From: a virus
Taxonomy: Duplodnaviria > Heunggongvirae > Uroviricota > Caudoviricetes
Length of the DNA stretch: 64,000 nucleotides
Virus record (IMG/VR): IMGVR_UViG_3300028048_000105
Reading direction: 5' to 3' (one strand)
The translations under genes and the position numbers were made by a program. The notes below the pieces were generated by a model. That model searched no databases, had not been told where the DNA came from, and saw only the letters and a program-made list of their open reading frames with translations. Shown here piece by piece: positions 1-64,000 of the stretch (positions are counted from its first letter, which is position 1; each line of letters opens with the position of its first letter).

Positions 1-76
1 GATTTTCCGGTATTTTTTAATTTTTCTTATTTCTTTCCGTCGTAAGCATTTCCCTCTGCTTTGCTGCAATAAATTT

Positions 77-718
77 TCAAAGGTTTGCATCCGCTCTCGT
101 TAGCCTGCACCCCACGTTTACCCGGCTTTTCCCCGCCGGGATCACCCTTAAGACGGTTCCTTTCAGCCGGAACAAAGTGGGCTGCGCGGACCATCCGACT
201 TTTGTCTTAAACTGGACCTCAAGATGCATTCCTCTTTCCAGTCCAAAACCTTCATCGCACATCAAGCCTACGCCAGATCTGGAAATATCCCGAATTATGG
301 CATCTTTTGTAGTTCCGTCCATTCCAATGATTGCATCTTCCATTAACGGCAGACGGTATTCCGACCGCCTGTTATACGGTTTGACATTACCTGTACTGAA
401 CGCTATGTAGCAGTTCCCGGAATCCGGAAGGTTGATAATGATAATTTTCACACGATCCCAGATGTATGGACGTCCATCGATCAGCGCGGTCACGGAACAC
501 ACCGCTGTTTTGCTCTCGAAATTAACAACATATTCCTGTTCATAGACGATTGCAATCGGAATGTGTGACAGATTAAACGAACGTGGACACACCTGTTTTA
601 AGTATTCCCTGTCTTTTTCTGTCACTTCCAAGACACTGCTCGCAAAAGACAGGTTCTTTGTGCCATCAGAGGTATCAATCGTTATATCCGTACCTGGTTT
701 TAAACATTCAATTTTCAT
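77..718 (-). CDS. PilZ domain protein (c-di-GMP binding)
   Basis: RxxxR-like 'RRSEYR' and 'DISRSGVGL' (D-x-S-x-x-G) motifs typical of PilZ; 213 aa ORF. Confidence 0.5.
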   Translation of the reverse strand: MKIECLKPGTDITIDTSDGTKNLSFASSVLEVTEKDREYLKQVCPRSFNLSHIPIAIVYEQEYVVNFESKTAVCSVTALIDGRPYIWDRVKIIIINLPDSGNCYIAFSTGNVKPYNRRSEYRLPLMEDAIIGMDGTTKDAIIRDISRSGVGLMCDEGFGLERGMHLEVQFKTKVGWSAQPTLFRLKGTVLRVIPAGKSRVNVGCRLTRADANL

Positions 719-910
719 ACGTTTCCTTTCTTTCTACGGAGAATATCTTAAATTGCCCTCCCCCATATTAATTTGTGTCACTGAAAGTACAACGATGATA
801 ATTCCGCAGATCAGAACAAACCATTCGAGCCCATTTTCTTCCCACGAGTTCCATTTTTCTGATACTTGGCACAGTTTTCTGTCAAGGTAAGGTATTTGTC
901 ATTGTATCTT

Positions 911-1942
911 TTATTTATCTTTTATCATTTTAACTTTATTGACCGCTTCGATTTTCTTGAAAAAGTTATTTGTTGCGACAGCCTCCGACCGGATCCGCGC
1001 TTCAAATTCGTATCTTGACCTTCTGGTAATATCTTCATCGTGATACCCGATATTTACAAAAAACTGGACAACCCTTCCATCAAAGTCGTACCCACATGGG
1101 GAAATGTCCCTTACCGGGCGGCACTGTGTAAATCCATTGTCATTTTTGATCCCTGAAAGGATTAACGGTAACACACCAAGTTTCTGCTCTTCTGCAATCC
1201 GTCTTGGAATCTCCAAAAGCATACTCTCTGTAAGCGAGATTGCGGAATAAGTAGAGTATTTCGGAAAAATAAATTCCTCAATACATTTATCAATTCCGTA
1301 ATTCTGTGATGCCAGTCCTTCAAGAACATCAAATGCCACCATTACTTTAATGTCACCGTTCTTCTCTATAAAATAAATGCAGCCTTTTTCAAACCAAAAT
1401 TGCAGGTTTTCTTTTGCATATTCTGCCCCACAAAATACCCCATGCTTTTTTAAAATTTCCACATAATACTCATACAGCTTATCCAGATCACAGTATTCCG
1501 CACGCTTTGCCGTATACTTTACCTGCACAGGCTTCTTGGAATACATCATGCTCCGGATAGGCACATATGCCGAAACTGTAAAGCTATCCAGTGCAAGGTA
1601 ATTATTCCGTGAAACGAAATTAAAGGATTTCACATAACTTTCATAATATCCTTTCAGCTGCTCCATTGGCTTTTCTTTCAAATATGGAAGATACTCTTCC
1701 GGTTCAAATATCTTGTCGTCTTTCTTTTTGTTACACTCCTTACACAATGGTACAAGATTATAGCTGCGGTTTACCCCTCCTTTTGTCAACGGAATGTAGT
1801 GATCAACCGAAAACTGGTAGCCAATATAAATCGGCTTCCCGCAGTGCGCACATATTCCCCTGCTTTTCTTTAAAACATCTTCTTTTTCCTCATTTGTAAA
1901 ATTTGCTCTTTCTACTATTTTTTCCCTGTTCAAAATTTTCAC
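911..1942 (-). CDS. HNH endonuclease domain protein (N-terminal HNH, C-terminal unknown domain); GTG start
   Basis: CAHCGKP...DHYIPLTKGG...N..PLCKECNKKK HNH motif; module A promoter about 25 nt upstream. Confidence 0.6.
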   Translation of the reverse strand: MKILNREKIVERANFTNEEKEDVLKKSRGICAHCGKPIYIGYQFSVDHYIPLTKGGVNRSYNLVPLCKECNKKKDDKIFEPEEYLPYLKEKPMEQLKGYYESYVKSFNFVSRNNYLALDSFTVSAYVPIRSMMYSKKPVQVKYTAKRAEYCDLDKLYEYYVEILKKHGVFCGAEYAKENLQFWFEKGCIYFIEKNGDIKVMVAFDVLEGLASQNYGIDKCIEEFIFPKYSTYSAISLTESMLLEIPRRIAEEQKLGVLPLILSGIKNDNGFTQCRPVRDISPCGYDFDGRVVQFFVNIGYHDEDITRRSRYEFEARIRSEAVATNNFFKKIEAVNKVKMIKDK

Positions 1943-1965
1943 TTCCCTTCACTTTGTATATTGCG

Positions 1966-1994
1966 CCATTTTGCAAATCGTCAAATAGAATCAG
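1966..1994 (-). promoter_or_regulatory. Module A conserved promoter copy (TTGACG-N18-TATACA on minus strand)
   Basis: ATATTGCGCCAT..AATCGTCAAA repeat; 10 copies in the window, all in the same orientation. Confidence 0.45.
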
Positions 1995-2080
1995 CTATTT
2001 TTAATATTTTTCGCGGAAACTTTTTTTATCTCATATTGAAAATGTGAACTAAAGAAAACGCATCGAAAGGAGAAAAATTT

Positions 2081-2386
2081 ATGGATACAGAAACAAACAA
2101 AAAAATAGAAGAGCTTAAAAAAGCCTTCTATGAAGCATATAATGAGTACCAAAATCTGGAGGAACATCCCGAACTCATACAGGACATCCGGGCACTGTAT
2201 GCATTAAAACGCAAGCTGACGGTATACAGCGTTCTGGCTGACCGCTTTGGACAGGGATTATTTACCATTCGTGTCCAGAATTCAACCTACAAATGTATCA
2301 AGTATTTCCTTGATACCGAAAAAAGCAAGGTAGACTCCTTCAAAACAATGATGGAACTCTTTCTTGAGGAAGAACAGGCGTGCTAA
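2081..2386 (+). CDS. hypothetical small protein (module B upstream)
   Basis: ORF preceded by CATATTGAAAATGTGAAC..ATCGAAAGGAGA module. Confidence 0.5.
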   Translation: MDTETNKKIEELKKAFYEAYNEYQNLEEHPELIQDIRALYALKRKLTVYSVLADRFGQGLFTIRVQNSTYKCIKYFLDTEKSKVDSFKTMMELFLEEEQAC

Positions 2387-2490
2387 CAGCCTGCTCTTTT
2401 TTTTATGCAAATTTCCTCTCTCAAAACAGGAATACATATTAATGATGTAACTGGCATACAAACCCATCAGGACCATCAGGAGGAAGAAAT

Positions 2491-3457
2491 TATGTTTTTT
2501 GGAATTGGAAATAAAAAGAAAAAGCAGGTACAGACCGGCGTGGGAAATCCGCTACCTTTCTCCACGTCTGCCGCACCGGATCGGAAATCAGTAATAAATG
2601 TATCAAACCTGCAGACGAGCATCCAAATTGATGAGACATTATTGGAATCTGCTCTGCAAAAACTTGACAAAATGACAGGGCTTTCATCCATCAAGCAGGA
2701 TGTGCGCAATCTTGTCCAGCTGCAGAAACTTAATATTGAACGGGAAAACCGTGGAATGAAAACAGCACAGATCTCAAACCATCTCATTTTCCTTGGAAAT
2801 CCCGGCACTGGAAAAACAACCGTTGCCCGGATTATTGCTGATATCTACAAAGCCTTAAATGTGGTCGAGCACGGGCAGTTGATCGAGACTGACCGTTCGG
2901 GACTTATCGGGCAGTATCAGGGACAGACTGAGCAGAAAACAAAACAGATCTTAAGTGAAGCTGACGGAGGAATCCTGTTTATTGATGAAGCATATTCCCT
3001 CGCGTCCGGAGAAAATGATTACGGACAGCGGGCAATCGAAATTATCCTGAAAGAGATGGAAGATAACAGGAATAACCTTGTTGTAATTGTGGCCGGATAC
3101 CCAAATGAGATGCAGCGTTTCTTAAACTCCAACCCCGGGCTTTCCTCCCGTTTCGGGAAAACCCTGCAGTTTGAAAATTACTCACCGGATGAAATGTATG
3201 TGATCTCGCAGTCCTACGCCATGGAAAGCGGCTACATTCTCGATAATAGCTGTTTCGATGTCCTTAACAATTATTATGCATCAGAATGTAAGAAGCCGGA
3301 TTTCGCCAACGGAAGACTTGCCAGAAAGACTGTGGAATCCTGCATTAAGGCGCAGGCAGTAAGACTCACCGGAAAAAGTCCCCTAATTGCATTTTCCGAC
3401 AGAGACTTAAACACCATTGAAAAAACTGACTGCCAGAAAGCTATCCAGATGTTGTAA
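2491..3457 (+). CDS. AAA+ ATPase, CbbX/SpoVK-like
   Basis: Walker A GNPGTGKTT, Walker B LFIDEAYSL; AGGAGG RBS before the ATG at 2491 (ORF-track start 2405 is probably too early). Confidence 0.75.
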
Positions 3458-3509
3458 TTTCCAATAGGATTATCACAAAGAAAAAGCTGCGCAAAATCGC
3501 GCAGCTTTC

Positions 3510-5186
3510 TTATTCAGCAGCCTCCACATACTCCGCATTAATCTGCAGGGATGTTTTGCCTTTATACGTATTTGTTGACAGTCTGCCTACAACATTCAGT
3601 TTTTTCGGTTTTCCCATCTCCTTGTACTTTTCAGAAGCATTAAACCACAGAACATCAATTCCCTCACAAAAGAGTTTCAGATGCTGTTTTTCAGAACCCA
3701 TCTCTCGGAATAAATCACCAAATTTGTTTTCCTTGAGTTCCAACCCTTTCAGGCAGACAACCGGTTCTTCGTTTCCAACCCCGTATGGACCATATTTCCG
3801 GACATCTTTGTAAAGCGCATATAAGGTATGCACATTTCCATCAATATCATAAAATACGACGTCATCTCCAGGCTCTTCCACTTTTTCAATCAGATCACAC
3901 ATCATTTGCCGGAGCGTATCGATGTTTTCAATCTGGATGGAAGCTCCGCACGCAGCCGGGTGCCCTCCGTACTGGAAGAACAATCCGCTGCATTTATCCA
4001 TTACGGCTTTCAGGTTACACCAGTCACGGCTGCGCCCGCTACCAACGCAAATACCATTTTCCGGAGCACCAAATACAATGCTTGGAACCTTGTATTTCTC
4101 TGTCAGGTTTCCCGCAATAATTCCGCAGATACCTTTCAGAAAACGGTCATCCTGAAGCACCAGTACAGAATTGTTCATCTGTCCGGTTTCCTCGACCATT
4201 TTCTCTGCCAGTTCCGTCAGTTCCTTGCAATACGTTTTCCGCTCATCATTCATCTGTTTAACGATCTGTGCGGCATTTTTCGCTCCGTCAGATTTCCGTC
4301 CGGTATAAGATAACAATGCGGCAACTTTGCGGCTGCCTTCATCCTCCAGACGTCCAAACGCATTGATAGCCGGTACAAGGGAATATGCAATGTCTTCTAC
4401 AGAAAGTGTATCGCTCAGCTTCATTTCTTCAAGAAGAAGAGCAAGCCCGGTGGAAACACGTTTCTGCTCGATTTGTTCCATTCCTCTTCTTACAAGGAAG
4501 CGGTTTTCAGCCTTCATTGTAACACTGTCACCGACGGTTCCGACTGCAGCAAGTGCAATCATGGAAGACATGATACCGTTTAAATCAGCAGGTCTTCTCT
4601 TCTTTGCGAAAACTTCTCGCATGAAACGGTATGCCAGCCCCGCACCGCAGTAATCCTCAAAATCAGCTTCTGTGATGTGAGGATCAATCATAACATCAGC
4701 TTCTGGAAGGAACTGCTCACCATTTAAGATACGGGCTTCATGGTGGTCAAGAATGATCACTTTCATACCCTTTTCTTTTGCGGTATCAACCGCTTCATTT
4801 GCTGCGATGCCGTTATCTACGGTAATCAGCAGTCCGGACGGATCCATGTTCTCAAGATTTTTTACCTTGATTCCATAGCCGTCTGTAAAACGGCGCGGAA
4901 TAATAATGTGCGGCTTAATCCCGATGGAATTGCACCCGATGGAAATAATACTTCCGGATGTGATTCCATCGCAGTCGTAATCACAGTAAACATAGACTGG
5001 ACTGTCAATCATTGACCAGAAGAGATCAACCGCTTTATCCAGCCCTGCTATGTTTAACACGTTTTTGCACTTTCCGGAAACTTCTCTCTCCAGTTCCTGC
5101 GGGGTAACTCCAAGCCGGGATGCGACCAATTCCATAACGGAATTCGTTTTGCTTCTTTTTACAATCCTTTTCTTTTCTGCACTCAT
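3510..5186 (-). CDS. recJ: RecJ-like ssDNA exonuclease (DHH/DHHA1 phosphoesterase)
   Basis: DHH family motifs VYCDYDCDGITSG and ILDHH; 558 aa. Confidence 0.7.
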   Translation of the reverse strand: MSAEKKRIVKRSKTNSVMELVASRLGVTPQELEREVSGKCKNVLNIAGLDKAVDLFWSMIDSPVYVYCDYDCDGITSGSIISIGCNSIGIKPHIIIPRRFTDGYGIKVKNLENMDPSGLLITVDNGIAANEAVDTAKEKGMKVIILDHHEARILNGEQFLPEADVMIDPHITEADFEDYCGAGLAYRFMREVFAKKRRPADLNGIMSSMIALAAVGTVGDSVTMKAENRFLVRRGMEQIEQKRVSTGLALLLEEMKLSDTLSVEDIAYSLVPAINAFGRLEDEGSRKVAALLSYTGRKSDGAKNAAQIVKQMNDERKTYCKELTELAEKMVEETGQMNNSVLVLQDDRFLKGICGIIAGNLTEKYKVPSIVFGAPENGICVGSGRSRDWCNLKAVMDKCSGLFFQYGGHPAACGASIQIENIDTLRQMMCDLIEKVEEPGDDVVFYDIDGNVHTLYALYKDVRKYGPYGVGNEEPVVCLKGLELKENKFGDLFREMGSEKQHLKLFCEGIDVLWFNASEKYKEMGKPKKLNVVGRLSTNTYKGKTSLQINAEYVEAAE

Positions 5187-5303
5187 TTGCTTCTCCTTTC
5201 AAACTGTAGCAATTTGTTTACACAATCAATATGAAATGAGAAAAGAACCACACAAAAAAAAGAGACGCCACATAAGCGGCATCTCTTTGTAAAATTCAAA
5301 ATA

Positions 5304-6947
5304 TTAAAATTCATCCGACAGATCAAAATCCTCGATATCATCCATAACCGGGCTCTCTTCTATATCCGGCTCTTCTTTTACCGGTCTGTTAATGTCATAG
5401 TCTGGATCATCGTTGAACCGGCTGCCGTAATCACCGTTACCATAGTCGACATCCTGCTCGCGGTCCTCAATCGTAATGTCTGCACGACCCTCATCGACCG
5501 CAGGTACTTCCATTTCATACATCTGTGAAGTAAGGGAAACGGAAGAAAGATCCGTGCGGACTTTATCAACAAATCCCTGCATGTTTGAAGAATCCATCTC
5601 GATATTATTGGTTAATGCCGTCACGGTGTTATCGCTGTCATTCGTGATATTCAAAATTCCAACTTCTTCCATCACACGATAACGCCCGGCTTCAATAATC
5701 CCGGCCATATATGAAGAATTTCCATTGTATTCCATCAACGAATCATTTTCCATGTTTCTGATTTCCATATATGGCTTCCGCTTTGAGTCCGGCTCCATAT
5801 GAAGCTTCAAATCCCCGTTTTCAAAAAGATGTTCCATGTAGTCTTTCTGGATCCCGTTCATCTGCTCAATTATAGATAAAGATACATACGGCTTTGCAAG
5901 TTCTCTTAATGAAAATTCCTGTATTCTTCCTTCTGTCGAAGCGGGACAGACATAGAAATGGAATGTATCCTGCAGCTCTTTGACACATTCCGGATTTGCA
6001 AAATTCAGTTCTTTTTCAATCGCCTGATTCTTATATACGATCGCTCCTCCCGTTCTGAGGACAATATAATTTTCCGGATGTGCGGAGTCATAAATCGTAA
6101 TGCCTTTTACTTTTTCGCCGTCCATGATCCGGCTAATCGGTTCGAACGCTTTCATATTGACAGCCTGAACCTGCTCCATCGCTTTGTAAAGCTTTGTTGT
6201 CTTCTGTAAAGCTACAACCCCGACCGCTTCATTGAAGATTTTTTCTTTTTCCGGAGAACCAATATCTTTTTCTGACACAAGGAAAAGGTTCTTGTTCGGG
6301 TCTTCCCTGATCCGGGAAGCAATTCCTTTTTCAGCGAGAATAAGCTGGACCTGTTGCATCTGTGGATAAGAAAGATTTTCCATCTGACGGACAAAGCTAT
6401 CATTCATGAGATCATTTGCCTTGTCTGCATCCATGAATAAGGACTGGCTTTCAAATTTTGCTGCGATATCCATGATCTGTTCCATGTTGTCGCCGGATAC
6501 CATATAGATCGAAGTGTAATCTTGTGCATGAACCGGCATCATGACGAATGGCATATGACCTGCCGCCATTTCCCTTTCAAAATTGAAGCAGTCCCTGTTG
6601 TCCAACTGTACGAATCCGATCGAGTCACCATATTTCTCAACCCAGTATTTATCGGCTTCTTTAATTGCAAGATCTTCCGCTTCTACAACGGACAACCCTG
6701 TCTCCCTCTGAATCTCATCCTGCTTGTCCTGTTTGAACGTTTCCACATCCATGCTCTGTTTCGCCAGTTTGTCCAGCAGGTCTTTATTTGCCATCTCTGC
6801 TTCCTGCAAAAGCATAGATAACTTCTGCACCATTGTTAAATGTCTTAAAAGTGTATCGACTGATCCTGTAACTGTCCCGACAATCACGCTTGCCATTGGA
6901 TCAAGAGTTTTTATTGTGTTGTTCACCACTTTGTTTGCTTCTTCCAT
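5304..6947 (-). CDS. hypothetical protein with acidic C-terminal tail
   Basis: 547 aa ORF; no motif recognised; D/E-rich C-terminus. Confidence 0.5.
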   Translation of the reverse strand: MEEANKVVNNTIKTLDPMASVIVGTVTGSVDTLLRHLTMVQKLSMLLQEAEMANKDLLDKLAKQSMDVETFKQDKQDEIQRETGLSVVEAEDLAIKEADKYWVEKYGDSIGFVQLDNRDCFNFEREMAAGHMPFVMMPVHAQDYTSIYMVSGDNMEQIMDIAAKFESQSLFMDADKANDLMNDSFVRQMENLSYPQMQQVQLILAEKGIASRIREDPNKNLFLVSEKDIGSPEKEKIFNEAVGVVALQKTTKLYKAMEQVQAVNMKAFEPISRIMDGEKVKGITIYDSAHPENYIVLRTGGAIVYKNQAIEKELNFANPECVKELQDTFHFYVCPASTEGRIQEFSLRELAKPYVSLSIIEQMNGIQKDYMEHLFENGDLKLHMEPDSKRKPYMEIRNMENDSLMEYNGNSSYMAGIIEAGRYRVMEEVGILNITNDSDNTVTALTNNIEMDSSNMQGFVDKVRTDLSSVSLTSQMYEMEVPAVDEGRADITIEDREQDVDYGNGDYGSRFNDDPDYDINRPVKEEPDIEESPVMDDIEDFDLSDEF

Positions 6948-7032
6948 CTGTCATTCCTCCTGTAATTTTCTCCGGATATCCGGATAACAACAATATGTAT
7001 TATTATTTCTTCCGCTTGACCAGTCTGCCACA

Positions 7033-8088
7033 TCAGGATCTGTCAAGATCTTCCGTAAAATCAAGTTCCTCCCGTCCTGTTTCCTCAAGATTACTTAAAA
7101 GTGAATGCAATTCTTCACGTATCGATTCCCCGTTTTTCTGCAACTCAATCCCTTTTTCGATGCATTTCCTTTTGTAGTCACGTTCCTTGATTTCCCGTTT
7201 TAATCTTTCATTCTCCTCCTGCATCTGCTTAAGAATTTTTCTCTGTTCATTTTTCTCTCTATAAGCATCATCTCTCTGCTTCACCAGCTCTTCTGGAATT
7301 TTATTCTTTTCCTCATTTACAACCGATCCATCACCGCCATCCATAAAATCATCTTCCGCGGTCCGTCCGTCATCAAGGATTATATTTTTCATATATTCCT
7401 GTCTCTGGTTTACTTCCTTCGTAAGCTTCTCTGCATACCGGGAATTCTTTTTCAGATGTTCCGTACTCTGCCGCCTTGGGGTTTCCCCTGTGTTAAATCT
7501 TACGTGGTACTTTTCGTTGCACAGCTTTTCAACTGCCTGGTTCATTTTCAGGATATTGGTCAGGGAAGAGAAATCCTTGTTGCTTAATTTTCCATTTACC
7601 TCCGGAACAACCTGAATGTGAATGTGAGGTCTGGATACTTTAATCATTCCGTCTTTCGCATCCGTGTAAGGAGCGATCTCATCAAAGTGGCTTGTTGCGC
7701 TGATGATATTCTCATCCCCGAATTTTTCCCGGCACATATCGTAAAAATCTTGAAACAACTCCTTTGCTTTTTCATTTGTCATTCCAAGCGGTACCGGCAT
7801 TTCCAGACTTGTCATTTCAATCCGGTCATCCCTTTTGTTTGTATTTGTTGTTCTATCCAGTTCCGCAAGACGTTTTTCCCATTTTTCCCTTGATTCCTTC
7901 CATGACATTCCTGTGAAGTTTTGGTTTTGATATGACTTTGACGGATCAATCTCGATATTGCTGTGCTGCTTTGTTGGATCAGCTCGGAACGTCTGATCAC
8001 AATGTTTTAAAAGATTTACTCCGCGGATATGATCTTTTTTGCTGCATTTTGCACTTCCGTGATTGCCGCCCCAGTTAACTGAAGACAT
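7033..8088 (-). CDS. mob: MobV-family relaxase (plasmid recombination/mobilization protein, Mob_Pre)
   Basis: SHFDE...RPHIHIQVVP..NGKLS motif like pMV158 MobM HxDE/HxH; coiled-coil C-terminus. Confidence 0.75.
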   Translation of the reverse strand: MSSVNWGGNHGSAKCSKKDHIRGVNLLKHCDQTFRADPTKQHSNIEIDPSKSYQNQNFTGMSWKESREKWEKRLAELDRTTNTNKRDDRIEMTSLEMPVPLGMTNEKAKELFQDFYDMCREKFGDENIISATSHFDEIAPYTDAKDGMIKVSRPHIHIQVVPEVNGKLSNKDFSSLTNILKMNQAVEKLCNEKYHVRFNTGETPRRQSTEHLKKNSRYAEKLTKEVNQRQEYMKNIILDDGRTAEDDFMDGGDGSVVNEEKNKIPEELVKQRDDAYREKNEQRKILKQMQEENERLKREIKERDYKRKCIEKGIELQKNGESIREELHSLLSNLEETGREELDFTEDLDRS

Positions 8089-8179
8089 ATTTTATTCTCC
8101 CTCCTTACCCCTGCAACCACAATATGAAATAAAAAAAAGTTTGCGACAGGACTTTGGCAAAGTATTAGGTGCTATAGGA

Positions 8180-8800
8180 CTTTGCCCCCAGTACTTTCTT
8201 GCTTTCTCGCCTTCTTGCTTTCCTCCCAATCCTCCACCCACACCTCTCATCTGCCATCTGCTCCACGGAACCCTGTTTCCACATCATCCTTCCTTTCTCA
8301 CATCTCACCCCACATTTATCCCCTCTTTTCTTCCACGAAGTCTTTCTTGCGCTCTTGCGTTTTCACGTTTTTACGTTTTAACACTCTTGCACTCTTGTGT
8401 TCACTCTGCCCGCGCTCCGCCCAGTACTTCCTGCACAATAAGTCCGCGCTAACCTCACACTGCACCACAGTCCACTTACCCGCGCTCAGTTATAAAACCA
8501 CCGTACATAAGTCCGCGCCCACACCACTCCACGCATCAAGAAGTTTATGGAACTATCCTCCACTTTCCCCCCTATATTTCCATCTTTTTCCCCACCTCTA
8601 TACATTTTCACACCGTACAGATAAAGTATTCCCTCCACTTTGGCATATTTCTCGCATTCTTGCATTCTCGCGTTCTGCCTGCAATCCACGCCCTCACACC
8701 TCACATCTGCTACCCACACTACAGGTTCCCTGCCCGCATTTTTTTCTTGCATTCTCGCGTTGTTCCCTTGTGCTGTACTCACGCTCTGTACGCCATGCAT
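8180..8800 (+). repeat. Polypyrimidine (C/T-rich) tract with short TCTTGC / CTTGCATTCTCGCGTT repeats
   Basis: Plus strand is almost purine-free over about 600 bp; repeated CTTGCATTCTCGCGTT at about 8655, 8740, 8960, 9365. Confidence 0.6.
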
Positions 8801-8819
8801 CGCGCTACGGAAACATACC

Positions 8820-10085
8820 ACCTTAGTGATACTATTTTACACATTCCAAGGTGGTTTCCCAGTACCATCCCTGATCTTCCTATGTCCTCCTGTATTTCCG
8901 GTACCAGTAACGGTATCACCTTACGGATACTAAATGATACCACCTTGGTGATACTATTTCTTGCATTCTTGCATTCTTGTGTTCTCGCGCCCCACACGTT
9001 TTGTCCGTACTGTCTTCTTGCACGTCCTTATGAACTTTTACGGTATTCTTTCTTACCTTTCCCTTTTCCTTCCCGCATTCACCCTTCTGCGGCGCCACAC
9101 AAGCACATTTGTACTGTATATGCGCCGCAAAGCATCAGTGTCTGTAGTATCATAAAGCGGTCTGGCCGGCTCTGCCCGGAATAAAAGCACCAGATGACCG
9201 CCGGGATACCCTGCTTCTTCCTTGTCTCTCCCACGTACTCCACACGTTTTCTCTGTCCTCTACCATGTATCATATCAGTAAGGTGATACTTTTGTTTTCT
9301 TTTTACTTCCCATCCCCTCCCCCTTATGTTCAAGGTGTATCCCTGTTTTGTCCTGTTATTCCTGCTTTCTCGCGTTCTTGCGGTAAGATTTGTATCAGTA
9401 AGGTGATACTACATAGTACCAACAAGATGATACAAAATGGATTGCCACGGTCGTTTCTGTATTCAGTACCATAAAGGTGATACTATTTAGTATCAGTAAG
9501 TTGATACTTTTGAACATAAAAAATACTCCCACCATCCCCTGCCTACCGCTTCCTATACTTATTTCACAGGCTTGCGCGGAACCAGGCGCGGAACCAGGGA
9601 GAAAATGGGAAAGAAAAAGAATACCATACGGGTGATACTACTTAGTATCAATAAGGTGATACTGTTTAATATCAGCAAGTTGATACGAAAGTGACAGGAT
9701 CTGTATGTTTTCATTTATTTAGTATCATACGTGTGATACTATATAGTACCAATAAGGTGATACTATCTAATACCACAAAGGTGATACTATTTGGACAGAT
9801 TTGTAAAGGAACAGTAGTATCACCCGGTTTTCTTGTATTTCCTATGCTTCTTCCCCAACCCTTACGGTATTTGCCTAACCCCCTCGAATTCGATGGGTTT
9901 AAAATAGTATCACTGAAAAATAGTATCAGTAGCAATCTGTCTTTATCCGGATATTTCCTTATCGGTATGTGGGAGCTGGTTTACTGAAACTATTTTTGAG
10001 ATGATACTATTTTCTGTTCTTCTAGTGATGCCATTTTTGTTGTTTTTCTTTACTCCGGCCTGCTTTACTGATACTATTTTCCACC
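8820..10085. repeat. Iteron array: about 20 copies of GGTGATACTA(T) in both orientations (candidate replication origin / Rep-binding region)
   Basis: Copies at about 8826, 8946, 9283, 9401, 9425, 9471, 9495, 9641, 9664, 9690, 9738, 9762, 9786, 9820, 9905, 9925, 9997, 10066; many form TAGTATCA..TGATACTA inverted pairs. Confidence 0.6.
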
Positions 10086-10191
10086 GAAAGGCTGCTCTCC
10101 TGCTGTACTCTTCTGGGGCTTTGGAAAGCTGGTATTGGAAAATTCTGCGTTGTTTTCTTAACAGAAGGGTTTTCTGTACGGAAGCTGGTTT

Positions 10192-10221
10192 CTAACTGAT
10201 CTGCACGCGAAGACGCGGCAG
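10192..10221 (+). repeat. IS200/IS605-type subterminal hairpin (LE), CTAACTGATCTGCACGCGAAGACGCGGCAG
   Basis: Imperfect palindrome CTGCACGCG-AAGA-CGCGGCAG; identical copy at 13284-13312 and inverted copy at 12652-12681. Confidence 0.55.
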
Positions 10222-10338
10222 AGGAAAGCGCCACCTACACCTACACTTCTTTTTATATCCATACATTCATTTCTTAAATATTTATAAATTCCCATTTTTA
10301 TAGTTTATAAACAATAGATTCAGTAGTATAATTCTATT

Positions 10339-10761
10339 ATGGAAAATAAAAGAGAAAACAATAAAAGTTATGAATATCATTCATCATCCCATTTAAAATA
10401 TTTATGCCGTTATCATGTGATCTTCTGTCCGAAATACAGAAGAAAGATCTTAGTTAATGGTATTGACGAACGGCTGAAAGAAGTGTTTACAGAAACAGCC
10501 AAAGAACACGACTTCAGCATCATAGAGATGGAAGTCATGCCGGATCATGTACATCTGCTTATTGACTGCAACCCCAGATATGGGATCATGCAGTGTATTA
10601 CAGACCTCAAGTATGGATCTGCACATGTACTCGGGCGGGAATTCCCGTCCATCCGGAAAAAGATCCCTTCCATTTGGACACGCAGCTGTTTTGTAGCAAC
10701 CGTAGGAAGTGTTTCCTTTGATGTTGTAAAACAGTACATAGAATCACAGAAAGGAAAATAA
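10339..10761 (+). CDS. tnpA: IS200/IS605 family transposase TnpA (Y1 HUH)
   Basis: HVHLLIDCNPRYG HuH motif; 140 aa; typical N-terminal YHV..P KYRR. Confidence 0.85.
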   Translation: MENKRENNKSYEYHSSSHLKYLCRYHVIFCPKYRRKILVNGIDERLKEVFTETAKEHDFSIIEMEVMPDHVHLLIDCNPRYGIMQCITDLKYGSAHVLGREFPSIRKKIPSIWTRSCFVATVGSVSFDVVKQYIESQKGK

Positions 10762-10764
10762 ACC

Positions 10765-12321
10765 ATGCCGAGTTACTGTCTCGAATTAAAGTTAAAAGTG
10801 AAGAAAGACTCCGACAGGAATTACCTACAGAACTACTTTAATGCGGTGGCAAAGCTCGGTAATGAAATACGCAGGTTCGCAATCAGACAACTCGGGCATC
10901 TGAAACAGGACAGGAACTACAATTCCCTGCTTGCGGAGTACGTAAAAGTCAAAGGGGACGAAGATTCCCCGGAGCGCGAACGTCTGTCAAAAGAACTGTC
11001 TGTCATCGTAGGTTCCTACGGGCTTACAAAGTACGGACTTCAGAAATCAGCCTGTGAAATGCGTAAACATCTGAAATACGTGCATTCTGATGTTTACCAG
11101 AAACTCAGTGACAGTATCTGGCGAAGCGTAGAGAAATACCTTTACGGCAACGGAAAACAGATCCACTTCAAGAAGTGGGATGATGTCATGAGTTTTGAAA
11201 ACAAGAAGAACTCCACCGGCATCATTTATGCGGATGGAAAGGTATACATCAACTGTACGCCAAAGAGACCCAAATGCGGGATTGCCCTTGACATCATCCT
11301 CCCGCGCAACAAAGAATCCGCCCACTACATGTATGAAACCACATGTCTTACTGACAGGACGAAATACTGCCGGATCGTAAGGAAGATGTTTCCATCCGGA
11401 TGGCGGTATTACGTACAGCTGGTACAGGAAGGGATTCCTCCGCAGAAACATGAGATCGGGAAAGGGCGCGTCGGTATTGATATCGGTACATCCACAATCG
11501 CTGCGGTATCAAAAGATGGCTGCATCCTCGAAGAACTTGGGGAGCCTGCTTCCTCTCCTGCTGAAGAATGCCTGCTCCAGCGGAAGCTTGACCGGAGCCG
11601 CCGTTCTATGAATCCGAACAATTACAAGGAGGATGGCTCCGTAAAGAAAGGCAAAAAGACCTGGAAGAAATCAAAAACTTACCAGGCTGTCCAGAACCGG
11701 CTGAAATCCCTCCGGAGACAGAAGGCTGCCCGCCTGAAACAATGGCAGGAAGCCGAAGCGAATAAGATCGCCGCAATGGGAAACAAGGTCTTTGTGGAAA
11801 CGATGGATTTTAAAGCTTTGCAGAAGCGTGCAAAAAATACCGAGCGACAGGAACAAACGTCCCTTGTAAAACAGAAGGATGGAACGGAAAAGGAAGTACA
11901 TAAATACAGGAAGAAGAAACGATTTGGCAGTTCCATCGGAATGCATGCCCCCGCTCAGTTCTTATCCATACTGGAACGGAAGCTGGCATACCACAAAGGC
12001 GGGCTTTGCAGAATCAATACCTGGAAATTCAAAGCCAGCCAATACAACCATGTGGATGACACCTATGAGAAGAAGAAGCTCTCAAAACGTTACAACACCA
12101 TAGACGGCCGGTGGGTGCAGCGTGACCTCTATAGTGCATTCCTGCTGATGTGTTCGGATGATACACTTGAACACGCAGACCGGAAACGGTGTACCAGAAA
12201 CTATAAACGTTTCCTTAAAAACCACGATGCCTGCATCAATGAAATCCTCGCAGATATCCAAAAGAACCAAAAGAAAGTCCCATCCTGTTTCGGAATCAAT
12301 GCAAAAATGGCTGCCCTCTAG
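10765..12321 (+). CDS. tnpB: TnpB-like RuvC nuclease (IS605 OrfB family) apparently lacking the zinc-finger
   Basis: RuvC-I GIDIGTSTIAAV, RuvC-II VFVETMDF, RuvC-III-like WVQRDLYSAFLL; no CxxC pairs between II and III; 518 aa. Confidence 0.65.
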   Translation: MPSYCLELKLKVKKDSDRNYLQNYFNAVAKLGNEIRRFAIRQLGHLKQDRNYNSLLAEYVKVKGDEDSPERERLSKELSVIVGSYGLTKYGLQKSACEMRKHLKYVHSDVYQKLSDSIWRSVEKYLYGNGKQIHFKKWDDVMSFENKKNSTGIIYADGKVYINCTPKRPKCGIALDIILPRNKESAHYMYETTCLTDRTKYCRIVRKMFPSGWRYYVQLVQEGIPPQKHEIGKGRVGIDIGTSTIAAVSKDGCILEELGEPASSPAEECLLQRKLDRSRRSMNPNNYKEDGSVKKGKKTWKKSKTYQAVQNRLKSLRRQKAARLKQWQEAEANKIAAMGNKVFVETMDFKALQKRAKNTERQEQTSLVKQKDGTEKEVHKYRKKKRFGSSIGMHAPAQFLSILERKLAYHKGGLCRINTWKFKASQYNHVDDTYEKKKLSKRYNTIDGRWVQRDLYSAFLLMCSDDTLEHADRKRCTRNYKRFLKNHDACINEILADIQKNQKKVPSCFGINAKMAAL

Positions 12322-12700
12322 GACAGCCATAGATACAAATGTAACTTTAAACAAACACTGATATAACCTTATAAATATAGATATACGGGATCAAACTGAG
12401 TCCCTGGGCCGCATCCTGAGCTGAGTACACAGCTGTTCTCCTGATGCATAAACCGCTTTGCCGGGAGGCCCTGAAAGTTAATCCCTTCTGTAGTACGCAG
12501 GAGTGGCTGCAGCAGCAACACCGCTGTGGAGATCATCCATAAGACTACAACAAAAAGTGCGTATCGTCATCATAGGCTGACGGAGGTTCCCAAAGGGAAA
12601 ATCCAGATGTCCGGCGTACGTTTCTCAAGTGATGTCTTCTGGACCTTAAACCTGCCGCGTCTTCGCGTGCAGATCAGTTAGCTCGAAACAAAGTCATCAC
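12322..12700 (+). ncRNA. Candidate TnpB ωRNA / structured right-end region
   Basis: GC-rich, no credible ORF, ends in inverted copy of the 30-bp hairpin (12652-12681); position 3' of tnpB as expected for ωRNA. Confidence 0.3.
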
Positions 12701-13430
12701 GCAAAGTAGTATCACTTCCTGGGACGGGACTGCGTTTTTTTGGGAAACAGTACTACTAAAACAGTACCACCCGCACGAAGCAGGAAACAGAGTAAAGAGC
12801 GGAGGCAAAAAGTATGGCAGGCAGCGGGGCAGAAACCCATAGGAAAATTGGGCGGAAAGTAAGAAAAACAGGATACGCGCCCCGTGCCCCGCGCCAGACG
12901 GCTTCAAAAATCGTACCACCCGCGCTTCCATTCTGTACAATTTCCCGCACAGGAAACTATGAAAGAAGCCGTGCGGCGCACAACAAAAAACCGTGGATCT
13001 GTAATTTTTATGAGAAAATGGAGGAAAATTTATATTTGATATGGATGGCAGTGAAGTCTCACACAACCAAGGTTGCGTGCTTCCATACCCGTTTTTCTGG
13101 GGCATGGACTCGCTGACTGAAGATACAGTGAACTGCGGACATCCGGTTCCCGGATGCGTTTTCGTGGAAGCTGAGGCAGAAGCTGGTAAACAGAAGCGAA
13201 GCACCATTGGATACCACAACACCTGATGCGCAACCGCGTGGTTGCATTCCCAATGTCGGGTCCACCCGATCAGGCATCCATCGCTAACTGATCTGCACGC
13301 GAAGACGCGGCATCTTCCAGCTTAGTTTTTCGTGACAAAAAGGGCGCAGCTCCGGCCGTGTCTTTTTTTGTTCCATATTAAAGATGTAAATAAAGATGTA
13401 AATAAAAACATATCTGAAAGGAGAAAATGC

Positions 13431-13628
13431 ATGATTACGAAAGAATATATGACATCTGTTGAAGAATTAAAAGAGGAATTCAAAATTGGTTCCGTGGTCG
13501 AACAAGACGGGAAACTTCTTAAAGTCGTGGAGATTAATAACGCTCTGCCAACAACCTGTTTTGCATCTTTCCCAAGCGTGACATTCGAAGAAGTGCAAAA
13601 AGTTTCCCAGTCTGGCACCACCAGGTAA
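13431..13628 (+). CDS. hypothetical small protein (module B upstream)
   Basis: CATATTAAAGATGTAAAT(x2)..GAAAGGAGAAAATGC ATG. Confidence 0.4.
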   Translation: MITKEYMTSVEELKEEFKIGSVVEQDGKLLKVVEINNALPTTCFASFPSVTFEEVQKVSQSGTTR

Positions 13629-13747
13629 TCCGGATAAAATCCATCACACTTACAAAATGAACTTATGGCACAGCTTTGGCTGTGTCTTTTTTTTGTTTCA
13701 TATTGAAGATGTAAACCGATTTTTTAAACATCGAAAGGAGAAAAACC

Positions 13748-14590
13748 ATGAAATACGCAAGATATGATATTATCCTCCAGGAAAAGGAAGTAAACGAGGA
13801 TCTTTTAATCAGAATTGACAACAGCGAGGCATCCGGTGCGATCCCGCTTGAGCTGCCGTCACATGACCGAAAGGAAAAAGTTTCCGGTTACATGAACTTT
13901 CAGGGAGCGAAAGCTCTCGGATACAACCTGTCAAACAAGGAGCTGCTTGACAAGCTGAGTTTTCTCATCTTCAACACCCGCTCCGATTCCAGGTGCAGCT
14001 CGTATGACGAATACGAGCTGGGAGATCTTAAGGTGCTGGTATTCCGCCATATGGATCCAGAGGAAATTCCGGAAGATATGAGGGCAACAGACTCTGTATC
14101 TGAGATTTTCCCGAACTGCATCTGGCACAAGTTCCCAGATGGGTCCGGGTATCTTGATGGACCACGGAAAGGCCAAAAGCTTATCCAAGGTTACGACCTC
14201 TCTACTAACGAATTCAAGTATCGCGGAAACTGGTACTTTTTCGCTGACACTGACTCTGGACACTATATTACCTGCCAGGAGGCGATCAGCCAGATGGAAG
14301 TCCTCTTGTATAAAACACCAGATACTTTCGTCCGGCTTTACATCAACTGGTATGGCTCCTGCAACGAGTATGCACTTGAAGCAGAAGCGGAAACCGGAGA
14401 AAATGCAGGTGCGCTTGCCCTCCAGAAATTCCTCGAAACCGCAAAGGAAGAGGAACTGGTTGGATACATGCTCTATTCAACAGGCGGCCGTCAGGATGAG
14501 ATGTTTGATTTCCTGATGACCGGGCTCCCTGGGGTATCCGGGAAGAAGAAGGAAAATATCAGAAAAATTATGGAGAAAATGTACGCTTAA
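13748..14590 (+). CDS. hypothetical protein (module B upstream)
   Basis: 280 aa ORF; TTTCATATTGAAGATGTAAAC..ATCGAAAGGAGAAAAACC ATG. Confidence 0.55.
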   Translation: MKYARYDIILQEKEVNEDLLIRIDNSEASGAIPLELPSHDRKEKVSGYMNFQGAKALGYNLSNKELLDKLSFLIFNTRSDSRCSSYDEYELGDLKVLVFRHMDPEEIPEDMRATDSVSEIFPNCIWHKFPDGSGYLDGPRKGQKLIQGYDLSTNEFKYRGNWYFFADTDSGHYITCQEAISQMEVLLYKTPDTFVRLYINWYGSCNEYALEAEAETGENAGALALQKFLETAKEEELVGYMLYSTGGRQDEMFDFLMTGLPGVSGKKKENIRKIMEKMYA

Positions 14591-14668
14591 CCGCGGACAC
14601 GCAAAAGAGCTGCAAAAATCTGCAGCTCTTTTTTACTGTCTGTCTTTTCCCACTTTTTTTCTGCAATT

Positions 14669-14757
14669 TCCATCCATGCGCCTCATAAGGCGCAACAAGC
14701 CGGTAGCATCCGCAGCCTGATTGCATTTTAACCCATACATCCCATAAGGGATGCAAC
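14669..14757 (-). CRISPR. Satellite mini-array: 2 repeats (degenerate TTTCCATCCATGCGCCTCATAAGGCGCAAC and TTTTAACCCATACATCCCATAAGGGATGCAAC) + 28-nt spacer
   Basis: Same family and orientation as the main array at 21722-22148; hairpin stems GCGCC/GGCGC and CATCCC/GGGATG. Confidence 0.5.
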
Positions 14758-14926
14758 TGTAAATATACTTACTACATAAAAGATAGGTGTTATTCTTTCG
14801 CTTTTTGGCTTTTCTTCTATTCATTTTTAATCATCCTCTTTAAATTCTTCTACGTTTTCCAACATGATCACTCTCGGTCTCACCAGTCCCGCCCACCGGC
14901 AGATATGTTCCAATTTATTTTATAAC

Positions 14927-15331
14927 CTATGTGTCTTTCTCTGAGGACTGTTTATTCAACTCTGCCTTAATCTTGTCTATAATTTCATTTATCGGTAATG
15001 CTGAAAAATACTCATCAAGTGTTATGCTGACTGCATCATTTCTTTTCCCGTAAAGTTGGAAAATAATATTTGTCTCTTTATCCATGTACTCTCCAAACTC
15101 TATAAGCTGATCTGAATACAGATAAACACACTCTTCGATTATGTATTGCTGCAGCTCATCATGTTCCTTTGGAATATTACTTTCCCACACGCATGATAAA
15201 GGACAATCCTGCGCATTGACTGGCTCATTATTGACTATCTTTTCATATAGTTCGGGCTCATTATCTCTTACGTTCGTAATTGTTTTATCCGATACAGTCC
15301 CATAAGTTTCATATTTCTTGAAAAGCCTCAT
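14927..15331 (-). CDS. hypothetical protein
   Basis: 134 aa ORF. Confidence 0.45.
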   Translation of the reverse strand: MRLFKKYETYGTVSDKTITNVRDNEPELYEKIVNNEPVNAQDCPLSCVWESNIPKEHDELQQYIIEECVYLYSDQLIEFGEYMDKETNIIFQLYGKRNDAVSITLDEYFSALPINEIIDKIKAELNKQSSEKDT

Positions 15332-15594
15332 ACTCCTTCAACAGTTTTTTCTGCTCAAAAATATCCTTGATAACAATTGACGCAAATACTACAAGAAGTA
15401 AAAGCGTTACGTTTGATGAATCCATAGCATATTTTTCTAATCCCGGTATAAGTCTTACTAACATAAAAATCTCCTTAAAACAATATTATACTCTCCAATT
15501 TGCAAATTTTAAATGAAAATCAAAATTAAAGGAATCAGAAATATCTTTTCAGCTAAGAAATATCAAAACACCCAAAAAAAGTTGCGGATATGTA

Positions 15595-16140
15595 TCAACC
15601 TCCAAGCTTTCCCAGTTCTTCTTCTATTTCTGCAATTTCTTTGCTAAAACTATTATAAATCTGTTCACTCACATCATCGTACTTTTGTAAATAATCCTGT
15701 AAATATATGAGTCGTTTTTCTAACCTTTCTCGTCTGCTGGAAGAATCTTGAACGGCATCTACAACCCCATCCCATTCAGCAGCTTTCTTTTCCATTTCAT
15801 TCAGCAAAGTCTGTTCAGACAATCTCTTCTCATATTCAGCGAATGCTTTCTTTATAATATCCGGAGAAAGAACAAATAACATCTGATTGCAACTAATATT
15901 ATGGAATGAAATGGATGGATCTATTACAGATTTAAAGTAGATTTCCCCTGCGTCGAACAGCCGTTTTCCAGAATGTCCAAACAAAATTGTTTTTTCCCTG
16001 TACTGGCATGTGTACACCTTAACGTACCCGGACACGACTCCATCTCTACCCCAAAGGAGATCAACAGCATACGCTTTTCCTTTCCACAACACCGGGTAAA
16101 ATGTATACCCATTGGGTATTTTTCTCTTTTGTATTCCCAT
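15595..16140 (-). CDS. hypothetical protein
   Basis: 181 aa ORF; coiled-coil C-terminus. Confidence 0.5.
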   Translation of the reverse strand: MGIQKRKIPNGYTFYPVLWKGKAYAVDLLWGRDGVVSGYVKVYTCQYREKTILFGHSGKRLFDAGEIYFKSVIDPSISFHNISCNQMLFVLSPDIIKKAFAEYEKRLSEQTLLNEMEKKAAEWDGVVDAVQDSSSRRERLEKRLIYLQDYLQKYDDVSEQIYNSFSKEIAEIEEELGKLGG

Positions 16141-16167
16141 TTTCTCTGATCCTTTCTTATTTTTGTT

Positions 16168-16389
16168 TTACGAATAATTGTATCCCAATATAATCGTTAA
16201 AACACCCCAAAAAAATGTGACAATACCGCCTATTAGACCAGCCCACCAAGAATCATCCTCATCGTCTTTAAGTTTAAATGAATTAACAACTAAAATAATT
16301 CCTAGAACAATTATGATGATTCCATGAACTGGCACTATGGAAGATAGGCAATTTTCTGCAAATTTATTGCATTTTTCGATTTGATTCAT
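16168..16389 (-). CDS. small membrane protein
   Basis: 73 aa, two hydrophobic segments. Confidence 0.4.
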   Translation of the reverse strand: MNQIEKCNKFAENCLSSIVPVHGIIIIVLGIILVVNSFKLKDDEDDSWWAGLIGGIVTFFWGVLTIILGYNYS

Positions 16390-16832
16390 TTTTCCGTTTT
16401 GACTCCTAATTCTTTACATTTTTCACAGGTTACCGCATTCAGACCTCTCCAAATTATATTCTCTGTTTGAAAATCTTCCCTATTTGAAGATCGCGAATAA
16501 CTCCATTTTTGACCACACAGGCATTCTGTCGCACACTTAGTTATATGTACAATCCCATTTAGTTTCACACATGGAATATCCCCGTAATATTTAGCCATCT
16601 TCCACCTCCAAATTTACTCAATGACAAAATCAAAATCAGTGCAGTTAAAGTCCGTTTCTTTTTCTGGAATCGGCATACATACTCCAACTGCATCTTTTAC
16701 ATATGGCACTCCGTTTATCTCAATAACTTCCATTGGATAATAACCGAAACGTCTTTTGTAACAATCAATCTTCTTGCCTACAAGTTCCTTTGCATTTCCT
16801 TGATATAATTTCACCCTGCACCTCCTAAATCA

Positions 16833-17444
16833 TCATGCTTCTGGTTTTTCGCACCGCTCAAATTCGATAACCCACACCCACGGATTTGCATCCCAACCAT
16901 ATGTATCAATGTCAGATTTCTTGACGGTGCTGTTCCAAAGAGTCGAAAACGCATATCTTTTTTCTTCTCCATTCAATGCATGAGGATATTCTACCTCTAC
17001 ACCCTCTCTGCAAATCTGCTCAGATGTAATATCCTGCAACCGCTCCACTCTCACACTCGTAACTTTAAGCCAGATACGCGCAGCTTCTTTCGGCATGTGG
17101 ATGGATGGGTGCCATATATGACTATCATTTTTAAAGCCACTTTCTGCTACTTCGTCCGCTCTAAAAACATACTGTTTATCTGAATTTAAAGCAATTGGAT
17201 ACCCCCAAGTTTCCCGGACATACAGGATATCGCCCGGCTCGCAAGGCAACTTAAAAAATTTCTCTCCATACCCATCTGCAAATGTACCTCTACACGATAT
17301 GTACCCTTTAGGTGTAAAAGCGGTATATCCCCATACTGCATCATCAGGAATAAAGCCTTTTACAATTCCTCTCGTTGCATCTTTTCTCCCGTCCAGAATC
17401 GCCCGAACCATTTCTGTATTGAATAAAATCGGTTTAATTGCCAC
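16833..17444 (-). CDS. ASCH domain protein
   Basis: N-terminal KPILFNTEMVRAILDGRKDATRG typical ASCH/PUA-like. Confidence 0.6.
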   Translation of the reverse strand: MAIKPILFNTEMVRAILDGRKDATRGIVKGFIPDDAVWGYTAFTPKGYISCRGTFADGYGEKFFKLPCEPGDILYVRETWGYPIALNSDKQYVFRADEVAESGFKNDSHIWHPSIHMPKEAARIWLKVTSVRVERLQDITSEQICREGVEVEYPHALNGEEKRYAFSTLWNSTVKKSDIDTYGWDANPWVWVIEFERCEKPEA

Positions 17445-17730
17445 CTATCACACCTGCCTTTCTTCTCGTTTCTGTCCTGTGTTTTGCATCATATCTGTTG
17501 TGGCATCTCTGGCATAACGCTCTAAGATTACTGTAATCGCAATTTTCCGGTGTATGGTCTAAATGCGCTATTGTCAGGACAACTTTTGAGCCATTTTCGC
17601 GAATAGCATAATTCTCAATTCCACAAAATTCACATTTATTATCTGCCCGCTTGAGAATGTCTTTTCGGATATCCTTCCAGTTTGCCGGATATCTTTTCCG
17701 ATTTTCTGGTTTAATTGGCATCCGATTCAC
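17434..17730 (-). CDS. HNH endonuclease
   Basis: CEFCG...HLDH...N..ALCQRCHNRYD. Confidence 0.7.
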   Translation of the reverse strand: MNRMPIKPENRKRYPANWKDIRKDILKRADNKCEFCGIENYAIRENGSKVVLTIAHLDHTPENCDYSNLRALCQRCHNRYDAKHRTETRRKAGVIGGN

Positions 17731-18094
17731 CTACTTTCTCAAAATAGAACTTAATCGGTTCTCTGTTTTCCTGCACCATACCGAATCTGACTGCGATATT
17801 GTATGTAGAAACATCTCTTTTCAGTCTGTCAGGTATCTTCTGCAACTCCTTTCTAAAGTCTTCTAAGTCCATCGTTGACTTATATCGATTGCATGAACCG
17901 CAGGACGGCATCAGGTTGCTTATGTCGTGTACGTCAATTCCGGTAAATTCTTCGGTGTACTCATAATTTCTAAGACAATGCAAATGATCTACATTAAAAC
18001 CTTTCTCCGGTATCTCACAGCCACAATAAGCGCAATGCCCATTGTATTTCGCATATACCTGTTTCCTTACGGTTTTAGGAATCGGTTTTCGCAT
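17711..18094 (-). CDS. HNH endonuclease
   Basis: CAYCGCEI...VDHLHC...CGSCNRYK. Confidence 0.7.
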   Translation of the reverse strand: MRKPIPKTVRKQVYAKYNGHCAYCGCEIPEKGFNVDHLHCLRNYEYTEEFTGIDVHDISNLMPSCGSCNRYKSTMDLEDFRKELQKIPDRLKRDVSTYNIAVRFGMVQENREPIKFYFEKVGESDAN

Positions 18095-18374
18095 CTACTC
18101 CACCGCCTTTCACAATCTCGATTGCTTCTTTCAGCACTTCAACAGCTTTTCTTTGCTGAAATTCTTCTGTTATCGTTCCGTTTTTCTTTTCATATTCAAT
18201 ACAACGTTCATGCGTCTGTATCCTCTTCTCCAACTGTTCTACAACCTTGTCTACATCATAGGCGGTTGGCATATTGTTAATCACATCTTTTACTGCATCA
18301 TAATCTTTCATGCTTTCAAGCCGTCCGCTTAAGTTGTCTAAAACCGGATCAGCGTCAATCAGTCTTCCCATCAT
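18075..18374 (-). CDS. hypothetical protein
   Basis: 99 aa ORF overlapping neighbours by a few nt (operon). Confidence 0.4.
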   Translation of the reverse strand: MMGRLIDADPVLDNLSGRLESMKDYDAVKDVINNMPTAYDVDKVVEQLEKRIQTHERCIEYEKKNGTITEEFQQRKAVEVLKEAIEIVKGGGVDAKTDS

Positions 18375-18570
18375 TCACCCTCCTGTTCCATGTTTCCTTT
18401 GCTTTTCCCTGCGCGTCCATCTTGTTAGGAAATTCTTTAATTTTTACATACGGACCAGCACATCCGCATTTACCGCATATAATCCTGTATCCTTCACTTC
18501 CCATTTTTCTTACACTCACTCTGCGGTCATGGCAGCCACAGAACGGGCATGACTTAAGTTCTTCGTTCAT
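18355..18570 (-). CDS. Lar-like restriction alleviation zinc-ribbon protein
   Basis: CPFCGCHD...CGKCGCAGP motif, 71 aa. Confidence 0.45.
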   Translation of the reverse strand: MNEELKSCPFCGCHDRRVSVRKMGSEGYRIICGKCGCAGPYVKIKEFPNKMDAQGKAKETWNRRVNDGKTD

Positions 18571-19031
18571 TCTTCATCACTCCAATTAAATTCAATTTCT
18601 TCTGCGCCATCAACACCTAACTGCTCGCACTTCGCTCTGGTAGATGTACCGCCGGAGTGGTTTGTGCCTAAAAGAAACAGTTCCTGTACAATGCGGAAGT
18701 ATGATTTTCTAAAACAAAACCTCTCTTCCTCGTCAAGTTCCTCAATCGCATCCTCTCCATGTTGCCATCTGTACCACTCTGCAAACTCATTAACCACTTC
18801 CTGCATAAGGCTAATACAGTATTCAAGAATGTGTTTTTCATCGTGACTTTCCAATTCCCTGTTGACGTTCTGTTTCTCCATTGCCGCCCGACATTCTTCC
18901 AGTGTGCCAATTGCACGGTACTGTTCAATTTCTTCAAGTGCATTGATTGCCATTTCAATCTCTTCTGGAAATGATGTTCCACTCTGTGCTCTGTAGCATT
19001 TCAAACATTCTATTGCTTCCTGCTCTGTCAT
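18567..19031 (-). CDS. hypothetical protein
   Basis: 154 aa ORF. Confidence 0.45.
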   Translation of the reverse strand: MTEQEAIECLKCYRAQSGTSFPEEIEMAINALEEIEQYRAIGTLEECRAAMEKQNVNRELESHDEKHILEYCISLMQEVVNEFAEWYRWQHGEDAIEELDEEERFCFRKSYFRIVQELFLLGTNHSGGTSTRAKCEQLGVDGAEEIEFNWSDEE

Positions 19032-19402
19032 TCTCCATCACCTACCTTTAACTGTTCTGCTATCTCATCAATGTCTTTAAACCTGATTACAGACAAATCT
19101 ACGATTAAATTTTTGACCGATTCTGCAAAATCATCAACCGCCTTGCAATATTCTTCTTTCAACATTTTCTGTGTCATATCTCCACTAAATACCGAAGCTC
19201 TGTATGATTTCAACTCTTCCAACCACTCCGCAAGCTGTTTCTCTTCTTTTTCCTTTGGAATGTAACTTTTCATGCCTAATTCTGAATTTTTTTTACTATC
19301 TTCTGCTCTTTTTTTAAATTCAGATATGGCTTCATCAATCGTCATCCTACACCTCCAACAGTTCCGAATTGTCAATTGCGTTTCCAATGGCAACAATTTC
19401 AT
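19028..19402 (-). CDS. hypothetical protein
   Basis: 124 aa ORF. Confidence 0.45.
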   Translation of the reverse strand: MKLLPLETQLTIRNCWRCRMTIDEAISEFKKRAEDSKKNSELGMKSYIPKEKEEKQLAEWLEELKSYRASVFSGDMTQKMLKEEYCKAVDDFAESVKNLIVDLSVIRFKDIDEIAEQLKVGDGE

Positions 19403-19742
19403 CTGGTCTGAATTCTCCTAAAGAAATACTTTCCGAGCTTCCAATCGCCCGTGCTTCCCAACAGAGTGAGTAATCGCACCATTCAATAACATATCTTTCA
19501 TCATCGCACTGAAAAATATCTTTTTCATAGATCCCCCTATACCCTGTGCATTGGCAGAAGGTTCCCGGAAATACCGGATAAAAAGCAATATCCTCTCCAT
19601 CCCATACCTCGATTTCTTCAATCTCGCCATCTTCATCGCAACTTGGCAAGCCTTCCACCCATTCGCCATTATCAATCCGCTTTCCGCGGAATAAATATCT
19701 ATTTTCCATGTTGTTCCTCCTTTTGACCGCAATCTGAGGCAT
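19347..19742 (-). CDS. YopX-like phage protein (start probably at the internal Met, about 19709)
   Basis: MENRYLFRGKRIDNGEWVEG N-terminus resembles YopX family. Confidence 0.4.
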   Translation of the reverse strand: MPQIAVKRRNNMENRYLFRGKRIDNGEWVEGLPSCDEDGEIEEIEVWDGEDIAFYPVFPGTFCQCTGYRGIYEKDIFQCDDERYVIEWCDYSLCWEARAIGSSESISLGEFRPDEIVAIGNAIDNSELLEV

Positions 19743-20184
19743 CTATGTTAATTCCAATTTTTTCAAAATAAAATTTAACCGGTTCAATATGTTCCCGTAT
19801 AAGTCCATACTTAATCGCCAGACGGTACTGAAATGTTTTTTGCAGGTTTCTCATTAGTGTGCTGGTTAATGCTTCACGGAAAGACTCCAGGTTACCACAT
19901 GACTTGTAGAAGTTACATTGCCGGCACGCAGGAAGCAGATTTTCTTCTGAATACATTTCCTTTTCTGTCATTGTATGACTGGCATCGGTATTAGCAAAAA
20001 CAGACTTAACATGATCCACCTGCATATCCTTGTATTCCAACTCACATCCACAGTATGCACACCGGTGGTTGCATTTTTCATACACCAGAAGCCGGATTTT
20101 CTTTGGTATCTTTTTATGTGCTGACATTATTTCACCACCCTTCATTTTTTGAATCCGTCCATCGAATTCGCTGACCGCATTCAA
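19699..20184 (-). CDS. HNH endonuclease
   Basis: CAYCGCEL...VDHVKS...CRQCNFYK. Confidence 0.7.
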   Translation of the reverse strand: MNAVSEFDGRIQKMKGGEIMSAHKKIPKKIRLLVYEKCNHRCAYCGCELEYKDMQVDHVKSVFANTDASHTMTEKEMYSEENLLPACRQCNFYKSCGNLESFREALTSTLMRNLQKTFQYRLAIKYGLIREHIEPVKFYFEKIGINIDASDCGQKEEQHGK

Positions 20185-20329
20185 TACAGATATCAGGATT
20201 GATCAAACGTGCCCCGCATGTCGGACAGGCATATACAGGCTGGGTCCACCCTATCCGATTTGCATATTTTGGAATTTCCTTATTTTTTCTTCTTTTTCCC
20301 ATTTTTATCTTTCCCCTCTGACCTGTCAA
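20132..20329 (-). CDS. zinc-ribbon protein
   Basis: CPTCGAR...CIECGQR. Confidence 0.4.
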   Translation of the reverse strand: MTGQRGKIKMGKRRKNKEIPKYANRIGWTQPVYACPTCGARLINPDICIECGQRIRWTDSKNEGW

Positions 20330-20561
20330 ATTTTATCCCGAATGTATTTTTTATAAGAATAACCATGCCATAAATTGCCAAAATGATAAGCATAACGGCA
20401 ATTATTCCGCAAAAACATATTGTTAAAAGTGCAGTAATAGCTATAAGGGCATCTATACCATATACAATAGAAAGAATAATTGACAAAATTAGAAAAATGA
20501 TGACAAAAATAAGAATCAGAAAATCTCCAAAGTTATTTTTATTCTTTATATAAATCCTCAA
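20280..20561 (-). CDS. small membrane protein
   Basis: 93 aa, hydrophobic I/L-rich. Confidence 0.4.
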   Translation of the reverse strand: MRIYIKNKNNFGDFLILIFVIIFLILSIILSIVYGIDALIAITALLTICFCGIIAVMLIILAIYGMVILIKNTFGIKFDRSEGKDKNGKKKKK

Positions 20562-20572
20562 GACCTGACCTC

Positions 20573-21295
20573 CTAATATTCCACGGTTCTTGTTTTGACA
20601 TTCTGGCTGACGGGGATTAAAATCTCACTCTTTACAGAAGTGGAATGGTATTTCTTATCGCCTGGAGCCTTGATGGCAAGATCATAAACAACTGATAAGC
20701 GTTCAGCATATGTCCCAACTTTAATAATATTGAGTTCTGTCAAACGTTTATAAGTACTGCTTACAGTTCCGAAATCTCCACATGCATACCCCCACAACTG
20801 GTAAAACTGGTCTGTGTATCCTTCTATTGCAAAAGTTCGGTAATAACTTGTTTTATTATCAATCACAAAACCGTCCTGGGTGTTTCCGTGGAAAGAATTA
20901 TCCATGGAATCCTGTGTAATACCGTTGATCTGCGGAGATGTACTTACAAGCGAGATGTCTGCATGCATATGCTCCACCATAACATCATACCCATCCGGTA
21001 AATTTTTGGTATGCACATTCATGTTAATCGACTTTGCATCCGTTACATGCCAGTTTTTCAAAGAATACTTTCCCGTATCATACTTACATATCAATGAGAA
21101 ATCTTCTCCATTTACAAGAAGATTCTGTGTTAAGTTTGGAATACTTACAGTGTCATTGCTGTTTTCGGTATTTTGTAAAACATCAGTCTGTGTATCTACT
21201 GGAACATATTCCTCCTCATAGGAACATCCTGTAAAAGCACCCGTCAAAAGTGCTGCAGAAAGTACCAATCCTATTAACTTTGTTCTTTTCTTCAT
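20573..21295 (-). CDS. lipoprotein (signal peptide + lipobox)
   Basis: MKKRTKLIGLVLSAALLTGAFTGCS; module A promoter at 21391-21420 upstream. Confidence 0.55.
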   Translation of the reverse strand: MKKRTKLIGLVLSAALLTGAFTGCSYEEEYVPVDTQTDVLQNTENSNDTVSIPNLTQNLLVNGEDFSLICKYDTGKYSLKNWHVTDAKSINMNVHTKNLPDGYDVMVEHMHADISLVSTSPQINGITQDSMDNSFHGNTQDGFVIDNKTSYYRTFAIEGYTDQFYQLWGYACGDFGTVSSTYKRLTELNIIKVGTYAERLSVVYDLAIKAPGDKKYHSTSVKSEILIPVSQNVKTRTVEY

Positions 21296-21506
21296 ATTTT
21301 TCCCTCCGTTACTGTTACTGTAATGTTTTTAAACATTGAGTTAACTAAATTAAGATTTAAAAGAACTCCATGTTTATCCATTACAATATACATATTGCGC
21401 CATCTTCCAAATCGTCAAAAGGCTTTGGAAACTTTTTTTATTTTTTTTCAAAAATTTTCCCACATACAAAAAAGCTGCCCCTGAAAGAGACAGCTTTTAC
21501 AGCGAG

Positions 21507-21692
21507 TTACTTTTGAATTTTTTGGATCAGCTCGTTAACATCCACAGTATACAGCTTCGGCTTTCCGTCCGGATCAAGTTCCTGGACCATGCTCTGCCCG
21601 ATACTGTCGGCATACACTCCGAAACAACTTTTGTACGACTGCATCCAGACCGTCTCATCCTCGCTAATAATCGGAAGATCATCCTTCAGCAA
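21507..21692 (-). CDS. truncated paralog of the C-terminal domain of lipoprotein 36119..36496
   Basis: shares ..VWMQSYKSC.G..A.SIGQSMVQELDPDGKPKLYT.D.NELI.K.QK with 36119..36496. Confidence 0.4.
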   Translation of the reverse strand: MLKDDLPIISEDETVWMQSYKSCFGVYADSIGQSMVQELDPDGKPKLYTVDVNELIQKIQK

Positions 21693-21721
21693 TTACTCAT
21701 TTTTTCTAATTTATTTTCCTT

Positions 21722-22148
21722 AATCCATATACCCCTCGCGGGGCGCGACTACCTTCCCCGAAGGTATGGATTTGTCACAATTTTTTCAACCCATGCACCC
21801 ATAAGGGATGCAACGTTTTACCATGGAGAAGATACAAAGGGCAGCAGTGATTTCAACCCATACATCCCATAAGGGATGTAACGAGTAACTCAAAAATGTT
21901 ATGATCATATTAAAAATATTTCAACCCATACATCCCATAAGGGATGTAACGAGGAGTACAAAAAACGCTCGATGCGGTATTCTCTATTTCAACCCATACA
22001 CCCCTTGTGGGGTGCAACTCGCGCTGTTTATGGATCTGCCACAGGAATTTCAACCCCTGTACCCCTCGTGGGGGTACAACGTGAAAAATATGGTGTTCCT
22101 CATTTTATATATTTGTTTCAACCCATGCGCCCCTCCACGGGGCGCCAC
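21722..22148 (-). CRISPR. CRISPR array, 7 repeats (one degenerate), type I-C-like repeat (minus strand GTTGCATCCCTTATGGGATGTATGGGTTGAAA)
   Basis: Repeats at 21722-21750 (degenerate), 21784-21814, 21851-21882, 21919-21950, 21987-22018, 22048-22080, 22116-22148; spacers 29-36 nt; repeat stems differ by compensatory changes. Confidence 0.8.
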
Positions 22149-22397
22149 TGTAAACGCGAACGGAAACCTGTTTTCCTGTCCGCCAAAATATTAAACAATT
22201 TTCCTAATTAACCCATCCACAACTGCCTCCCGTGGTTGGGATTCGCGCTCTCTTGTACATCTCGCCTTCTCTCCCCCGTGCGAACCTCCTCTGGAAACTA
22301 CGTACGTCTCCGGTTCGCACCTGGACCAGGCATCCCAATACAACCGGCAGGTGCAGCCCTCAAAAAACGGGCTGCTTTGTGGCTGCCGGAAGCACTT

Positions 22398-23309
22398 TTA
22401 AATCATGCGCGTCATCGTCACACCGCCCGGGATTGCATCCTCATGGATCTTTACGGTGTAATCAGAGTATTTGCGAGGAAACTCGACATCATCGTTCTTC
22501 TTGACATCAACTGCTTCAAATAGCTTGTAGGAAGGACAGTTGCCGAGTTCGCTGTCATGCCTGAATACAATCAGCTCACGTACCGCCATCTTCCCGCGTG
22601 CTGCGGAATGGTCATTTTCAAACATATTGATGATGGCTTTCCAGAGAAGATCCAGATCATCTTCGGAAAAACCGGTGGTCTTGCGGGCAAGGTTGGCAGA
22701 AACATATCCTTCCACGCGGTAGAGACCATAAGGGATAATGCTCTTTCTTCCCATCTCGGTGTTCTTCTTTTCCGCATCCTTTTCAGTTGTGATCGCAACT
22801 CTGGTTACGGTAATATCCTGGCTGAAAACAGGATCAATACTTTTTGCAAAGCCAATCTGTACCGGGCCGCGTACCTGTCCACAGTTTAATGCCGCCTTTG
22901 TAAAAGTGGTCATAACAGCACCGAATGTACGGATATCGTAGTAGTTGCTGCACATATAGTCACGGAGCTTAAGGTCTACGTTCTCATCGGTCTTTTTCAG
23001 TTTCTTGACATCCTCAAGTGCCTTCTTACTGTCATCAACATCAACACCAAGGTTTTCGATTGCCTTAAGATCGCTGCGGTTCAACGGAATACCCTCTTTG
23101 ATGTAGATCTTGAAACCGTCTGCATCCTCCTTTGCGGTTTCCACATAGTTGCGGATCTTTCGCTTTAAGCAGGCGTCTGTCACAAGACCGATGCCGGTCT
23201 CTGGATCAACCCTTGGCATGTTTGCGGCATCCGGATCGCCGTTTGGGTTTCCATTCTCTACGTCAAATAATACTACAAAATCATATCTGTTCTGAATCGG
23301 TTTGCTCAT
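22398..23309 (-). CDS. cas7: Cas7 (Csd2), type I-C
   Basis: MSKPIQNRYDFVVLFDVENGNPNGDPDA..VDPETGIGLVTDACLKRKIRNY is the Csd2 N-terminal signature; GGAGG RBS; ORF-track start 23468 is an upstream extension. Confidence 0.85.
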   Translation of the reverse strand: MSKPIQNRYDFVVLFDVENGNPNGDPDAANMPRVDPETGIGLVTDACLKRKIRNYVETAKEDADGFKIYIKEGIPLNRSDLKAIENLGVDVDDSKKALEDVKKLKKTDENVDLKLRDYMCSNYYDIRTFGAVMTTFTKAALNCGQVRGPVQIGFAKSIDPVFSQDITVTRVAITTEKDAEKKNTEMGRKSIIPYGLYRVEGYVSANLARKTTGFSEDDLDLLWKAIINMFENDHSAARGKMAVRELIVFRHDSELGNCPSYKLFEAVDVKKNDDVEFPRKYSDYTVKIHEDAIPGGVTMTRMI

Positions 23310-23310
23310 A

Positions 23311-25050
23311 TTAGTTTTCCTCCATCTTCTCTGCATTTGTCTGGTTGCTTTCAGGATCGCTGTCTTTTGACTTATTGCTTGTATATTCTGCCTGCATCTG
23401 GTGGTAATAACCAAGTGCGAATTTGCCCTGATCCTCATACGTGAAACGCTTCGGGAACCCCGGATCATCCGCTGTAACCGGAATCAGGCCCATCAAACTT
23501 TGGATCTTAGCCGCAAAATAATATCCTTTGCCCGGCTTTGTGCGTTTCAGCTTGCTTAAATGGCTGTTGGACAGTCTGATCAGCACCGGAAATACCGATC
23601 CTGGCGTTGTGCATGCGGAATTGTAAAACTTGTCACAGATCGTCTGGTTGATGTTATCAATTGCTTCCTTCTGTGTCCTTTCCATTACTGCAAACAGTCT
23701 GCCGAGGATATACGCACGGTCTCTGCAGTCTTCGTTTAATACTTCCATATTTTTTCCTTCCTCCCATTTATAGTTCTTTATTAAAAAAGCCTTGATGACC
23801 GCTGCTTTTCTGTAAGTAACGCCTTTGTGCTCGGCACGGATGCGGGACAGCACTCCTGCATACAGGCTCTGCGGATACTTGGTATCCGAAATGACCGACT
23901 GTAACGTCATCGCAGCCATATGCGGAACCGGGGTCCTGTCTGTAAGGTTCTGGTTTACCGTCTCCATAAGCATCTGCCAGATATTGATGAATTCCTGATC
24001 CTCAAACACCGGCTTTATGATCATCATCCGGCTGGCATGTTCCAACAGGTTCTTCCAGATCACTCCGATGGCATCTTCATAGAAGAACCGGACTGCAATT
24101 CTGCCGGCATTCGGTGCAAGACAGAGCACGTACAGTTTTTCATCCGGATCTGCAAGGACATGATCTTTTTCATTGGCGCTCCCCATCATCTTCCGCAGTC
24201 TGCTTACATCATCCACATCCCCGGAATCCGTCCAGAAGACCACCATGGAATCTCCTACCTTGCTGTGGTACCCGTCCGTGGAAAGCAGGTAATTTAATGC
24301 TGTCACATATGCATACGCCACATAGGTGCTGATCGGCGCGTTATAACTTTGTGTTTTCTCATAAGACTCAAGGGACGCGCCGTTAAAGGATACAAGCGCC
24401 GCACCGGATGACTGTGTTCCCGGCACTCCTTTGACCTTCCCATGTGTGCGGGCAATCTCTGCTTCCTTCCCGGTAACCAGGCATCTTCCTGTTACCATTT
24501 CATATGGTACGCTGCTGTAATCCAGCCATGCTCTGCGCACGGTCTCATTGTCATGCACATATTTGCCGTCTACCTCAAATACGAGGTTCCCGCCTTTATA
24601 AAACTTTTCCGCAAGCTTCGCAACTGCCGGGTGATCCAGTGCCTGTTCCGGATCCCATGAACGGAAAAAGCGGCACACTGCCTGTGCTGCCGACTCATCC
24701 ACGACATCAAGGATATCAAGATGTTTCTTCCTTGCTGCTTTAAAACAGTCCAGCGTACGCGGGCTCATCTTCTCATCAATTCCAAAGAGATACTTTGCAT
24801 TTTCGCAGAGAAAGCCGGAAGCAATGTTGTTACCCCGGGTGACCATCTCTGGAACCTGCATAACTGTCGGGATTTCAACAGTCTTTTTCCCTCTCTGTAT
24901 CTCCCGCTTTACGGAAACAATATCCTGGATTATCCCATCGTGGTTTAACACCACCGCATAGGATACCTTTGCATTGCACCAGCCGGGACGGGATACTTTC
25001 CCCTGGTCTGCAAGCGTTTCATATAATTTTACAAGTGACTGCAGGATCAT
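23311..25050 (-). CDS. cas8c: Cas8c (Csd1), type I-C large subunit
   Basis: MILQSLVKLYETLA N-terminus and 579 aa size match Csd1. Confidence 0.85.
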   Translation of the reverse strand: MILQSLVKLYETLADQGKVSRPGWCNAKVSYAVVLNHDGIIQDIVSVKREIQRGKKTVEIPTVMQVPEMVTRGNNIASGFLCENAKYLFGIDEKMSPRTLDCFKAARKKHLDILDVVDESAAQAVCRFFRSWDPEQALDHPAVAKLAEKFYKGGNLVFEVDGKYVHDNETVRRAWLDYSSVPYEMVTGRCLVTGKEAEIARTHGKVKGVPGTQSSGAALVSFNGASLESYEKTQSYNAPISTYVAYAYVTALNYLLSTDGYHSKVGDSMVVFWTDSGDVDDVSRLRKMMGSANEKDHVLADPDEKLYVLCLAPNAGRIAVRFFYEDAIGVIWKNLLEHASRMMIIKPVFEDQEFINIWQMLMETVNQNLTDRTPVPHMAAMTLQSVISDTKYPQSLYAGVLSRIRAEHKGVTYRKAAVIKAFLIKNYKWEEGKNMEVLNEDCRDRAYILGRLFAVMERTQKEAIDNINQTICDKFYNSACTTPGSVFPVLIRLSNSHLSKLKRTKPGKGYYFAAKIQSLMGLIPVTADDPGFPKRFTYEDQGKFALGYYHQMQAEYTSNKSKDSDPESNQTNAEKMEEN

Positions 25051-25706
25051 CGAAACACCTCACTGTTCCCGACATCAATGATGCCATTTTTCATAACTGC
25101 ATGGTAATACATTGGCTGGATATCTCTTCCGCAGGAATAATCCAGGTCATAAAGCATCAGCCCGAAATCCCTGTCCGGAAGTCCTTCATGGCAGGATGCG
25201 ATCTTTTCATCCCCCTCGCAGAGTTTAAAGTGCGCGGGGAATTCCCTTACCCCGAAATACGGCATCGAATAGCACGCCCCTTTTCTTGCCCTGTTATTAA
25301 AGATGCTGATAAATTTCGCCGGGCTGTCCGTCGGGCTCGCCTTGTCCGTCATTTCAAAATGTGCTTCAATCACGTAGCTGACATCACGGAGGATCACGGA
25401 TGCCCTCTGGATAATATCGTCTCTTGACGAATTATACAGCTTGACATCGCCGCCGTTATATGCCTGTAACATATTTGATTTCGGTATCTTGCTGAGAAGT
25501 TCATTCCTTCTTACGCTTGTAGTGGCAATCGGATTTAATACGTGGATTTTATCTACGTACCACCGTAATCCCGGATGCCAGTAGATGGATTCCAGAATCC
25601 CCCTAGCTGCCGACGGAGTCATCACATCATAGGTATACCGTTCTGTTTTCAGTTCCGGTCTAGTGAACAATGCATAATCTCCCCAGACTTTCAGTTTCAC
25701 TCCCAT
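25047..25706 (-). CDS. cas5: Cas5d (Cas5c) endoribonuclease, type I-C
   Basis: MGVKLKVWGDYALFTRPELKTERYTYDVMTPSAARGILESIYWHP; module A promoter at 25806-25838. Confidence 0.8.
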   Translation of the reverse strand: MGVKLKVWGDYALFTRPELKTERYTYDVMTPSAARGILESIYWHPGLRWYVDKIHVLNPIATTSVRRNELLSKIPKSNMLQAYNGGDVKLYNSSRDDIIQRASVILRDVSYVIEAHFEMTDKASPTDSPAKFISIFNNRARKGACYSMPYFGVREFPAHFKLCEGDEKIASCHEGLPDRDFGLMLYDLDYSCGRDIQPMYYHAVMKNGIIDVGNSEVFR

Positions 25707-25926
25707 TCTTCTTTTTCCATTCCTTTTCATCATCATCCATACATCCGAAGATGCAACTTCTGTAATTTCTGTTATCCGGCAAGACATACATCCTGCCCTT
25801 TCAATACACATATTGCGCCATTTAAAAAATCGTCAAAAGATTTTGAAAACTTTTTCAAAAAAAATTGCAAAAAACTGCAGCCAGTTAAACTGACTGCAGT
25901 TTTTTGCGATCTTAAAAATCAATATG

Positions 25927-25958
25927 TTTTACCCATGCACCCCATGTGGGGGCGCAAC
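25927..25958 (-). CRISPR. Solo CRISPR repeat (TTTTACCCATGCACCCCATGTGGGGGCGCAAC)
   Basis: Same family and orientation as main array; lies between 25966..26838 and the cas5 promoter, next to bidirectional terminator hairpin 25875-25906. Confidence 0.5.
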
Positions 25959-25965
25959 AATAGTC

Positions 25966-26838
25966 CTACCACTGGCACTTAATGGTGCTGGCATCCGCAA
26001 GTTCATCGGATGAAAACAGAAGGTAAATGTTGGACAGAATATCCGCATATTTTTTCTTATCAAAATCGGAGTTGACCTGGCGGTCCACCAGATTTCTCAG
26101 TTTATCCGAAAACTCTTCTGACAACTGGACATTTCTGACTGTTTTCACTTCACCAACAGAAGAGTCGATCAGAAGAAGATATAACGGGACTTCGTCTTTT
26201 GCCGTAAAGTCGAAATCCGACAAATCTTTTGCAAGTTTTGCATGGTACGGCGCATCCATCCATGACAGGTCACCGGCTTTTACAGTAAACAGACCGGTTC
26301 CGTTCATCTCCGTAAAACGGATTTCCAGTCTGGAATCCGGGGAAAACTGTGCAATCTCATTTTCTGTGGGATTCCTGAAAAATACACGGATCTGCACGTA
26401 ATCCTTAACGATATCAACAACTACTGCTTCTGCATGGTTTGCAAATTCCGGATAGCATTTCCCTTGCTTGTAAGGAAACTCTCCGGATACTGCTTTCTCT
26501 GTCTCACTGGCATCTGCAGAAATTATTGATGTCTCATAATATTCTTCCGGAATACGCACTCCCAGCTTCTCACTGTATGGAACCTGGCATATTACATGGT
26601 CTTTGTACAGCCGGTATCCATTCTTAAGAACATATGCCACCGGAACCGGGCACTCGTAGTCATCCAGTTTGTCCCCTTCTCCTTCTGCTTTCTCCAACGT
26701 ATGTTCCGGTACAGCCATGATGACATGACCGGTTTCTCCATCACTCACAAAATAGTTAAATTCTCTCAGTTCTTCCGGAAGCCCCGGATAATTATCTCTT
26801 TTTGCAAAATTTCCATAATCCCTTACGCTATCTCTCAT
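25966..26838 (-). CDS. hypothetical protein
   Basis: 290 aa ORF. Confidence 0.5.
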   Translation of the reverse strand: MRDSVRDYGNFAKRDNYPGLPEELREFNYFVSDGETGHVIMAVPEHTLEKAEGEGDKLDDYECPVPVAYVLKNGYRLYKDHVICQVPYSEKLGVRIPEEYYETSIISADASETEKAVSGEFPYKQGKCYPEFANHAEAVVVDIVKDYVQIRVFFRNPTENEIAQFSPDSRLEIRFTEMNGTGLFTVKAGDLSWMDAPYHAKLAKDLSDFDFTAKDEVPLYLLLIDSSVGEVKTVRNVQLSEEFSDKLRNLVDRQVNSDFDKKKYADILSNIYLLFSSDELADASTIKCQW

Positions 26839-27161
26839 TCTCTTGCCTTCTCCTTGAATATATCTTTTATACTTTTAGTATACCACAGGTTCGGCTACGT
26901 GTACACCTCCGCGTTTCAACTCTTACACCCTACAGGTCTCAACTCTTAATCCATGTATCCAACAGCGGCAAGCACTTCGCGATACGGTGTTTCCATGGTT
27001 TTTGTGCTGCCCCACTGCGAAAGCCTGCCGTTCAAACCTGTATTGTACGGTCTTACTGCCTCGCCTCGTACCCGCAGATCATATTGGTTCCCCGCAGAAA
27101 TGCAAGCCCCTCATGGCAGGCAAGTAGATCGTGCTGGTAGTCCTCATCCTTAACCCGGTAC

Positions 27162-27698
27162 TCATCGAACAATTCCTTGTATTTTTTCCACCCCAGAGGC
27201 CATTTCTGTATTCCGGGCATCATGGCAGACGTTCTTCCTAACGAGGACAATATGAGAAATATGCTCCTCATCCGCTCTCAAAACGGCATCTGAAGCGGCA
27301 ACGTCATAGTTTAAGTTGAAGGTGCAGAAAGCGTTCTTCCCCTTAAACTTATCCAGCTCAAAGGTCGCAATATTTGCTCTGACGAAGCCTCCGTTCACGG
27401 CCAGCCAGTCGATCTTGTGCATCCGTATATGTTCTGCAACATACACTACTTCTTTTTCCATTACTTTCCATCCTATGCTTAAAAAAAAGAACATCCGGGG
27501 AACGATCCCGGAATAGCCTGTGGCTATGCACCTGCTGTCCCACAGCCTCTCCATACAATGTACGCGATGCATGGAAAAGGCATGATAAATATGAAAGGAG
27601 TATTCCTGTGCGCCGATAGTTCCCACGCCAACGCACGCTGCTGTTAATCTGGCGGTTATCGTTATTTTTGGTTCAGCGGGAAATCCCACAGGCCGCAT
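27162..27698 (-). CDS. hypothetical protein (true start probably internal, about 27467)
   Basis: ORF follows module A + tRNA-like leader. Confidence 0.35.
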   Translation of the reverse strand: MRPVGFPAEPKITITARLTAACVGVGTIGAQEYSFHIYHAFSMHRVHCMERLWDSRCIATGYSGIVPRMFFFLSIGWKVMEKEVVYVAEHIRMHKIDWLAVNGGFVRANIATFELDKFKGKNAFCTFNLNYDVAASDAVLRADEEHISHIVLVRKNVCHDARNTEMASGVEKIQGIVR

Positions 27699-27735
27699 CC
27701 GGCTGAATTTGAGAAGACCGTATGAGGCAGTTGAA

Positions 27736-27882
27736 AGGGATATCCGGGAGTCGGACCCGGAAACAGCTTACGCTGCGTCCTCACTATCCCTTTTCCGGGT
27801 ATTGCCCGGAAGCGTAAACAAATATCGAAAGGATTTCTGCCAGCCGGTAACCCTGGCAGCTCGGTTTATGGCCTTTATATGA
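27736..27882 (-). ncRNA. tRNA-like structured leader element, copy 1
   Basis: minus strand: hairpins CTGCCAGCCGGTAACCCTGGCAG, CTTCCGGG-CAAU-ACCCGGAA, CAGC-GUAA-GCUG, T-arm mimic CCGGGUCCGACUCCCGG + acceptor-like GGGAUAG/AUAUCCC. Confidence 0.45.
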
Positions 27883-27883
27883 T

Positions 27884-27915
27884 ACATATTGCGCCATATG
27901 GGGATTCGTCAAGGG
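27884..27915 (-). promoter_or_regulatory. Module A promoter copy
   Basis: ATATTGCGCCAT..ATTCGTCAAG. Confidence 0.45.
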
Positions 27916-27966
27916 AATTTTGAAAGTTTTTGAAAAAATTTTGTTTCATGTTAAATGTGACTTTAG

Positions 27967-27996
27967 TTTCAACCCATGCACCGCATAGGGTACAAC
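27967..27996 (-). CRISPR. Solo CRISPR repeat (TTTCAACCCATGCACCGCATAGGGTACAAC), degenerate stem
   Basis: Immediately 3' of stop codon of 27996..28358 gene; preceded on plus strand by a module B variant TTTCATGTTAAATGTGAC. Confidence 0.45.
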
Positions 27997-28358
27997 TATT
28001 TTCTCTCAACTACATTGAACTTCTTTGTTTTCTCAAATCGCGGCATTTCATTCTCATGGTAATCCGCGGATACATTACAGAGCATATCCCGAAGATTAAT
28101 CCAGTTAATCTTAATCACAGTCATCTCGACCGCTTTTGAACCATCGGAAACCAGTATTTTCTCTCCAAATTTGATTACCGGCGTTTCCACATCTGCATCC
28201 ATACGGAAAGTTAACTCTGTCCGGACCATTTTCCCTCTTGGTTCTTCCTCGTAATGCAGGCAGTTCCTTACGTTCTCAAAACAGCGACCTCCCTGCGAAA
28301 AGTGTTTTTTGCAGGTCAAACATTCCATTTCGTGTTTCCTCCTTCTTTCATAACACAT
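27996..28358 (-). CDS. hypothetical protein
   Basis: 120 aa; module A variant promoter at 28355-28386. Confidence 0.5.
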   Translation of the reverse strand: MCYERRRKHEMECLTCKKHFSQGGRCFENVRNCLHYEEEPRGKMVRTELTFRMDADVETPVIKFGEKILVSDGSKAVEMTVIKINWINLRDMLCNVSADYHENEMPRFEKTKKFNVVERK

Positions 28359-28465
28359 ATTGAGCCTTTTACGACTTCGTCAAAAAGTTTCCGGAAACCT
28401 TTTAAATATTTTTGTCATTTCATATTAAGAATGTAAACAAAACCATTCACGAAGGGAGAAAAATC

Positions 28466-29086
28466 ATGAAAATACAAAGAAATTTCAAATGCAAGGAATG
28501 TGGCATCTTTACAGCAGCTTACGACACCAGGGACAAAAGACTTCTTAGAATATTCCCATGCAAATGCGGGAAAGTTGAGATCAGCGCAAGAGGTATGAAC
28601 TCTTTTGCTATTTTCAAAGGAGACGATTTCGTTGAAAAGCTTCCGATCGAAGAAATCAAGCCAACCGTGGAATACTATCCGGAAGATTACCTTACGATTC
28701 CAGAGGAAATTTATGACCTGATGGAAAAAGCGGAAGGACTTGGGAACAAAATCAACGATACCAATAAACCTGGCGAATATTATAGCGATATTTCCGAGGA
28801 AGATGCTACATTTGAATTGTCTGGATTGTCGGATAACGGCGAAAGTTTAAAAATCTCCGCTAAAGGGAAATTCTTCGATGCATACAGTTGGCATTCAAAA
28901 AATCCCGAGGAAGTCATCAACCGCTTTAAAGAATCTTTGGAACGGTTCATCATTCTTGAAGAAAAAGTGCTGGCAGATGAGATCAATCTGGACAATGTCC
29001 GCAGCATCTGGGACAACGAAGAGTTTGAGTGGTCCAGTGGAAACAGAACACCACTCGATCTATATGACTACGAATTAACATGTTAA
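28466..29086 (+). CDS. hypothetical protein with N-terminal zinc ribbon
   Basis: CKECG..CKCG; module B upstream (TTTCATATTAAGAATGTAAAC..GAAGGGAGAAAAATC ATG). Confidence 0.55.
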   Translation: MKIQRNFKCKECGIFTAAYDTRDKRLLRIFPCKCGKVEISARGMNSFAIFKGDDFVEKLPIEEIKPTVEYYPEDYLTIPEEIYDLMEKAEGLGNKINDTNKPGEYYSDISEEDATFELSGLSDNGESLKISAKGKFFDAYSWHSKNPEEVINRFKESLERFIILEEKVLADEINLDNVRSIWDNEEFEWSSGNRTPLDLYDYELTC

Positions 29087-29140
29087 TTTTTAAATATCCG
29101 TCTATTTTGACGGATATTTTTATTTTTCAAATTTCCTGTT

Positions 29141-29175
29141 GACACTTCACAATCCATATGGTATTATATGTGCAT
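29141..29175 (+). promoter_or_regulatory. sigma70-type promoter TTGACA-N17-TATTAT
   Basis: Consensus -35/-10 with 17-nt spacer. Confidence 0.5.
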
Positions 29176-29182
29176 GAGATAA

Positions 29183-29265
29183 AAGAAGTGCCTGTCTTTT
29201 AACTCAGAGCTTTTCGAATGCGTAGCTTTGAGTTAAGCGACGGGCTTTTTTTATTTATCCGGCAT
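29183..29265 (+). ncRNA. candidate small RNA ending in intrinsic terminator
   Basis: Long hairpin TTAACTCAGAGC..GCTTTGAGTTAA nested in GCCTGTC/GACGGGC followed by TTTTTTT. Confidence 0.3.
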
Positions 29266-29677
29266 AATTGATTAAAATGAAAGGAAAAGAAAACCATGTT
29301 AAAGATAATGAGTTGTAAAAATTTTAATAATGATTATAGAACATATGGCGATTTCAGCAATATGTTTACTTTCTCATGCTCAAAATCAGGAAAAACATGG
29401 GGACAGAACGATTACTATACACCTTCCCGCAGTCGATTTCGATTTTAAACCAGGCACTTAAAACCGAAATATTGCAAAGCGCAGATGGCCGCGGAGAGAA
29501 GAAATTTCTTGATGCGGCTTTTTTATTGTTGAAAAAGTCATGGACAGGTAGCTGAGATGGATTAGCGAGGGACTGAAAATCCTTACAGGGTGGATCATTA
29601 CCACTCCTGTCCACTCCGCAGCGATGCGGTAAAAAACTGAATGGATAAGAGAAAACAGGCACTTCTTTTATCCGTAT

Positions 29678-29749
29678 GCATGTGAAGTGTTGTTGGCGGC
29701 ACACCTGCCTTCCAAGCAGGACGGGCGGGTTCGAGACCCGTCACATGCT
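29678..29749 (+). tRNA. tRNA-Gly (anticodon TCC)
   Basis: Manual fold: acceptor GCATGTG/CACATGC, anticodon loop CTTCCAA, T-arm GCGGG-TTCGAGA-CCCGT. Confidence 0.65.
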
Positions 29750-29750
29750 C

Positions 29751-29822
29751 TGATCCGTAGCTCAATGGTAGAGCACCCGGCTGTTAACCGGGGCGTTGAG
29801 GGTTCGAGTCCCTCCGGATCAG
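29751..29822 (+). tRNA. tRNA-Asn (GTT)
   Basis: acceptor TGATCCG/CGGATCA, D-arm TAGCTCAATGGTAGAGC, anticodon loop CTGTTAA, T-loop TTCGAGT. Confidence 0.75.
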
Positions 29823-29827
29823 CTCAT

Positions 29828-29909
29828 GCGTTGGTAGTCCAGCGGCGAAGACAGCTGACTGTAAATCAGCCACAAAGAAACACCGGAGGTTCGAGTCCTC
29901 CCCAGCGCA
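29828..29909 (+). tRNA. tRNA-Tyr (GTA), long variable arm
   Basis: anticodon loop CTGTAAA, long variable arm, T-arm GGAGG-TTCGAGT-CCTCC. Confidence 0.7.
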
Positions 29910-29913
29910 CTAT

Positions 29914-29986
29914 ACTTCCGAGGACAAACAGCAGAGTCACCGCCCTGTCACGGCGGAGATAGCGGGGTCAGCACCCGTCGGAAGTG
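29914..29986 (+). tRNA. noncanonical tRNA-like, anticodon GTC (Asp); possible pseudogene
   Basis: Good acceptor (ACTTCCG/CGGAAGT) and anticodon arm (CCGCC-CTGTCAC-GGCGG) but D-loop lacks GG and T-loop is GTCAGCA. Confidence 0.4.
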
Positions 29987-29991
29987 TTCCT

Positions 29992-30064
29992 GCTCCTGTA
30001 GCACAACTGGCAGTGCATCTGATTTGTAATCAGAAGGTTTCCGGTTCGAAGCCGGACGGGAGCT
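29992..30064 (+). tRNA. tRNA-Thr (TGT)
   Basis: anticodon loop TTTGTAA, T-arm TCCGG-TTCGAAG-CCGGA, acceptor GCTCCTG/CGGGAGC (one G-U). Confidence 0.7.
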
Positions 30065-30068
30065 TTAT

Positions 30069-30140
30069 GGATCTGTAGTATAAAGGCTATTACACCCGGC
30101 TGTCTACCGGAAAACGAGGGTTCGATTCCCTCCTGATCCG
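30069..30140 (+). tRNA. tRNA-like, anticodon GTC (Asp) with several stem mismatches
   Basis: canonical T-arm GAGGG-TTCGATT-CCCTC; acceptor with one mismatch; anticodon loop CTGTCTA. Confidence 0.45.
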
Positions 30141-30145
30141 CTCAT

Positions 30146-30219
30146 GTGCCTGTAGCTCAGTTGGCAGAGCACGCGACTTTTAATCGCGGTGGCGTCGGGT
30201 TCAAGTCCCACCAGGCACA
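30146..30219 (+). tRNA. tRNA-Lys (TTT)
   Basis: D-arm TAGCTCAGTTGGCAGAGCA, anticodon loop CTTTTAA, acceptor GTGCCTG/CAGGCAC. Confidence 0.7.
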
Positions 30220-30462
30220 CTAAATATTGAAAAATTCAAGGAAAGGAAGGAAAAACAATGATGACAACAGAAATGAGACAGTGTCCACAGAGAAGTATCA
30301 GTCAGCCGCAGTCATGCAGCTGGCGCAGTTGTCGTGCTCGTAAATACCGTCTCAAATTGAAAGAAATGTGGTCATTGCCTGGGAATTTCTGGGAAAATGT
30401 TGGAAATACTTAAGAAAACGGGGCATACATCTTTCGATTGAGAGGTGTGTGCCTTTATTTTT

Positions 30463-30545
30463 GCTGTACTGGCTCAACCGGAAAAGCAGCGGTCTTAAAA
30501 CCGCCATTCCGAAAGGATATTAGGGTTCGAATCCCTGGCACAGCG
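30463..30545 (+). tRNA. tRNA-Leu (TAA), class II
   Basis: anticodon loop CTTAAAA, long variable arm, T-arm TAGGG-TTCGAAT-CCCTG. Confidence 0.65.
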
Positions 30546-30576
30546 CTCTCCTCCCTTATCAGGGGAACCCATATAT

Positions 30577-30648
30577 GGCATCATAGCCAAACGGCTAAGG
30601 CGTCCGGTTGCAACCCGGAAGGTGAGGGTTCGATTCCCTCCGATGCCT
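30577..30648 (+). tRNA. tRNA-Cys (GCA)
   Basis: anticodon loop TTGCAAC, T-arm GAGGG-TTCGATT-CCCTC. Confidence 0.65.
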
Positions 30649-30653
30649 CTTAT

Positions 30654-30743
30654 GCAGACATATAAAGGTAACTGGTACCCCTCCACACTGCTAATGTGGC
30701 ATGCGGCACAACCGCTGTCCGGGTTCGAACCCCGGTGTCTGCG
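30654..30743 (+). tRNA. tRNA-Ser (GCT), long variable arm
   Basis: acceptor GCAGACA/TGTCTGC, anticodon loop CTGCTAA, T-arm CCGGG-TTCGAAC-CCCGG. Confidence 0.7.
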
Positions 30744-30749
30744 CTATAT

Positions 30750-30817
30750 ACACCTGTCTGATGGACAGAAAGTGGTCTCCAAAACCGCCAACGAGGGTTC
30801 GATTCCTTCCGGGTGTG
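30750..30817 (+). tRNA. noncanonical tRNA-like, anticodon CCA (Trp), shortened D-arm
   Basis: anticodon loop CTCCAAA, T-arm GAGGG-TTCGATT-CCTTC; only 68 nt. Confidence 0.4.
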
Positions 30818-30902
30818 CTCCTTTGTTCTCTTTGCTCACGGGCACGAATCGTGTGGGCGACGCCAGACTTTTCTGTAATTTCATTTAAAAAAGGGATATC
30901 CG

Positions 30903-30985
30903 GGAGTCGAACCCGGAAACAGCTTACGCTGCGTCCTCACTATCCCTCCCGGGTATTACCCGGAAGCGTAAACAAATATCGAAAG
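30903..30985 (-). ncRNA. tRNA-like structured element, copy 2 (3' half only; T-loop GGTTCGACTCC)
   Basis: Same element as 27736-27882 but lacks the promoter-proximal part; abuts the tRNA cluster in opposite orientation. Confidence 0.4.
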
Positions 30986-31091
30986 AGCTTTTAAAAAACT
31001 TACACCGTGTCCTGCTTGAGCCTTTTCAAAGTAAAAGGGCATATACCCTGAGCAAATAAGCTCTAGTATATGCCTTAAATTACATATTCCG

Positions 31092-32876
31092 TTAAATCAG
31101 ATTACCGTCAGCCTGCTCCTGATTGGAGTTATCTGCCACAGAACGAATCGTCTCTGCATTCTCTTCCGCAAAGTCAGAATCAATGCCGGAATTTGCGGTT
31201 CCATTTTCGTCCGCTTCACTCTTTGATCCACCAGAAATTGTCACCATGTCATTAATGCCGGTCAAATTAACATTGCGGTTAACCTTCGCATCGTAAGACT
31301 CAGCATTAACAATGCTTGTCAGATCAATTCCAGTCGCTTCCTTAACGCTTTCAAAGACCTTTGCCATAACAACAGGTACATTTCCGGCAACCTGATCGAC
31401 ACCATTGCCGCCCTCGCCGCCTCCGATGATTGTAATCTTATCAATCTGTCCAAGCGGCTCGGCAACTTTGGCTGCAATCTCCGGAAGCACTTTAATCATC
31501 ATTTCCGCAACGGCAGCCTTATTGTATTTCGAATAAGCTTCCGCTTTCTTCTCCATCGCCTGTGCCTCTGCAAGACCCTTCGCCTCGATCGCTTCTGCTT
31601 CTGCCTTACCTACAGCGGCAATACCTTCCGCTTCAGCTCTCTTGACCGCAAGGATACCTTCCGCTTCTTTCTTCTTCGCTTCCTTGTCTGCCTCTGCCTT
31701 AATCTGCTGGATTTCTGCTTCTTTCTCCTGCTGATATTTTTCTGCATCGGCCTGACGGGATTTTTCAATCAGATTTGCTTCTGCAGCCTGCTGTCTGCTG
31801 TACTTATCTGCATCCGCCTGCTTCTTTACCGTCGCATTAAGTGTCTGTTCTGCAACCTGTGCTTCCTTTTCTCGAAGTTCAACAGTTCTTTCCTGCTCCG
31901 CAATATCTGCATTAACCTTTGATGTTTCAATCGCCTTACGCTGTTCCTGTTCCTGGATCTTGTATGCAGCATCCGCAATCGCCTTCTTTGTGTCAGAAAG
32001 CTGTTGCAACTCTGCCTTCTTGATTGCAAGGTCGTTCTGCTTCTCAGCAATTTCCGTGTCAGCGGCAACTTTTGCATCATTTGCTTCTCTTGCTGCCTTC
32101 GCTTGCGCAATTGCAACGTCTTTGTCTGCCTCTGCCTTTGCAATACTTGCACTCTTCTGAATGGCAGCCATGTTGTCCATACCAAGGGCATTGATCAGAT
32201 CCTGCTCGTCCTCAATACGCTGGATATTGCAGGACTCGATCCATACACCAAGGGCATTCATGTCCGGCTGTGCCTTACTCTGGACCTCATCACCAAAGGA
32301 TTTACGATCCTGGCACAAAGCGCGTAAAGTCTGCGTACCAACGATTTCGCGCATATTTCCCTGTAAGGAATCCTGTAATGCCTCGATAATGTTGGATTCT
32401 TTCATATTAAGGAAATTCCGCATTGCCGCACGCGCCATATCTTCTGTAATCTTGATTGTTACGGCCTCTGTATGAGTTGAATATTCCTTATCCCCATCTT
32501 TTGTATTGCTTCCGTCAGTAATCTCATCAACGATTGTTCTGGTATAGGTTTTCTCTTTGCCTACATCCTGCATGGAAATCAGACGGATTTTTGCAATCGC
32601 ATCAATATCAACACCAATGAAGTCTTTCGTTGGAACATAACCTCCGGTTTTAATATCAATACCGATCTGCTTCAACAGAAGTTCGTCTTTTCTTTCCAGA
32701 AAAGGAATCTTAATTCCCGCCCGGCCAATTAACACCTTTGGCACTTTCTTAAGTCCGGAAATGATGTACGCCTTGTCTGCTGGCGCTTTGACATACCCAC
32801 TGGCAAGTATGCAGATAAGGATCACAACAACAGCAACAACCGCAATAATAATAGGATCTAATGGTAAACCACTCAT
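31092..32876 (-). CDS. flotillin-like SPFH/Band-7 domain protein
   Basis: N-terminal TM then SPFH domain, long EA-rich coiled coil (flotillin repeats); 594 aa; module A promoter at 33026-33056. Confidence 0.75.
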   Translation of the reverse strand: MSGLPLDPIIIAVVAVVVILICILASGYVKAPADKAYIISGLKKVPKVLIGRAGIKIPFLERKDELLLKQIGIDIKTGGYVPTKDFIGVDIDAIAKIRLISMQDVGKEKTYTRTIVDEITDGSNTKDGDKEYSTHTEAVTIKITEDMARAAMRNFLNMKESNIIEALQDSLQGNMREIVGTQTLRALCQDRKSFGDEVQSKAQPDMNALGVWIESCNIQRIEDEQDLINALGMDNMAAIQKSASIAKAEADKDVAIAQAKAAREANDAKVAADTEIAEKQNDLAIKKAELQQLSDTKKAIADAAYKIQEQEQRKAIETSKVNADIAEQERTVELREKEAQVAEQTLNATVKKQADADKYSRQQAAEANLIEKSRQADAEKYQQEKEAEIQQIKAEADKEAKKKEAEGILAVKRAEAEGIAAVGKAEAEAIEAKGLAEAQAMEKKAEAYSKYNKAAVAEMMIKVLPEIAAKVAEPLGQIDKITIIGGGEGGNGVDQVAGNVPVVMAKVFESVKEATGIDLTSIVNAESYDAKVNRNVNLTGINDMVTISGGSKSEADENGTANSGIDSDFAEENAETIRSVADNSNQEQADGNLI

Positions 32877-33188
32877 ATATTTTCCCTCACATTCTTTATG
32901 AAATTTTTAAATTGCTATATACGTATATTTTTTAAAAATTAACACTCAATAAGCACCACTGCTCCTTTCAAAGCACAAACACTGACTATTGTGCTTCCAA
33001 AATTTTATTATTTCGTCTTCATTACGTATATTGCGCCATCTGTATAAACGTCAAAATTTTTTACATATTTTTGAAAATTTTTTTAAAATAAAAAAAGAAC
33101 CTCATCCAAAGGCTCTTTTCTTACGATAAAACTTACAAGAATGCTCGTATATTCAATATACGAGATGAATTGTGCGAAGCCACACACT

Positions 33189-34722
33189 CTACGCAACAAA
33201 TACAAGCCCCTCGTTGTGTCTTATGATCCGGCATTTCTTTGCCGGGTAGTTTGTTTTCTTATCACCATACACACGAAGATACTGACCGTTTGACAACTGC
33301 CCGGACAATACATGGTATTCACCCATGTATTCGAACAGGGCACCAGGCATCAGACGGTCCGGATTGTTGTAACGTCTTGTGCTCTTCTCAACGGTCAGCT
33401 GCGACCGCATCCGGTCTGCCTCTTTCCGGCCATGACATTTAACCTGTTCTTCATACCAGCCGGAAAGTGACGGGCACTTTTGTTCAAACCGCGGTCTGCG
33501 GTTCTTTGCAATGATCTTTCCATTGAGTCTGTATGTCCTCTCCCTCTGGTTATTGATAATTGCACGGTCATGTCTCCGGAACTGTACGATTTTATGTACA
33601 TAGGTAAACCCCGGGGCTGCCGCCGGTATCAAACCGGCACCAAGGCAGGCAATGCAGAAAGCATCTGCTTCGTGCATTTGGTTATCCTTTGTCTTTTCAT
33701 AGCCAAGGGACTGTCTTGCCATGGAAGTATCCCTGCCTGTGCAGGCATTCAGGTGTTCCGTGTCGACATGTTCTGAAAGGCTGCTCCAAATATACGGGAT
33801 TGCCTGGTTTAACACACTTAAGGCACCGTACTTTTTCAGGATACCGGCTTTCAGTTTCTCAAGCCGTGCTTTTGCATCAGGACTGGTATGTACCTTTCCG
33901 TGACAGCATTCACACAGCCCGGCGATGTTCTTTAAGGTATTGGAGCCGCCCTGTGACCGTGGCACGATATGATGGAAATGTCCGATATCGTTTCCACACA
34001 GAAGACATTTGCCGTGCTGCTGGTCATAAACTGCAGCATTGACATCCCCGTAGCCTTTCAGCGGTCCGTTCTGGAAATCAATGCCGGAAGTTTCCGGATC
34101 ATCCATTAATGCAAATGCAAAACGGTTGACTTCCAATGTCACATCCGTGACCGGAAGAAACTTCTGGATTTTTTTAATCACGTTAACATGGGTTTTCACA
34201 AGCTGTCCTGCGCTCGGGGTGAGCCATCCGGCTTCCCTTACCCGGTTGCAGAACCGTGCCTGTGTATTCCGGATAATCCTGCATGTGACGAACTTATCTG
34301 CAGCGTACTGTGGAAGTTTCCGCATGACCATGCCGGCTTTCAGCATGGTGCCAAAACGTCTGGCAAGCCGTTGGCGTGCCTTGCGTTCGCCATTGCGTGA
34401 CGCCCGGCGGTGTGCCCGGCGCTCATCGACCAGCTTTTTGATGTCCTTGTTGCGGGTTTCCACAACTGCCGAGAATACAGGTTCCGCATTTTCGTTGACC
34501 ACGCTTACGCCGATGTTGGTGCGTCCCGGGTCAATGCCTGCCATAAGTGGCTGCAGAACCGGCTCATTCTCATAAAGCAGCTGTATGGTGTAAGGAATGC
34601 GGCAGGCAATCCTTGCCTTACCAGCATCAAGCAGCTTTTTGATATATCTTTTCCTTTTTGTCGGCATCTGCGGTTTCCCGTCCCTGCCAAGCACATATAT
34701 GTAGTCTGTATCCGGCATGTGA
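33189..34722 (-). CDS. iscB: IscB (OMEGA RuvC-HNH RNA-guided nuclease)
   Basis: PLMP-like N-term, RuvC-I GIDPGRTNIGVSV, Arg-rich bridge helix, HNH CLLCG..HHIVPRSQGG..N..LCECCH; start at M-PDTDYIYVL with AAGGAGGG RBS (ORF-track 34919 start is an extension through the ωRNA). Confidence 0.85.
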
Positions 34723-34995
34723 TGCCCTCCTTTTTGTTTCATTAAATGTTGCGTGCAGTACCGCCGTCCAGCGTATCGGACAGCACCGGTTGTAAACCTG
34801 TGCACACCTTGTCGTACTGTTTCCCTAAGCTGGGTGGACACTCTGCATTGTGCCGGACTGGGAAAATCCGGCAGTGCCTGCCTTGTGACACGTATCCATC
34901 CATGCTTCTGCTCAACCACCAGTCAGACTGGATGATTCAGCAGCTCCGAAGAACCGCTTCCTCATGCTCGGTTATTCAATTGCCGAGTTTGGTTG
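34723..34995 (-). ncRNA. candidate IscB ωRNA #1
   Basis: about 270 nt structured noncoding region immediately 5' of iscB, beginning at the element-end hairpin; by analogy with described IscB ωRNAs. Confidence 0.5.
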
Positions 34996-35310
34996 ACTTT
35001 TCCCTGTCATGATCTCTTCGTAAAAATAATTTTGATTAAGTAACAGCTTTTTGCTTTTCTCAATATATGTAAGGATATCCTCCAATGAATAACCACATTC
35101 CATCAACTGGAATCCAAACGAATCCATTCCCCATCCTTCACCAGCTTTGATGATTGCATTAATTACAGAAGCAGAAACACCACGCTTCAGCAAAAAGTAA
35201 TAATAATCTAAAGTGCATAACATCTGATTGCCACGCAATACAGCCAGCTGTTCTTCTGTAAATCCTTCTTTTTCTGCTTTTTCCAGTAATTTAATCTGTC
35301 CTTTTCTCAA
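34972..35310 (-). CDS. hypothetical protein; 3' end formed by IscB element insertion
   Basis: 112 aa ORF whose last codons run into the IscB element end. Confidence 0.4.
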   Translation of the reverse strand: MRKGQIKLLEKAEKEGFTEEQLAVLRGNQMLCTLDYYYFLLKRGVSASVINAIIKAGEGWGMDSFGFQLMECGYSLEDILTYIEKSKKLLLNQNYFYEEIMTGKSQPNSAIE

Positions 35311-36104
35311 TTATGGTTAATCCTTTCTTTTGCAATTTTGAAATAGTTTTCTTCAAGTTCTATACCAATAAATTTACGGTTTAGAAGTTTGCATGCTACA
35401 CCAACCGTTCCAGATCCCATACAATTATCCAGGACAATATCACCTTCATTGGAAAATGTTTTGACAAGTGTCTCACATAAAAGCAATGGTTTTTGGGTTG
35501 GATGCAAATTTGAAGTCAGACAATCTCTTTGGAATTTCCAAACTTGCGTAGGGTAACGCCACCCAGTATCATTATACTCAATTACTTTTTTTTCATTTTC
35601 ATCTGTAAGTTTTCCGAGTTTACCATTTTTTACCCTGTTTTTCCTTAGTTTCCCTTCATGCTTAACCATTTGAGGATTATATGTACATTGTTTTTTATAA
35701 AATACAGATATTGTCTCTACAGTTTTCCCAACTCTCCGTTTAACCTGATTAATATTTGTTAACCGCTCTTTTTCCCAGTAAATATCATACTTGTAATCGC
35801 TGATATTGCTTACCCTTAATAAAGAAGAAAATGGCTCCTGTCCAAACAATACGATTGCAGCATTATCTTTTGCAATACGACTATATTGATCCCACATTGG
35901 TTTAAATGGTATTACGATATCCCATTTGCACTTAGTTGTCCCATATGGCAGATCACATAAAATCATATCTATTGATTTATCAGGAATAGATTTCATTAAT
36001 TCCAGACAATTTCCATTCCACAATTCATAACTGTATTTTTCCAACATATTTAAACCTCTGTGTATCCGTATTTGACGATAAGAAACTGCCCCGGCATGAG
36101 GCAA
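35307..36104 (-). CDS. DNA methyltransferase (N6-adenine/N4-cytosine family, DPPY-type)
   Basis: DLPYGTT catalytic motif and SAM-binding MGSGTVGVA motif; 265 aa. Confidence 0.7.
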   Translation of the reverse strand: MPHAGAVSYRQIRIHRGLNMLEKYSYELWNGNCLELMKSIPDKSIDMILCDLPYGTTKCKWDIVIPFKPMWDQYSRIAKDNAAIVLFGQEPFSSLLRVSNISDYKYDIYWEKERLTNINQVKRRVGKTVETISVFYKKQCTYNPQMVKHEGKLRKNRVKNGKLGKLTDENEKKVIEYNDTGWRYPTQVWKFQRDCLTSNLHPTQKPLLLCETLVKTFSNEGDIVLDNCMGSGTVGVACKLLNRKFIGIELEENYFKIAKERINHN

Positions 36105-36118
36105 CTTTGCGGATCTGA

Positions 36119-36496
36119 TTACTTTTGGAACTTCTTGATCAGCTCGTTAATATCCCCGGTATACAGCTTCGGCTTTCCATCCGGATCAAGTTCCTGGACC
36201 ATGCTCTGTCCAATACTGATGGCATACATTCCGGATCCGGAACAGCTTTTGTACGACTGCATCCACACCGTCTTATCTTTGATATTAACAAACTCCGTAA
36301 TCACCGTCGGATCTTCATCGTTGTTATCGACCTTCTGCTCGGAAATTGGAAGAAACGTAACATCCCCGCTTAATTTATATGATTCATCAGACAATAATGT
36401 CCCTTTCGCAATATCCGGCATCCGGCATCCGCCGATGAATAATCCGCTGCAGAAAATACATCCAATGACTGCAAACATCCCAATTCTTTTCCTCAT
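36119..36496 (-). CDS. lipoprotein
   Basis: signal peptide MRKRIGMFAVIGCIFCSGLFIGGC; C-terminal domain shared with 21507..21692. Confidence 0.5.
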   Translation of the reverse strand: MRKRIGMFAVIGCIFCSGLFIGGCRMPDIAKGTLLSDESYKLSGDVTFLPISEQKVDNNDEDPTVITEFVNIKDKTVWMQSYKSCSGSGMYAISIGQSMVQELDPDGKPKLYTGDINELIKKFQK

Positions 36497-36816
36497 CTGT
36501 TTTCTCCTCCTGTTTCTGATATTTTCCCGATTTTTTCCCGCATTACCCGATATTTCTCCGCAAACGACATATATCGTTTAATAAGATTTTCCCACGGCAC
36601 ATCCACGCAATGGCGATCCCTGTGTGCTTCCCATTTTCCTTTATCCAAGGCCATTACTTCTTTAATCGTACAAAAACCACGGATTTTCTGTGACCCGCTT
36701 TCGAGAAGCGCAATCTCTTCTCCTACATGGGAAGTCCTGCATCCGCGGATCTCCAGAGTCTTTTTTCCGGACATGATTAAATCCAGCCACTTTTTCTTAA
36801 TGATAAGACCATACAT
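36493..36816 (-). CDS. ASCH domain protein
   Basis: LIIKKKWLDLIMSGKKTLEIR motif. Confidence 0.5.
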   Translation of the reverse strand: MYGLIIKKKWLDLIMSGKKTLEIRGCRTSHVGEEIALLESGSQKIRGFCTIKEVMALDKGKWEAHRDRHCVDVPWENLIKRYMSFAEKYRVMREKIGKISETGGENR

Positions 36817-37253
36817 TACGTTTCACCTATTTCCGGTTCCTTAACCTCAATCTGCTTGAATACAGCTTCGCCATCTTCAATGTAAATCAAGGTAGGATCG
36901 TAAAATTCTTCATATCTCGTGTAGCCAATGAATCCAAAGGTACAGATATGTGGTGCCAGCCAGTCAATGAACTTTTTGATTTCGGAATCTTGATTTATTA
37001 AGTTAGCCCTGATATTGACTTTCCATGTATTCGAAATATTATCGAATTTCATTTTGCTGCAGGTTTTTCCACCAAAATAATAACTGTCACAGCATGCAAT
37101 ACCGAACCATCTGTCACATTTAAAAAAATCGTGATCCGGTAATTCTGTTGGCATTTCTGTGCCTTCAATAAGGTATTGCAGAATATTCACTATTTTCTCC
37201 GGTGTATTTTCAAACATATCAAAACATACGTTAATTTCCGTGTAATTTCCCAT
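36816..37253 (-). CDS. hypothetical protein
   Basis: 145 aa. Confidence 0.45.
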   Translation of the reverse strand: MGNYTEINVCFDMFENTPEKIVNILQYLIEGTEMPTELPDHDFFKCDRWFGIACCDSYYFGGKTCSKMKFDNISNTWKVNIRANLINQDSEIKKFIDWLAPHICTFGFIGYTRYEEFYDPTLIYIEDGEAVFKQIEVKEPEIGET

Positions 37254-37289
37254 TGTAAGTTACTCCTTTTCCGACAGCCGGGATGCCGG

Positions 37290-37826
37290 CTACCATATCG
37301 TTACAGCTTTTCTCTTTCCTGCCTTTTCTCCTGCCGGATGGTATTCTCTATCCTGTTTCGACCGCTCAAAACTTTCATGCACGCTTAAGGAGTTTCCTTT
37401 GCCATACGCAAATGTATTCCCCGCACCCGTCTGGCGTTTCTGCATGGCTGCACTCGGCCGCCAAACAGCCTGTACTGTTCTGGCAGTTTGTGGAAATGTT
37501 TCCGCAGTATCAGTTGATTTGGATGATAAGCCATGGGGTTCCCCAAAAAGACGGGTATGCTGGTATTCCTTAAACTCTTCTTCCGTAAGTACGGATTTTA
37601 TAAGTACCCGGTAGATAAAAGGATGTTCCGATTTAACTTCAATTTTCCCGTTTAAAACGAGTTCCCCAAGTATGCGTTTCATTCGTGCAGGATAACTTTT
37701 CATCTCTTCGCTTAATTTTTTATATGATATTTTCTTCCAGCTGATATTTTCTCCAGTCCCGGCGCTTTTCAGGTTGTGTTCAAGTACGTATACCATTGCT
37801 TCATAATCTTTTATTGTTTCCATCAT
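37290..37826 (-). CDS. hypothetical protein
   Basis: 178 aa. Confidence 0.45.
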   Translation of the reverse strand: MMETIKDYEAMVYVLEHNLKSAGTGENISWKKISYKKLSEEMKSYPARMKRILGELVLNGKIEVKSEHPFIYRVLIKSVLTEEEFKEYQHTRLFGEPHGLSSKSTDTAETFPQTARTVQAVWRPSAAMQKRQTGAGNTFAYGKGNSLSVHESFERSKQDREYHPAGEKAGKRKAVTIW

Positions 37827-37835
37827 ATATCCCTC

Positions 37836-38135
37836 CTACGGACGAATATGGAATCCGAACGAAAAACGTTCATTGATCTCTTTTCGGATCATGTCCATTA
37901 CTTTCGGGTCATTTGTGTAGAACATTGGAATCCCGGTACCATCCGGTTTGCATTCAATTCCTTTTTTTCGGATCTTTTCTATAATCTTTTCCTTTTCACT
38001 TGCCGGAGGGATATATGATGGCACCTCCGGTGTTTCTGATGCTTTCTTTGGCATATTATATCTCCTTGCTTTATATTTTATATTCTTTTCTGTCACCATC
38101 TTTTGTGGTACCAGACAATATTTCAACCCATACAT
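37836..38135 (-). CDS. hypothetical protein (start probably internal; ORF-track start lies inside a CRISPR repeat)
   Basis: 99 aa ORF. Confidence 0.35.
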   Translation of the reverse strand: MYGLKYCLVPQKMVTEKNIKYKARRYNMPKKASETPEVPSYIPPASEKEKIIEKIRKKGIECKPDGTGIPMFYTNDPKVMDMIRKEINERFSFGFHIRP

Positions 38136-38217
38136 CCCATAAGGGATGCAACTATATCTATGCAGGCAGCGACGATTCAGTATAATATTTCAACCCTGCA
38201 CCCTTGCGGGGTGCAAC
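38121..38217 (-). CRISPR. Satellite mini-array: 2 repeats (38121-38152, 38188-38217) + 35-nt spacer
   Basis: TTTCAACCCATACATCCCATAAGGGATGCAAC and TTTCAACCCTGCACCCTTGCGGGGTGCAAC; perfect hairpins; located between two co-oriented ORFs. Confidence 0.6.
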
Positions 38218-38256
38218 TATAACAGTAGCTTAAAGCTATTCACTAACTTTGTTTGC

Positions 38257-38598
38257 CTAGTATATCAGTTTTGTTCCGCATTTCGGACAATGATTTGGAC
38301 GCTGCTCACGGTAATCGTCGATCGTTGCAACCTCATATCCGCAGAATGGACATTCAATATAATCATCCGCATCGTGCCCCTGGTAATGGACATCCATTCC
38401 ATACATAAACCTCTGCTTTAGTTTTTCAACGGATTCTTTTGCTTCCTGCAAAACATCTGCAGAATTCTCGAGCAATTCCACGGCGCCCTCGACTTCCCGC
38501 CCTGTTGATTCTTTTTCGTATGCATCAGCATATGCCCGAAGTTTCCGGATCAACTCGTCCATCTTTTCCCCTCCATATTGTTTTTTCTGTAATTTCAT
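38257..38598 (-). CDS. zinc-ribbon protein
   Basis: CPFCG..CPKCG; preceded by tRNA-like leader copy 3 and module A. Confidence 0.5.
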   Translation of the reverse strand: MKLQKKQYGGEKMDELIRKLRAYADAYEKESTGREVEGAVELLENSADVLQEAKESVEKLKQRFMYGMDVHYQGHDADDYIECPFCGYEVATIDDYREQRPNHCPKCGTKLIY

Positions 38599-38606
38599 TT
38601 AAAAAA

Positions 38607-38750
38607 GGGATATCCGGGAGTCGGACCCGGAACAGCTTACGCTGCGTCCTCACTATCCCTTCCGGGTATTACCCGGAAGGGTAAACAAATATCGAAAGGA
38701 TTTCTGCCAGCCGGTAACCCTGACAGCCCGGTTTATGACCTTTACAATAC
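38607..38750 (-). ncRNA. tRNA-like structured leader element, copy 3 (ends CCGGGUCCGACUCCCGGAUAUCCCUUUUUU)
   Basis: Hairpin + U-run 35 nt upstream of the downstream start codon (intrinsic-terminator-like). Confidence 0.45.
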
Positions 38751-38782
38751 ACATATTGCGCCATCTTAAAAATCGTCAAAAT
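38750..38782 (-). promoter_or_regulatory. Module A promoter copy
   Basis: ATATTGCGCCAT..AATCGTCAAA. Confidence 0.45.
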
Positions 38783-38849
38783 TTTTTTAAAAAAATATTG
38801 TATTTATTTTTATACATAGTATCAACCTTTTATTTTTAATATAATATTA

Positions 38850-41153
38850 TTATCCCAATTCTTCTATTTTTTCGAACGGGACACAACATTTAATTTCTCT
38901 GGATGAAGTGTCCTTTAGTTTTAATACAACACTCATGATTGTATTTGGATTAAAATAAATTTTTTCCCCATATTTTATAAGGTCTACGTTACGATCTACA
39001 AGCGTTTTTAATATAGTAATATATACACTTGCCTCTTCTGCTCCCATTCCTATATAAGGAATTTTTTTATCAACAGCCACTCCTCTGGTTTTTAATTTAT
39101 CTTTTAAATTACCAAGAAATTTTATCTGCGCATCGCTTGCTGTTTTTTTTGAACTAAAAACAGCAATATTAACTGTAATCGCCCCATTTTCGAGCATTTC
39201 TTCTTCCAAAGGCTTTTGTTCCTTTAATTTCTCTTCGTCTTTTTTCTTTTTTTCTACCAAAGCAAAGATTTTTGACTGGAATTCTCCAAACTCACTACGT
39301 CCCTGCTCTTTTGCCCTCAGTTCCTTTTCGAGTGTCTCCTTAAACATTTTCTTTTTCTTATCAATTGTTTTATCCTGCATTCTTGGTGTAATAAGCATCA
39401 TTTTCCCCTCTGCCTTCATCTTCGAAATACGAGAGGCAAGATCAATTAGTCTGGATGCTTGAAGTTTGTTAATATCGCCTTTGTAAAACCCGTCATACTC
39501 ATGCATTAGACGTCCAATTTGATTTTCAGTCGCTTTTATTTTCCCCCATTCATCTTGTAATGCCACGTCCCAGGAATATTTCATATAATCTGGAGATATC
39601 ATACAAAAATCATGAACAAATGAAATTGCATCCTGCATTTTCATTTCACCGATATAATATTTCCCGACACTAGCAGTAAGATCAAACGTAACTGTTGTAT
39701 TTCCCATAACATCTGGATCAGCAAGGTAAATATAGTCATTCCATGTAGGTTTGATACAATAACGATGTTCCGTATCCGGCATAAGTGAGTAGTCCATTCC
39801 AAGGAAATCATAATCATTTTGGAATTCATCCATTTTCTTTGAATTATATTTATCTACTGCATGCGCAAGGTCGCTTAAATCTGCATGTGGTTTTTTCCGC
39901 GCAGAAGATATAATTTCTTCCTGCTCCTGCACAAAGCGATTAACCTGCTCCAACCGATATTCATACGCCTTTGTAAGTTCTGCAAATCGTCCTGCAATTT
40001 CATCGCTAATCTCAAGCGGATCAATCTCACCTTCAAGCATTCGAGACTGTTTCTTTCCAAGAAGTTTTGCATCTATACCAAAAAGAGTAAGAGCTGTACA
40101 CAGATTTCTTGTCCCGCTGCCATCATCTGGAAGAATATCAATGCATAAACAGTTTTCCTTACCTTCATAGAGCCGGGTTCCTCTTCCGATGATCTGCTGA
40201 TACAAAGACGCGTTGCACGTCGGCCGGAAGTTGATAATGGTATCCGCAATAGGAAGATCTGTACCTTCTGTTAAAACCATGCAGTTAATAATGGCGCGGA
40301 CACTCCCGTTCATAAAACCATCAAGCATATTTTTTCTATCTTCTTCCTGTGTTTTCCCTGATAAAACAGCAACACTGCCACGTTCTTTTTCCGGGAGCAG
40401 TTTGTCAACTACTGCCTTCAGGAAATTACAGGTTCTGACAGTAGTACAATAAATAAGAATATGCCGATTCTCCTGGAGACAGTCTGTAAGAACTTTTGCA
40501 ACACTTATTACAGCTTCTTCCGTAATACAACCGTCCAAATCGGATACATTAAAATCCCCCATAGATTTTTTTACGCCTTTCAGGGAATATTTTGCACGGA
40601 CCTCCCGGCAGTGCACCGGACTTAAATATTTATTTTTAATCCCCCAACGAAGATCCTTTGCATAAATAATCTCGTTAAAAACGTCATCTAACCGTACGTT
40701 GTCGCCACGCTTCGGAGTTGCCGTGACACCGATCACACGCTTAGCGCCGGAAAAGTAATTTAAGATCTTCTTATAGGATGGCGCGGCAGCGTGGTGCGCC
40801 TCATCAATGATGATCGTGTGGAAATCGTCCGGCTTATACTGCTTAAGACGGGAGTCATGGCTGAGTGTCTGAACACTCGCAGATACTACCTCTTCCCCAT
40901 TGGAATGGTTTTCTGCCTTTTCTACGCCAAAACTACAGTCGAAATACCGTCTCGGCTGGTTGACCAGTTCATCCCTGTGTGAAAGAATAAGCACCCTTCC
41001 GTATCTCTTAAAGTGGGAGAAGATCCATGTCTTCCCAAGCCCTGTTGCAAGAGCAATCAGGAATCTTCCTTCTTTTAAGCTATCTACCTTATCAATGCAT
41101 TCCTGCTGGTATGGTCTTGATTTTTTCTCTGCTATCTTCTTATTCTGATTCAT
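38850..41153 (-). CDS. SF2 DEAD/DEAH-box helicase family protein (res-subunit-like N-terminus) with long unknown C-terminal region
   Basis: Walker A ATGLGKT, DEAHH box, helicase C motifs QIIGRGTR; 767 aa. Confidence 0.7.
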   Translation of the reverse strand: MNQNKKIAEKKSRPYQQECIDKVDSLKEGRFLIALATGLGKTWIFSHFKRYGRVLILSHRDELVNQPRRYFDCSFGVEKAENHSNGEEVVSASVQTLSHDSRLKQYKPDDFHTIIIDEAHHAAAPSYKKILNYFSGAKRVIGVTATPKRGDNVRLDDVFNEIIYAKDLRWGIKNKYLSPVHCREVRAKYSLKGVKKSMGDFNVSDLDGCITEEAVISVAKVLTDCLQENRHILIYCTTVRTCNFLKAVVDKLLPEKERGSVAVLSGKTQEEDRKNMLDGFMNGSVRAIINCMVLTEGTDLPIADTIINFRPTCNASLYQQIIGRGTRLYEGKENCLCIDILPDDGSGTRNLCTALTLFGIDAKLLGKKQSRMLEGEIDPLEISDEIAGRFAELTKAYEYRLEQVNRFVQEQEEIISSARKKPHADLSDLAHAVDKYNSKKMDEFQNDYDFLGMDYSLMPDTEHRYCIKPTWNDYIYLADPDVMGNTTVTFDLTASVGKYYIGEMKMQDAISFVHDFCMISPDYMKYSWDVALQDEWGKIKATENQIGRLMHEYDGFYKGDINKLQASRLIDLASRISKMKAEGKMMLITPRMQDKTIDKKKKMFKETLEKELRAKEQGRSEFGEFQSKIFALVEKKKKDEEKLKEQKPLEEEMLENGAITVNIAVFSSKKTASDAQIKFLGNLKDKLKTRGVAVDKKIPYIGMGAEEASVYITILKTLVDRNVDLIKYGEKIYFNPNTIMSVVLKLKDTSSREIKCCVPFEKIEELG

Positions 41154-41220
41154 TTTTTAATCTCCCTGTATTTTGTCATGTTTATGTAGTTTTTGCGCCG
41201 CTTCGTGCGGTCTTGTAAAA

Positions 41221-41365
41221 GAAGCATCCGGGAATCGGACCCGGAAGCAGCATGTGCTGCTATCCTCCTGCTCCTTTCCGGGTTTTTCCCGGAAGCGTAA
41301 ACATTTTTCGAAAGGATTTCTGCCAGCCGGTAACCCTGGCAGCCCGGTTTATGACCTTTACATGA
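41221..41365 (-). ncRNA. tRNA-like structured leader element, copy 4
   Basis: Same hairpin series; T-arm mimic CCGGGUCCGAUUCCCGG. Confidence 0.4.
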
Positions 41366-41396
41366 TACATATTGCGCCATCTGGTAAATTGTCAAA
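41366..41396 (-). promoter_or_regulatory. Module A promoter copy (TTGACA variant)
   Basis: ATATTGCGCCAT..AATTGTCAAA. Confidence 0.45.
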
Positions 41397-41653
41397 GGAA
41401 TTTAGAAAGTTTTTTAAAAATATTTTTGCAACCGTATACTGGAAAACCTCATATTTTAATTTTTGAGATAAGCTGTACACATCGTCCGCTTGCAGGCAGA
41501 AAAAGAAGGAACGGTTTCCCATTCCCCCTTAAGTGATTTGTTGCTATCTTCTCTTATCCACAACTTCCTTCGGGACATCCCAGATTTTTTCGCTGATTTC
41601 CTTCTCGATTTCATAGTTTCAAGATAAATAGGCGAGGATTCTCGGTAATTCAA

Positions 41654-43063
41654 TTACCGAGAGGAATCGCCCAGTGGAGTCCTTTTGTAACTATACCGGT
41701 AGCCATCGCCGTACTGCTTAAGCTTGCAGTTTTTGTAATTAACGGTTATGCGTTCACCTTCTGTTGTTTTTATATCAAAGTATCCACTTGCTCTTGTTGA
41801 TACGCGACCGGTATGTTTTCCTTTATATTTTCCTTTGGGTACATCTGCCGTTACGATATCTCCGTTCTGGAAACCGAAGATACGTTTTGGCGTTTTCCCC
41901 AGCTTTTGTATGATGATTCCGCATTTATTGATCTTCCCACGGAAATGGGTGCCTCTTCCCATCGCTTCTGCATACAGGAAGTAGCCGTTTGTAAGGTCTT
42001 TAAATCCTTTTTTTGGTACGGTACCGACACACAACGCATCATAATGGTGGTCTTTCGGAAGGTTTAACTTTGTACGGTTGTATTTCGTCTTCCCGCCTGT
42101 GGAACACTCCACGTCATCAAAGATTGCAAACAGCCCATTCTCTTCATACCGGCGCAGGATGCCAGCCCATGCACTGTAGCGGTTACTGTTCTTCTGCACC
42201 TTGCCATTCATGACAGCCTTGATGCCTTTTAACCTCGCCTTGTCAAGCTTCGTTTTCTTAGGCTTTACATTGATGGACTCCAGCCATTCTTCCAGCTTCA
42301 TGGAACCTTTTTCCTGATTACAGGTATGGCAGGAAAGGGTGGCATTTTTTACACTGTCACTTCCTCCTCTGGAACGTGGGATGACATGCTCCCACTCCAT
42401 GATGCTGTCATTGGATTCCCCGCCGCAGTACTGGCAGGTATGGGCGTACTTTTCCAGAAGGTATTCACGGATCTCTGTACCCGCAAGGGTTCCCTGCTGG
42501 TACTGGACACCTTCGATATCCGGGTTATCCATCAGCTGGGAATCAAACCTTACTGCCTCGAAAGAACAGTCTGTGATGTTAAAGAGCTGCTTTAACCTTA
42601 TGACCCATGAGATGACGTTATCACCGATGGAACGCTGGGATGGTGGAAGCCATCCGTCAGGACGGGAACTGTCATACTGCGGTTTCTTCCCTTCCGGGAG
42701 CTGTTTGTTTCCCCACTTCGGCCTGCGATAGCGGGTCTCCCGGTTCCTGCGGTTCCTCCTGCACTGGCTTCTTGTCTGCAGGTTCTTTTTTACCTGATCC
42801 CCGCGGTGCTCAATCTGCTGAAAGAATACCACGGCGTTGTCCTCATTCCTTACTACGGCAATCCCTGTATACTTTGCACCCGGGTCGATCTTGACCCGGT
42901 AGGTACCTTCCGGTTTGATTTCCCTTGTGTCTTTATCCTTTAAGATGATCACAAACGGAAAGGTTTTGTATACGCATGCCCGCTTCTTTTCCAACAGAAT
43001 GCGTGCCCTCCGCTCAGTGCAGACACCAAGGGGACGCTTTCTTTTATCAAGTGTTATGACCAT
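41654..43063 (-). CDS. iscB: IscB (OMEGA RuvC-HNH RNA-guided nuclease)
   Basis: PLMP N-term MVITLDKRKRPLGVC, RuvC-I IDPGAKYTGIAV, bridge helix RRNRRNRETRYRR, HNH CQYCG..HVIPRSRGG..N..SCHTCN, C-terminal TI-like domain. Confidence 0.85.
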   Translation of the reverse strand: MVITLDKRKRPLGVCTERRARILLEKKRACVYKTFPFVIILKDKDTREIKPEGTYRVKIDPGAKYTGIAVVRNEDNAVVFFQQIEHRGDQVKKNLQTRSQCRRNRRNRETRYRRPKWGNKQLPEGKKPQYDSSRPDGWLPPSQRSIGDNVISWVIRLKQLFNITDCSFEAVRFDSQLMDNPDIEGVQYQQGTLAGTEIREYLLEKYAHTCQYCGGESNDSIMEWEHVIPRSRGGSDSVKNATLSCHTCNQEKGSMKLEEWLESINVKPKKTKLDKARLKGIKAVMNGKVQKNSNRYSAWAGILRRYEENGLFAIFDDVECSTGGKTKYNRTKLNLPKDHHYDALCVGTVPKKGFKDLTNGYFLYAEAMGRGTHFRGKINKCGIIIQKLGKTPKRIFGFQNGDIVTADVPKGKYKGKHTGRVSTRASGYFDIKTTEGERITVNYKNCKLKQYGDGYRYSYKRTPLGDSSR

Positions 43064-43335
43064 AGTTACTGTCTCCTTAAAAATCCAGTTACGGACTTGT
43101 ACTGCGGCTGGCACCACGATGGTGCTGTGGTAGCCAGCTGCTTCTTCTCGTTAATGTTGAGAATGGGTTACGCGGGCAGCGCACTGTCCGGTGTCTCGGA
43201 CCTGACGACTTAGCAACCGCCCATCGGCTTTCATGCTGAAGAAGCACATACCGCCGCCTCCATCCTAACGTAGTCCCGAAGGACTGAAACTGCTCAACCA
43301 TCTATCGGACAGCTTCGCATGCTCTCGCATGCTCG
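43064..43335 (-). ncRNA. candidate IscB ωRNA #2
   Basis: Structured 270-nt region 5' of iscB, begins right after a truncated module B. Confidence 0.5.
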
Positions 43336-43449
43336 GCTATTCAATAGCCGAGTAGTTGACTTCTCCTTTTAAATATGTTTTGTTTACACCCTTAATATGC
43401 AATAAAAAAAGAAGAGCCCGAAGACTCTCCTTAATGTTATCTGCAGGTG

Positions 43450-43746
43450 TCAGGCTTTAAACCGCAGGTTACTGTGTACCTCAAAACTGGTACCTCGCAG
43501 ATCTTTCTGCAGTCTGTCCTTGATTTTCCAACCAACCTGTTTCATATCCGGCAGCTCGTATGCGGTCTTTCCCCGCACAAGCCGGTACACCGGTTCCCCA
43601 AGTTTAAACGCAGATGTCGTATGCTGGGAACACCAGAGATCAACTTCCTCATCGTTTTCAAGGAAAAGATCAAGAATGACATAAGGAAACTCCGGATGTT
43701 CTTTGATATCTTTTACCAGCTGGTCGTAAGATATAAGTTCATGCAT
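43450..43746 (-). CDS. hypothetical small protein
   Basis: 98 aa, start overlaps stop of upstream gene (ATGA). Confidence 0.4.
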   Translation of the reverse strand: MHELISYDQLVKDIKEHPEFPYVILDLFLENDEEVDLWCSQHTTSAFKLGEPVYRLVRGKTAYELPDMKQVGWKIKDRLQKDLRGTSFEVHSNLRFKA

Positions 43747-43747
43747 G

Positions 43748-44614
43748 TTAATACACCTCCCCGTATCCGACGACTTCCGCCCATGTTGTCTTATGGTTGG
43801 AGCCTTCCTGAGCGTAAAGGATGCCGCCGTCCGGCTTCCGGAAAACTTCTTCGTAGCCGTCCATGGAGGCGCGTTCCGCAGACTGGTAGGTTGCCTCGGC
43901 TGTGACCGCGCCGGCAAGCTGCGGATACTTTGCCAGAATTTCCGGGAGGTCTTCCGTCTTTGCGTATGCGATCTTTCCCCAGTCATCCCCGCTTCCTTCC
44001 GGAAGGAAAATAGCGGTCTCATCTGCATTATCAAGCAGTCCACGATTGTTGTAGTATTCTTTTTTTGCAACAATCGTCTGGTTTTTTGAATCGTGATGGA
44101 GGCTGTCCCAGCCAGGGAAAACATTGGAAAACAGGGCGCTCCGGATAGGAATCTGCTTATTTCTTTCCCATTCTTTTTCAACTCTGTTCCATTCCTTCTT
44201 ACAGTTTTCGATGAAATCTGCCTCAAAAGCCGCATCAGGCGTGACCTCTTCTTTTGTCGTAAGCGGTACAAGGTACGTCTTTGCAACATACTCCTGCAAT
44301 TTACTTCGGAAAGAAGTTTTGCACATAAAATCGCGCTGTCCGATATCCGTGTAACCTGCAATCTGCTGCATTTTTTCGCACACTTTTCTTTCAATATCGT
44401 ACCAACGATTGCTCTTCAAAAACTGGTAATTCCCCGCAAGCACTTCCATCCAGAATTCCTTGCATTTTTCTGCAAAATCGGTAATTTTGGAATCCATCGG
44501 ATTGTACTCAAACCGCTCGTAGTAAAGCGGGCACGAACCGGAATCCGCACAGGTAACAAAAATCTGTCCGGTCGTTCTCTTAAAATTAATACTTCTCACT
44601 TTGTAATAGCTCAT
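43748..44614 (-). CDS. hypothetical protein (module B upstream)
   Basis: start MSYYKVRS after GAAAGGAGATATTACC; 288 aa. Confidence 0.5.
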   Translation of the reverse strand: MSYYKVRSINFKRTTGQIFVTCADSGSCPLYYERFEYNPMDSKITDFAEKCKEFWMEVLAGNYQFLKSNRWYDIERKVCEKMQQIAGYTDIGQRDFMCKTSFRSKLQEYVAKTYLVPLTTKEEVTPDAAFEADFIENCKKEWNRVEKEWERNKQIPIRSALFSNVFPGWDSLHHDSKNQTIVAKKEYYNNRGLLDNADETAIFLPEGSGDDWGKIAYAKTEDLPEILAKYPQLAGAVTAEATYQSAERASMDGYEEVFRKPDGGILYAQEGSNHKTTWAEVVGYGEVY

Positions 44615-44705
44615 GGTAATATCTCCTTTCGATGATGTTTTGTCTACATCAGGAATATGAAACAAAAAAAGAGCCTGCACCGCTGCAAGCCCTTCTTCGT
44701 TGTTG

Positions 44706-46625
44706 TTAAATGAGTTCTTTTGCCTTGAGATCTTCGATCATGTCATGGATTGCTGCATTGATCGCTTTGCGCTCTTCTCCACGCGGCATCGCATAAACAG
44801 GATTAAGGTTTTTATCCATGCCTACACAGCTTTCTGAGTGCCCGGATAAGTAATCGCTCTTGGCGCCCTTGGCTTTCAGCATATCGGTCAGGTAGCATGC
44901 ACCAGCGCGGGCAAACATCTCAACGGTGGATGACCAGTATCCAAACTTGTCTTTGGCAGTGCAGTCATCCATCTTTTTGGATTCCTTGTAGTATTCCGAT
45001 AACATCTGCATGTCATTATAGGAAGCAGTCACAGCCCTTTCGTATCTGTACCAGGTCCAGAACAGATCTTTTCTGGATTCCTTATTGATCACACGCCCAG
45101 TCACTTCTTTTTTGTAGGAAGAAAGTGCCTCGATTGCAGCTGTTGCCGTTCCATCAATGGATATAAGATGCTCCTCTTTATCTGCGAAGATATTCCTTAC
45201 CAGTTCCGCTCTCTTTTTGACCTGCGCATCTGTAAGACCGTCTGCCGGGAAAACAGAATCGATACATTTCTGAAGAAGTTTTTCTGTATTCCCGATTTTC
45301 TTTGCCTTCTCAGCTTCGATCTCTTCTTTTGTCGCCTTGCGGTACTGCATGGTAGAAATCACATTTCGCACGCTCTCCGGGATTTTATCTTTCTCAAATG
45401 ATTCTGTCATCATCTTAGTTAATCCCAGTTTTTTCGCTACAATGTCATCAAGCGCATGAAACATTTCATGACCGAGTGACCCGGCCCCTTTCATCTTCGT
45501 AATATTAATTACCTCACGAAGCGGCTCGTAATGTGCAACTGCGGAACCCTGTCCTCTTGCACCGAAAGCGATCGCAAGACGGCCTCCAAAAGACACAGAA
45601 GATAACGGGATGCCAAGGACATCTGCAAAGTCACAGAATGCTTCATATGCCATGTTCAGGCTTGACTGAGCATCATTTTCCGTCATCCAGTTTCCGAACT
45701 CTCCGCCACGGATATTGAAATCTTTAAGGAAATCTTCTCCTACGATATCCCGTCCATTCCGGACATCAGAAAGGCCAATACGCTCAATTCGTTTAAGCTG
45801 CTTTGGAGTTGCGGAAGCCTTACGCGGTTTCTTTGCTCTAAGCTGCTTTGCGTATTCCTGACACTTACAAAGAGCCTCCTCATAACTTGGAATATTCTTT
45901 TCAATCACGGAATACCCTTTGGAAACGATGTAAGTGTCTTTGATACATCCAACTCGGCTGCGGCTGTAAAAACCATCCGGGGAATATTTTTCAATCTTCC
46001 ATCCGGCAGGTATCTTATCTTCTTTCTTCACAGCAAACTGTTCTTTTTCTGCACAGTATGCGTAGTTAGTAGAGAAAGTCTGATGACCACAGCGGATCGC
46101 ACGCAAAAGCTTTGTCTGGAACAATCCGGTATATTCCGGTTTGGTAGAGATTCTGTACCGTGCGCTACGCTCCGGATCAACAATCTGATTGTAAACAACC
46201 TGCTGTTTCTCCATAAACTCTTCTTCAGAAGAAACACCCGACATGGTATCCCTGATCATGGTCACGAATTTGACGTAACACTCCATCCGGTATTTCACCT
46301 TCTCTGGATCGTCCTGCTCGAAATACGAAACATATGGCTTTGCTGGAATTGCATTGCGCACCTCTTTGATCGCGTAAGCGACTACCTTCGGAACGCCAGC
46401 TTCGACCATCTGCTCATAATCCGGTTTCTTCCAGATATTGTCTTTCTTTACGAATTTTGCTTTCTCAGCATCATTCATATCCAAAAGATCCTCAAGATTG
46501 ATGCCTCCAGCTGACCAGAGTTCCTTTCTCGCGCCTCCGATATGTTCTCCAAAATCTCTGGAAACCTTAAGTGCCGATGTTCCGGATACCTCCGGTGTAT
46601 TGAATAAACTCATCTGTCCTTCCAT
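44706..46625 (-). CDS. large protein with zincin-like HExxH motif (ArdC/ImmA-like metallopeptidase domain?)
   Basis: GSLGHEMFHALDD; 639 aa; module B upstream. Confidence 0.5.
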   Translation of the reverse strand: MEGQMSLFNTPEVSGTSALKVSRDFGEHIGGARKELWSAGGINLEDLLDMNDAEKAKFVKKDNIWKKPDYEQMVEAGVPKVVAYAIKEVRNAIPAKPYVSYFEQDDPEKVKYRMECYVKFVTMIRDTMSGVSSEEEFMEKQQVVYNQIVDPERSARYRISTKPEYTGLFQTKLLRAIRCGHQTFSTNYAYCAEKEQFAVKKEDKIPAGWKIEKYSPDGFYSRSRVGCIKDTYIVSKGYSVIEKNIPSYEEALCKCQEYAKQLRAKKPRKASATPKQLKRIERIGLSDVRNGRDIVGEDFLKDFNIRGGEFGNWMTENDAQSSLNMAYEAFCDFADVLGIPLSSVSFGGRLAIAFGARGQGSAVAHYEPLREVINITKMKGAGSLGHEMFHALDDIVAKKLGLTKMMTESFEKDKIPESVRNVISTMQYRKATKEEIEAEKAKKIGNTEKLLQKCIDSVFPADGLTDAQVKKRAELVRNIFADKEEHLISIDGTATAAIEALSSYKKEVTGRVINKESRKDLFWTWYRYERAVTASYNDMQMLSEYYKESKKMDDCTAKDKFGYWSSTVEMFARAGACYLTDMLKAKGAKSDYLSGHSESCVGMDKNLNPVYAMPRGEERKAINAAIHDMIEDLKAKELI

Positions 46626-47395
46626 AATAAATTATCTCCTTTCAATGATGTATTTGTTTACATCAGAAATATGAGATGAAAAAAAAGCTCCGTCCTGGAA
46701 GATTTGAGGATATGGTAGATGTCCGTGAGGACTACAACGACATCGACGAATACCTCTGATGCAGCCAAGGCATTCAATGTATACAAAAAGCAGTTTCTTT
46801 CCCAGAATTTCTGGGAACGAGAAACTGCTTGCTATTTTTGTGTTAACCAGTTTTGATCAATCAAAGTACATCCTTACACAATTCTTCCTCTTTTTTCAAC
46901 CACCGGGGCATACGCCTTGGATGAATACTGTCCATACGACATGCCTCGCGCACGCGCCTCATGATTAACCTCATTAAGTTTCTCATTCGTCTTTTTCTTT
47001 CTTCTTACCGAAGTATCACTTGTTTTCATATGTTATCCCAATCCTTTGTATATTTTAATGGGGAGAATCTTAAAGACGCTCCCCTCTTTAACCTTAATAT
47101 GGAATACTGGTTTGATATGGAAATATCAGCAGACAGAAACAATAATTGTTCGACTTTTATCTGTACTGACGGACCATACTTCTTTTTCCATGATTCTCAT
47201 TTTTTCTTCCTTCGAAATCTTCTTTTCTCTTAAAAATCCGGCTCTTTTTCTCATTTCATACACCAGTAAAAGCCCTCTTGGAGCATATACATATTCTTCT
47301 TTTTCATCCAAAATTTCAAGATTCGTTCTTCCTCTTTCTGCCAACTTACAAATTTCCGAAACGAGCATGACATTACCTCCCTTCTTATGTGTACC

Positions 47396-47914
47396 TTACA
47401 ATTTGATAACTCCAAAAGGTATATCATGAAACTGCTTTAAAACCGCCAACTTTCGTTTCTCATCCGAATCAAAACTTGGAGTCGGTGGAAACTGAATTTC
47501 TCCGTTCTTCTTATATTTTCCATTTTCATCACACTCGCAGAGAATATGCACCAAATATCTGCTCTCAACAATAATATCCGCGAATAAACGGCCTTCCCGA
47601 AATTCAATTCCTGCTACATAGCCAATCCCCTTCAAAGGATAGCCAAGACCTTTAATCTGACACGATTTAACCATTTCATCTGGAATTTCCATATACTCCG
47701 GCTGATTCATATCGGTGCTGGTGACAAATTCCTTGTCAGTGTTATATGTAAATTCCAAACCCTTACACGACCATTTAAACCATGATACACTCAATAATTT
47801 CAGACTTTTCCCCTTATACTCGAATGTTTCTCCAAACTTACACGGTAATGGAATTCTCATATACAATACCTCCAAATGATCCTTTAGCAAAAAATATCCA
47901 GATAATCCAATCAT
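47396..47914 (-). CDS. hypothetical protein
   Basis: 172 aa; long leader from module A at 48290-48322. Confidence 0.45.
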   Translation of the reverse strand: MIGLSGYFLLKDHLEVLYMRIPLPCKFGETFEYKGKSLKLLSVSWFKWSCKGLEFTYNTDKEFVTSTDMNQPEYMEIPDEMVKSCQIKGLGYPLKGIGYVAGIEFREGRLFADIIVESRYLVHILCECDENGKYKKNGEIQFPPTPSFDSDEKRKLAVLKQFHDIPFGVIKL

Positions 47915-48895
47915 TCACAAATTTTTTTGTTTTGAGTTATAAAATTGTGGCGAAAACCACAGGTTTTCCTGTGGGAATTAGTGAGTTTTCCTTAAATTGC
48001 TATATTCACAGATGCGTAAAATACGCTCTGATTCTTGAACGGTTCGGGTAACCCCTGCCCCACATATCCCAGTAATTTTCTCCCGCTTTCCTTGCACATG
48101 CAATGCTTGAAACATGAGATTTTCTGTCCATCTTACGCTTCTTGGAATACGAAAACAGGACTTTCTCTCCGTTTCCATACCGGTATAGATTTTCCCGCTG
48201 TTTCTTTATTTTCCTCCCTTTCCCTCTCATCCTCTTTTTACACATACGAATTTTCCTTTCGAACGAATGCCTATTTATGTTTTTCTAATACAAATATTGC
48301 GCCATTTGGGGAATCGTCAAAGGGATTCGGGGAAAATTTATAAAAAAAGAGAGGGAAAATTTTCCTCTCTCTCATGCGAAATTTGGATAGCCTAGAAGAA
48401 CATAAGGCACAGTGGAAGCACAAAGATTGCATATAGGACCACCGTCGCAGCCATGATCGATATACATTTTGCCTTGAAAATTTTAACGTCATGAAGGAAT
48501 GCGCCTGATGATGGGTACAGCTTCTTAACCTGGCCCGTAAATATTGACGATTCCTCTCCAGGTGCGGCAATATCAGCGAATAAATTCCATTTAGTAATTC
48601 TTGAATATTCACTACTCTCAAATGACCACCCCCATATGCCAAACAAGCGTGGAAGACCGCATGAAAAATCGTGAGGATGTTTTGTTTCTCTCAGAAAACA
48701 TTTCTTTTCTTCCGGGTATCCGAAAAAAGTGGTTGAATATCACTAATTCGGATACCTTTTCTTATGTCTGTTTGGTCGCAAAAAGTGGTTGAAAAGTATG
48801 GGCGATTGTAGCAAATATACCCGATAAAAATTGTAATTAAAAAGAGCCGCTTGTTATGACGGCTCTGGTTGAAAAATCTGAAATATTTACTGTGT

Positions 48896-50284
48896 CTAAA
48901 AATCATCATCCTGGTTGAAATCATCATCTGGTTCTGGAAACGGCTCATAGTCATCCTCGTCATCGTCGTCCTCATATTCTTTCGCACTGTCAAAGCGGAA
49001 TACAGGCTGATCTTCGGGAATGATAGGACCGACTTCAACAAGTCCATTTTCAAGTATTGCTCTAAGATTTGCGTTTCTGTACAGTGTCCTTGCTCTCAAC
49101 ACTTCAAAAGAATATCCTCTGCCACGCAGATTGTTTTCACGGATAAGTCTGTTCATACATTCTGTATATCCATTTGATATAGCAATCGGGCAGTCCCAAT
49201 AGGCAAATATCTGCTCATAAAAATTATGAACCGTACCTGAAAGTTCTCTGAATTTATCGTATAGTTTATCTTCAGGAATGGACTTTTCCCATTCTTCAAA
49301 AGCTTTCTGGGCGTTATCCTTTGAGGATGGATTTTTATCATAAATATTGAAAAAATCTTCCTTAAGATCAAATGCTATGGCAAGTGGCTCTGTGTCCGGG
49401 TTGTTCCTTGCTGCTTTTATCTTTGCCGCTTCTTCCGGATCAAGGTCATCAAGCCTGGTCTTGAGTGTATATGCAAGTCCCCGCTTAGTCTTAATGCGGT
49501 CTTTTTTAGTCATATCCTTCTGTATTTCACGCCTTACCGCATCAACAGCCTCATTTGCCTTCATAACTACGTGAAAGTGATCAATAGCCCACCTTGCATT
49601 AGGCATTGCATCCCCGATACTCTTCTCAAAAGGCCTGTACATGTCAGAGCACACCCACTTTACTTTTTCCCTGTCACGCAGTTCCATGAAATATTCTGTT
49701 AGGGATTTTTGATTTCTTCCCTGAAGGATATCATACAGTGTACGATGTTCTATGTCCGTAATGACTGTCAGCTCACCAAGTTTTTTGACTTTAATCTCGT
49801 CAATTCCTATAAACTCAGGAGTCCTAAACCGGAGATTTAGCTTGTTATCATTTAGAAAGTCTACAAATACATTTTTTACAGTATTAGCTGACAGAACAAA
49901 ATCCAGTGAAGCATCTTCAAAGGTGGTGCGCATTGAATGTTCTGTAAGGCTCATAAGCGCCCTGCGGGTCATCATGTGGTTTTCGTCAACATTGTATAGA
50001 TCTGGCTTCCAGACGTGTTTTTCACCTTCATTACGACATCTTTTACGAGGAATCTCAATATCAAGCACAACAGGACATCCCTGTAGTGGGGTATCATTTA
50101 CCTGTATCCGCCTTGAACCATGCTTATACATAGGACTGCCACATACCGGGCATATATCAGGGATTCCTCCGCTGTATTTTAGAGATATAACTTTGTAATG
50201 CTTTTTTTTGTCATACTTATCTTCAATGCTCTCAATATCATAGTCCTTGATACCAAGGAGCATTAAAGCCATGTTATTAGCCAT
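48896..50284 (-). CDS. ISL3-family transposase with acidic C-terminal tail
   Basis: N-terminal zf (CPVCGSP..C..C), DDE_Tnp_ISL3-like core; 462 aa. Confidence 0.75.
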   Translation of the reverse strand: MANNMALMLLGIKDYDIESIEDKYDKKKHYKVISLKYSGGIPDICPVCGSPMYKHGSRRIQVNDTPLQGCPVVLDIEIPRKRCRNEGEKHVWKPDLYNVDENHMMTRRALMSLTEHSMRTTFEDASLDFVLSANTVKNVFVDFLNDNKLNLRFRTPEFIGIDEIKVKKLGELTVITDIEHRTLYDILQGRNQKSLTEYFMELRDREKVKWVCSDMYRPFEKSIGDAMPNARWAIDHFHVVMKANEAVDAVRREIQKDMTKKDRIKTKRGLAYTLKTRLDDLDPEEAAKIKAARNNPDTEPLAIAFDLKEDFFNIYDKNPSSKDNAQKAFEEWEKSIPEDKLYDKFRELSGTVHNFYEQIFAYWDCPIAISNGYTECMNRLIRENNLRGRGYSFEVLRARTLYRNANLRAILENGLVEVGPIIPEDQPVFRFDSAKEYEDDDDEDDYEPFPEPDDDFNQDDDF

Positions 50285-50287
50285 ATT

Positions 50288-53200
50288 TTACTCCTTGTTG
50301 TGTGTGAACTCTGATATTTCCTCGATATCAAGATGCTTCTTCTTGTTTACAAGGTCATATATGAGCTCTGCAATAGGCCTGATTGCCTGCGGATCATCGA
50401 GGATCTGCGTGGCAAGCTGTCCAAGCTCATTGTTCTTAAGCGACAGGGCAGCGACCTTGATGATATTTTCAAGCCTTCCGTCAGCGATAATGGCTTCCTT
50501 GCTGTTTGTTGAGTTTCTTATCTGGATACGGCTTACGTCATCAGCTGATACTGAATCCACAATGGCATTGACCGCTCTTGCGCCTTCAACAGCAGGAACA
50601 TCTTCACCAAATGCTTCATTCAGCTTTTCTACAATTTCTTTCAGAGATGATCTCTTTTTCTTTGAGGTGCCGGAACCCGAGCCCATAGGACGAAGGATTG
50701 CCGGATCATCGTCACCGCCGGGAAGAGGTCTGTCTACTTCGCTTATGCGGTAATCGGACAGTACAAGGCTTGAAATATCAATCTCTTCAAGGGCTGTTCC
50801 GTCAAGCCTCTTTAATAGCAGCTTTGCGAAGCCATAGAAAATCTCAAGTTCAGGCTCACCAAGGTCTACTATCTGCGAAATAAAGGTATAGGAGGAACAG
50901 TATTTCTTAAGGTCTTTCTTGAAATCAAGAAGTTTTTCCTGTTCTTTTCCAATCTCTTCCAGTTTAGTTTCTGCCTGTGCCAGAAGATCGTTATTGCCCG
51001 TTCTCTTTGCTTCTTCCTTATTGGAACTCCATGTGGCAAAGGAGTTATGGTTAGCCTTGTAAGCATTGTTCCATCTCTCGGCAGGGGCAGATACAGCCTG
51101 ATACAGTTTCTTCCTGTATGCGTCCTTTACGGATGCAGAAATAGCGTCTATGGACTTGTAACGGACATCCCGATAAATATTTATCTCATCCTGTGTATAG
51201 ACATCACGTTCATCAAGACGCTTCTTTGTGTCATATACGATTTCAAGTTTCTGGGCATGTTCCATATGTGCGCCGCGGTCATACTTATTAAAGGCTCTTT
51301 CCACGGTCTCAGGATCATTTACGAAGTCCACCACGAATACGTGATCTTTTCCTGAGAATGTACGGTTAAGACGGGAATAGGTCTGCACGATCTCGATGTC
51401 GTTACAGAGCTTCTTGTCAATGTACATAGCGCAGAGCTTTGGCTGGTTAAAGCCCGTCTGGAACTTGTCACACACGATCATGATGCGATTTTCAGGCTTG
51501 TCAAAGGCAACTTCCACCTTCTGATAACCGATATTGTTGGAATTCTCTTCCGTGTAGTCATAGTCCCTGCGGATGGCAGCAAAAGGATTCTCCTTAAGGT
51601 ACTCAAACTCCGTGATTGTGTTCTCGTCCTCATCTGTGATAGCCATAGCGCCATTTACCTTGCCGGAGAATGCCACAAGGGGTTCGCCCGGTACCTGAAA
51701 ACGGATGGCATCTTTTACCTTTTCCCTGTCATATTCAGGGTGTGCGTTAAGATACGCTTCAATAGCATACTTATAGCGGATAACAGCGGGACGGGACGAT
51801 GCTACGATCATTGCCTTTGCCTGTCCGCCAAGCATCATGGAGACATTCTTTATGAAATGCTCGATGATAAACTGTGTTTTTTGCATTACATTGGTAGGAT
51901 GCAATGACTCCCACATGGCGATGGTTCGCATTGCAGCATGTTCATCCACAAGTTTGTCCGACACGATATCCTCTTTCAGCTTATATGCGGTCTTGTAAGG
52001 TATATAACCCTGTAAAACGTCAAGGATGTAACCTTCCTCAATAGCCTGTCTCATAGGATACAGATCAAATGATTCGGGAATAGGCCTGCCGGTCTTTTCA
52101 TCAATTTTATCAGAGTCACGCCCGAATAATGTCTTTGTTTCGGGTTTTGGAGTAGCGGTATAAGCAAAGAATGATACGTTCTCAGGCCATGTGCGGTCCC
52201 CCTGCTCATTCTTGAAATAGGCAAGTATCATTTCTTCATCAGTTACAGCAGCGTCAGGATCGCCAGTTTCCTTGGATTTGTCTTTTGACGCAAGTTTAAG
52301 GGCAGCTTTCATTTTTCCTGCAAACTGTCCCGTCTGGGAAGAATGTGCCTCGTCGATAAGAACAGCAAAGTTAGCGCCTTCGAGCATATCATCAGATGCT
52401 ATCTCTTCAAGGGCAAACGGGAATGTTTGGAGGGTAACAACAATGATCTCCCGTCTGTCATGTAGAGCTTTTGCGAGCTGTTTGTTCTTCGCTCCCTGCG
52501 AACGGGTACCCTCGTCACCACCGATCATTTCAATAAGGCCGGGAGTCTTTTTGAGCTGCTTTATCGTGCCCTTGATGTTGGAATCAAGCCCTACACGGTC
52601 TGTAACAACGATTACCGAAGAAAATACCTTTTCTCCGTCAGGCTTTCTGATATTGATAAGCTCATGGGCAGTCCATGAGATCGTCTCCGTCTTTCCAGAG
52701 CCTGCGGAATGCTCTATGAGGTAGCGTCTGCCAACACCGTTATCCTTTACATCGTTAAGGCACTTTGTAACACAGTTCCACTGATGAAAGCGTGGGAAAA
52801 GCTGTGTACGGACTTCCTTGAGCCTTCCCGTGGCATCTTCCTTCTTTGATACGCTCTCAAAGATGAAATCATGAAAAATGCGGAGCCAGTTTTCCTTCTG
52901 GCATATCTCGTTCCAGAAATAGCCTGTAGGATAATCATCAGCGCCATCTTTCATTGGATCATTGCCTGCGTGACCGTCAGAGGTCCCCTTGTTGAACGGA
53001 AGAAAATGCGGTTCATCCGGTTCAAGGTTGGTGCACATCCAGATCTCATCCTCTGAAATAGCAAAATGAACGACAGCACCACGTTTGTACATCAGAAGAG
53101 GGTTCTTTCTTCTTGTGCCGGGTTCAATAGGCTTTCTTTGGGTCTGATATTCTTCAATAGCATCCTGCACTGTCTGGGTAAGCTCTGTCTTTATTTCAGC

Positions 53201-53668
53201 AGTAGCAACAGGAATGCCATTGATGAAGAATACAAGGTCAAGCGATTTATTTCCTGCGGTCTGATAGTGTACCTGGTGCATCACCCTGAGAATATTAGCA
53301 TTATATTTCTGCTTGATATTGGGAATACGGGTATCGTCAGGGTAATGGCCTGAACACTCAATGGTCTGATAGCCCGCCATTACAAAACCGTTACGAAGTG
53401 TCTGCACGGTTCCGTCAACTTCAAGAGAATTGATAAGTGCCTTTTCAAGGTTTCCTTTCCAATTTGTTCCAAATCCTTTCTGCATCTTTTCGATCTTATC
53501 AGGTGATATGGCAGTAACATAGTCAATAAAATCATCAAGAACAAGAGCAGTATTAGCATCAAAACCTGCGTCATTCTTGCTGATCTGCCAGCCATTTTTT
53601 GACAGTTCTTCGAGCTTACGGCTGATATAGTGCTCAAAGTTTGTTTCCAGTCTGATGTCTTCAGGCAT
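50288..53668 (-). CDS. hsdR: Type I restriction enzyme R subunit HsdR
   Basis: SF2 helicase motifs SAGSGKT, DEAH (LIDEAHSS); 1126 aa. Confidence 0.85.
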   Translation of the reverse strand: MPEDIRLETNFEHYISRKLEELSKNGWQISKNDAGFDANTALVLDDFIDYVTAISPDKIEKMQKGFGTNWKGNLEKALINSLEVDGTVQTLRNGFVMAGYQTIECSGHYPDDTRIPNIKQKYNANILRVMHQVHYQTAGNKSLDLVFFINGIPVATAEIKTELTQTVQDAIEEYQTQRKPIEPGTRRKNPLLMYKRGAVVHFAISEDEIWMCTNLEPDEPHFLPFNKGTSDGHAGNDPMKDGADDYPTGYFWNEICQKENWLRIFHDFIFESVSKKEDATGRLKEVRTQLFPRFHQWNCVTKCLNDVKDNGVGRRYLIEHSAGSGKTETISWTAHELINIRKPDGEKVFSSVIVVTDRVGLDSNIKGTIKQLKKTPGLIEMIGGDEGTRSQGAKNKQLAKALHDRREIIVVTLQTFPFALEEIASDDMLEGANFAVLIDEAHSSQTGQFAGKMKAALKLASKDKSKETGDPDAAVTDEEMILAYFKNEQGDRTWPENVSFFAYTATPKPETKTLFGRDSDKIDEKTGRPIPESFDLYPMRQAIEEGYILDVLQGYIPYKTAYKLKEDIVSDKLVDEHAAMRTIAMWESLHPTNVMQKTQFIIEHFIKNVSMMLGGQAKAMIVASSRPAVIRYKYAIEAYLNAHPEYDREKVKDAIRFQVPGEPLVAFSGKVNGAMAITDEDENTITEFEYLKENPFAAIRRDYDYTEENSNNIGYQKVEVAFDKPENRIMIVCDKFQTGFNQPKLCAMYIDKKLCNDIEIVQTYSRLNRTFSGKDHVFVVDFVNDPETVERAFNKYDRGAHMEHAQKLEIVYDTKKRLDERDVYTQDEINIYRDVRYKSIDAISASVKDAYRKKLYQAVSAPAERWNNAYKANHNSFATWSSNKEEAKRTGNNDLLAQAETKLEEIGKEQEKLLDFKKDLKKYCSSYTFISQIVDLGEPELEIFYGFAKLLLKRLDGTALEEIDISSLVLSDYRISEVDRPLPGGDDDPAILRPMGSGSGTSKKKRSSLKEIVEKLNEAFGEDVPAVEGARAVNAIVDSVSADDVSRIQIRNSTNSKEAIIADGRLENIIKVAALSLKNNELGQLATQILDDPQAIRPIAELIYDLVNKKKHLDIEEISEFTHNKE

Positions 53669-53682
53669 TTTTATATCCTCCT

Positions 53683-55065
53683 TTATCTGAGATAATAGGC
53701 AGCCTGTCTGCCAAGATTAAGTGTAAGTGCTTCTTCAAATCCTCTTGATACATCACTCTGTCTGCTCGAAGCATGAGTACATTCATGTATCAGGGTTCCT
53801 GCAAAGGCTTCAATAGATGAAAGCTGAGAGCGCTTTATCCATACAATGCCTTTCTTTGCATCCCATAATCCGAGTGTCTGTGATTTCTGTTCATCAGAGT
53901 ACAGCTCCTCAGATATTTTTATGCTTGAAACAACGCCCGGTAGTCCGCCCATGAAAGCTAATATTTCGGGCATTTTGTTGTAAACGTCCTGCTCGGCTTT
54001 TGTAAGCGCAGATATATCTATTGCGTCACCAGAGAAGGATTCGTTTTTCTTCTGGTTGTATTTTCCTATTGTTGTTACACTTCGGATGGAAGTAGCTTTT
54101 TCTTTGAGCTTGTCAGGAATGATAAATACCTGGTATCCGTCATCCTGAGCATCGGATATCTCCATGCGCCGATTCACCGCTTCCTCGCCCGTAACAAACA
54201 GAAGCTTGTTATTGATGCGGGATAGCTGTTCTATAACATACATCTGAACATCAATCCAGTTCATTTCATCGTGTCCGCCGCCCTTTACGACCATTTCAAG
54301 GTCTTTCATAAGAGATTTAAGAACATCCTCATTTTCGGCGCTTTTAACGATATTTTTAACGGAATCTGTATAAGCAGCACGACCCACGTTATCACGCTCC
54401 CTGTTAAGAGCTTTTCGGAGTTTTGTCGGGAGGTTTGTGATGTTGTAGGAATAGAGGAAATTGCTTTCCTCAGCTACTTTTACGCCATGGATATAGATGT
54501 TTGCAGGCTTACGAAGTGGTTTATCAAGTATCTGCCCGAAACCTGTGGATTCCAATACTATTTCATCTGAAAAGCACAGGAACAGCCTCTTTGCTGTTTC
54601 GATATCTTCATCACTACACCCCTCAAGAGAGAAGTCTGTACCGACCATTTCAGCGTCATCAGGATCAGATATCTCAGCATGAAGCGTAGTTACATCATCA
54701 AATCCTTCCTTCTGAAGCTGTTTAAGCCTAATAGTGCCATATTTTGAACGGATAACCACCTTTATGTCATGACGAAAGAACACCGCAAGGGAATCCTTTA
54801 AACCGACACCAAACTTACCGATAAGACCGTCTGCGGAGAGCTTTTCGTCATTCTCATTCTGCGTGAGATGATGATAATTAAGCCCCCTGCCATAGTCGGT
54901 AATATGCCAGATGCCATTTTCTTTATGGATACTGATATCAGCTGTTCTTGTCAGTTTCTGTTCATCGAGCGCATTTGCGATAACTTCTCTGACAGCATGG
55001 TAAACTTCCCAGTTTTCCAGTATCTTTTCTATATTGAGATCAAATTCTTTAACCATAGGTATCAA
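53683..55065 (-). CDS. GHKL (Bergerat-fold) ATPase fused to C-terminal HExxH region
   Basis: N-box EVIANALDE, G1 box DYGRGL, C-terminal LIHECTHA. Confidence 0.55.
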   Translation of the reverse strand: MIPMVKEFDLNIEKILENWEVYHAVREVIANALDEQKLTRTADISIHKENGIWHITDYGRGLNYHHLTQNENDEKLSADGLIGKFGVGLKDSLAVFFRHDIKVVIRSKYGTIRLKQLQKEGFDDVTTLHAEISDPDDAEMVGTDFSLEGCSDEDIETAKRLFLCFSDEIVLESTGFGQILDKPLRKPANIYIHGVKVAEESNFLYSYNITNLPTKLRKALNRERDNVGRAAYTDSVKNIVKSAENEDVLKSLMKDLEMVVKGGGHDEMNWIDVQMYVIEQLSRINNKLLFVTGEEAVNRRMEISDAQDDGYQVFIIPDKLKEKATSIRSVTTIGKYNQKKNESFSGDAIDISALTKAEQDVYNKMPEILAFMGGLPGVVSSIKISEELYSDEQKSQTLGLWDAKKGIVWIKRSQLSSIEAFAGTLIHECTHASSRQSDVSRGFEEALTLNLGRQAAYYLR

Positions 55066-55673
55066 AACACCTTCTGCATTCGTTGTAATGCTTCATCCCT
55101 GTTATCGCTATGGAACACTTCTTTATCAAATGTATCAAGCTGAACTTTCTTATATTCGTCAGCGTGATTGTAGTATTCAATAGCGTTACTGCATAGAGCA
55201 TAAATAAGGACACCCATATTAACAACAGGTCTGCCAAATTGCCATTTACCATCAACAAATGATTGTGATTGAATGGGATATTCAGCATTGGAATACGCCA
55301 TATCAAACAGATAATGTTCACCTTTCATATCACCTTCATGAGTGAGATTGTTTCTCAACCCGTAAAGTCTGTTTGCAAGATGCTCCATTCCGTCAGTATA
55401 CGCACTGTCTTGGGTCGGGCAGTTGTCCTTGCATACATTCATTTCTGAATTCAGATTATGACAATTCAAACAAGAGATAGTGGCCTCTATTGGGCATACG
55501 CCTTTCAGAAAATCTTTTGTCCATTGCTTATAGTGGTGTCCCACCCCTGTGTTTGGATATTCCACCTTGCCACATATATCAGGTAATGATATAGCAGCAG
55601 GAAGAACAACACGCCCAAACCCTTGCTTTCTCGCCTTTTCAATTTCTTCGCAATACTCTATGAAATGACTCAT
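55062..55673 (-). CDS. hypothetical Cys-rich protein, partner of the GHKL ATPase
   Basis: 203 aa, overlaps both neighbours by 4 nt. Confidence 0.45.
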   Translation of the reverse strand: MSHFIEYCEEIEKARKQGFGRVVLPAAISLPDICGKVEYPNTGVGHHYKQWTKDFLKGVCPIEATISCLNCHNLNSEMNVCKDNCPTQDSAYTDGMEHLANRLYGLRNNLTHEGDMKGEHYLFDMAYSNAEYPIQSQSFVDGKWQFGRPVVNMGVLIYALCSNAIEYYNHADEYKKVQLDTFDKEVFHSDNRDEALQRMQKVF

Positions 55674-56929
55674 ACAACCTCATTTCTGCAATCAATTTTG
55701 CCTGTAACAGCGTAGTAAATAAGGGATTTTTTGTATTCTTCCCATTTGTTTATAGCCTCTTGCTTTTTAGCAATAAGAGAATCAACAGAAGCGCATTTCT
55801 TATGAATGTAGTTCACAATATCCGTCTGTTCTTGCTCCGAAGGGACAAGCACATAAGTCCTAACAAAGTCCCAGTAATCAAGGCTTTGGCGCAAGCCACC
55901 ACCCATACTATAAAATACCTTTTCTATGTCATAGCAATGGAGCAGATAATGATAATATTCTGAGTTCACACCTGCCTTGGGTTTTAATGTCATATATGCC
56001 GATGTGATGATGCCGCGTTCTTTTACAAGTCCGGTTCTAAGACTTCTATGGTCATTTTGAAGATCCGTACCACGAATAACAATATCATCGGCTTCAACAA
56101 TGTTGTATCCGTCAAATGATTCCGGAAGAAGTCCCTCTTTGGTATCAATGTTTTTACGAATAATGTTTCCATAGCTGAGCGATAAAAGGTTCTTTTCCTG
56201 CAAATACTTATTTTTATTGAGTCTGCGAGAATAAAACTTGCGGAGCTGTTTAACCCCCCACATCTCCGGCACCTCACCAATCCACTCAACCCCCGAATCT
56301 TTCATCATCGTATCCGGATCAAGCCCCTTTGTCACAGCCTTTGTAATGACAGCCTTCTTGTATTCTTCCAGTTTCTCAATGGATTTCTTTGTCTTTTCGA
56401 TTGCTGTGTCGATGGCTGAGCACTTGCGGTCAAGGAAACTAGCAATCTGGCGCTGTTCATGTAATTCTGGGAATACAATATAAGAATTATTCATTATCCC
56501 CATGGTAATGAAGCCCATGGTTGTCTCATGGATTTCTGCTTTTAATGCTTCAGTAATGGTAGATAAATAATAAAAGGCAAATTTTTTATCAATGTTGTTT
56601 GAAAGAATTGCTTTCCAAATATGGTAGTGGAATATAACCTTATCCCCCGACCATATAAATGGTGCATACGACATAGACCAAGCATAAAGCAAGTCACCAT
56701 TACAACAGTATTTTTCAGGTTCCAATTCCAAACTTGATGTATACCATGTGGGATTTGTAAAAAGGTTTCCAACTCTTAATACTCGGTATTTCCCGTTTTC
56801 TTCAAACTCGGAATCTTTATACGCTCTTCCATTAAGAAGCTGTATTTCATATTTCTGTTTGCAACAATTCCAATCAGAAGGAATTTGACCTATCCATTTG
56901 ATTCCTGAATCTTTCAGCTCTCTGCTCAT
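55670..56929 (-). CDS. hsdS: Type I R-M specificity subunit HsdS (two TRDs)
   Basis: Two target-recognition repeats each beginning ..W.GQIPSDW / ..WIGEVPEMW; 419 aa. Confidence 0.8.
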   Translation of the reverse strand: MSRELKDSGIKWIGQIPSDWNCCKQKYEIQLLNGRAYKDSEFEENGKYRVLRVGNLFTNPTWYTSSLELEPEKYCCNGDLLYAWSMSYAPFIWSGDKVIFHYHIWKAILSNNIDKKFAFYYLSTITEALKAEIHETTMGFITMGIMNNSYIVFPELHEQRQIASFLDRKCSAIDTAIEKTKKSIEKLEEYKKAVITKAVTKGLDPDTMMKDSGVEWIGEVPEMWGVKQLRKFYSRRLNKNKYLQEKNLLSLSYGNIIRKNIDTKEGLLPESFDGYNIVEADDIVIRGTDLQNDHRSLRTGLVKERGIITSAYMTLKPKAGVNSEYYHYLLHCYDIEKVFYSMGGGLRQSLDYWDFVRTYVLVPSEQEQTDIVNYIHKKCASVDSLIAKKQEAINKWEEYKKSLIYYAVTGKIDCRNEVV

Positions 56930-58983
56930 ACAAACACTCCCTTCAGAGCCTCTTCAATCTCAGGCTCAAGAGCTTCCAGTTCTGCCATTATCTCTGCCGG
57001 ATCACGGGGAGCTTCATAATGGTAGAAGTATTTGTCAAAGGATATCTGCGTTCCGACAACGCCTGTCTTTTGGTCGCCCATTACTCCTGTATCAATAACA
57101 GTGTCATCAACCCATGCATCGGGCACGTAAGGATATACTTCTTTCTCCATGTATTCGTTGATGTCCTGCTCAAAAGGTACTTTTTCGACATCCTTAAGAT
57201 CAGGATCGGGTACGGGCTTGCCGTTCTTGTCGTAAACAATATCCTCATCATCCTCAGTCTTTACCCCAAATACCTTAATAAAGGCATCCTGAAGCTGCTT
57301 ATTTGTTATCTCGGGCTTATCAAGTTTATCCCTGAAATCAGATGAGTGACTGATGAACCAGTTATACTTAACAGTCTGACCGTCCATGGCTGCTACAGCA
57401 CGCTTTAATGTATCCTTGTTGGTCTCGGATAGTTTCTGCATAGCTTTTATCTCAAACAGTTCATCCCACTTTTCAAGGTCAAATGTAACCACCTGTTTAA
57501 GTGGTCTCTGTACAGTAACAGCACGGTACATGAACTCTTCAACAGGAAGAAGCTCTGACTTGCCGCCGTTATGTCCGTCAATATAGGTCTGGATGATCCA
57601 TTGCATTTTTGCATCCGGAATATCCTTACGCTTATTTCCAAGAGACTTCCTGCGAAGCTCGCCGCAATCAGAAGCATCAATGAGCTGTATCTTGCCTTTG
57701 CGGTTATCATCTTTCTTTGTGCTCAGAATCCACAGATAGGTGTTGATGCCAGTTCGGAAAAAGATATCCGTTGGAAGTTTTACTACGCAGTCAACGAGAT
57801 CGTTCCTAAAGAGCCATCTTCTTATATCAGAAGGGCCCGAACCTGCATCACCATTAAAGAGAGGAGATGCAGAAAGGACGATACCCGCCTTTGCGCCACC
57901 TTCTTCTTCAGTCTTCATGTGAGCGACCATATTCTGAATAAAGAGCATAGAGCCGTCGCTTATTGACGGAAGACCGGCTCCAAAGCGTCCTGCAAATCCA
58001 TGGTTCGCCTCGGCACGGACTTCCTCTGCCTCTTTTTCCCATTTTTTACCGTAAGGCGGATTTGAAACACAGTAGTCGAAGTGCATATCTTCGAATTGGT
58101 CGTCCGAAAGTGTATCAGCGTTCAGGATATGAGCTGACAAATCTTTTGTCTGATCGTATACATCTTTCTCCGTATCAGAAACATTTCTGATAAGAAGATT
58201 GGCCTTACCCATAGCCCATGTAACGCCGGATAGCTCCTGTCCGTAAGGGACAATGACAGCAGGAGCTTTCATCTGCTTGTTTTCATGCCATTCATTAAGA
58301 AGATCCAGAGCATCAGTAATAAACCCGCCTGTACCGCATGTCTGATCATAAAGAGTTCTTACGATACCTGTATCAGAGCTCATAAGCTCATCATCATTGG
58401 CAAAGATCATACCTATAGCGAGCCTTACAATATCCTTGGGGGTCATGAAATCTTCGGCGTCCTCAGCAATCTCATCGCCGTAACGCTGTATAAGGTGTTC
58501 ATATATATCCGACATATCCCTGTCGGTAACTGTATCTGAATCAAAGGGTAAAGCAGAGAACTTCTGACATACGGAATAGAGCATACCGTTATCATGCAGC
58601 TTCTTGCAGGTATTCTCCATTTCAAATTTAAGTAAGATATCACGGGCATTTGGTGAAAAGCCGTTGATATAAGAATCAAGAGCAGCGTAGGTATCTGATG
58701 CTCCGAGATTGTTAAGCCTGAATCCGGTCACGTTATAAAACGCCTTGCCGGAATACTGACAGTAGTTGTCGGACTCACGCCCCCAGTCATCCTCATGCTC
58801 TTCAAGTGCAGCACATACGGCAGCTCTTGTTGGTTCAAGAGCGCACTCAAGCCTTCTGAGAAGTGCAAAAGGCAGGACTACCTTGTTATAGTCTGCCCTG
58901 GATATTACATCCCTAACGTAGTCTGCGATGTTCCAAATCTCATTAACATAGTCCAGATTTGTTTTCTTTTGTTCTTCAGCCAT
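56926..58983 (-). CDS. hsdM: Type I R-M N6-adenine methyltransferase HsdM
   Basis: HsdM_N signature IWNIADYVRDVI, catalytic NPPYG, SAM-binding motifs; 685 aa. Confidence 0.85.
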   Translation of the reverse strand: MAEEQKKTNLDYVNEIWNIADYVRDVISRADYNKVVLPFALLRRLECALEPTRAAVCAALEEHEDDWGRESDNYCQYSGKAFYNVTGFRLNNLGASDTYAALDSYINGFSPNARDILLKFEMENTCKKLHDNGMLYSVCQKFSALPFDSDTVTDRDMSDIYEHLIQRYGDEIAEDAEDFMTPKDIVRLAIGMIFANDDELMSSDTGIVRTLYDQTCGTGGFITDALDLLNEWHENKQMKAPAVIVPYGQELSGVTWAMGKANLLIRNVSDTEKDVYDQTKDLSAHILNADTLSDDQFEDMHFDYCVSNPPYGKKWEKEAEEVRAEANHGFAGRFGAGLPSISDGSMLFIQNMVAHMKTEEEGGAKAGIVLSASPLFNGDAGSGPSDIRRWLFRNDLVDCVVKLPTDIFFRTGINTYLWILSTKKDDNRKGKIQLIDASDCGELRRKSLGNKRKDIPDAKMQWIIQTYIDGHNGGKSELLPVEEFMYRAVTVQRPLKQVVTFDLEKWDELFEIKAMQKLSETNKDTLKRAVAAMDGQTVKYNWFISHSSDFRDKLDKPEITNKQLQDAFIKVFGVKTEDDEDIVYDKNGKPVPDPDLKDVEKVPFEQDINEYMEKEVYPYVPDAWVDDTVIDTGVMGDQKTGVVGTQISFDKYFYHYEAPRDPAEIMAELEALEPEIEEALKGVFV

Positions 58984-59205
58984 TAGTTACTCCTTTATAT
59001 TAAATGTTATTTTCAACCACTTTTTGAGGAAACACCCCTATTAAAATATATCACACATACACGTACGTTTCAACCACTTTTTGAGGAAACACTACTTATA
59101 TTATGGTAATAAAAATAGCCAGGTAGAACAATGTCTACCTGACTATATGCTTTTGATATTTCAACCACAGAGGGTTATATATTTTGCTTATTCAGATATA
59201 GGTTT

Positions 59206-59652
59206 TCAACCACTTTTTGCGGTTAGCCTTTCTTCCATTGTATCACCTGGAACCATTCCGTATCCAACATCCTTACTGAAAGCTTTGTAATACTGTCCGA
59301 TACATTCACACAGCTTCTCAAAATTTTCAACACGGCATTTCTTCCCATCGTTAGCGAAATCATACTGTAATTCGTTACATTGATTACTTGCATTGACATA
59401 CTCTTCCGCAATCATATACATTTCCTTTAATTTCTTTGAAGCAAACCCGGCTTTGAAGACACCATGGTAAAATACCAGTACAGGTCCTGCAACCAACAGA
59501 ACAATTCCTACAAGATACAAAAATCCAAGCCCAATAACAAGAAACTCATATCCAACTGCCTGAAAATATTCAGCTGCTCCAGCCCCGGTCTTTCCGACAC
59601 TCGTCATCGCCTCCGTCGCATGCTGCAACAAATCAAGATACTTGTTTAACAT
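59206..59652 (-). CDS. membrane protein, hypothetical
   Basis: 148 aa with central hydrophobic helices. Confidence 0.4.
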   Translation of the reverse strand: MLNKYLDLLQHATEAMTSVGKTGAGAAEYFQAVGYEFLVIGLGFLYLVGIVLLVAGPVLVFYHGVFKAGFASKKLKEMYMIAEEYVNASNQCNELQYDFANDGKKCRVENFEKLCECIGQYYKAFSKDVGYGMVPGDTMEERLTAKSG

Positions 59653-59775
59653 CTTCTTTTTTCCTCCTTAAATCACAAACAATTTACAATTATGCTGCAA
59701 AAACAAAAGCATGGACTGGCCACACATTTCTCATACCGCCTCTTCCTTTCTGCGGGTTTCCAGCTTTTCCACGGT

Positions 59776-60000
59776 TCAGAGAATATGCTGGCAGACAAGT
59801 CCGCGCTCTAAGATGTTGTATTCAAAATCCGTCGAGGTTCCAAATTCCGGGAAATACTGAGAACCGTGGATATAGGGAATTCCCTTCCATTTCCCGGACG
59901 TATCACACTTGATGATGCCGTAAGAGTTGAGGTCCGGGCACCACACGGGCTGCCCTTGCATGTTTTTCAATTCTTCCAAAGTTAATGCTTCTTTGCTCAT
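59776..60000 (-). CDS. small hypothetical protein
   Basis: 74 aa, preceded by tRNA-like leader variant and module A. Confidence 0.4.
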   Translation of the reverse strand: MSKEALTLEELKNMQGQPVWCPDLNSYGIIKCDTSGKWKGIPYIHGSQYFPEFGTSTDFEYNILERGLVCQHIL

Positions 60001-60002
60001 TC

Positions 60003-60224
60003 TTTTTCCCCTTTCTTCTTATACGAAAGGAATCCTCCGGACTCGAACCGGATGAACAGCCACTTTGTGTCCAGTGCTGGCAAAGCTCTGTGGACTCCTC
60101 CTGTACTGCCCCGTAACAGGAGGACAGCGCAGTCATAGATATACATTTAAAATTCGGAGGTCTGTGGAGAGACGAATCTCCACAGGAAAAGGCAGGACCA
60201 TGAATCCTTTTATGCCTTTTCAAT
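60003..60224 (-). ncRNA. tRNA-like structured leader element, copy 5 (divergent; T-arm CCGGUUCGAGUCCGG, acceptor GGAGUCC/GGAUUCC)
   Basis: Between module A (60225-60258) and the 59776..60000 start. Confidence 0.35.
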
Positions 60225-60402
60225 ACACATATTGCGCCATTTGAAAAATCGTCAAAGGATTTCGGAAACTTTTTAATTTTTTTTCAAAGTTTTTGAGAAA
60301 ATCTTTGGAAAAGAGAAAATATAGGAAAAATTGCCACGAAGGTTGCCATAAAAAAGAGCCCGTCATCAGACGAACCCTTTCATTTCATTTCATTTTATTC
60401 CA

Positions 60403-61899
60403 TTATGCAAATTTCACTATTTTCCCATCCATGTTCAAGGCTTGTAACACATACTTTTTAACAAATTTTCCAATTGCCTGGGTTACACCGTTTCCAATCT
60501 GCTGTTGTTTCGCGTTTAAGGTTGATCCGAAAACTTTGAATTCCTTTGGGAGTCCCATAAGCGCTGCCGCCTCGGATACATTAAGAATACGGTTTTCCTC
60601 TGGATGTGTGAGGTTGATTTTCCTCCAGTTTACCAGGGTAGGCGACGGCTGATCCCATGCAAGGCGTTGGTAAATATCAGAGTGCGTTGCCGGTCCAAAT
60701 TTATGGATTTCCGGAGGAACATCTTTCCAGTTACCTCCCTGCGGAACGTAGCTCATTGTCAACCGGGTGGACTCTCTTGGGAGAGTCACATCGTCCCAGG
60801 TCAACCATGTACTATCCACGTCTTTTAATGCATCCCTTACGGTTTTTACCGTTTGAAATGTTACATCTGGGAGCACAATCTCGCCAATTCTGCTTCCGAT
60901 AACAATCGCTCTTTTCCGGGTTGTGTACCCGCCAACCGATGAATCACACACAACTTTCGTTGTAATCTTATACTCCGGGAGAAAATTAAATACCTTATTG
61001 ATATACATTCCGTGTTCCTTTGTAAGAAGCTGTGGTACATTTTCAATTACAAAGACCTTCGGCTGCTTACACTTGACGATCCGGATGTAATCTTCAATCA
61101 ACAGGCGTTTCTTTTCTGCATCCTCACTTTTCTCATTTCTTCTGTTTGCCGAAGAATACGCCTGGCAGCATGGGCCACCGATAACAACATCGGCGTCTGG
61201 CACGTCTTTTGCATCAACGTTCCTGATATCATCGCACATGATATGATTTCCGATATTATTCCGGTACGTTTCACATGCATCCTTATCGAAATCGATGCCA
61301 TATACAAATCGGAACTGCGGATCTTTAAACGCATAATCTAAAAGACCTGCCCCGGAGAAAAGAGAAACAACATCATATACTTTCTGGATCTCTTTTCTTG
61401 CCTTTCTGGAAACTGTTCCAGAAGAAGCGCTACCCTTACAGTTACTGCCACAAAGATACAAAAAATACGCATCATCGCTTAATGTTGGCTTGCCAAAAAG
61501 TTTCTGCGGATAATTCGATCCCACCGCACAATCCAGAACAATTTCTCCAGTGTATCGTCCAATAACATCCTCAATTTTTACAAGATTACTCCGATGGATG
61601 ATTTCCTTTTCTGAAACCTTCTTGATTGTATGAACAACAATCTTATTTTTGCAGACCTCAACTTCCAGGTAGTCACACGCACAAACGATTTTTCGAACTT
61701 CCTTTGAACGGATATCGAAAAGTGGCTTGTAAGCATTGCCGGATTTCTTTCTGCTCACCGTCATATTTCCGTTTTTGTCCGGAATAATAAGGATTTCCTT
61801 ATTTGCCTTATCGACAATATACCGGTACTTTTCTCCGATACCAAACAGCTTTTCCCTGATTGAGAATGTAAGTCCTCTTTTTAATCTCTTTATTTTCAT
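60403..61899 (-). CDS. dcm: DNA (cytosine-5)-methyltransferase with N-terminal extension
   Basis: Motif I FSGAGLLDYAF, motif IV PCCQAYS, motif VI ENVPQL; module B upstream. Confidence 0.8.
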   Translation of the reverse strand: MKIKRLKRGLTFSIREKLFGIGEKYRYIVDKANKEILIIPDKNGNMTVSRKKSGNAYKPLFDIRSKEVRKIVCACDYLEVEVCKNKIVVHTIKKVSEKEIIHRSNLVKIEDVIGRYTGEIVLDCAVGSNYPQKLFGKPTLSDDAYFLYLCGSNCKGSASSGTVSRKARKEIQKVYDVVSLFSGAGLLDYAFKDPQFRFVYGIDFDKDACETYRNNIGNHIMCDDIRNVDAKDVPDADVVIGGPCCQAYSSANRRNEKSEDAEKKRLLIEDYIRIVKCKQPKVFVIENVPQLLTKEHGMYINKVFNFLPEYKITTKVVCDSSVGGYTTRKRAIVIGSRIGEIVLPDVTFQTVKTVRDALKDVDSTWLTWDDVTLPRESTRLTMSYVPQGGNWKDVPPEIHKFGPATHSDIYQRLAWDQPSPTLVNWRKINLTHPEENRILNVSEAAALMGLPKEFKVFGSTLNAKQQQIGNGVTQAIGKFVKKYVLQALNMDGKIVKFA

Positions 61900-61999
61900 G
61901 ATTTTTCTCCTTTCAATTGATAAAAATGTTTACACAGAAAATATGAGATAAAAAAAAAGAGCCTGCCACAGTCAGACTCTTTTATACATTTGTTTCAGT

Positions 62000-62854
62000 T
62001 TACGATTCCACTTCTCGCATTGTATAAAGCATTGTGAGAAGCCCCGCTTCGCCAATGCTGTCGCTATGGGAAATGATACCTTCAAGCTCGTTTAAAAATG
62101 GATCTCCATCCCCATGATCTTTCTGTGGGCATCTCTTAACCATTTCCGGCATCTTGACCTCAATGATGTCGTGGTCTCCCATGCCATCCACGCTTTTGTC
62201 ATCCCCACGTCCAAGAGCTACTTTTTTGCCATAGGTGATCGCTTCCTCGCGCTGCAAAGCGTTGAAGTAGTTTTGGGCTGAAATATTGTCATTATAAAAA
62301 TATTCAATAAAAAATCCAGTCCCACCATGGTTGTGTCCAAGACCAAATGTATTTATAACATACATCGGTTCTCCACAAGTTTCCCAGATGACACCGTCAC
62401 ATACAATATAAACCTCGGCCCTTTTATTCGCGGAATTCATTTTCTCATTAAAATTGCTTTCCTTAATAATGGATTCTTCTGAATAATCCTCTCCGCCTTT
62501 CCAGTATGGAGCCTGTTCCTGCAGCTTATATTTTAAAGTATCCAATGGCTCAAAGTTTGTGCTAATTGCTGCACCATGCGTAACTCGTACCGGCATATAC
62601 AATTTCCCGTCATATGTTCTGATCTCCTCTGGAAACATCTTGTACTCTCCGTTTCCGTCAAAATCGCTATATGACTTTGCCCCTTCATACACACACTTAT
62701 AGTCGTGTATTATAAAAGCAACCGGAAATTCTTCCTTACTGACTTCGCGAATATCAATATCAACATCTTTGCTGACGGCACACTCTCTTAATTTACGGCA
62801 TCTTTTATTTGGCAGATATTTTTCCTCATACCACAGTTTAATCGTCACTTTCAT
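62000..62854 (-). CDS. hypothetical protein (module B upstream)
   Basis: 284 aa. Confidence 0.5.
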   Translation of the reverse strand: MKVTIKLWYEEKYLPNKRCRKLRECAVSKDVDIDIREVSKEEFPVAFIIHDYKCVYEGAKSYSDFDGNGEYKMFPEEIRTYDGKLYMPVRVTHGAAISTNFEPLDTLKYKLQEQAPYWKGGEDYSEESIIKESNFNEKMNSANKRAEVYIVCDGVIWETCGEPMYVINTFGLGHNHGGTGFFIEYFYNDNISAQNYFNALQREEAITYGKKVALGRGDDKSVDGMGDHDIIEVKMPEMVKRCPQKDHGDGDPFLNELEGIISHSDSIGEAGLLTMLYTMREVES

Positions 62855-62983
62855 AGATTCTTTCTCCTTTCAACTTTGTAAAAATGTTTACATAAGGAAT
62901 ATGAAATGAAATTTCTTCTCATTTCTCACACCCACACACAAAAAAAGCCATGCGAATATGCACAGCTTTTTCTTCTTTTTCAA

Positions 62984-63787
62984 CTATCTGGCAATCAGGA
63001 TTTCCTGCGTCCAGCTTCCATAATTTCCTGCAGAGGCCATATCCAGCGGGAATTCCTCCTGACTGTACATGTACGCACAATTCAAATAACCAGGAGTTAC
63101 ATCTGGGTGAACACCACGAAAAGTTTGATTTGCTCGTTTTGCATCAGTAGCAAGCACCTCTGTCCAGCCACTCTGGAAAGGAAACTGGTTACTGCTTCCG
63201 TATGTGTAAAACCATTTACGATATCTAGCACGCATTAAAGCAGACGTTGTTTCAATGCGCGATACAGGGCTCTCCTCATCCAGTCCAAGTTTTTCCATTA
63301 CCCTTTTCATAATTGTGAAAGGATTGTCTCCACAAACATCCGCATATCCATCCACTGGATTCATTTCATGGTTGAATACAAGGCATTTGAAGGAAGGTTT
63401 CTCCTTATGTGGAACAACAACGTACGGGCACAAAACAAAAGACTTTTCATTAATCGAGAACGCATCCATTACCTGTCCTCCAGACATCTCAAACATATAT
63501 TTTCCGCTGAAAAGAACTTCATAGTCATCCATCGTCATATCCATCGGATGCAGAGTTAATATCTCGCCAGCTTCAAACCGTTTTTGATCCTCCGGCAAAT
63601 GAATCGTACCATATTTTTTGTCTGCATCCATACTGTAAAAGTATTGCACAACCCCAGAATCATCTTTCTCTTTCAAACCAAGAAGCAGTAAATTGGTTTC
63701 AAAGAAAACGGTGTGAACAATATCCTCATAATCGTACTCATCCTTTTTGAACTGTATTGTTCCATCTGCTGATTTCTTTACTTTCAT
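62984..63787 (-). CDS. hypothetical protein (module B upstream)
   Basis: 267 aa. Confidence 0.5.
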   Translation of the reverse strand: MKVKKSADGTIQFKKDEYDYEDIVHTVFFETNLLLLGLKEKDDSGVVQYFYSMDADKKYGTIHLPEDQKRFEAGEILTLHPMDMTMDDYEVLFSGKYMFEMSGGQVMDAFSINEKSFVLCPYVVVPHKEKPSFKCLVFNHEMNPVDGYADVCGDNPFTIMKRVMEKLGLDEESPVSRIETTSALMRARYRKWFYTYGSSNQFPFQSGWTEVLATDAKRANQTFRGVHPDVTPGYLNCAYMYSQEEFPLDMASAGNYGSWTQEILIAR

Positions 63788-63925
63788 CTTATTTTCTCCT
63801 TTCTAATTTACAAAATTACTTACATAAGGAATATGAAATAAAAAAAACACTCACAGGACGAAACTTTTTATTCCATATTAAAGACGTAAACCAAAAAATT
63901 TCATTATCGAAAGGAGATACAAAAT

Positions 63926-64000
63926 ATGAGTATGAACTCAATCATTTACTGCGGCATTGGATTTAACTGCGATTGTAAGCCAAAAAAATTCAAAGAATTT
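63926..64000 (+). CDS. hypothetical protein, 5' fragment (runs off window)
   Basis: module B + GAAAGGAGATACAAAAT ATG. Confidence 0.35.
   Translation, partial: MSMNSIIYCGIGFNCDCKPKKFKEF

Follow-up and report, generated by a model that had tools for sequence, protein, structure and literature searches.

Module A in the window

The analysed window, a 64,000-nt stretch of DNA, carries genes for an HNH endonuclease, Cas proteins, a flotillin and an SF2 helicase that stand behind copies of one promoter-like block, named Module A. Ten copies were found, only on the minus strand, all intergenic, and upstream of and co-oriented with genes (10/10). They are listed with their scores against a 61-nt position matrix and their predicted targets, followed by one promoter of another class.

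1946..2006, minus strand: Module A copy 1, 57.7 bits, TTGACG at 1984-1979, CAATAT at 1963-1958, putative +1 at 1950; predicted targets HNH endonuclease ORF 911-1942 (TTG start 1933), then PilZ protein 77-718 (Pfam HNH, PilZ)
21380..21440, minus strand: copy 2, 78.1 bits, putative +1 at 21384; predicted targets 240-aa gene 20573-21295 and about 25 small ORFs down to ~14927, including YopX, HNH and Lar-like (Pfam)
25798..25858, minus strand: copy 3, 79.8 bits, putative +1 at 25802; predicted targets cas5d-cas8c-cas7, 25787 to 22398 (Pfam Cas5d, Csd1, Cas7), and probably also the CRISPR array at 22146-21777
27874..27934, minus strand: copy 4, 70.1 bits, putative +1 at 27878; predicted targets class-1 tRNA-like RNA ~27878-27733, then 178-aa gene 27162-27698
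28345..28405, minus strand: copy 5, degenerate (AAGGCTCAATAT), 60.6 bits, putative +1 at 28349; predicted target 110-aa Cys-rich protein, ATG at 28328
33016..33076, minus strand: copy 6, 62.4 bits, putative +1 at 33020; predicted target flotillin 31092-32876 (Pfam Band_7, Flot), ~145-nt leader
38741..38801, minus strand: copy 7, 67.5 bits, putative +1 at 38745; predicted targets class-1 tRNA-like RNA 38745-38601, then Zn-ribbon 101/113-aa gene and downstream genes
41357..41417, minus strand: copy 8, TTGACA variant, 77.0 bits, putative +1 at 41361; predicted targets class-1 tRNA-like RNA 41361-41217, then SF2 helicase 38850-41153 (Pfam ResIII, Helicase_C)
48282..48342, minus strand: copy 9, 70.2 bits, putative +1 at 48286; predicted targets 79-aa gene 48006-48245 and 172-aa gene 47396-47914
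60217..60277, minus strand: copy 10, best match, 83.6 bits, putative +1 at 60221; predicted targets class-2 tRNA-like RNA ~60221-60028, then 148-aa gene 59206-59652
29139..29167, plus strand: canonical sigma-A promoter (TTGACA, 17 nt, TG-extended TATTAT), 11/12 matches plus TG

The copies scored 57.7-83.6 bits with the matrix, and no further site above 5 bits was found on either strand of the window. A repeat search of the window returned a single family of 10 copies, 62 nt long and uniform in orientation. The 12-mer ATATTGCGCCAT has nine exact copies on the plus strand, corresponding to a minus-strand reading (1958, 21392, 25810, 27886, 33028, 38753, 41369, 48294 and 60229), and a degenerate form, ATATTGAGCCTT, occurs once at 28357. 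The composite pattern gave six exact matches in the window and none in 100 shuffles. The first-pass annotation had reported about ten minus-strand copies; matrix and repeat search both give exactly ten, its coordinates were correct to within a few bases, and the motif search left ten clean copies with no intermediates, shuffled sequence reaching at most about 0 bits.

Architecture of Module A

Module A is conserved over about 75 bp: the alignment is rich in information between about -55 and +13 and carries none beyond. Conservation well past the -35 and -10 had been claimed and is confirmed, but the block is longer than the 30-45 bp first given. The elements follow in the order A/T tracts, TTGACG, 15-nt spacer, CAATAT, TATA.T, T-G start and purine-rich SD-like 5' end. 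The arrangement 12-mer, N6, AATCGTCAA is fixed, and the gap of N6-9 proposed earlier narrows to N6. The A/T tracts (AAAAA at -53 to -49, TTT at -47 to -45 and AAA at -41 to -39) are 65-96% conserved, and in their phasing they resemble a candidate UP element for the alpha subunits. The spacer, invariant in length, carries the conserved motif A.AWGGC, that is, A(-21), A(-19) and WGGC (-18 to -15). The SD-like 5' end was present in 44 of 72 copies, against 16 in the control window.

The -10 of Module A, judged from the sequence, is most likely CAATAT at a non-canonical spacing of 15 bp. TTGACG lies 15 nt from CAATAT and 18 nt from the TAT within it, and the N17/18-TAT reading is better replaced by the invariant CAATAT at rigid 15-nt spacing. 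The TTGACG consensus resembles the sigma-70/sigma-A -35 hexamer TTGACA, and CAATAT follows the sigma-A -10 rule (A at 2, T at 6). The spacer, however, falls outside the 16-18 bp of sigma-A, and when a standard sigma-70 scan is run with spacers of 16-18 nt, nine of the ten copies go undetected. A spacer of 15 bp suits sigma-A badly, so host sigma-A may be unable to use Module A by itself. Another -10-like hexamer, TATA.T, is found 1 nt past CAATAT; because its information profile is sigma-A-like, the true start site might not be the putative one. The canonical promoter at 29139..29167, which the same scan recovers, precedes an array of ten tRNAs (29542-30818) and offers an internal contrast to Module A.

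Alongside these two, the element has a second rigid promoter class, Module B, which would be -10-only (CATATT-N5-TGTAAAC) and shares with Module A the layout of a -10-like hexamer, N5 and TGTAAA. One Module B copy, facing the plus strand (28421), stands back to back with copy 5.

Distribution and host element

Module A was found in 122 distinct contexts. In 74 of these the sequence downstream is unrelated, and the first genes after Module A belong to at least 49 unrelated families. The sources were 117 true metagenome loci (human-gut contigs) and three isolate-genome loci, and the isolate genomes with Module A were two, both Lachnospiraceae. Because the pattern used to retrieve most sequences specifies the core bases, those bases look more conserved than they are; 53 contexts are free of that bias. 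Among these copies TTGAC is invariant (53/53), and A37 and AATAT show little or no variation; G42 is free, and position 43 may be C, A or T, the last giving TAATAT. The spacer measured 15 bp in 122/122 contexts, with no length variants. One or two copies in the chromosome of R. faecis JCM 17581, together with copies in chromosomal-type neighbourhoods, favour recognition by the host polymerase.

In relatives of about 84% identity, orthologous copies have retained the core and their flanks have diverged. The degenerate variant of copy 5 is also present in relatives, and the synteny of copy 2 is kept in loci L180-L185. Breakpoints between relatives fall at the upstream edges of copies (25859, 27934-27942 and 60294) or within the 12-mer (38753), as at copy 7, where homology with L084 and L161 breaks; this tally is biased, since the loci were fetched for carrying Module A. 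A C5-methylase indel begins exactly at its Module B promoter. A 10.5-kb insertion with ISL3 and type I R-M genes (59228-48714) follows the copy 10 unit in this window only; it is not bounded by Module A, and six relatives that lack it join 48713 straight to 59229.

Module A is carried by a previously undescribed large mobile element found in human-gut Lachnospiraceae, which looks like a very large plasmid-like element and not a recognised phage. It has a MobV-type relaxase and iteron-like repeats, and related loci carry a ParA-like gene. No structural phage genes were seen in the window, and neither the element nor the Module A motif was found in IMG/VR, INPHARED or PLSDB. A 'phage/ICE early programme', as first suggested, is unsupported.

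Promoter function and tRNA-like small RNAs

Where the copies lie, their co-orientation with genes, the terminators upstream of them and the 5' boundary of one RNA together indicate that Module A would act as a promoter, and the original view that it faces minus-strand genes is supported. Of 72 copies, 59 are followed within 300 nt by an SD-preceded ORF reading the same way; in the divergent direction the figure is 29 of 72. In about 100 of 120 copies the core is not spanned by a long open frame, and a hairpin with a T-run occurs no more than 130 nt upstream of 46 of 120 (~38%). Strong terminators lie directly upstream of copy 2 (hairpin, 21498-21470) and just upstream of copy 3 (19-bp hairpin, 25907-25867). 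Measured from the end of CAATAT, the start codon is 23 nt away at copy 3 (ATG, with the conserved GAAAGGG as SD), 25 nt at copy 1 (SD-preceded), 29 nt at copy 5 (AGGAGG and ATG), 49 nt at copy 9, 97 nt at copy 2 and 152 nt at copy 6 (ATG in each of the last three).

Module A also stands upstream of two classes of tRNA-like small RNA. The class-1 RNA of copy 4 belongs to RNA family D2/D4/D13 and shows covariation; that of copy 7 has a fold z-score of -3.2 and a sub-threshold Rfam match to the tRNA-like domain of Deinococcus Y RNA; that of copy 8 shows compensatory changes in its closing stem. Variants were found of the class-2 RNA downstream of copy 10. The unit of Module A and class-1 RNA occurs three times in the window and also in other contexts. 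At locus L155 there is a class-1 RNA copy with no promoter, and its homology begins at ATGTAAAGG, 6-7 nt past the expected end of CAATAT, a boundary consistent with the putative +1.

Many unrelated genes and small RNAs are probably under one transcriptional control through the shared Module A. The single regulon proposed earlier stands to this extent: an HNH gene, a 25-gene operon, cas with CRISPR, the flotillin, the helicase and the small RNAs are unrelated units with one probable control. Its HNH genes were assigned too broadly: the IscB-type HNH genes are behind Module B or reached by read-through, so only the 343-aa HNH gene (911-1942) is directly behind Module A.

Control of Module A

In the reading we hold probable, with moderate confidence, the ~75 bp of Module A form a portable promoter cassette that is read by the host polymerase and places at least ten minus-strand units in one regulon set by a factor. 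The sequence anatomy, distribution and gene context of Module A are observed, and from them we infer that transcription begins there, where it begins, and that a factor exists. Host multisubunit RNA polymerase would read the cassette with the A/T tracts as UP element, TTGACG as a -35-type contact and CAATAT as -10, and would initiate at the conserved T(-1)G(+1), 8 nt past CAATAT. Where the leader is short, the purine-rich, SD-like first ~13 transcribed bases would be the ribosome site; elsewhere they might act as a 5' stabiliser. The rigid 15-bp spacing, too short for sigma-A, and the conserved spacer bases point to a dedicated factor. One sequence-specific factor, either a regulator or a sigma-modifying protein, may bind the spacer/-10 zone and set the activity of all copies together; it would be encoded by the host or elsewhere on the element. 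Each cassette and the gene or RNA that follows it would be exchanged together, as one unit.

No regulator or repressor gene was found in the window, beside the chromosomal copies or among the first genes, and the window and the neighbourhoods of the chromosomal copies yielded no HTH or RHH protein. A phmmer search with regions 2-4 of E. coli RpoD, a single-sequence query of limited sensitivity, covered 4,366 ORFs (~1 Mb of loci with Module A, plus the window) and returned no protein of the sigma-70 family. The shared operator or alternative-sigma site of the first-pass annotation keeps its conservation beyond the hexamers but gains neither a repressor nor a sigma factor. ATGGCGCAAT is only an 8-of-10 palindrome, and conservation in the spacer is asymmetric, unlike a classical dimeric operator.

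An alternative sigma factor, encoded by the host or in an unseen part of the element, could recognise Module A directly through the TTGAC -35, an extended (GGCG)CAATAT -10 and the fixed 15 nt, with no separate regulator. We regard this as unlikely. The rigid spacing, the continuous conservation from -19 to -8 in 122/122 contexts and the failure of standard sigma-A geometry are consistent with it, and so is the coexistence of Module A with canonical sigma-A promoters and Module B, as in sigma cascades. Its one or two copies in the R. faecis chromosome are too few for a general housekeeping motif. Against it stand the phmmer result for DNA near Module A copies and the window, the nature of TTGAC as the classical sigma-A -35, and a mismatch, by inspection, with the consensus sequences of sigma-28, sigma-54, ECF and sporulation sigmas. 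For sigma-28 (FliA/SigD; TAAA-N15-GCCGATAA) the geometry is alike, but the sequence is TTGA...CGCAATAT (5/8 and 2/4 matches, by inspection), and no sigma gene was found near Module A copies. For sigma-54 (GG-N10-GC, TGGCAC-N5-TTGCW), TGGCGC is present, but the TTGC expected at -12 differs between copies or is missing.

It is quite unlikely that Module A is just a strong unregulated sigma-A promoter whose near-identity, as with T4 PeSL-type cassettes, reflects recent copying and homogenisation by recombination, with extra conserved bases that hold no regulatory information. Promoter-plus-gene units do act as cassettes, given the breakpoints at copy edges or in the 12-mer, the threefold RNA unit and the C5-methylase indel, and PeSLs share the layout of composite terminator, AT-rich tract, -35/-10 and SD (PMC4122927, PMC2839356). 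However, spacer positions 32-34, 36 and 42 vary freely beside fixed neighbours, and the ~84%-identical flanks of orthologous copies have diverged around a kept core, which argues for selection and not recent copying. The 15-bp spacer is also odd for a merely strong sigma-A promoter, and the breakpoint enrichment carries the bias of locus retrieval noted above.

A non-promoter repeat (partition/centromere-like, a recombination/integration site or a miniature transposable repeat) would suit a dispersed, highly conserved sequence on a plasmid-like element with some coinciding breakpoints, but is highly improbable for a block that is asymmetric, co-oriented with the next gene at a short, SD-containing distance from start codons, free of terminal inverted repeats and flanking duplications, invariant in two promoter hexamers, and conserved only to ~+13, where unrelated transcripts begin. 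A MITE/REP-type repeat was rejected because Module A is asymmetric, lacks terminal inverted repeats and has an orientation tied to the downstream gene.

Comparison with known systems

In RK2 (KorA/KorB) and P1 (C1), one conserved operator overlaps the promoters of many scattered operons and gives coordinate control; what is shared there is the operator alone, the C1 operators of P1 are asymmetric, and the repressor genes are known. Module A is likewise a conserved site at many scattered promoters of a large extrachromosomal element, and its core is asymmetric like the C1 operators. Unlike them, it shares a whole promoter from UP element to +13, with no repressor gene found.

The closest analogues of Module A are the T4 early and middle promoter families and the PeSL cassettes. 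The PeSL/PmSL of T4-type phages have been described as 'mobile regulatory cassettes' (Arbiol 2010, PMC2839356; Comeau 2014, PMC4122927). Like Module A, they are conserved intergenic composites of stem-loop terminator, AT-rich tract, -35/-10 and SD, and are repeated many times per genome before variable accessory genes; the PeSL composite was recognised in Module A. PeSLs are associated with indels or replacements between close relatives, as Module A may be. PeSL promoters have N17 spacers and sigma-70-like hexamers, whereas Module A has a rigid 15-nt spacer and a conserved G+C-rich motif. Its host is a Firmicute, and the element that carries it resembles a plasmid, not a T4-like phage. A terminator adjoins only ~38% of the copies, and some copies are predicted to drive structured small RNAs.

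T4 early 'uber' promoters, which form one temporal class, combine UP, -35 and -10 elements with extra consensus positions (Hinton 2010, PMC2988021), as Module A would. In T4 middle promoters, a factor-binding MotA box centred at -30 replaces the normally spaced -35 and is joined to a sigma-70 -10 (Hinton 2010, PMC2988021). By analogy, TTGACG at -34 to -29 appears similar in geometry to MotA-box promoters, but it is itself a near-consensus -35, and no MotA or AsiA homologue or activator was identified for Module A.

Three promoter classes coexist on one element here, as in T4. A speculative and very doubtful extension is that the window represents an undescribed family of extrachromosomal elements of at least 200-450 kb in human-gut Lachnospiraceae, which would run a T4-like three-class programme on the host polymerase. 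If true, the classes would be sigma-A promoters, Module A (with a factor box at ~-30, 15 bp from the -10) and Module B, and sigma remodelling or appropriation would take place in a Firmicute. Module A would then launch families of tRNA-mimicking, Y-RNA-like small RNAs, and a beta-prime clamp-helix protein could belong to the sigma-redirecting machinery. One relative has a lone protein of this kind adjoining an XRE regulator.

Ten copies of Module A in the window

Module A, a repeated promoter-like block facing the minus strand, is a genuine feature with exactly ten members in the window. Nine exact copies of the 12-mer ATATTGCGCCAT were found, every one on the plus strand, together with a tenth, degenerate copy.

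1958, 21392, 25810, 27886, 33028, 38753, 41369, 48294 and 60229, plus strand: exact copies of ATATTGCGCCAT
28357: tenth copy of the 12-mer, degenerate

When ATATTGCGCCAT was combined with AATCGTCAA, six exact matches were obtained, compared with none in 100 shuffles. An independent repeat finder returned a single family of ten copies of 62 nt in one orientation. The first-pass annotation had suggested a genome-wide motif search. A position matrix of 61 nt derived from the ten copies scored them at 57.7-83.6 bits, the rest of the window scored at most 5 bits on both strands, and shuffled sequence reached approximately 0 bits. The positions first proposed for the copies were off by only a few bases.

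Conservation of Module A beyond the window

Further copies were gathered so that conservation could be judged beyond the window alone. A 19-base pattern searched against human-gut metagenome contigs gave more than 117 stretches, and the flank score found the full extended block in 117 of 123 loci among the matches listed. In a genome collection holding one genome per species, a 17-base pattern gave 60 matches, which equals the chance expectation, and scoring of the flanks reduced these to three true loci.

Roseburia faecis JCM 17581 chromosome: one true locus
Lachnospiraceae isolate MGYG-HGUT-00136: two contigs, one true locus each

At least 122 distinct Module A contexts were obtained, and the downstream sequence was unrelated in at least 74 of them. 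Conservation was read from 53 contexts that had not been pre-selected by the search pattern. TTGAC was invariant, and the distance from TTGACG to CAATAT was 15 nt with zero exceptions. In the hexamer at alignment positions 43-48, AATAT was invariant or nearly so and the first base was C, T or A, with T giving TAATAT. A37 was invariant, A35 and G39/G40/C41 were approximately 90% conserved, and G42 was free to vary (G, T or A). On the minus strand the block runs as A/T tracts, TTTGACGATTTT, N3, A.ATGGCGCAATAT,.TATA.TG and a purine-rich stretch. The information content stays high until approximately 20 nt beyond CAATAT and then falls to zero, so the unit measures about 75 bp, not the 30-45 bp assumed in the first-pass annotation.

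The -10 hexamer and the putative start site

The first-pass pattern TTGACG-N17/18-TAT sets the -10 element on bases of which the last three are variable. CAATAT is the invariant hexamer, has the critical A in second and T in sixth place, and is the more probable -10. Three observations suggest a start at the conserved T-G, 7-8 nt after CAATAT. This dinucleotide is 86-89% conserved and matches the pyrimidine(-1)/purine(+1) rule; in the single class-1 small RNA copy that lacks Module A, which directly follows a RecG-like gene (related locus L155), the homology begins at ATGTAAAGG, and the conserved 5' stem of this RNA begins with UGUAAA; in the short-leader copies ahead of HNH and cas5, the conserved GAAGGG/GAAAGGG is the sole available ribosome site. 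The predicted +1 G, 8 nt after CAATAT, falls in the window at 1950, 21384, 25802, 27878, 28349, 33020, 38745, 41361, 48286 and 60221 (minus strand).

Elements of Module A, with +1 at the conserved G
-53 to -39: UP-like A/T tracts
-34 to -29: TTGACG
-21, -19 and -18 to -15: conserved spacer bases
-13 to -8: CAATAT

A second -10-like hexamer, TATA.T, lies at -6 to -1 and has a sigma-A-like information profile. As the main -10 it was rejected, because it is missing in copy 1, would lose the Shine-Dalgarno (SD) sequence of the short-leader copies and would truncate the class-1 RNA within its conserved 5' stem. We took it, with some uncertainty, as an A/T-rich discriminator.

Module A as a probable promoter family

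All ten window copies lie upstream of minus-strand genes in the same orientation, with SD-preceded start codons 23-230 nt past CAATAT. Among the matches listed, copies with enough flank had an SD-preceded ORF start within 300 nt on the same strand in 59 of 72 cases, compared with 29 of 72 in the divergent direction. Approximately 100 of 120 listed copies had no long open frame spanning the core, and 46 of 120 had a hairpin and T-run within 130 nt upstream. Strong terminators abut two of the window copies.

21498-21470: strong terminator abutting copy 2
25907-25867: strong terminator abutting copy 3

The first downstream genes span at least 49 unrelated families (Pfam), including helicases, nucleases, cas5, flotillin, a ParA-like ATPase, an SMC-like protein, TnpB-like proteins, and secreted or membrane proteins. 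This strongly non-random feature is very probably a family of promoters, and the genes behind it would form one regulon of a Lachnospiraceae element that is abundant but undescribed. If the family is co-regulated, it offers a ready-made transcription-unit map of this giant mobile element, whose gut Lachnospiraceae hosts produce butyrate and which is still uncharacterised. It would also be a single regulatory handle over the element's CRISPR-Cas module, its nucleases and helicases, its membrane proteins and its tRNA-like RNAs.

Several large TnpB/Cas12f-like genes (628-688 aa) sit directly behind Module A in related loci, some of them in chromosomal-type neighbourhoods. The R. faecis JCM 17581 chromosomal locus (L150 10190-10600, identical to L034; also L162 and L086) holds an intact Module A and, 220 nt after it, a degenerate copy (GGCAACATAT). 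These copies precede a short hairpin RNA and an ORF of 12 codons (MITYSTLFEFCN) that has a strong ribosome-binding site. The next gene, for a MerR-type regulator, has its own canonical promoter.

What may read Module A

The UP-like tracts together with TTGAC indicate a bacterial multisubunit polymerase. A standard sigma-A scan missed nine of the ten window copies and detected a textbook TTGACA-17-TG-TATTAT promoter ahead of the tRNA array. Because its 15-bp spacer falls outside the sigma-A norm, Module A stands outside the canonical sigma-A promoter class. The fixed spacer length and the position-specific spacer conservation are best explained by a dedicated protein contact. We believe that a regulator or sigma-modifying factor would act jointly on all Module A copies. 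Recognition by the host enzyme is favoured, because intact copies occur in the R. faecis chromosome and in chromosomal-type neighbourhoods, sometimes joined to a TnpB-like gene. Beyond the chromosomal locus, the R. faecis representative assembly contained no further exact match.

Direct recognition by an alternative sigma factor is possible, and the 4-mer/N15/8-mer geometry is reminiscent of sigma-28. However, the sequence does not match sigma-28, and no sigma gene was found in Module-A-bearing DNA: phmmer with RpoD regions 2-4 returned no sigma-70-family protein among 4,366 ORFs in approximately 1 Mb. Compared by eye, the sigma-54, sigma-28, ECF and sporulation-sigma consensus sequences gave no fit. 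The explanation by a plain strong promoter under homogenising recombination is weakened by two patterns: variable positions are interspersed with fixed ones, and orthologous copies retain the core although identity in the flanks is down to approximately 84%. A non-promoter site (partition site, MITE or recombination site) does not fit the asymmetry of the block, its gene-coupled orientation or the sharp end of conservation at +13.

The first-pass annotation had proposed looking for a repressor. Pfam searches covered almost every ORF of the window, 10 small ones among them, as well as the neighbours of the chromosomal and isolate copies, and gave no HTH or RHH candidate. In the related locus L113 (contig OGQJ01000027.1, 9555-12120), a 419-aa protein shows a match to the RNAP beta-prime N-terminal domain (Pfam RNA_pol_Rpb1_1, 53 bits), and the next gene encodes a 392-aa XRE-type HTH protein. 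By eye, the 419-aa protein has zipper, lid and clamp-helix motifs and no catalytic NADFDGD, and the pair sits behind a canonical TTGACA-17-TATTAT sigma-A promoter. The fetched loci and the window contained no paralogue of this protein, no catalytic NADFDGD or RHGxKG motif, and no complete element-encoded multisubunit RNA polymerase. A phage-type polymerase reading Module A was dropped, as the catalytic motifs are absent and the beta-prime-like protein has no paralogues. This protein could be a sigma-binding decoy or modifier, which we regard as a lead and not as evidence.

The fixed 15-bp spacing and the conserved G+C-rich spacer are a testable departure from the standard sigma-A rules. A new specificity factor could emerge from this geometry, or a compact portable promoter for Lachnospiraceae genetic tools.

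Comparison with known systems and cassette behaviour

The global operators of RK2 and P1 are single sites that control many operons. Module A has the single-site idea in common with them, but not the whole-promoter conservation. A literature search on the motif string and on Lachnospiraceae megaplasmids found nothing relevant. Module A can be likened to the promoter families of large phages, such as the T4 early and middle promoters. T4 early promoters are UP/-35/TGn/-10 units with extra consensus positions, and T4 middle promoters have a factor box centred at -30 in place of the -35 (PMC2988021). In layout and behaviour, Module A is also like the T4 PeSL cassettes, which are terminator-promoter-SD units mediating modular exchange (PMC2839356, PMC4122927).

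Several homology breakpoints (25859, 27934-27942 and 60294) coincide with the upstream edges of Module A copies, and one lies inside the 12-mer at 38753. They match the PeSL picture of modular exchange, an enrichment that is biased, as Module A itself served to select the loci. Compared with relatives, 48714-59228 is a 10.5-kb window-specific insertion into the copy 10 transcription unit, and six relatives join 48713 directly to 59229. It carries an ISL3 transposase, hsdR, a GHKL-ATPase-like protein, a 203-aa protein, hsdS and hsdM. Near one of its edges are direct repeats of TTTCAACCACTTTTTGAGGAAACAC at 59011, 59068 and 59204. The indel of the C5-methylase starts precisely at its own promoter of the second class, Module B. 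Such cassette behaviour is a possible mechanism of accessory-gene shuffling in such elements.

A second promoter-like class

Module B is likewise rigid and consists of a T-run, TTTCATATT, N5 and TGTAAAC, with GAAAGGAGA approximately 33-37 nt after CATATT, followed by ATG.

5233, 8128, 43399, 44660, 46673, 61945, 62903 and 63835, minus-facing: Module B sites in the window
2032, 13374, 13699, 28421 and 63874, plus-facing: Module B sites in the window

At the 61 distinct sites in the window and the loci, the gap between CATATT and TGTAAA was always exactly 5 nt. Module B often stands immediately after a terminator, and its gene set differs from that of Module A (RecJ, Mob relaxase, C5-methylase, an IscB operon and an AAA operon). 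Both classes have a hexamer-N5/6-TGTAAA start layout.

tRNA-like small RNAs

Two classes of small RNA follow Module A copies.

27733-27878, 38601-38745 and 41217-41361, minus strand: class-1 small RNA, approximately 145 nt, putatively transcribed from Module A
30889-30985: class-1 RNA, truncated copy
approximately 60028-60221, minus strand: class-2 small RNA, approximately 195 nt, after copy 10; variants in related loci L064, L080, L087, L098, L117 and L144

The class-1 RNA has a 5' part with a long-range stem and a hairpin, then a tRNA-like 3' module with a 9-bp closing stem (three compensatory pairs), a GNRA hairpin and the T-arm GGGTYCGAYTCCC. At the gathering threshold, Rfam reported tRNAs only and no family for this RNA. 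A permissive scan gave its 3' module a sub-threshold match to the tRNA-like domain of Deinococcus Y RNA (RF01053, 26 bits, E=0.008), and nothing meaningful for the class-2 RNA. The class-2 variants have divergent 5' domains and a common 7-bp acceptor-like stem, kept via A-U to G-U changes. The canonical T-arm CCGGTTCGAGTCCGG is common to all of them. The class-2 RNA is a second putative family of tRNA-mimic RNAs.

The element carrying Module A

The window encodes a MobV-type relaxase, RecJ, cas5-cas8c-cas7 with a CRISPR array, methylases, a type I R-M system, IS elements and ten tRNAs, and contains iteron-like repeats. Related loci add a DnaE-type polymerase, NrdD, RecG/UvrD-type helicases, ClpX, a PARP-like protein, ParA, an SMC-like protein and a 3,749-aa protein. 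Exact or nearly exact copies of the window proteins occur on hundreds of contigs, the largest of 451 kb, and in NCBI the carriers bear the label 'MAG: Lachnospiraceae bacterium'. Genes for capsid, portal or terminase were not seen. Searches of INPHARED (phage) and PLSDB (plasmid) by megablast, blastn and tblastn gave no close relative, the matches being limited to remote MobV relaxases (26-30% identity). In IMG/VR the motif matched twice, by chance, and the 547-aa backbone protein had no relative. The element looks like a very large plasmid-like element. The label of a phage/ICE early programme is therefore not supported, given the lack of phage structural genes and the absence from IMG/VR, INPHARED and PLSDB, though the logic of the promoter classes is phage-like.

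The stretches 9389-9791 and 8193-8993 hold iteron-like direct repeats (GGTGATACTA units, approximately 24-nt phasing) and, beside these, a repeat region rich in CTTGC. The iteron-like repeats adjoin the gene of the MobV-type relaxase (7033-8088), suggesting an origin of plasmid type. The short CRISPR array (21777-22146; approximately 68-nt period, repeat ATTTCAACCCATACATCCCATAAGGGATGTAAC) is downstream of cas5d-cas8c-cas7, and the window has no cas3, cas1, cas2 or cas4.

14725-14771, 27956-27982 and 38120-38166: solitary CRISPR repeats
33189-34919 and 41654-43117: two RRXRR+HNH (IscB-like) proteins
10339-12321: IS200-type TnpA with a 518-aa TnpB-like partner

The ten-tRNA gene array (29139-30818, plus strand) stands behind a TG-extended sigma-A promoter on the strand opposite most genes, and ARAGORN reported an anomalous anticodon loop in the tRNA at 30463-30546. 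A segment of approximately 165 nt is duplicated (21507-21670 and 36119-36288, 85-88% identity), with one copy beside the CRISPR array and the other within the 36119-36496 ORF region. The same pairing is present in six related loci.

Follow-up and report, generated by a model that had tools for sequence, protein, structure and literature searches.

What is the role of the block of about 60 bases, here called Module B, that precedes at least 12 genes in the 64,000-nucleotide stretch of DNA analysed here (the window)? The original prediction saw in it either a combined regulator site and ribosome-binding site (RBS) or a 5'-UTR RNA element, and not a standard sigma-70 promoter. The reading that we favour, and hold to be moderately probable, is that Module B is a self-contained terminator–promoter–RBS cassette, with a promoter that lacks a -35 element and with a strong RBS, for which host RNA polymerase is the simplest reader and which also acts as a recombination patch.

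A search with TTTCATATTN4ATGTAAAC at up to three mismatches yields 12 full copies in the window against 0.43 expected, and none of 100 shuffled sequences gave 12 matches. When a position weight matrix was built from the 12 sites, they scored 34-47 bits and the rest of the window 12 bits or less. All 12 are intergenic and correctly oriented, and each is followed by a GAAAGGAGA-like Shine-Dalgarno (SD) sequence and a start codon. The unit can be written as (hairpin) – T-tract – R – TYTCATATT – N4/5 – RTGTAAAC (box 2) – N10-19 – (ATC)GAAAGGAGAAAA – N6-11 – ATG, and its full copies occupy both strands (five plus, seven to eight minus), including a back-to-back pair. The copies and their relatives in the window are as follows.

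2020..2083, plus strand: Module B copy (T-tract, TCTCATATTGAAAATGTGAAC at 2029-2049, SD, ATG at 2081) ahead of a 101-aa ORF and then an AAA ATPase gene; divergent from the upstream gene, without a hairpin and with the T-tract retained
2433..2451, plus strand: degenerate copy (TACATATTAATGATGTAAC) located after the 101-aa ORF and ahead of the AAA ATPase gene
5184..5245, minus strand: Module B copy (motif 5216-5236) ahead of a RecJ-like DHH/DHHA1 protein (3510-5186), with a hairpin of -18.5 kcal/mol upstream
8086..8138, minus strand: half module of the Mob_Pre relaxase, T-tract-A-TTTCATATT (8129-8110), without box 2; also conserved in two related loci (L018 and L072)
13362..13433, plus strand: Module B copy (motif 13371-13391) ahead of a 65-aa ORF, with box 2 in a 12-bp tandem duplication
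13687..13750, plus strand: Module B copy (motif 13696-13716, no mismatches) ahead of a 280-aa ORF
27944..27961, plus strand: degenerate relative (TTTCATGTTAAATGTGAC), probably non-functional, adjoining a solitary type I-C-like repeat (27965-27995)
28409..28468, plus strand: Module B copy (motif 28418-28438, no mismatches) ahead of a 206-aa ORF and divergent from a 110-aa gene
43361..43411, minus strand: Module B copy with SD (motif 43382-43402), its downstream gene displaced by an IscB element (41614-43361)
44612..44671, minus strand: Module B copy (motif 44642-44662) ahead of a 288-aa ORF
46623..46685, minus strand: Module B copy (motif 46656-46676) ahead of a 639-aa LPD1/HEMFH protein (44706-46625)
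61897..61957, minus strand: Module B copy (motif 61928-61948) ahead of a C5 cytosine DNA methyltransferase (C5-MTase)
62852..62915, minus strand: Module B copy (motif 62886-62906, no mismatches) ahead of a 284-aa ORF (DUF8359)
63785..63847, minus strand: Module B copy (motif 63818-63838) ahead of a 267-aa ORF, back-to-back with the next copy
63862..63928, plus strand: Module B copy (motif 63871-63891) ahead of a 167-aa ORF with its start at 63926, which extends past the window

All ten copies listed in the original prediction were recovered (plus-strand motifs starting at 2029, 13371, 13696, 28418 and 63871; minus-strand motifs at 44642-44662, 46656-46676, 61928-61948, 62886-62906 and 63818-63838), and the full minus-strand copy at 5216-5236 had been overlooked. 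The copy beside IscB, previously called truncated, has indeed had its gene displaced by that element, but its motif is complete and still has its SD. When this copy is compared with intact relatives (L136, L103, L108 and L096), in which the counterpart module runs on into an ATG gene, homology stops in or just past the SD, with the break placed at 43361 by megablast. The supposed variant near 27940 does adjoin the CRISPR-like repeat, but it is only a degenerate relative of the motif. The spacing between motif and RBS, earlier given as 10-14 nt, was measured at 10-25 nt.

Module B is widely distributed. More than 118 metagenome stretches from gut and rumen contain the unit, the contigs reaching up to 212 kb, as do Lachnospiraceae genomes; from IMG/VR it is essentially absent. 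Among species genomes with the motif, about 7 of 10 stretches lie in Lachnospiraceae, Eubacteriales or uncultured-gut contigs and have the full module. The carrier possesses a Mob relaxase and iteron-like repeats, with a T4 coupling protein found in relatives, and it is a large plasmid-like element of gut Lachnospiraceae. Across 181 unique copies, whose conservation is inflated by their having been collected with the Module B motif itself, positions 5-9 of TYTCATATT are invariant and C4 is kept in 179. Box 2 is more variable than CATATT, and the gap between the two is 4 nt in 145 copies and 5 nt in 13.

The surroundings of the copies indicate that the block must itself contain a promoter, a point missed by the original prediction. 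The divergent pair at 63838 (minus) and 63871 (plus) occupies the entire 138-bp gap between two start codons, and co-directional copies sit directly 3' of terminator hairpins; six of eight such copies have a hairpin (-10 to -18 kcal/mol) that adjoins the T-tract, 1-2 nt 5' of the motif. Since the T-tract is kept at divergent copies that have no hairpin, it is evidently part of the promoter.

Within this promoter, CATATT is best read as the -10 hexamer, an assignment that, like that of the start site, is predicted from sequence logic alone. The hexamer matches TATAAT at four of six positions and keeps the A at position 2 and the T at position 6. The predicted start, T15/G16, offers a pyrimidine at -1 and a purine at +1, the latter being the seventh nucleotide after CATATT (the eighth in N5 variants). 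As the original prediction held, this is not a standard sigma-70 promoter: a -35 hexamer is absent, with at most 0.2 bit at -35 to -30 in the 181-copy logo, and a promoter scanner found no -35/-10 pair (TTGACA-like, 16-18 bp spacing) at the modules. Also absent is an extended -10 TGn, as -15 to -13 read T-Y-T and G occurs at -14 in only 2 of 181 copies. For full modules, an alternative register is possible in which the T-tract serves as the -35 element and TGTAAA as the -10 element, with a 16-nt spacer. The SD of the Mob_Pre half module, in turn, lies 14 nt past CATATT, too close for a -10 element to fit at the position of box 2.

Under the favoured cassette reading, expression would proceed in four steps. 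Where an upstream gene lies on the same strand, the GC-rich hairpin and T-tract visible in the sequence would first stop incoming transcription. RNA polymerase would then bind the -35-less promoter, with CATATT as the core -10 hexamer and, upstream of it, T(-17) R(-16) T(-15) Y T and the T-tract at about -23 to -17 as extensions. The transcript would begin about 7 nt past CATATT, with the G of the RTG of box 2, and have a short leader; the leaders are predicted to be unstructured and are A-rich. Finally, the extended SD, (ATC)GAAAGGAGAAAA, located 6-11 nt from the ATG, would allow efficient translation. Box 2 at the start site may represent start-site context or a site for a putative regulator, and, most simply, the reader would be the RNA polymerase of the host, carrying the primary sigma factor or a paralogue of that factor.

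Modules of analogous layout precede many single genes of pCY360 (NC_014389), a megaplasmid of Butyrivibrio proteoclasticus B316, and are likewise intergenic. They run hairpin, T-rich tract, CAT(A/T/G)AT, ATGTCAG box, GAAAGGAGAATAA and ATG, and the resemblance extends to the host family, to the large plasmid and to the genes served, which include LPD1, PARP and helicase genes. The hexamer is retained there as CATATT, CATTAT or CATGAT, which supports its reading as the -10 element. The ATGT box, in contrast, has a different sequence and is separated from the -10-like hexamer by 14-22 nt, as opposed to 4-5 nt in Module B, and from the SD by only 4-9 nt.

Could the block instead act as RNA, as had been proposed? 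A cis-acting 5'-UTR element might take the form of a structured leader, a translational-repressor site or, at the 5' end of the transcript, a leaderless mini-ORF that consists of a start and a stop codon (AUG-UAA). The mini-ORF has a certain appeal, as box 2 consists of ATG or GTG followed by TAA, its variants TAG and TGA are still stop codons, position 14 admits A, G or T, which leaves triplet 14-16 a possible start codon in at least 170 of 181 copies, and the block keeps a constant position with respect to the RBS. The stop-preserving changes are, however, expected transitions, the stop is lost in 9-10 copies, and the ATGTCAG box of pCY360 has no conserved stop codon after it. Moreover, the most conserved part of the block (CATATT and the T-tract) lies directly 3' of terminators and is thus unlikely to be transcribed. 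The structured-leader version was rejected, since the leaders fold weakly (between -0.3 and -5.6 kcal/mol, with z-scores that are mostly positive) and match no Rfam family, tRNAs being the only matches in the Rfam search. Overall, an RNA element is very unlikely.

Another suggestion was a leading-region single-strand promoter of the Frpo/ssi type, which would fire on the incoming transferred strand. A Mob relaxase is present in the window, and genes of anti-restriction type lie downstream of the modules, both of which would suit such a promoter. Only one strand is transferred, though, and the copies lie on both, including in back-to-back pairs; nor is there a long imperfect hairpin that would rebuild a -35/-10 pair, only the short upstream terminator hairpins. 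Contradicted by the orientation of the copies, this reading was rejected as extremely improbable.

Returning to the promoter cassette, box 2 is conserved far above the usual start-site context, and a regulator might conceivably account for this. Box 2, possibly with TTTCAT as an imperfect dyad (TTTCAT-N7-ATGTAAA), could be the operator of a global repressor that keeps strong promoters off in established cells and permits a burst of expression upon entry into a new cell (zygotic induction). The idea is modelled by analogy on the Kor regulons or on the repressor Reg576 and its EGeRS2 sites, which regulate establishment genes in the transmissible, Gram-positive plasmids of the pLS20 family (Val-Calvo et al. 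2021, PMC8708921) and provide a published precedent. Much like EGeRS2, Module B is a repeated regulatory sequence before several variable operons that include anti-restriction genes (ArdC-type for EGeRS2; C5-MTase and LPD1/HExxH here) and thus offers a handle for defining an establishment regulon, which the gene set would suit. The overlap of box 2 with the predicted start site, its tandem duplication in the module at 13371, and the related pCY360 box at another distance from the -10 element are all compatible with an operator.

Against this, the sigma-A promoter of EGeRS2 is strong and canonical, heptamer operators (TTATCCCnnTTATCCC) flank it as a pair, and the regulon includes the gene of an RHH repressor; none of these features was found with Module B. 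Apart from the 12-bp duplication at 13371, there are no direct-repeat operators at the modules. The search for a cognate DNA-binding regulator, recommended by the original prediction, found none in the window or its flanks, and the only candidates are an RHH gene and an HTH gene in relatives (L013 and L014, respectively). Furthermore, the dyad is imperfect, the spacing of the boxes is 4 or 5 nt, and the Mob_Pre half module has no box 2. A repressor is therefore possible but doubtful. What stands of the proposed combined regulator site and RBS is the RBS, which is strong and extended; box 2 is a possible candidate for the regulator site.

The identity of the reader raises a further alternative. 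Module B strictly conserves three differences to the sigma-A consensus, namely C at -12, T at -8 and a pyrimidine for G at -14, which argues against a plain sigma-A holoenzyme. The -35-independent, extended -10 sigma-A promoters of Gram-positive bacteria ('-16 region', TRTGnTATAAT), reportedly described by Voskuil and Chambliss in 1998, are similar in having T, R and T at -17, -16 and -15, A at -11 and T at -7. Module B differs from them in its pyrimidine at -14 and its C, not T, at -12, and it adds the invariant T-tract and the conserved start-site box. Specialised sigma factors can also read promoters with only a -10-type element, as exemplified by the streptococcal ComX com-box, with its upstream T-tract, and by the T4 gp55 late promoter, TATAAATA. 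By analogy, these recall Module B in their 8-9 bp extended -10-type element without a -35 and, for the com-box, in a T-rich tract about 10 bp upstream; their sequences are different, and a cognate sigma factor for Module B was not detected among 140 cluster representatives from motif-bearing loci.

It is conceivable that a dedicated specificity factor, supplied by the element or by the host, has Module B as its class of promoters. It might be a sigma factor of an alternative or divergent kind, a paralogue of sigma-A with a preference for C at -12, a sigma appropriator, or else an RNA polymerase of non-canonical type, and the class would be orthogonal to, or temporally separate from, the other promoters of the element. 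These include canonical ones (TTGACA-17-TATTAT at 29139-29167 and TTGAAA-17-TGaTATATT before hsdM) and Module A, so that three promoter types occur together, which suggests a temporal programme. Further support comes from the invariant non-consensus bases of a 9-bp -10-type element that has a T-tract upstream and no -35, and from the rarity of the motif in genomes, where 185,579 species yielded 10 stretches, relative to its abundance on these elements. In addition, the consensus sequences of sigma factors of Clostridia mobile elements are unknown (PMC7438776).

However, the elements served by the motif differ widely in gene content, and no gene for such a factor was detected. Searches for Sigma70_r2, Sigma70_r4 and RNA polymerase domains had no hit in the genes analysed, which span about 78 kb of the 81.5-kb contig. 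None was found in 140 cluster representatives either (about 1.1 Mb of motif-bearing loci, with an RpoE control detected), a search that covered only parts of the related 140-212 kb elements and in which divergent factors would escape Pfam. On balance, a dedicated factor is rather unlikely. Also unlikely is its boldest form, an undescribed promoter class (T-tract – TRTYT – CATATT with an RTGTAAAC start box) read by a profile-evading divergent sigma factor, sigma appropriator or non-canonical polymerase subunit of an uncharacterised family of plasmid-like, 80-210 kb elements found in Lachnospiraceae of gut and rumen. If true, it would amount to an orthogonal transcription regulon over dozens of swappable anti-defence and DNA-metabolism genes. 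Even for the favoured cassette, an invariant yet non-consensus, -35-less core poses the question of which polymerase holoenzyme reads it.

The genes behind Module B fit the early or anti-defence set envisaged in the original prediction. They include the RecJ-like protein, acidic ORFans, the C5-MTase, confirmed behind the copy at 61928-61948, and the HExxH protein (44706-46625), in which an HEMFH motif is joined by an LPD1 domain. In relatives, Module B genes also encode NrdD, UvrD, PARP and a CCA-adding enzyme. Altogether, the module precedes at least 66 unrelated protein families, defined as protein clusters, many of them small and acidic, and most likely flags a large set of exchangeable genes with early functions or with roles in anti-defence and DNA metabolism. 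Module B would thus tag a regulon, in that the genes behind it on these widespread uncultured elements probably share an early or establishment programme; by this "guilt by promoter", families mostly of unknown function become candidates for roles in anti-defence or host takeover. As a compact, portable terminator–promoter–RBS part, the module could also be of use in a bacterial family with few genetic tools.

The closest known counterparts are the promoter-early stem-loop (PeSL) cassettes of T4-like phages (Arbiol et al. 2010, PMC2839356; Comeau et al. 2014, PMC4122927). Both are conserved, intergenic composites of stem-loop terminator, promoter and SD, both neighbour mostly ORFans or accessory genes and provide each with its own transcription signals, and both contain rearrangement and indel junctions. 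PeSL promoters, in contrast, follow the host sigma-70 consensus (-35, -10 and AT-rich upstream region), whereas Module B has no -35 and a non-consensus CATATT. The carriers also differ, being T4-like phages with excised mini-circles on the one hand and a plasmid-like element of a Firmicute host (Lachnospiraceae), absent from IMG/VR, on the other. Module B would extend the idea of regulatory cassettes as shuffling points for accessory genes from the T4-like phages that infect Gram-negative bacteria to plasmid-like elements of Firmicutes. Conserved and placed beside unrelated genes, the unit would provide a patch of homology for the gain, loss and exchange of gene cassettes. Homology breakpoints are indeed enriched in the modules, with 8 of 55 falling within these 2.1% of the window (P = 2e-5). 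At the C5-MTase, the cassette of terminator, module and gene is wholly missing in relatives, and the indel is flanked by homologous terminators.

A search of the window with TTTCATATTN4ATGTAAAC, allowing up to three mismatches, recovered 12 matches to Module B, the ~60-bp unit of T-tract, TYTCATATT (box 1), RTGTAAAC (box 2), leader, Shine-Dalgarno (SD) sequence and ATG. Only 0.43 matches were expected, and none of 100 dinucleotide-preserving shuffles reached 12. When the 12 sites were turned into a weight matrix, they scored 34–47 bits and the rest of the 64 kb no more than 12 bits. All 12 sites are intergenic, and each has a GAAAGGAGA-type SD and then a start codon downstream on its own strand. 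The ten copies listed in the original prediction are all present, but a full copy at 5216-5236 (minus), before a RecJ-like gene, had been overlooked. The copy at 43382-43402, previously described as truncated, has a complete motif and an SD. Homology of this module to four related contigs stops within or just past the SD, where their counterpart continues into an ATG gene, and the break located by megablast at 43361 is the edge of the IscB element. The variant reported at 27940 does adjoin a type I-C-like solitary CRISPR repeat, but it is only a degenerate relative (27944-27961). Three atypical copies are listed below; the one at 13371 is among the 12.

Atypical Module B copies in the window
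8129-8110, minus: half copy before the Mob_Pre relaxase gene, overlooked in the original prediction
2433-2451: degenerate copy, also overlooked
13371: copy with box 2 as a 12-bp tandem duplication, 13383-13406 (AAAGATGTAAAT twice), preceding a 65-aa acidic ORF

Pooling the window with related loci gave 181 unique copies, each with an SD. The upstream half of their consensus consists of a T-tract (-8 to -2, about 80% T), R, T-Y-T-C-A-T-A-T-T and N4, and the downstream half of R-T-G-T-A-A-A-C, an A/T-rich stretch, (A-T-C)-G-A-A-A-G-G-A-G-A-A-A-A, 6–11 nt and ATG. Within box 1, ATATT (positions 5–9) is invariant in 181/181 copies and C4 is retained in 179/181, values whose absolute level is inflated because the copies were gathered using the motif itself, although the comparison of box 1 with box 2 is unaffected. 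Mismatches cluster at positions 2, 3, 14 and 19–21, and the boxes are separated by 4 nt in 145 copies and by 5 nt in 13. In six of the eight copies with a same-strand upstream gene, the T-tract is directly preceded by a GC-rich hairpin (-10 to -18 kcal/mol), and the two together have the shape of an intrinsic terminator. Four copies are oriented away from their neighbour; these lack the hairpin and keep the T-tract, which is thus part of the module and not just of the terminator.

The divergent pair at 63838 (minus) and 63871 (plus) fills all 138 bp between two start codons, so each module must carry its own promoter. Co-directional copies start 1–2 nt past the terminator T-tract, leaving about 45 nt before the SD, and in this space CATATT alone offers the A at position 2 and the T at position 6 on which a -10 hexamer depends. 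We infer that CATATT, also the invariant part of the module, is its -10 hexamer. The half-module before the relaxase gene has the T-tract and TTTCATATT, lacks box 2, and has its SD starting 14 nt past CATATT. Were the -10 element placed where box 2 normally lies, the start site would fall within the SD. The looser sequence of box 2 and the 4- or 5-nt gap are likewise more in keeping with a start-site region than with a -10 element. If CATATT spans -12 to -7, transcription would start at the T15/G16 step, the 7th or 8th nt, which is the usual pyrimidine(-1)/purine(+1) arrangement, and the T-tract would lie at about -23 to -17. Positions -17, -16 and -15 then hold T-R-T, similar to the Gram-positive "-16 region" TRTG minus its G. 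No -35 element was found in the 181-copy consensus (information content ≤0.2 bit). Throughout, the placement of promoter and start site is a prediction from sequence.

Box 2 would overlap this predicted start site, and its conservation exceeds what a start site needs. Box 2 may act as a global repressor's operator, a reading with which the tandem duplication at 13371 is consistent, as is the related box found at another distance in modules of the megaplasmid pCY360. However, no regulator gene was found among the window proteins, contig annotations or cluster representatives, and the dyad that box 2 forms with TTTCAT is imperfect. Other roles were considered and rejected. For an "ATG-TAA" start-stop mini-ORF at box 2, the stop-preserving variants are the expected transitions and lend no support. 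A structured 5′-UTR RNA is disfavoured by the leaders, which fold (G16 to ATG+15) at only -0.3 to -5.6 kcal/mol with mostly positive z-scores; an Rfam search of the window returned tRNAs only. An ssDNA (Frpo-type) promoter does not fit copies that occur on both strands without a long hairpin. Module B might also have been controlled through the Cas3-less type I-C set under CRISPR guidance, but the 35 nt past the solitary repeat match neither it nor anything else in the window.

The same element carries other promoters. Canonical ones are found at 29139-29167 (TTGACA-17-TATTAT), ahead of a tRNA array, and before hsdM (TTGAAA-17-TGaTATATT). A second conserved promoter-like class, Module A, consists of an A/T-rich tract, TTGACG, N9 and ATGGCGCAATAT, and its ten copies, all on the minus strand, stand at the heads of long operons, including cas5-cas8c-cas7, a helicase operon and one with a flotillin-like gene. 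Module B is thus a separate class.

Module A copies in the window
1958-1969, minus
21392-21403, minus
25810-25821, minus
27886-27897, minus
33028-33039, minus
38753-38764, minus
41369-41380, minus
48294-48305, minus
60229-60240, minus
28357-28368, minus, variant

A candidate -10 of Module A, CAATAT, would require a 15-bp spacer. Three of the Module A copies precede a conserved, hairpin-rich RNA of ~145 nt (27885-27740, 38752-38610 and 41368-41225, minus), with a consensus fold of -42.7 kcal/mol and a terminator-like hairpin and T-run at its end. It has no Rfam match, and the three copies are too alike to reveal covariation; it may act in processive antitermination, serve as a leader or be a small RNA gene.

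The invariant non-consensus bases of Module B hint at a special reader. No sigma-70-family or polymerase domain, or regulator, was found among the ~60 window proteins (Pfam, PHROGs), and no such sigma or polymerase domain in precomputed Pfam annotations of about 78 kb of the contig or in 140 cluster representatives from ~1.1 Mb of motif-bearing loci, where an E. coli RpoE control was detected. Across 150 + 62 + 140 cluster representatives, no cognate sigma factor, polymerase or regulator was recognized. Neither the commonest neighbouring protein (167 aa) nor the first genes behind Module A appear to be DNA-binding. Since no such domain was found in the proteins scanned, the host RNA polymerase is the default reader of Module B, perhaps together with a primary-sigma paralogue. 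A less probable but credible alternative is that a factor missed by these scans reads it, in which case Module B would form an orthogonal promoter class whose reader has gone unrecognised. Several known promoter types were also set aside. The consensus sequences of the AR9 and phiKZ virion-polymerase promoters differ from Module B, and the sporulation sigma factors with a CATA-type -10, sigma-D, sigma-H, ECF, sigma-54 and TcdR-type factors would all impose the wrong spacing or a start within or after the SD, judging from a comparison of consensus sequences by eye. A promoter scan that paired TAAACA as -35 with an SD-overlapping -10 gave spacings of 17 to >30 nt, and the SD reading is simpler.

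Module B also behaves as a cassette. It lies directly upstream of at least 66 unrelated protein clusters in the sampled loci, and of the 55 distinct points at which homology of the window to related contigs breaks off, 8 fall within modules, which make up 2.1% of the window (binomial P = 2e-5). The LPD1 gene moves as a unit with modules at its bounds, and the C5-methyltransferase is present or absent as a block of terminator, Module B and gene, with similar terminators at both edges. In two related loci, L014 (10882-11055) and L015 (8027-8200), divergence from the window falls exactly inside the SD of the counterpart of the 62886-62906 copy, with GTTGAAAG before and cttcctgtatac after the junction, which marks a rearrangement or insertion point within the module. 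Separately, three window blocks are precisely missing from close relatives.

Window blocks missing from close relatives
41614-43361: IscB element, landing inside a Module B copy
48713-59229: type I restriction-modification system and ISL3 transposase
10221-12682: IS200/605 unit with Y1 TnpA and a 518-aa transposase-like protein

The promoter-early stem-loop (PeSL) cassettes of T4-like phages have been described as behaving in this way (PMC2839356, PMC4122927). Like them, Module B works as a composite terminator–promoter–SD unit that doubles as a recombination patch; unlike theirs, its promoter departs from the host consensus. In function it also resembles the conserved regulatory sequences of establishment genes in the pLS20 plasmid family (PMC8708921), but has neither heptamer operators nor a Reg-type repressor. 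Its carrier and host are unlike those of both systems, and Module B belongs to neither. The closest cultured analogue found is the megaplasmid pCY360 of Butyrivibrio proteoclasticus B316, where at least ten genes in 41 kb (NC_014389 134848-176389) each stand behind an analogous module: a hairpin, TTTTATTTTGCCC, CAT(A/T/G)AT, N14-22, ATGTCAG, N4-9, GAAAGGAGAATAA and ATG. Ten modules retain CATATT, CATTAT or CATGAT, but the second box, ATGTCAG, lies 14–22 nt past the hexamer and 4–9 nt from the SD, and must therefore be transcribed. Such conserved expression modules between genes may therefore be a general feature of Lachnospiraceae megaplasmids. A literature search for the sequence words and consensus of Module B found no description in the searchable literature.

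Among 185,579 species genomes, the motif-plus-SD pattern occurs in ten stretches. Some seven of these represent genuine copies, from Lachnospiraceae, Eubacteriales or uncultured-gut contigs; isolate MGYG-HGUT-00136 accounts for four and Lachnospira multipara for one. The matches listed from gut and rumen metagenomes comprise more than 118 stretches, on contigs of up to 212 kb along which the copies are scattered. The bare exact motif gave 42 single matches in IMG/VR, none followed by an SD, and the motif-plus-SD pattern one match only, to a variant family. That viral contig (IMGVR_UViG_3300039324_000189, 1740-10566) holds about six copies of atc-TYTCATATTT-N3-ATGTAAnn-aaaTGAcGA...AGAGAAAAAGGAGA, without an adjacent T-tract, and similar atc/ttc-TTnCATATTT variants occur on a Lachnospira multipara scaffold.

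The window belongs to an 81.5-kb metagenome contig; megablast found no near-identical DNA in phage and plasmid collections. The contig encodes a Mob_Pre relaxase, next to which lies an ORF-free region holding 24-bp iteron-like repeats, together with a Cas3-less type I-C cas5-cas8c-cas7 set (22398-25811), ten tRNA genes (array at 29542-30818), two IscB genes (the second at 33189-34919), an ISL3 element, a type I restriction-modification system, HNH, YopX and Lar-like genes, C5 and N6/N4 DNA methyltransferases, and an LPD1 protein bearing an HEMFH motif. Motif-bearing loci encode SSB, RadC, DUF3849, DUF3990, PARP, T4 coupling protein and NrdD, as well as RecA, a DnaE-type polymerase, PhoH and NAD-pathway enzymes. 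From these related elements, seen as fragments, we take the carrier to be a family of large Lachnospiraceae elements that look plasmid-like and are probably transmissible. The ORF-poor stretch of ~2.2 kb adjoining the relaxase gene (8100-10340) supports a plasmid nature and may be a replication origin or oriT region; it holds 8-bp periodic repeats at 8194-8979 and, at 9460-9790, at least six units of the 24-bp repeat GGTGATACTAnnTAATAnCAAnAAG.

Despite its cas5, cas8c and cas7 genes, the window has no cas3, cas1, cas2 or CRISPR array. Two solitary type I-C-like repeats, with ends GGTTGAAAC and GGATGGAAAT, lie at 27965-27995, directly 3′ of a 110-aa gene, and at about 14666-14696 (minus). A tRNA gene at 30463-30546 has an abnormal anticodon loop, for which ARAGORN gives '???' with anticodon 'ta', and a CCA-adding enzyme and an NAD-dependent ligase are encoded just past the window end, in related loci L012 and L014.

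Follow-up and report, generated by a model that had tools for sequence, protein, structure and literature searches.

Origins of replication of the Rep_3, RepE and pi types carry direct asymmetric repeats, and direct asymmetric repeats of 22 bp are the classical mark of Rep-type iterons; in mobilisable plasmids, an origin of transfer (oriT) is commonly found next to oriV. Centromere-like arrays form another group of repeats located by an oriT or a rep gene, as exemplified by stbDR/StbA of R388, the TAGTARRR iterons/RepC of pAD1, sopC of F and FR of EBV, and partition sites usually adjoin their par operon. Polar 8-mers, in turn, serve to orient DNA translocases, as is the case for KOPS, SRS and the TRS of Streptomyces clt. 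Among transfer systems with a MOBV relaxase, pMV158 follows a simple rule, namely that an inverted repeat is located 8 nt before the nick, AAGtaTAGTGTG/TT (PMC5863519). Finally, the conjugative megaplasmids of the human gut called Hodor combine Rep_3, ParA/B/M, a type IV secretion system (T4SS) and a sortase module on one circle of ~350 kb; their description, a 2026 preprint, reports no canonical relaxase, places oriT by an HD (MOBH-like) gene and assigns a putative oriV to the AT-rich gap that immediately precedes Rep_3 on its upstream side (PMC12934698).

The locus considered here lies within a window of 64,000 nt (the whole stretch of DNA that was analysed), in which positions 8089-10221 hold no coding sequence, and the non-coding stretch runs on to ~13430 once an IS200/IS605 insertion at 10222-12681 is taken out. 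This control region is made of three parts, which are, in order, a predicted MOBV-type oriT, a G-poor tract with tandem TTCTYGCR 8-mers, and arrays of 22-bp iterons. The analysis confirmed that the repeat-filled gap beside mob is real, conserved and confined to one spot. Neither repeat family occurs elsewhere above chance within the 64 kb, and the widespread intergenic repeat family that the preliminary description had named as grounds for refutation did not appear there: outside the module, iterons are at chance level and 8-mer dimers number 0 in 58.7 kb, which counts against a dispersed REP/MITE-like family for the 64 of ~350 kb covered. Long open reading frames on the C/T-rich strand (8182-8826 and 8660-9184) were rejected as genes, their translations being of low complexity and devoid of ATG starts; they exist because stop codons are depleted on that strand. 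No Rfam family matched at E up to 1 across 7900-13800, blastn of 7000-10330 against phages and plasmids gave no match, and a literature string search with the iteron and oriT sequences retrieved irrelevant matches only.

The gene adjoining the repeat field, mob (7033-8088, - strand), encodes a divergent MOBV relaxase of 351 aa, which scores 49 bits against Pfam Mob_Pre (gathering score 25.5), 42.6 bits against NCBIfam MobV NF041497, under the 100-bit equivalog cutoff, and E 3.7e-5 against the PDB structure of MobM (4lvi). Its invariant residues in alignment A1 are H29, R35, H134-x-D-E (D136, E137) and PHxH (H155, H157), and it thereby shows the H..R and HxDE..PHxH signatures also present in MobM of pMV158. 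The protein belongs to a divergent clade without a match in PLSDB (tblastn at 1e-10), and tblastn against plasmids and phages was likewise negative. Approximately 30 nt before the mob ATG there is a promoter-like motif, CTTTTTTTTATTTCATATTG (8120-8139, - strand), which is 100% conserved in the sister element L052, is 95% complementary to 13686-13705, and also precedes a 65-aa and a 280-aa gene.

Comparison with Mob relatives and with pMV158 identifies the mob-side end of the region as a predicted MOBV, pMV158-type origin of transfer. Its putative core (8148-8186, + strand) contains the direct repeats AGGACTTTG at 8148-8156 and 8176-8184, a hairpin at 8151-8163 (ACTTTGgCAAAGT, with the palindrome ACTTTGGCAAAGT) and a conserved AAGTATTAGGTGC at 8160-8172, with 8 nt separating the hairpin from the nick predicted at G8171/C8172 on the + strand. 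The near-palindrome that had been noticed upstream of mob appears to be part of this oriT, and the candidate nick site falls within 8090-8200, where the preliminary description had suggested looking for one. The AAGTATTAGGTGC motif agrees at 13/13 positions with one that 15 distant Mob relatives carry upstream of their genes, and the stems of the hairpins in these relatives differ and yet stay complementary (co-variation); the core is 99.4-99.9% conserved among 14 close loci, and the nick region falls in a loop of the computed DNA fold. The likeness to pMV158 extends to the position of oriT, just upstream of mob and overlapping the mob promoter region, to the hairpin 8 nt before the nick region (AAAGTATAGTGTG/TT in pMV158, AAAGTATTAGGTG/CT here), and to a direct repeat of the hairpin arm after the nick (ACTTTA in pMV158, ACTTTG here). 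The motif lies on the mob-coding strand in 15/16 distant relatives and on the opposite strand in 6/6 members of the present family.

Beyond the oriT core, the + strand is poor in G and rich in pyrimidines from 8190 to 9400, with purines at 28-35% and G at 10-15% over 8089-9088 and a GC skew of -0.43 to -0.60 across 8100-8800. The preliminary description had rightly recognised a strand-biased polypyrimidine tract and underestimated its length, given as 600 bp and in fact nearer 1.2 kb. L052, L057, L059 and L062 share this bias with respect to the nick motif, and G depletion is kept on the same strand despite 52% sequence identity. Embedded in the tract are the repeats first described as of TCTTGC type, which are tandem TTCTYGCR 8-mers: their dimer pattern has 12 matches in the window, 11 of which are found within 8196-9382, all on the + strand, where 0.6 are expected. 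They are grouped in six + strand clusters, located at 8196-8219, 8344-8397 (TTCTTGCG CTCTTGCG followed, after a gap, by two copies of CACTCTTG), 8649-8672, 8744-8770 (ending in TTGTTCCC, an ending conserved in the sisters), 8958-8989 (four units, one 8-bp unit of which is lost in most relatives) and 9359-9382. Their orientation is strictly one-way (7:0, 4:0, 5:0 and 7:0). A conserved G+C hairpin, TGCGGCGC..GCGCCGCA (9088-9130, + strand; DNA fold -11.7 kcal/mol, z -2.55), retains its stem in L052 and L057, its loop having diverged.

The third part consists of 13 direct 22-nt units of the form TAGTAYCA-N5-GTGATACTA, all with the strong arm on the + strand, plus ~10 lone half-sites. Their enrichment is considerable and confirms the iteron field initially proposed: GGTGATACTA with at most one mismatch matches 16 times in the window against 2.1 expected (0/100 shuffles reach 16), 13/16 of these lying within 8825-10009; exact TGATACTA occurs 19 times against 1.6 expected, 17 of them within 8827-10076; and the 9-mer GTGATACTA with up to two mismatches has 32 sites in 8826-10076. 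Units of the ATACCACCTT(A/G)GTGATACTA type, which dominate in L059 and L062, are placed at 8814-8835 and 8936-8957 (+ strand) with degenerate half-sites in between. The main field (9271-9790, + strand) holds 11 units of 22 nt, starting at 9271, 9391, 9415, 9465, 9489, 9620, 9644, 9668, 9721, 9745 and 9769, with a 24-bp period inside clusters (tandem at 9460-9508, 9631-9686 and 9733-9790). Lone half-sites (G/C)TGATACTATTTT then follow within 9815-10076, on the - strand at 9815, 9905 and 9921 and on the + strand at 10001 and 10068; the head-to-head pairs noted at the outset are correct for the window, and L052 has an almost unchanged copy of the block at 10060-10090. Changes in the weak arm are not compensated in the strong arm, which stays constant, and the units of distant sisters, ATACCGCCTTAGTGATAC, are not self-complementary. 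Iterons acting as hairpins, either as a single-strand origin or in an Frpo-like manner, were set aside on these grounds, and the lack of co-variation between the arms argues for protein binding to duplex DNA.

To the right of the arrays, the non-coding DNA is interrupted by the IS200/IS605-type insertion (10222-12681, + strand), which is kept outside the module proper in our delimitation and carries tnpA (10339-10761), with a Y1_Tnp match, and a 518-aa ORF (10765-12321) labelled tnpB, for which Pfam gave no match. The preliminary description had listed tnpA and tnpB as the next genes; the insertion sequence does not form the boundary of the module. L002, L005 and L011-L020 have, in its place, 92 bp with one more TAGTATCACC, and the IS200/IS605 is, on this comparison, a recent insertion inside the module. 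The 30-mer hairpin element CTAACTGATCTGCACGCGAAGACGCGGCAG is found at 10192-10221 (+), 12652-12681 (-) and 13284-13313 (+). The right arm of the non-coding region (12682-13430) is purine-rich on the + strand and carries TAGTATCAC at 12707 as well as two GTACCACCCGC repeats.

Only two genes are conserved neighbours of the module, namely mob and a partner of ~550 aa (547 aa in the window; 5304-6947, - strand), an unknown fold with an acidic C-terminal tail (..DFDLSDEF), which in the sisters always lies directly downstream of mob, at identities of 87, 67, 34, 33 and 29%. No match to the 547-aa protein was found in Pfam, PHROG, PDB or GTDB, nor by tblastn against plasmids and phages, and one of its homologs has a weak DUF3801 match (E 0.0098). 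An AF2 model of the protein from an 8-sequence alignment is unusable (pLDDT 45), and that of the 280-aa neighbour, from a single sequence, reaches a pLDDT of 48. PDB, NCBIfam and PHROGs were searched with profiles and sequences and yielded no match to either protein or to the other flanking ORFs. Scans of an IMG/VR subset with the 547-aa protein, P0122, P0124 and the iteron pattern were negative as well, and a metagenome scan with P0122 detected relatives of 31-34% only.

Five progressively diverged sisters (L052, L057, L059, L062 and L054; Mob identity 87-50%) possess the three-part module, and in all of them the nick motif, the 8-mers and the iterons follow one another in the same order and on the same strand. 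In L054 the whole module is found 6 kb away from mob, and being displaced intact it therefore behaves as one block. Between the window and L052, identity amounts to 0.705 at half-sites and 0.76 at 8-mers versus 0.459 elsewhere (Fisher p 1e-14 and 2e-9), coding DNA being at 0.81-0.835; the 14 close loci are likewise better conserved at half-sites (0.953) than at the remaining positions (0.920; p 1e-6). The repeats are kept down to 50% Mob identity, with the spacers randomised. As far as sequence conservation can reveal it, these comparisons show both repeat systems to be under purifying selection, which agrees with the earlier proposal of repeats of the protein-binding type. At the same time, copy number is fluid: close strains have 19-33 half-sites, the indels between them measure 24, 12 or 8 bp, i.e. 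whole units, and the iteron periods of the sisters differ (24, 25-48, 30 and 34-35 bp).

The region was initially likened to the origin of a plasmid or an integrative-mobilisable element. The best reading of the host is not a small plasmid or such an integrative element, it is a very common extrachromosomal, megaplasmid-like element of ~350 kb from gut Clostridia, the 547-aa marker being found on at least 1000 contigs, with contigs of up to 361 kb. No copy of the element turned up in the species-representative genomes, in PLSDB, in INPHARED or in the part of IMG/VR that was searched.

Within this element the region would act as the main cis-acting hub, and we favour, albeit tentatively, an oriT with a redundancy-tolerant binding array joined to it, which would be centromere-like or serve copy control, over a minimal Rep origin. 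The oriT at the mob-side end comprises the hairpin, the 8-nt spacing and the predicted nick. With the nick motif on the strand opposite mob, cleavage would fall on the + strand, which would leave 5' to 3', so that the repeat field, and not mob, would form the leading end. Behind the predicted nick come two independent selected repeat systems, i.e. the one-orientation 8-mers and the asymmetric direct iterons of ~20-22 bp. The iterons may be duplex sites bound by a sequence-specific protein whose gene lies elsewhere than beside the array, on the element itself, and many loosely and variably spaced sites would then most likely provide a redundancy-tolerant loading platform beside oriT, with a centromere-like role or one in positioning or in copy control by handcuffing or titration. 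The stbDR repeats by the R388 oriT, the 8-bp iteron arrays of pAD1 and sopC offer parallels, in that they share many redundant tandem sites and tolerance of copy number, as is also true of EBV FR, and that in R388 the array occupies the oriT-proximal leading region; an array of 19-33 half-sites with whole-unit indels is what a copy-number-tolerant centromere would look like. They differ in that the array here has no gene for a binding protein or motor beside it, and their unit sequences are unrelated. Indeed, ParA, ParM, TubZ, ParB and RHH had no match in the window or the sister flanks, and this lack of a centromere-binding or motor gene counts against the array, as do the direct asymmetric 22-bp repeats. 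Moreover, a pure double-strand array explains neither the conserved strand bias nor the one-way orientation of the 8-mers, both of which suggest a function of single-stranded DNA or RNA.

A competing possibility, which we regard as rather unlikely, is that the region is an iteron-type vegetative origin or copy-control locus, in which a Rep encoded elsewhere binds the 22-bp repeats as monomers; this Rep (e.g. Rep_3 of Hodor) would either open the DNA here or use the field as a second handcuffing cluster. The 13 units of 22 nt do agree with the 17-22 bp tandem direct repeats of theta origins, and with Rep_3, RepE and pi origins they share asymmetry, clusters of twos and threes in the same orientation, and extra clusters at a distance; an oriV beside oriT would be nothing unusual, and Rep_3 is encoded by the Hodor megaplasmids that the element resembles (PMC12934698). 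However, the absence of an adjacent rep gene, noted from the start, extends to the ~60 ORFs of the 64 kb and to the module-flanking ORFs of five sisters, none of which gave a Rep or Par match, nor was an HTH gene found nearby; taking the 280-aa neighbour for the Hodor Rep_3 gained no support, a search relaxed to E 10 showing no trace of Rep_3 in it. DnaA boxes are no more frequent than chance predicts (16 vs 18.8 expected, none inside the module), and cumulative GC skew falls monotonically through the site, declining on both sides without a switch, which together count against a bidirectional origin; gene orientation does not switch either. No AT-rich unwinding element accompanies the iterons, the sole region of ~29% GC belonging to the IS. 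The putative oriV of Hodor was assigned to another gap, which is AT-rich and immediately upstream of Rep_3 (PMC12934698). Furthermore, there are 13-35 copies here versus 3-7 in the known origins, copy number is polymorphic between strains, and the periods (24, 30 and 34-35 bp) do not correspond to an integral number of helical turns. A canonical Rep-type origin, as first suspected, is thus disfavoured, and a loading platform is more likely than a minimal replication origin of precise construction. Far less probable still is that the DNA is decaying, as a remnant, or a selfish satellite, and at present serves no function, which we virtually discount: the non-coding DNA of the module does evolve ~5x faster than the flanking genes and is rich in indels, but motifs, order and strand are retained down to 50% Mob identity, and the remnant origin evoked in the preliminary description is hardly tenable.

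Another reading, unlikely in our estimation, is a transfer-specific leading-end device, whose repeats would assemble relaxosome accessory proteins or load and orient a coupling or translocase ATPase, and whose unstructured G-poor T-strand and downstream repeats would serve priming and establishment in the recipient. The module stays on the 3' side of the nick motif even when apart from mob (L054), G depletion follows the nick, and the 8-mers recall KOPS, SRS and the clt TRS, being likewise single-strand 8-base motifs clustered by a transfer locus; here they are contiguous tandem copies, pyrimidine-rich on the predicted nicked strand, and, unlike in those translocase systems, no FtsK-like gene was seen in the DNA examined. 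Nearly all genes to the right, including Lar and methylases, would be transcribable from the predicted cut strand, a leading-region gene pattern described in PMC11541004. The minus-strand gene bias is nevertheless present on the mob side too and is therefore not specific to a leading region; the lack of co-variation makes hairpin-type single-strand origins or promoters unlikely; and no T4SS gene was seen in the DNA examined (window and flanks of up to 10 kb). Besides, 2 kb is far above the size of any relaxosome site known to us. A bolder variant, doubtful for the present, would be a novel oriT-linked establishment device of giant Firmicutes plasmids: the relaxase would cut the turned-round nick site, a gene-free leader of 2-3 kb would therefore enter the recipient first, its G-depleted strand with one-way 8-mers would guide or load a translocase or primase, and the iteron field would nucleate a maintenance complex once the strand becomes double-stranded. 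Improbable, finally, is a regulatory region, with iterons that would serve a master regulator of the mob-547-recJ operon as operators, or double as promoters, and with a purine-rich minus strand that would give rise to a long leader transcript or a non-coding RNA. In sequence the half-sites are indeed similar to -35 (TTGATA) and to extended -10 (TGATACTAT) elements, sites built of iterons are among those picked in the promoter scan, and the skew has the sign of minus-strand genes, only stronger. Yet a scan for promoters and terminators found nothing beyond shuffles (11 promoter-like matches vs 9.1), mob has its own proximal promoter-like motif in common with two other genes, Rfam offers no family, more than 25 operators would be unusual for one operon, and in L054 the module is not upstream of mob.

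Returning to the preferred reading of an oriT joined to a binding array, the arrangement departs from pMV158 in several respects. Its nick motif and mob occupy opposite strands, and the predicted direction of transfer is therefore reversed; Mob does not reach the NCBIfam MobV cutoff; oriT is followed by ~2 kb of repeat arrays; and the host replicon is of ~350 kb instead of 5.5 kb. A transfer origin aimed away from its relaxase gene and followed by a gene-free, strand-biased repeat leader is not known from MOBV systems. Few large mobile elements are as common in gut metagenomes as this one; the region supplies a concrete predicted nick site with its relaxase, a high-copy candidate binding-site sequence that can be used to fish out its protein, and, in the diverged sisters, a natural series for dissecting which repeats matter. 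Some contigs presumably stem from pig or ruminant gut studies, versus human gut for Hodor. The element may nonetheless be a Hodor megaplasmid, on circumstantial grounds: both form contigs of ~350 kb with a mid-40s GC content, are extremely prevalent in gut metagenomes, have a type I-C cas operon whose array is degraded, often contain TnpB elements and were earlier filed among huge phages. The Hodor description makes no mention of iterons, MobV or the module region (PMC12934698). If the two are the same, the MobV/oriT pair would represent the canonical relaxase system missing from that first description.

The repeats beside mob, the gene of a divergent MOBV-type relaxase (7033-8088, minus strand), fall into two families. 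The iterons of the preliminary description are real: allowing up to one mismatch, the window holds 16 copies of the motif GGTGATACTA where 2.1 are expected, 13 of these within 8825-10009, and 19 copies of its 8-mer core (1.6 expected). At two mismatches, 32 half-sites (single arms of the unit) are found in 8826-10076; they form thirteen 22-nt units, TAGTAYCA-N5-GTGATACTA, with the strong arm always on the plus strand and a 24-bp period within clusters, and 9815-10076 holds about ten lone half-sites, TGATACTATTTT, some on each strand. Tandem 8-mers, TTCTYGCR, make up six clusters at 8196-9382, on the plus strand in every case, and 8190-9400 is G-poor throughout (G 10-15%, purines 28-35%, GC skew as low as -0.6). 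Neither family rises above chance elsewhere in the 64 kb, and within this span the iterons are thus not a widespread intergenic repeat family. The G-poor tract also holds a third short motif, RNCCGCGCT (8405-8530, plus strand; ATAAGTCCGCGC twice plus CCCGCGCTC), which recurs in the sister elements L052, L057 and L054, and the repeat field contains a G+C-rich hairpin, TGCGGCGC..GCGCCGCA (9088-9130, plus strand), whose stem is retained and whose loop has diverged in L052 and L057.

No credible gene is found between mob and the IS200-type tnpA (10339-10761); long plus-strand ORFs arise there through the scarcity of A and G on that strand, and were rejected as coding since they translate to junk. 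An identical Mob protein is encoded on more than 20 metagenome contigs, most of them IS-free, and the IS200/IS605 element (10222-12681) is therefore a recent insertion within the region. On IS-free contigs, 10221 is connected to 12682 via 92 bp holding one extra TAGTATCACC. The transposase genes, given as the next genes in the preliminary description, thus do not bound the region but lie inside a non-coding block that continues to ~13430 and totals ~2.9 kb. A 30-nt hairpin element is present three times, at 10192-10221 (plus), 12652-12681 (minus) and 13284-13313 (plus), the inverted copy being the right end of the insertion; the 92 bp of the IS-free relatives have been replaced by the IS plus this copy, so that the event was more than a plain insertion.

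Mob matches Pfam Mob_Pre (49 bits) and the MobM crystal structure, and keeps the histidine, arginine and HxDE..PHxH signature of the family without variation; it scores below the NCBIfam equivalog threshold and is a divergent MOBV relaxase. Upstream of mob in 15 distant relatives (Lachnospiraceae, Ruminococcus and other Clostridia genomes) lies a hairpin whose stems vary yet stay complementary, followed by (A/C)TTRRRTGCAAKAC. In the window, the hairpin ACTTTGgCAAAGT (8151-8163, plus strand) is followed by ATTAGGTG/CTATAG, with a 13/13 match to AAGTATTAGGTGC. The minimal oriT of pMV158 consists of a hairpin and a nick 8 nt on in AAGtaTAGTGTG/TT, after which the hairpin arm recurs as a direct repeat (PMC5863519); in the window the arm repeat AGGACTTTG stands at 8148 and 8176, and the pMV158 rule would place the nick between G8171 and C8172. 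Conservation of the oriT stretch is 99-100% between close strains and almost as high in a sister whose coding DNA is 81% identical. Given the motif match and the pMV158-like hairpin/nick spacing, the near-palindrome already noted within the candidate origin/oriT region is a predicted MOBV-type origin of transfer. Each of the six members of the element family has the nick motif on the opposite strand from mob, which is unexpected: pMV158 and 15 of 16 distant relatives have it on the coding strand of mob. Should the analogy hold, it is the plus strand that would be cut, and the repeat field, rather than mob, would leave first. A further motif, TTTTTTTGTTYCATATTRAAGATGTAAA, complete or shortened, is shared by 8120-8139 (minus), 13363-13390 (plus) and 13688-13715 (plus), ~30-45 nt ahead of the mob start codon and of those of a 65-aa and a 280-aa gene right of the repeats; a terminator-like hairpin precedes each of the copies of the latter two genes, and the motif may serve as a promoter specific to the element.

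Searching cluster representatives yielded relatives of Mob over a range of distances, and their contigs were compared. The pair of mob and a gene for a partner of ~500-570 aa is kept in all sisters, and in each the nick motif is followed by a G-poor tract with tandem 8-mers and then by same-strand iteron arrays; genes on the far side of this module are not conserved. L052, the 87% sister (its contig is 354 kb long), shares 81-83.5% identity with the window in coding DNA, whereas non-coding DNA aligns at only 52%, and non-coding identity is 70.5% in half-sites and 76% in 8-mers versus 46% elsewhere (Fisher p 1e-14 and 2e-9). As the units of more distant sisters read ATACCGCCTTAGTGATAY or GATACCRCCAAGRTGATAC, the iteron is an asymmetric unit of ~20 bp and its near-palindromic form in the window a local variant. 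Its period is 24, 25-48, 30 or 34-35 bp across sisters, and strains with flanking genes 98-100% identical hold from 19 to 33 half-sites, having gained or lost whole 24-, 12- or 8-bp units. In the 50% sister L054, the entire module (more than 20 units by strict pattern, ~35 by eye) lies 6 kb away from mob; an intact nick motif accompanies it (9880-10000), and a scar of the motif without GGTGC, CAAAGTATTA-TATAGGAC, remains beside mob (3800-3884), the outcome to be expected if the relaxase had mediated recombination at the nick site. The partner protein itself (547 aa; 5304-6947, minus strand) contains the block TI(Y/L/V)DSAHPENY..GGAIVY, which is invariant, and its acidic, SSB-like tail ends in DFDLSDEF; the homolog in L054 weakly matches DUF3801 (PcfB-like), and structure models of the partner (pLDDT 45) and of the 280-aa neighbour were not usable.

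The reading tentatively preferred is that the arrays load many copies of a putative protein, as centromere-like, positioning or titration/handcuffing sites; tolerance of unit number and spacing fits such loading. Repeat arrays beside oriT or rep have precedents in R388 stbDR, the 8-bp iterons of pAD1 and sopC. Variable unit number and period suit a minimal, finely spaced origin less well, and an origin served by Rep in trans, or a copy-control cluster, is considered rather unlikely. The preliminary description was right that no rep gene is adjacent: Rep, ParA/ParM/TubZ, ParB, HTH and RHH families were not detected among ~60 window ORFs or in the module-flanking genes of five sisters, and the same sets yielded no ParB- or Rep-like protein that might read the iterons. 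DnaA boxes are not enriched. There is no sign of a bidirectional origin, because neither skew nor gene strand switches at the region: cumulative GC skew falls on both sides, where almost all genes are on the minus strand.

Of the readings, only a transfer-specific role at the leading end accounts for the conserved strand bias together with the one-way 8-mers; it is judged unlikely. Changes in one iteron arm are not compensated in the other, an argument against a hairpin role on single-stranded DNA. That the region acts in regulation or as an RNA is improbable; no Rfam family matches it.

Further right, the minus strand carries nearly all genes of 14900-64000, and cumulative GC skew declines steadily over the whole window. 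Among these genes are Lar, two orphan-looking methylases, a type I R-M system and one with an LPD1 polyvalent-protein domain; this part is reminiscent of the leading regions with anti-defence genes in conjugative plasmids, but the mob side shows the same strand bias. The sole sizeable plus-strand block in 15-64 kb is a ten-tRNA array (29542-30818), in which the tRNA at 30463-30546 receives an anomalous two-base anticodon from ARAGORN and scores as tRNA in Rfam. Two RRXRR+HNH (IscB-like) ORFs of 576 and 487 aa lie at 33189-34919 and 41654-43117 (minus), with no HEARO-type RNA reported there at Rfam gathering scores. A degenerating CRISPR array (21780-22140; 33-nt repeat ATTTCAACCCATACATCCCATAAGGGATGTAAC, 68-nt period) adjoins a type I-C cas7-cas8c-cas5 operon (22398-25811), beside which no cas3, cas1 or cas2 is in view, and a single repeat copy lies 7 kb off, just past the 280-aa gene (14725-14757).

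The 547-aa marker occurs on at least 1000 contigs of up to 361 kb, none above 1 Mb, and was not found in GTDB representatives, PLSDB, INPHARED or the IMG/VR subset searched. Genes of the window include ten tRNAs, two IscB-like genes, restriction-modification systems, Lar, YopX, many HNH genes and the type I-C cas5-cas8c-cas7 operon with its degenerate array. 'Hodor' conjugative megaplasmids of the human gut (mean 357 kb, GC 44.6-47.1%, detected in >9000 samples) had earlier been classed among huge phages; TnpB elements are frequent in them, and the array of their type I-C system is degraded. The 2026 preprint on them reports no canonical relaxase, places oriT beside an HD-domain gene and oriV in an AT-rich gap upstream of Rep_3, and makes no mention of MobV, iterons or the present region (PMC12934698). 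An HD-domain protein of ~337 aa is encoded near the mob-547-recJ block, at L067:14940-15953 (~5 kb left of the window start) and L059:10924-11940, in one sister between the 547 homolog and recJ, with a tyrosine integrase and RadC after it; it may be the 'MOBH-like HD nuclease' of that preprint (PMC12934698). Over the ~80 kb covered of a ~350-kb element, the match is suggestive, and the host element may be a Hodor megaplasmid: the two are alike in their ~350-kb size and in the degraded array of a type I-C system, but a MOBV-type Mob is present here and the preprint describes no canonical relaxase.
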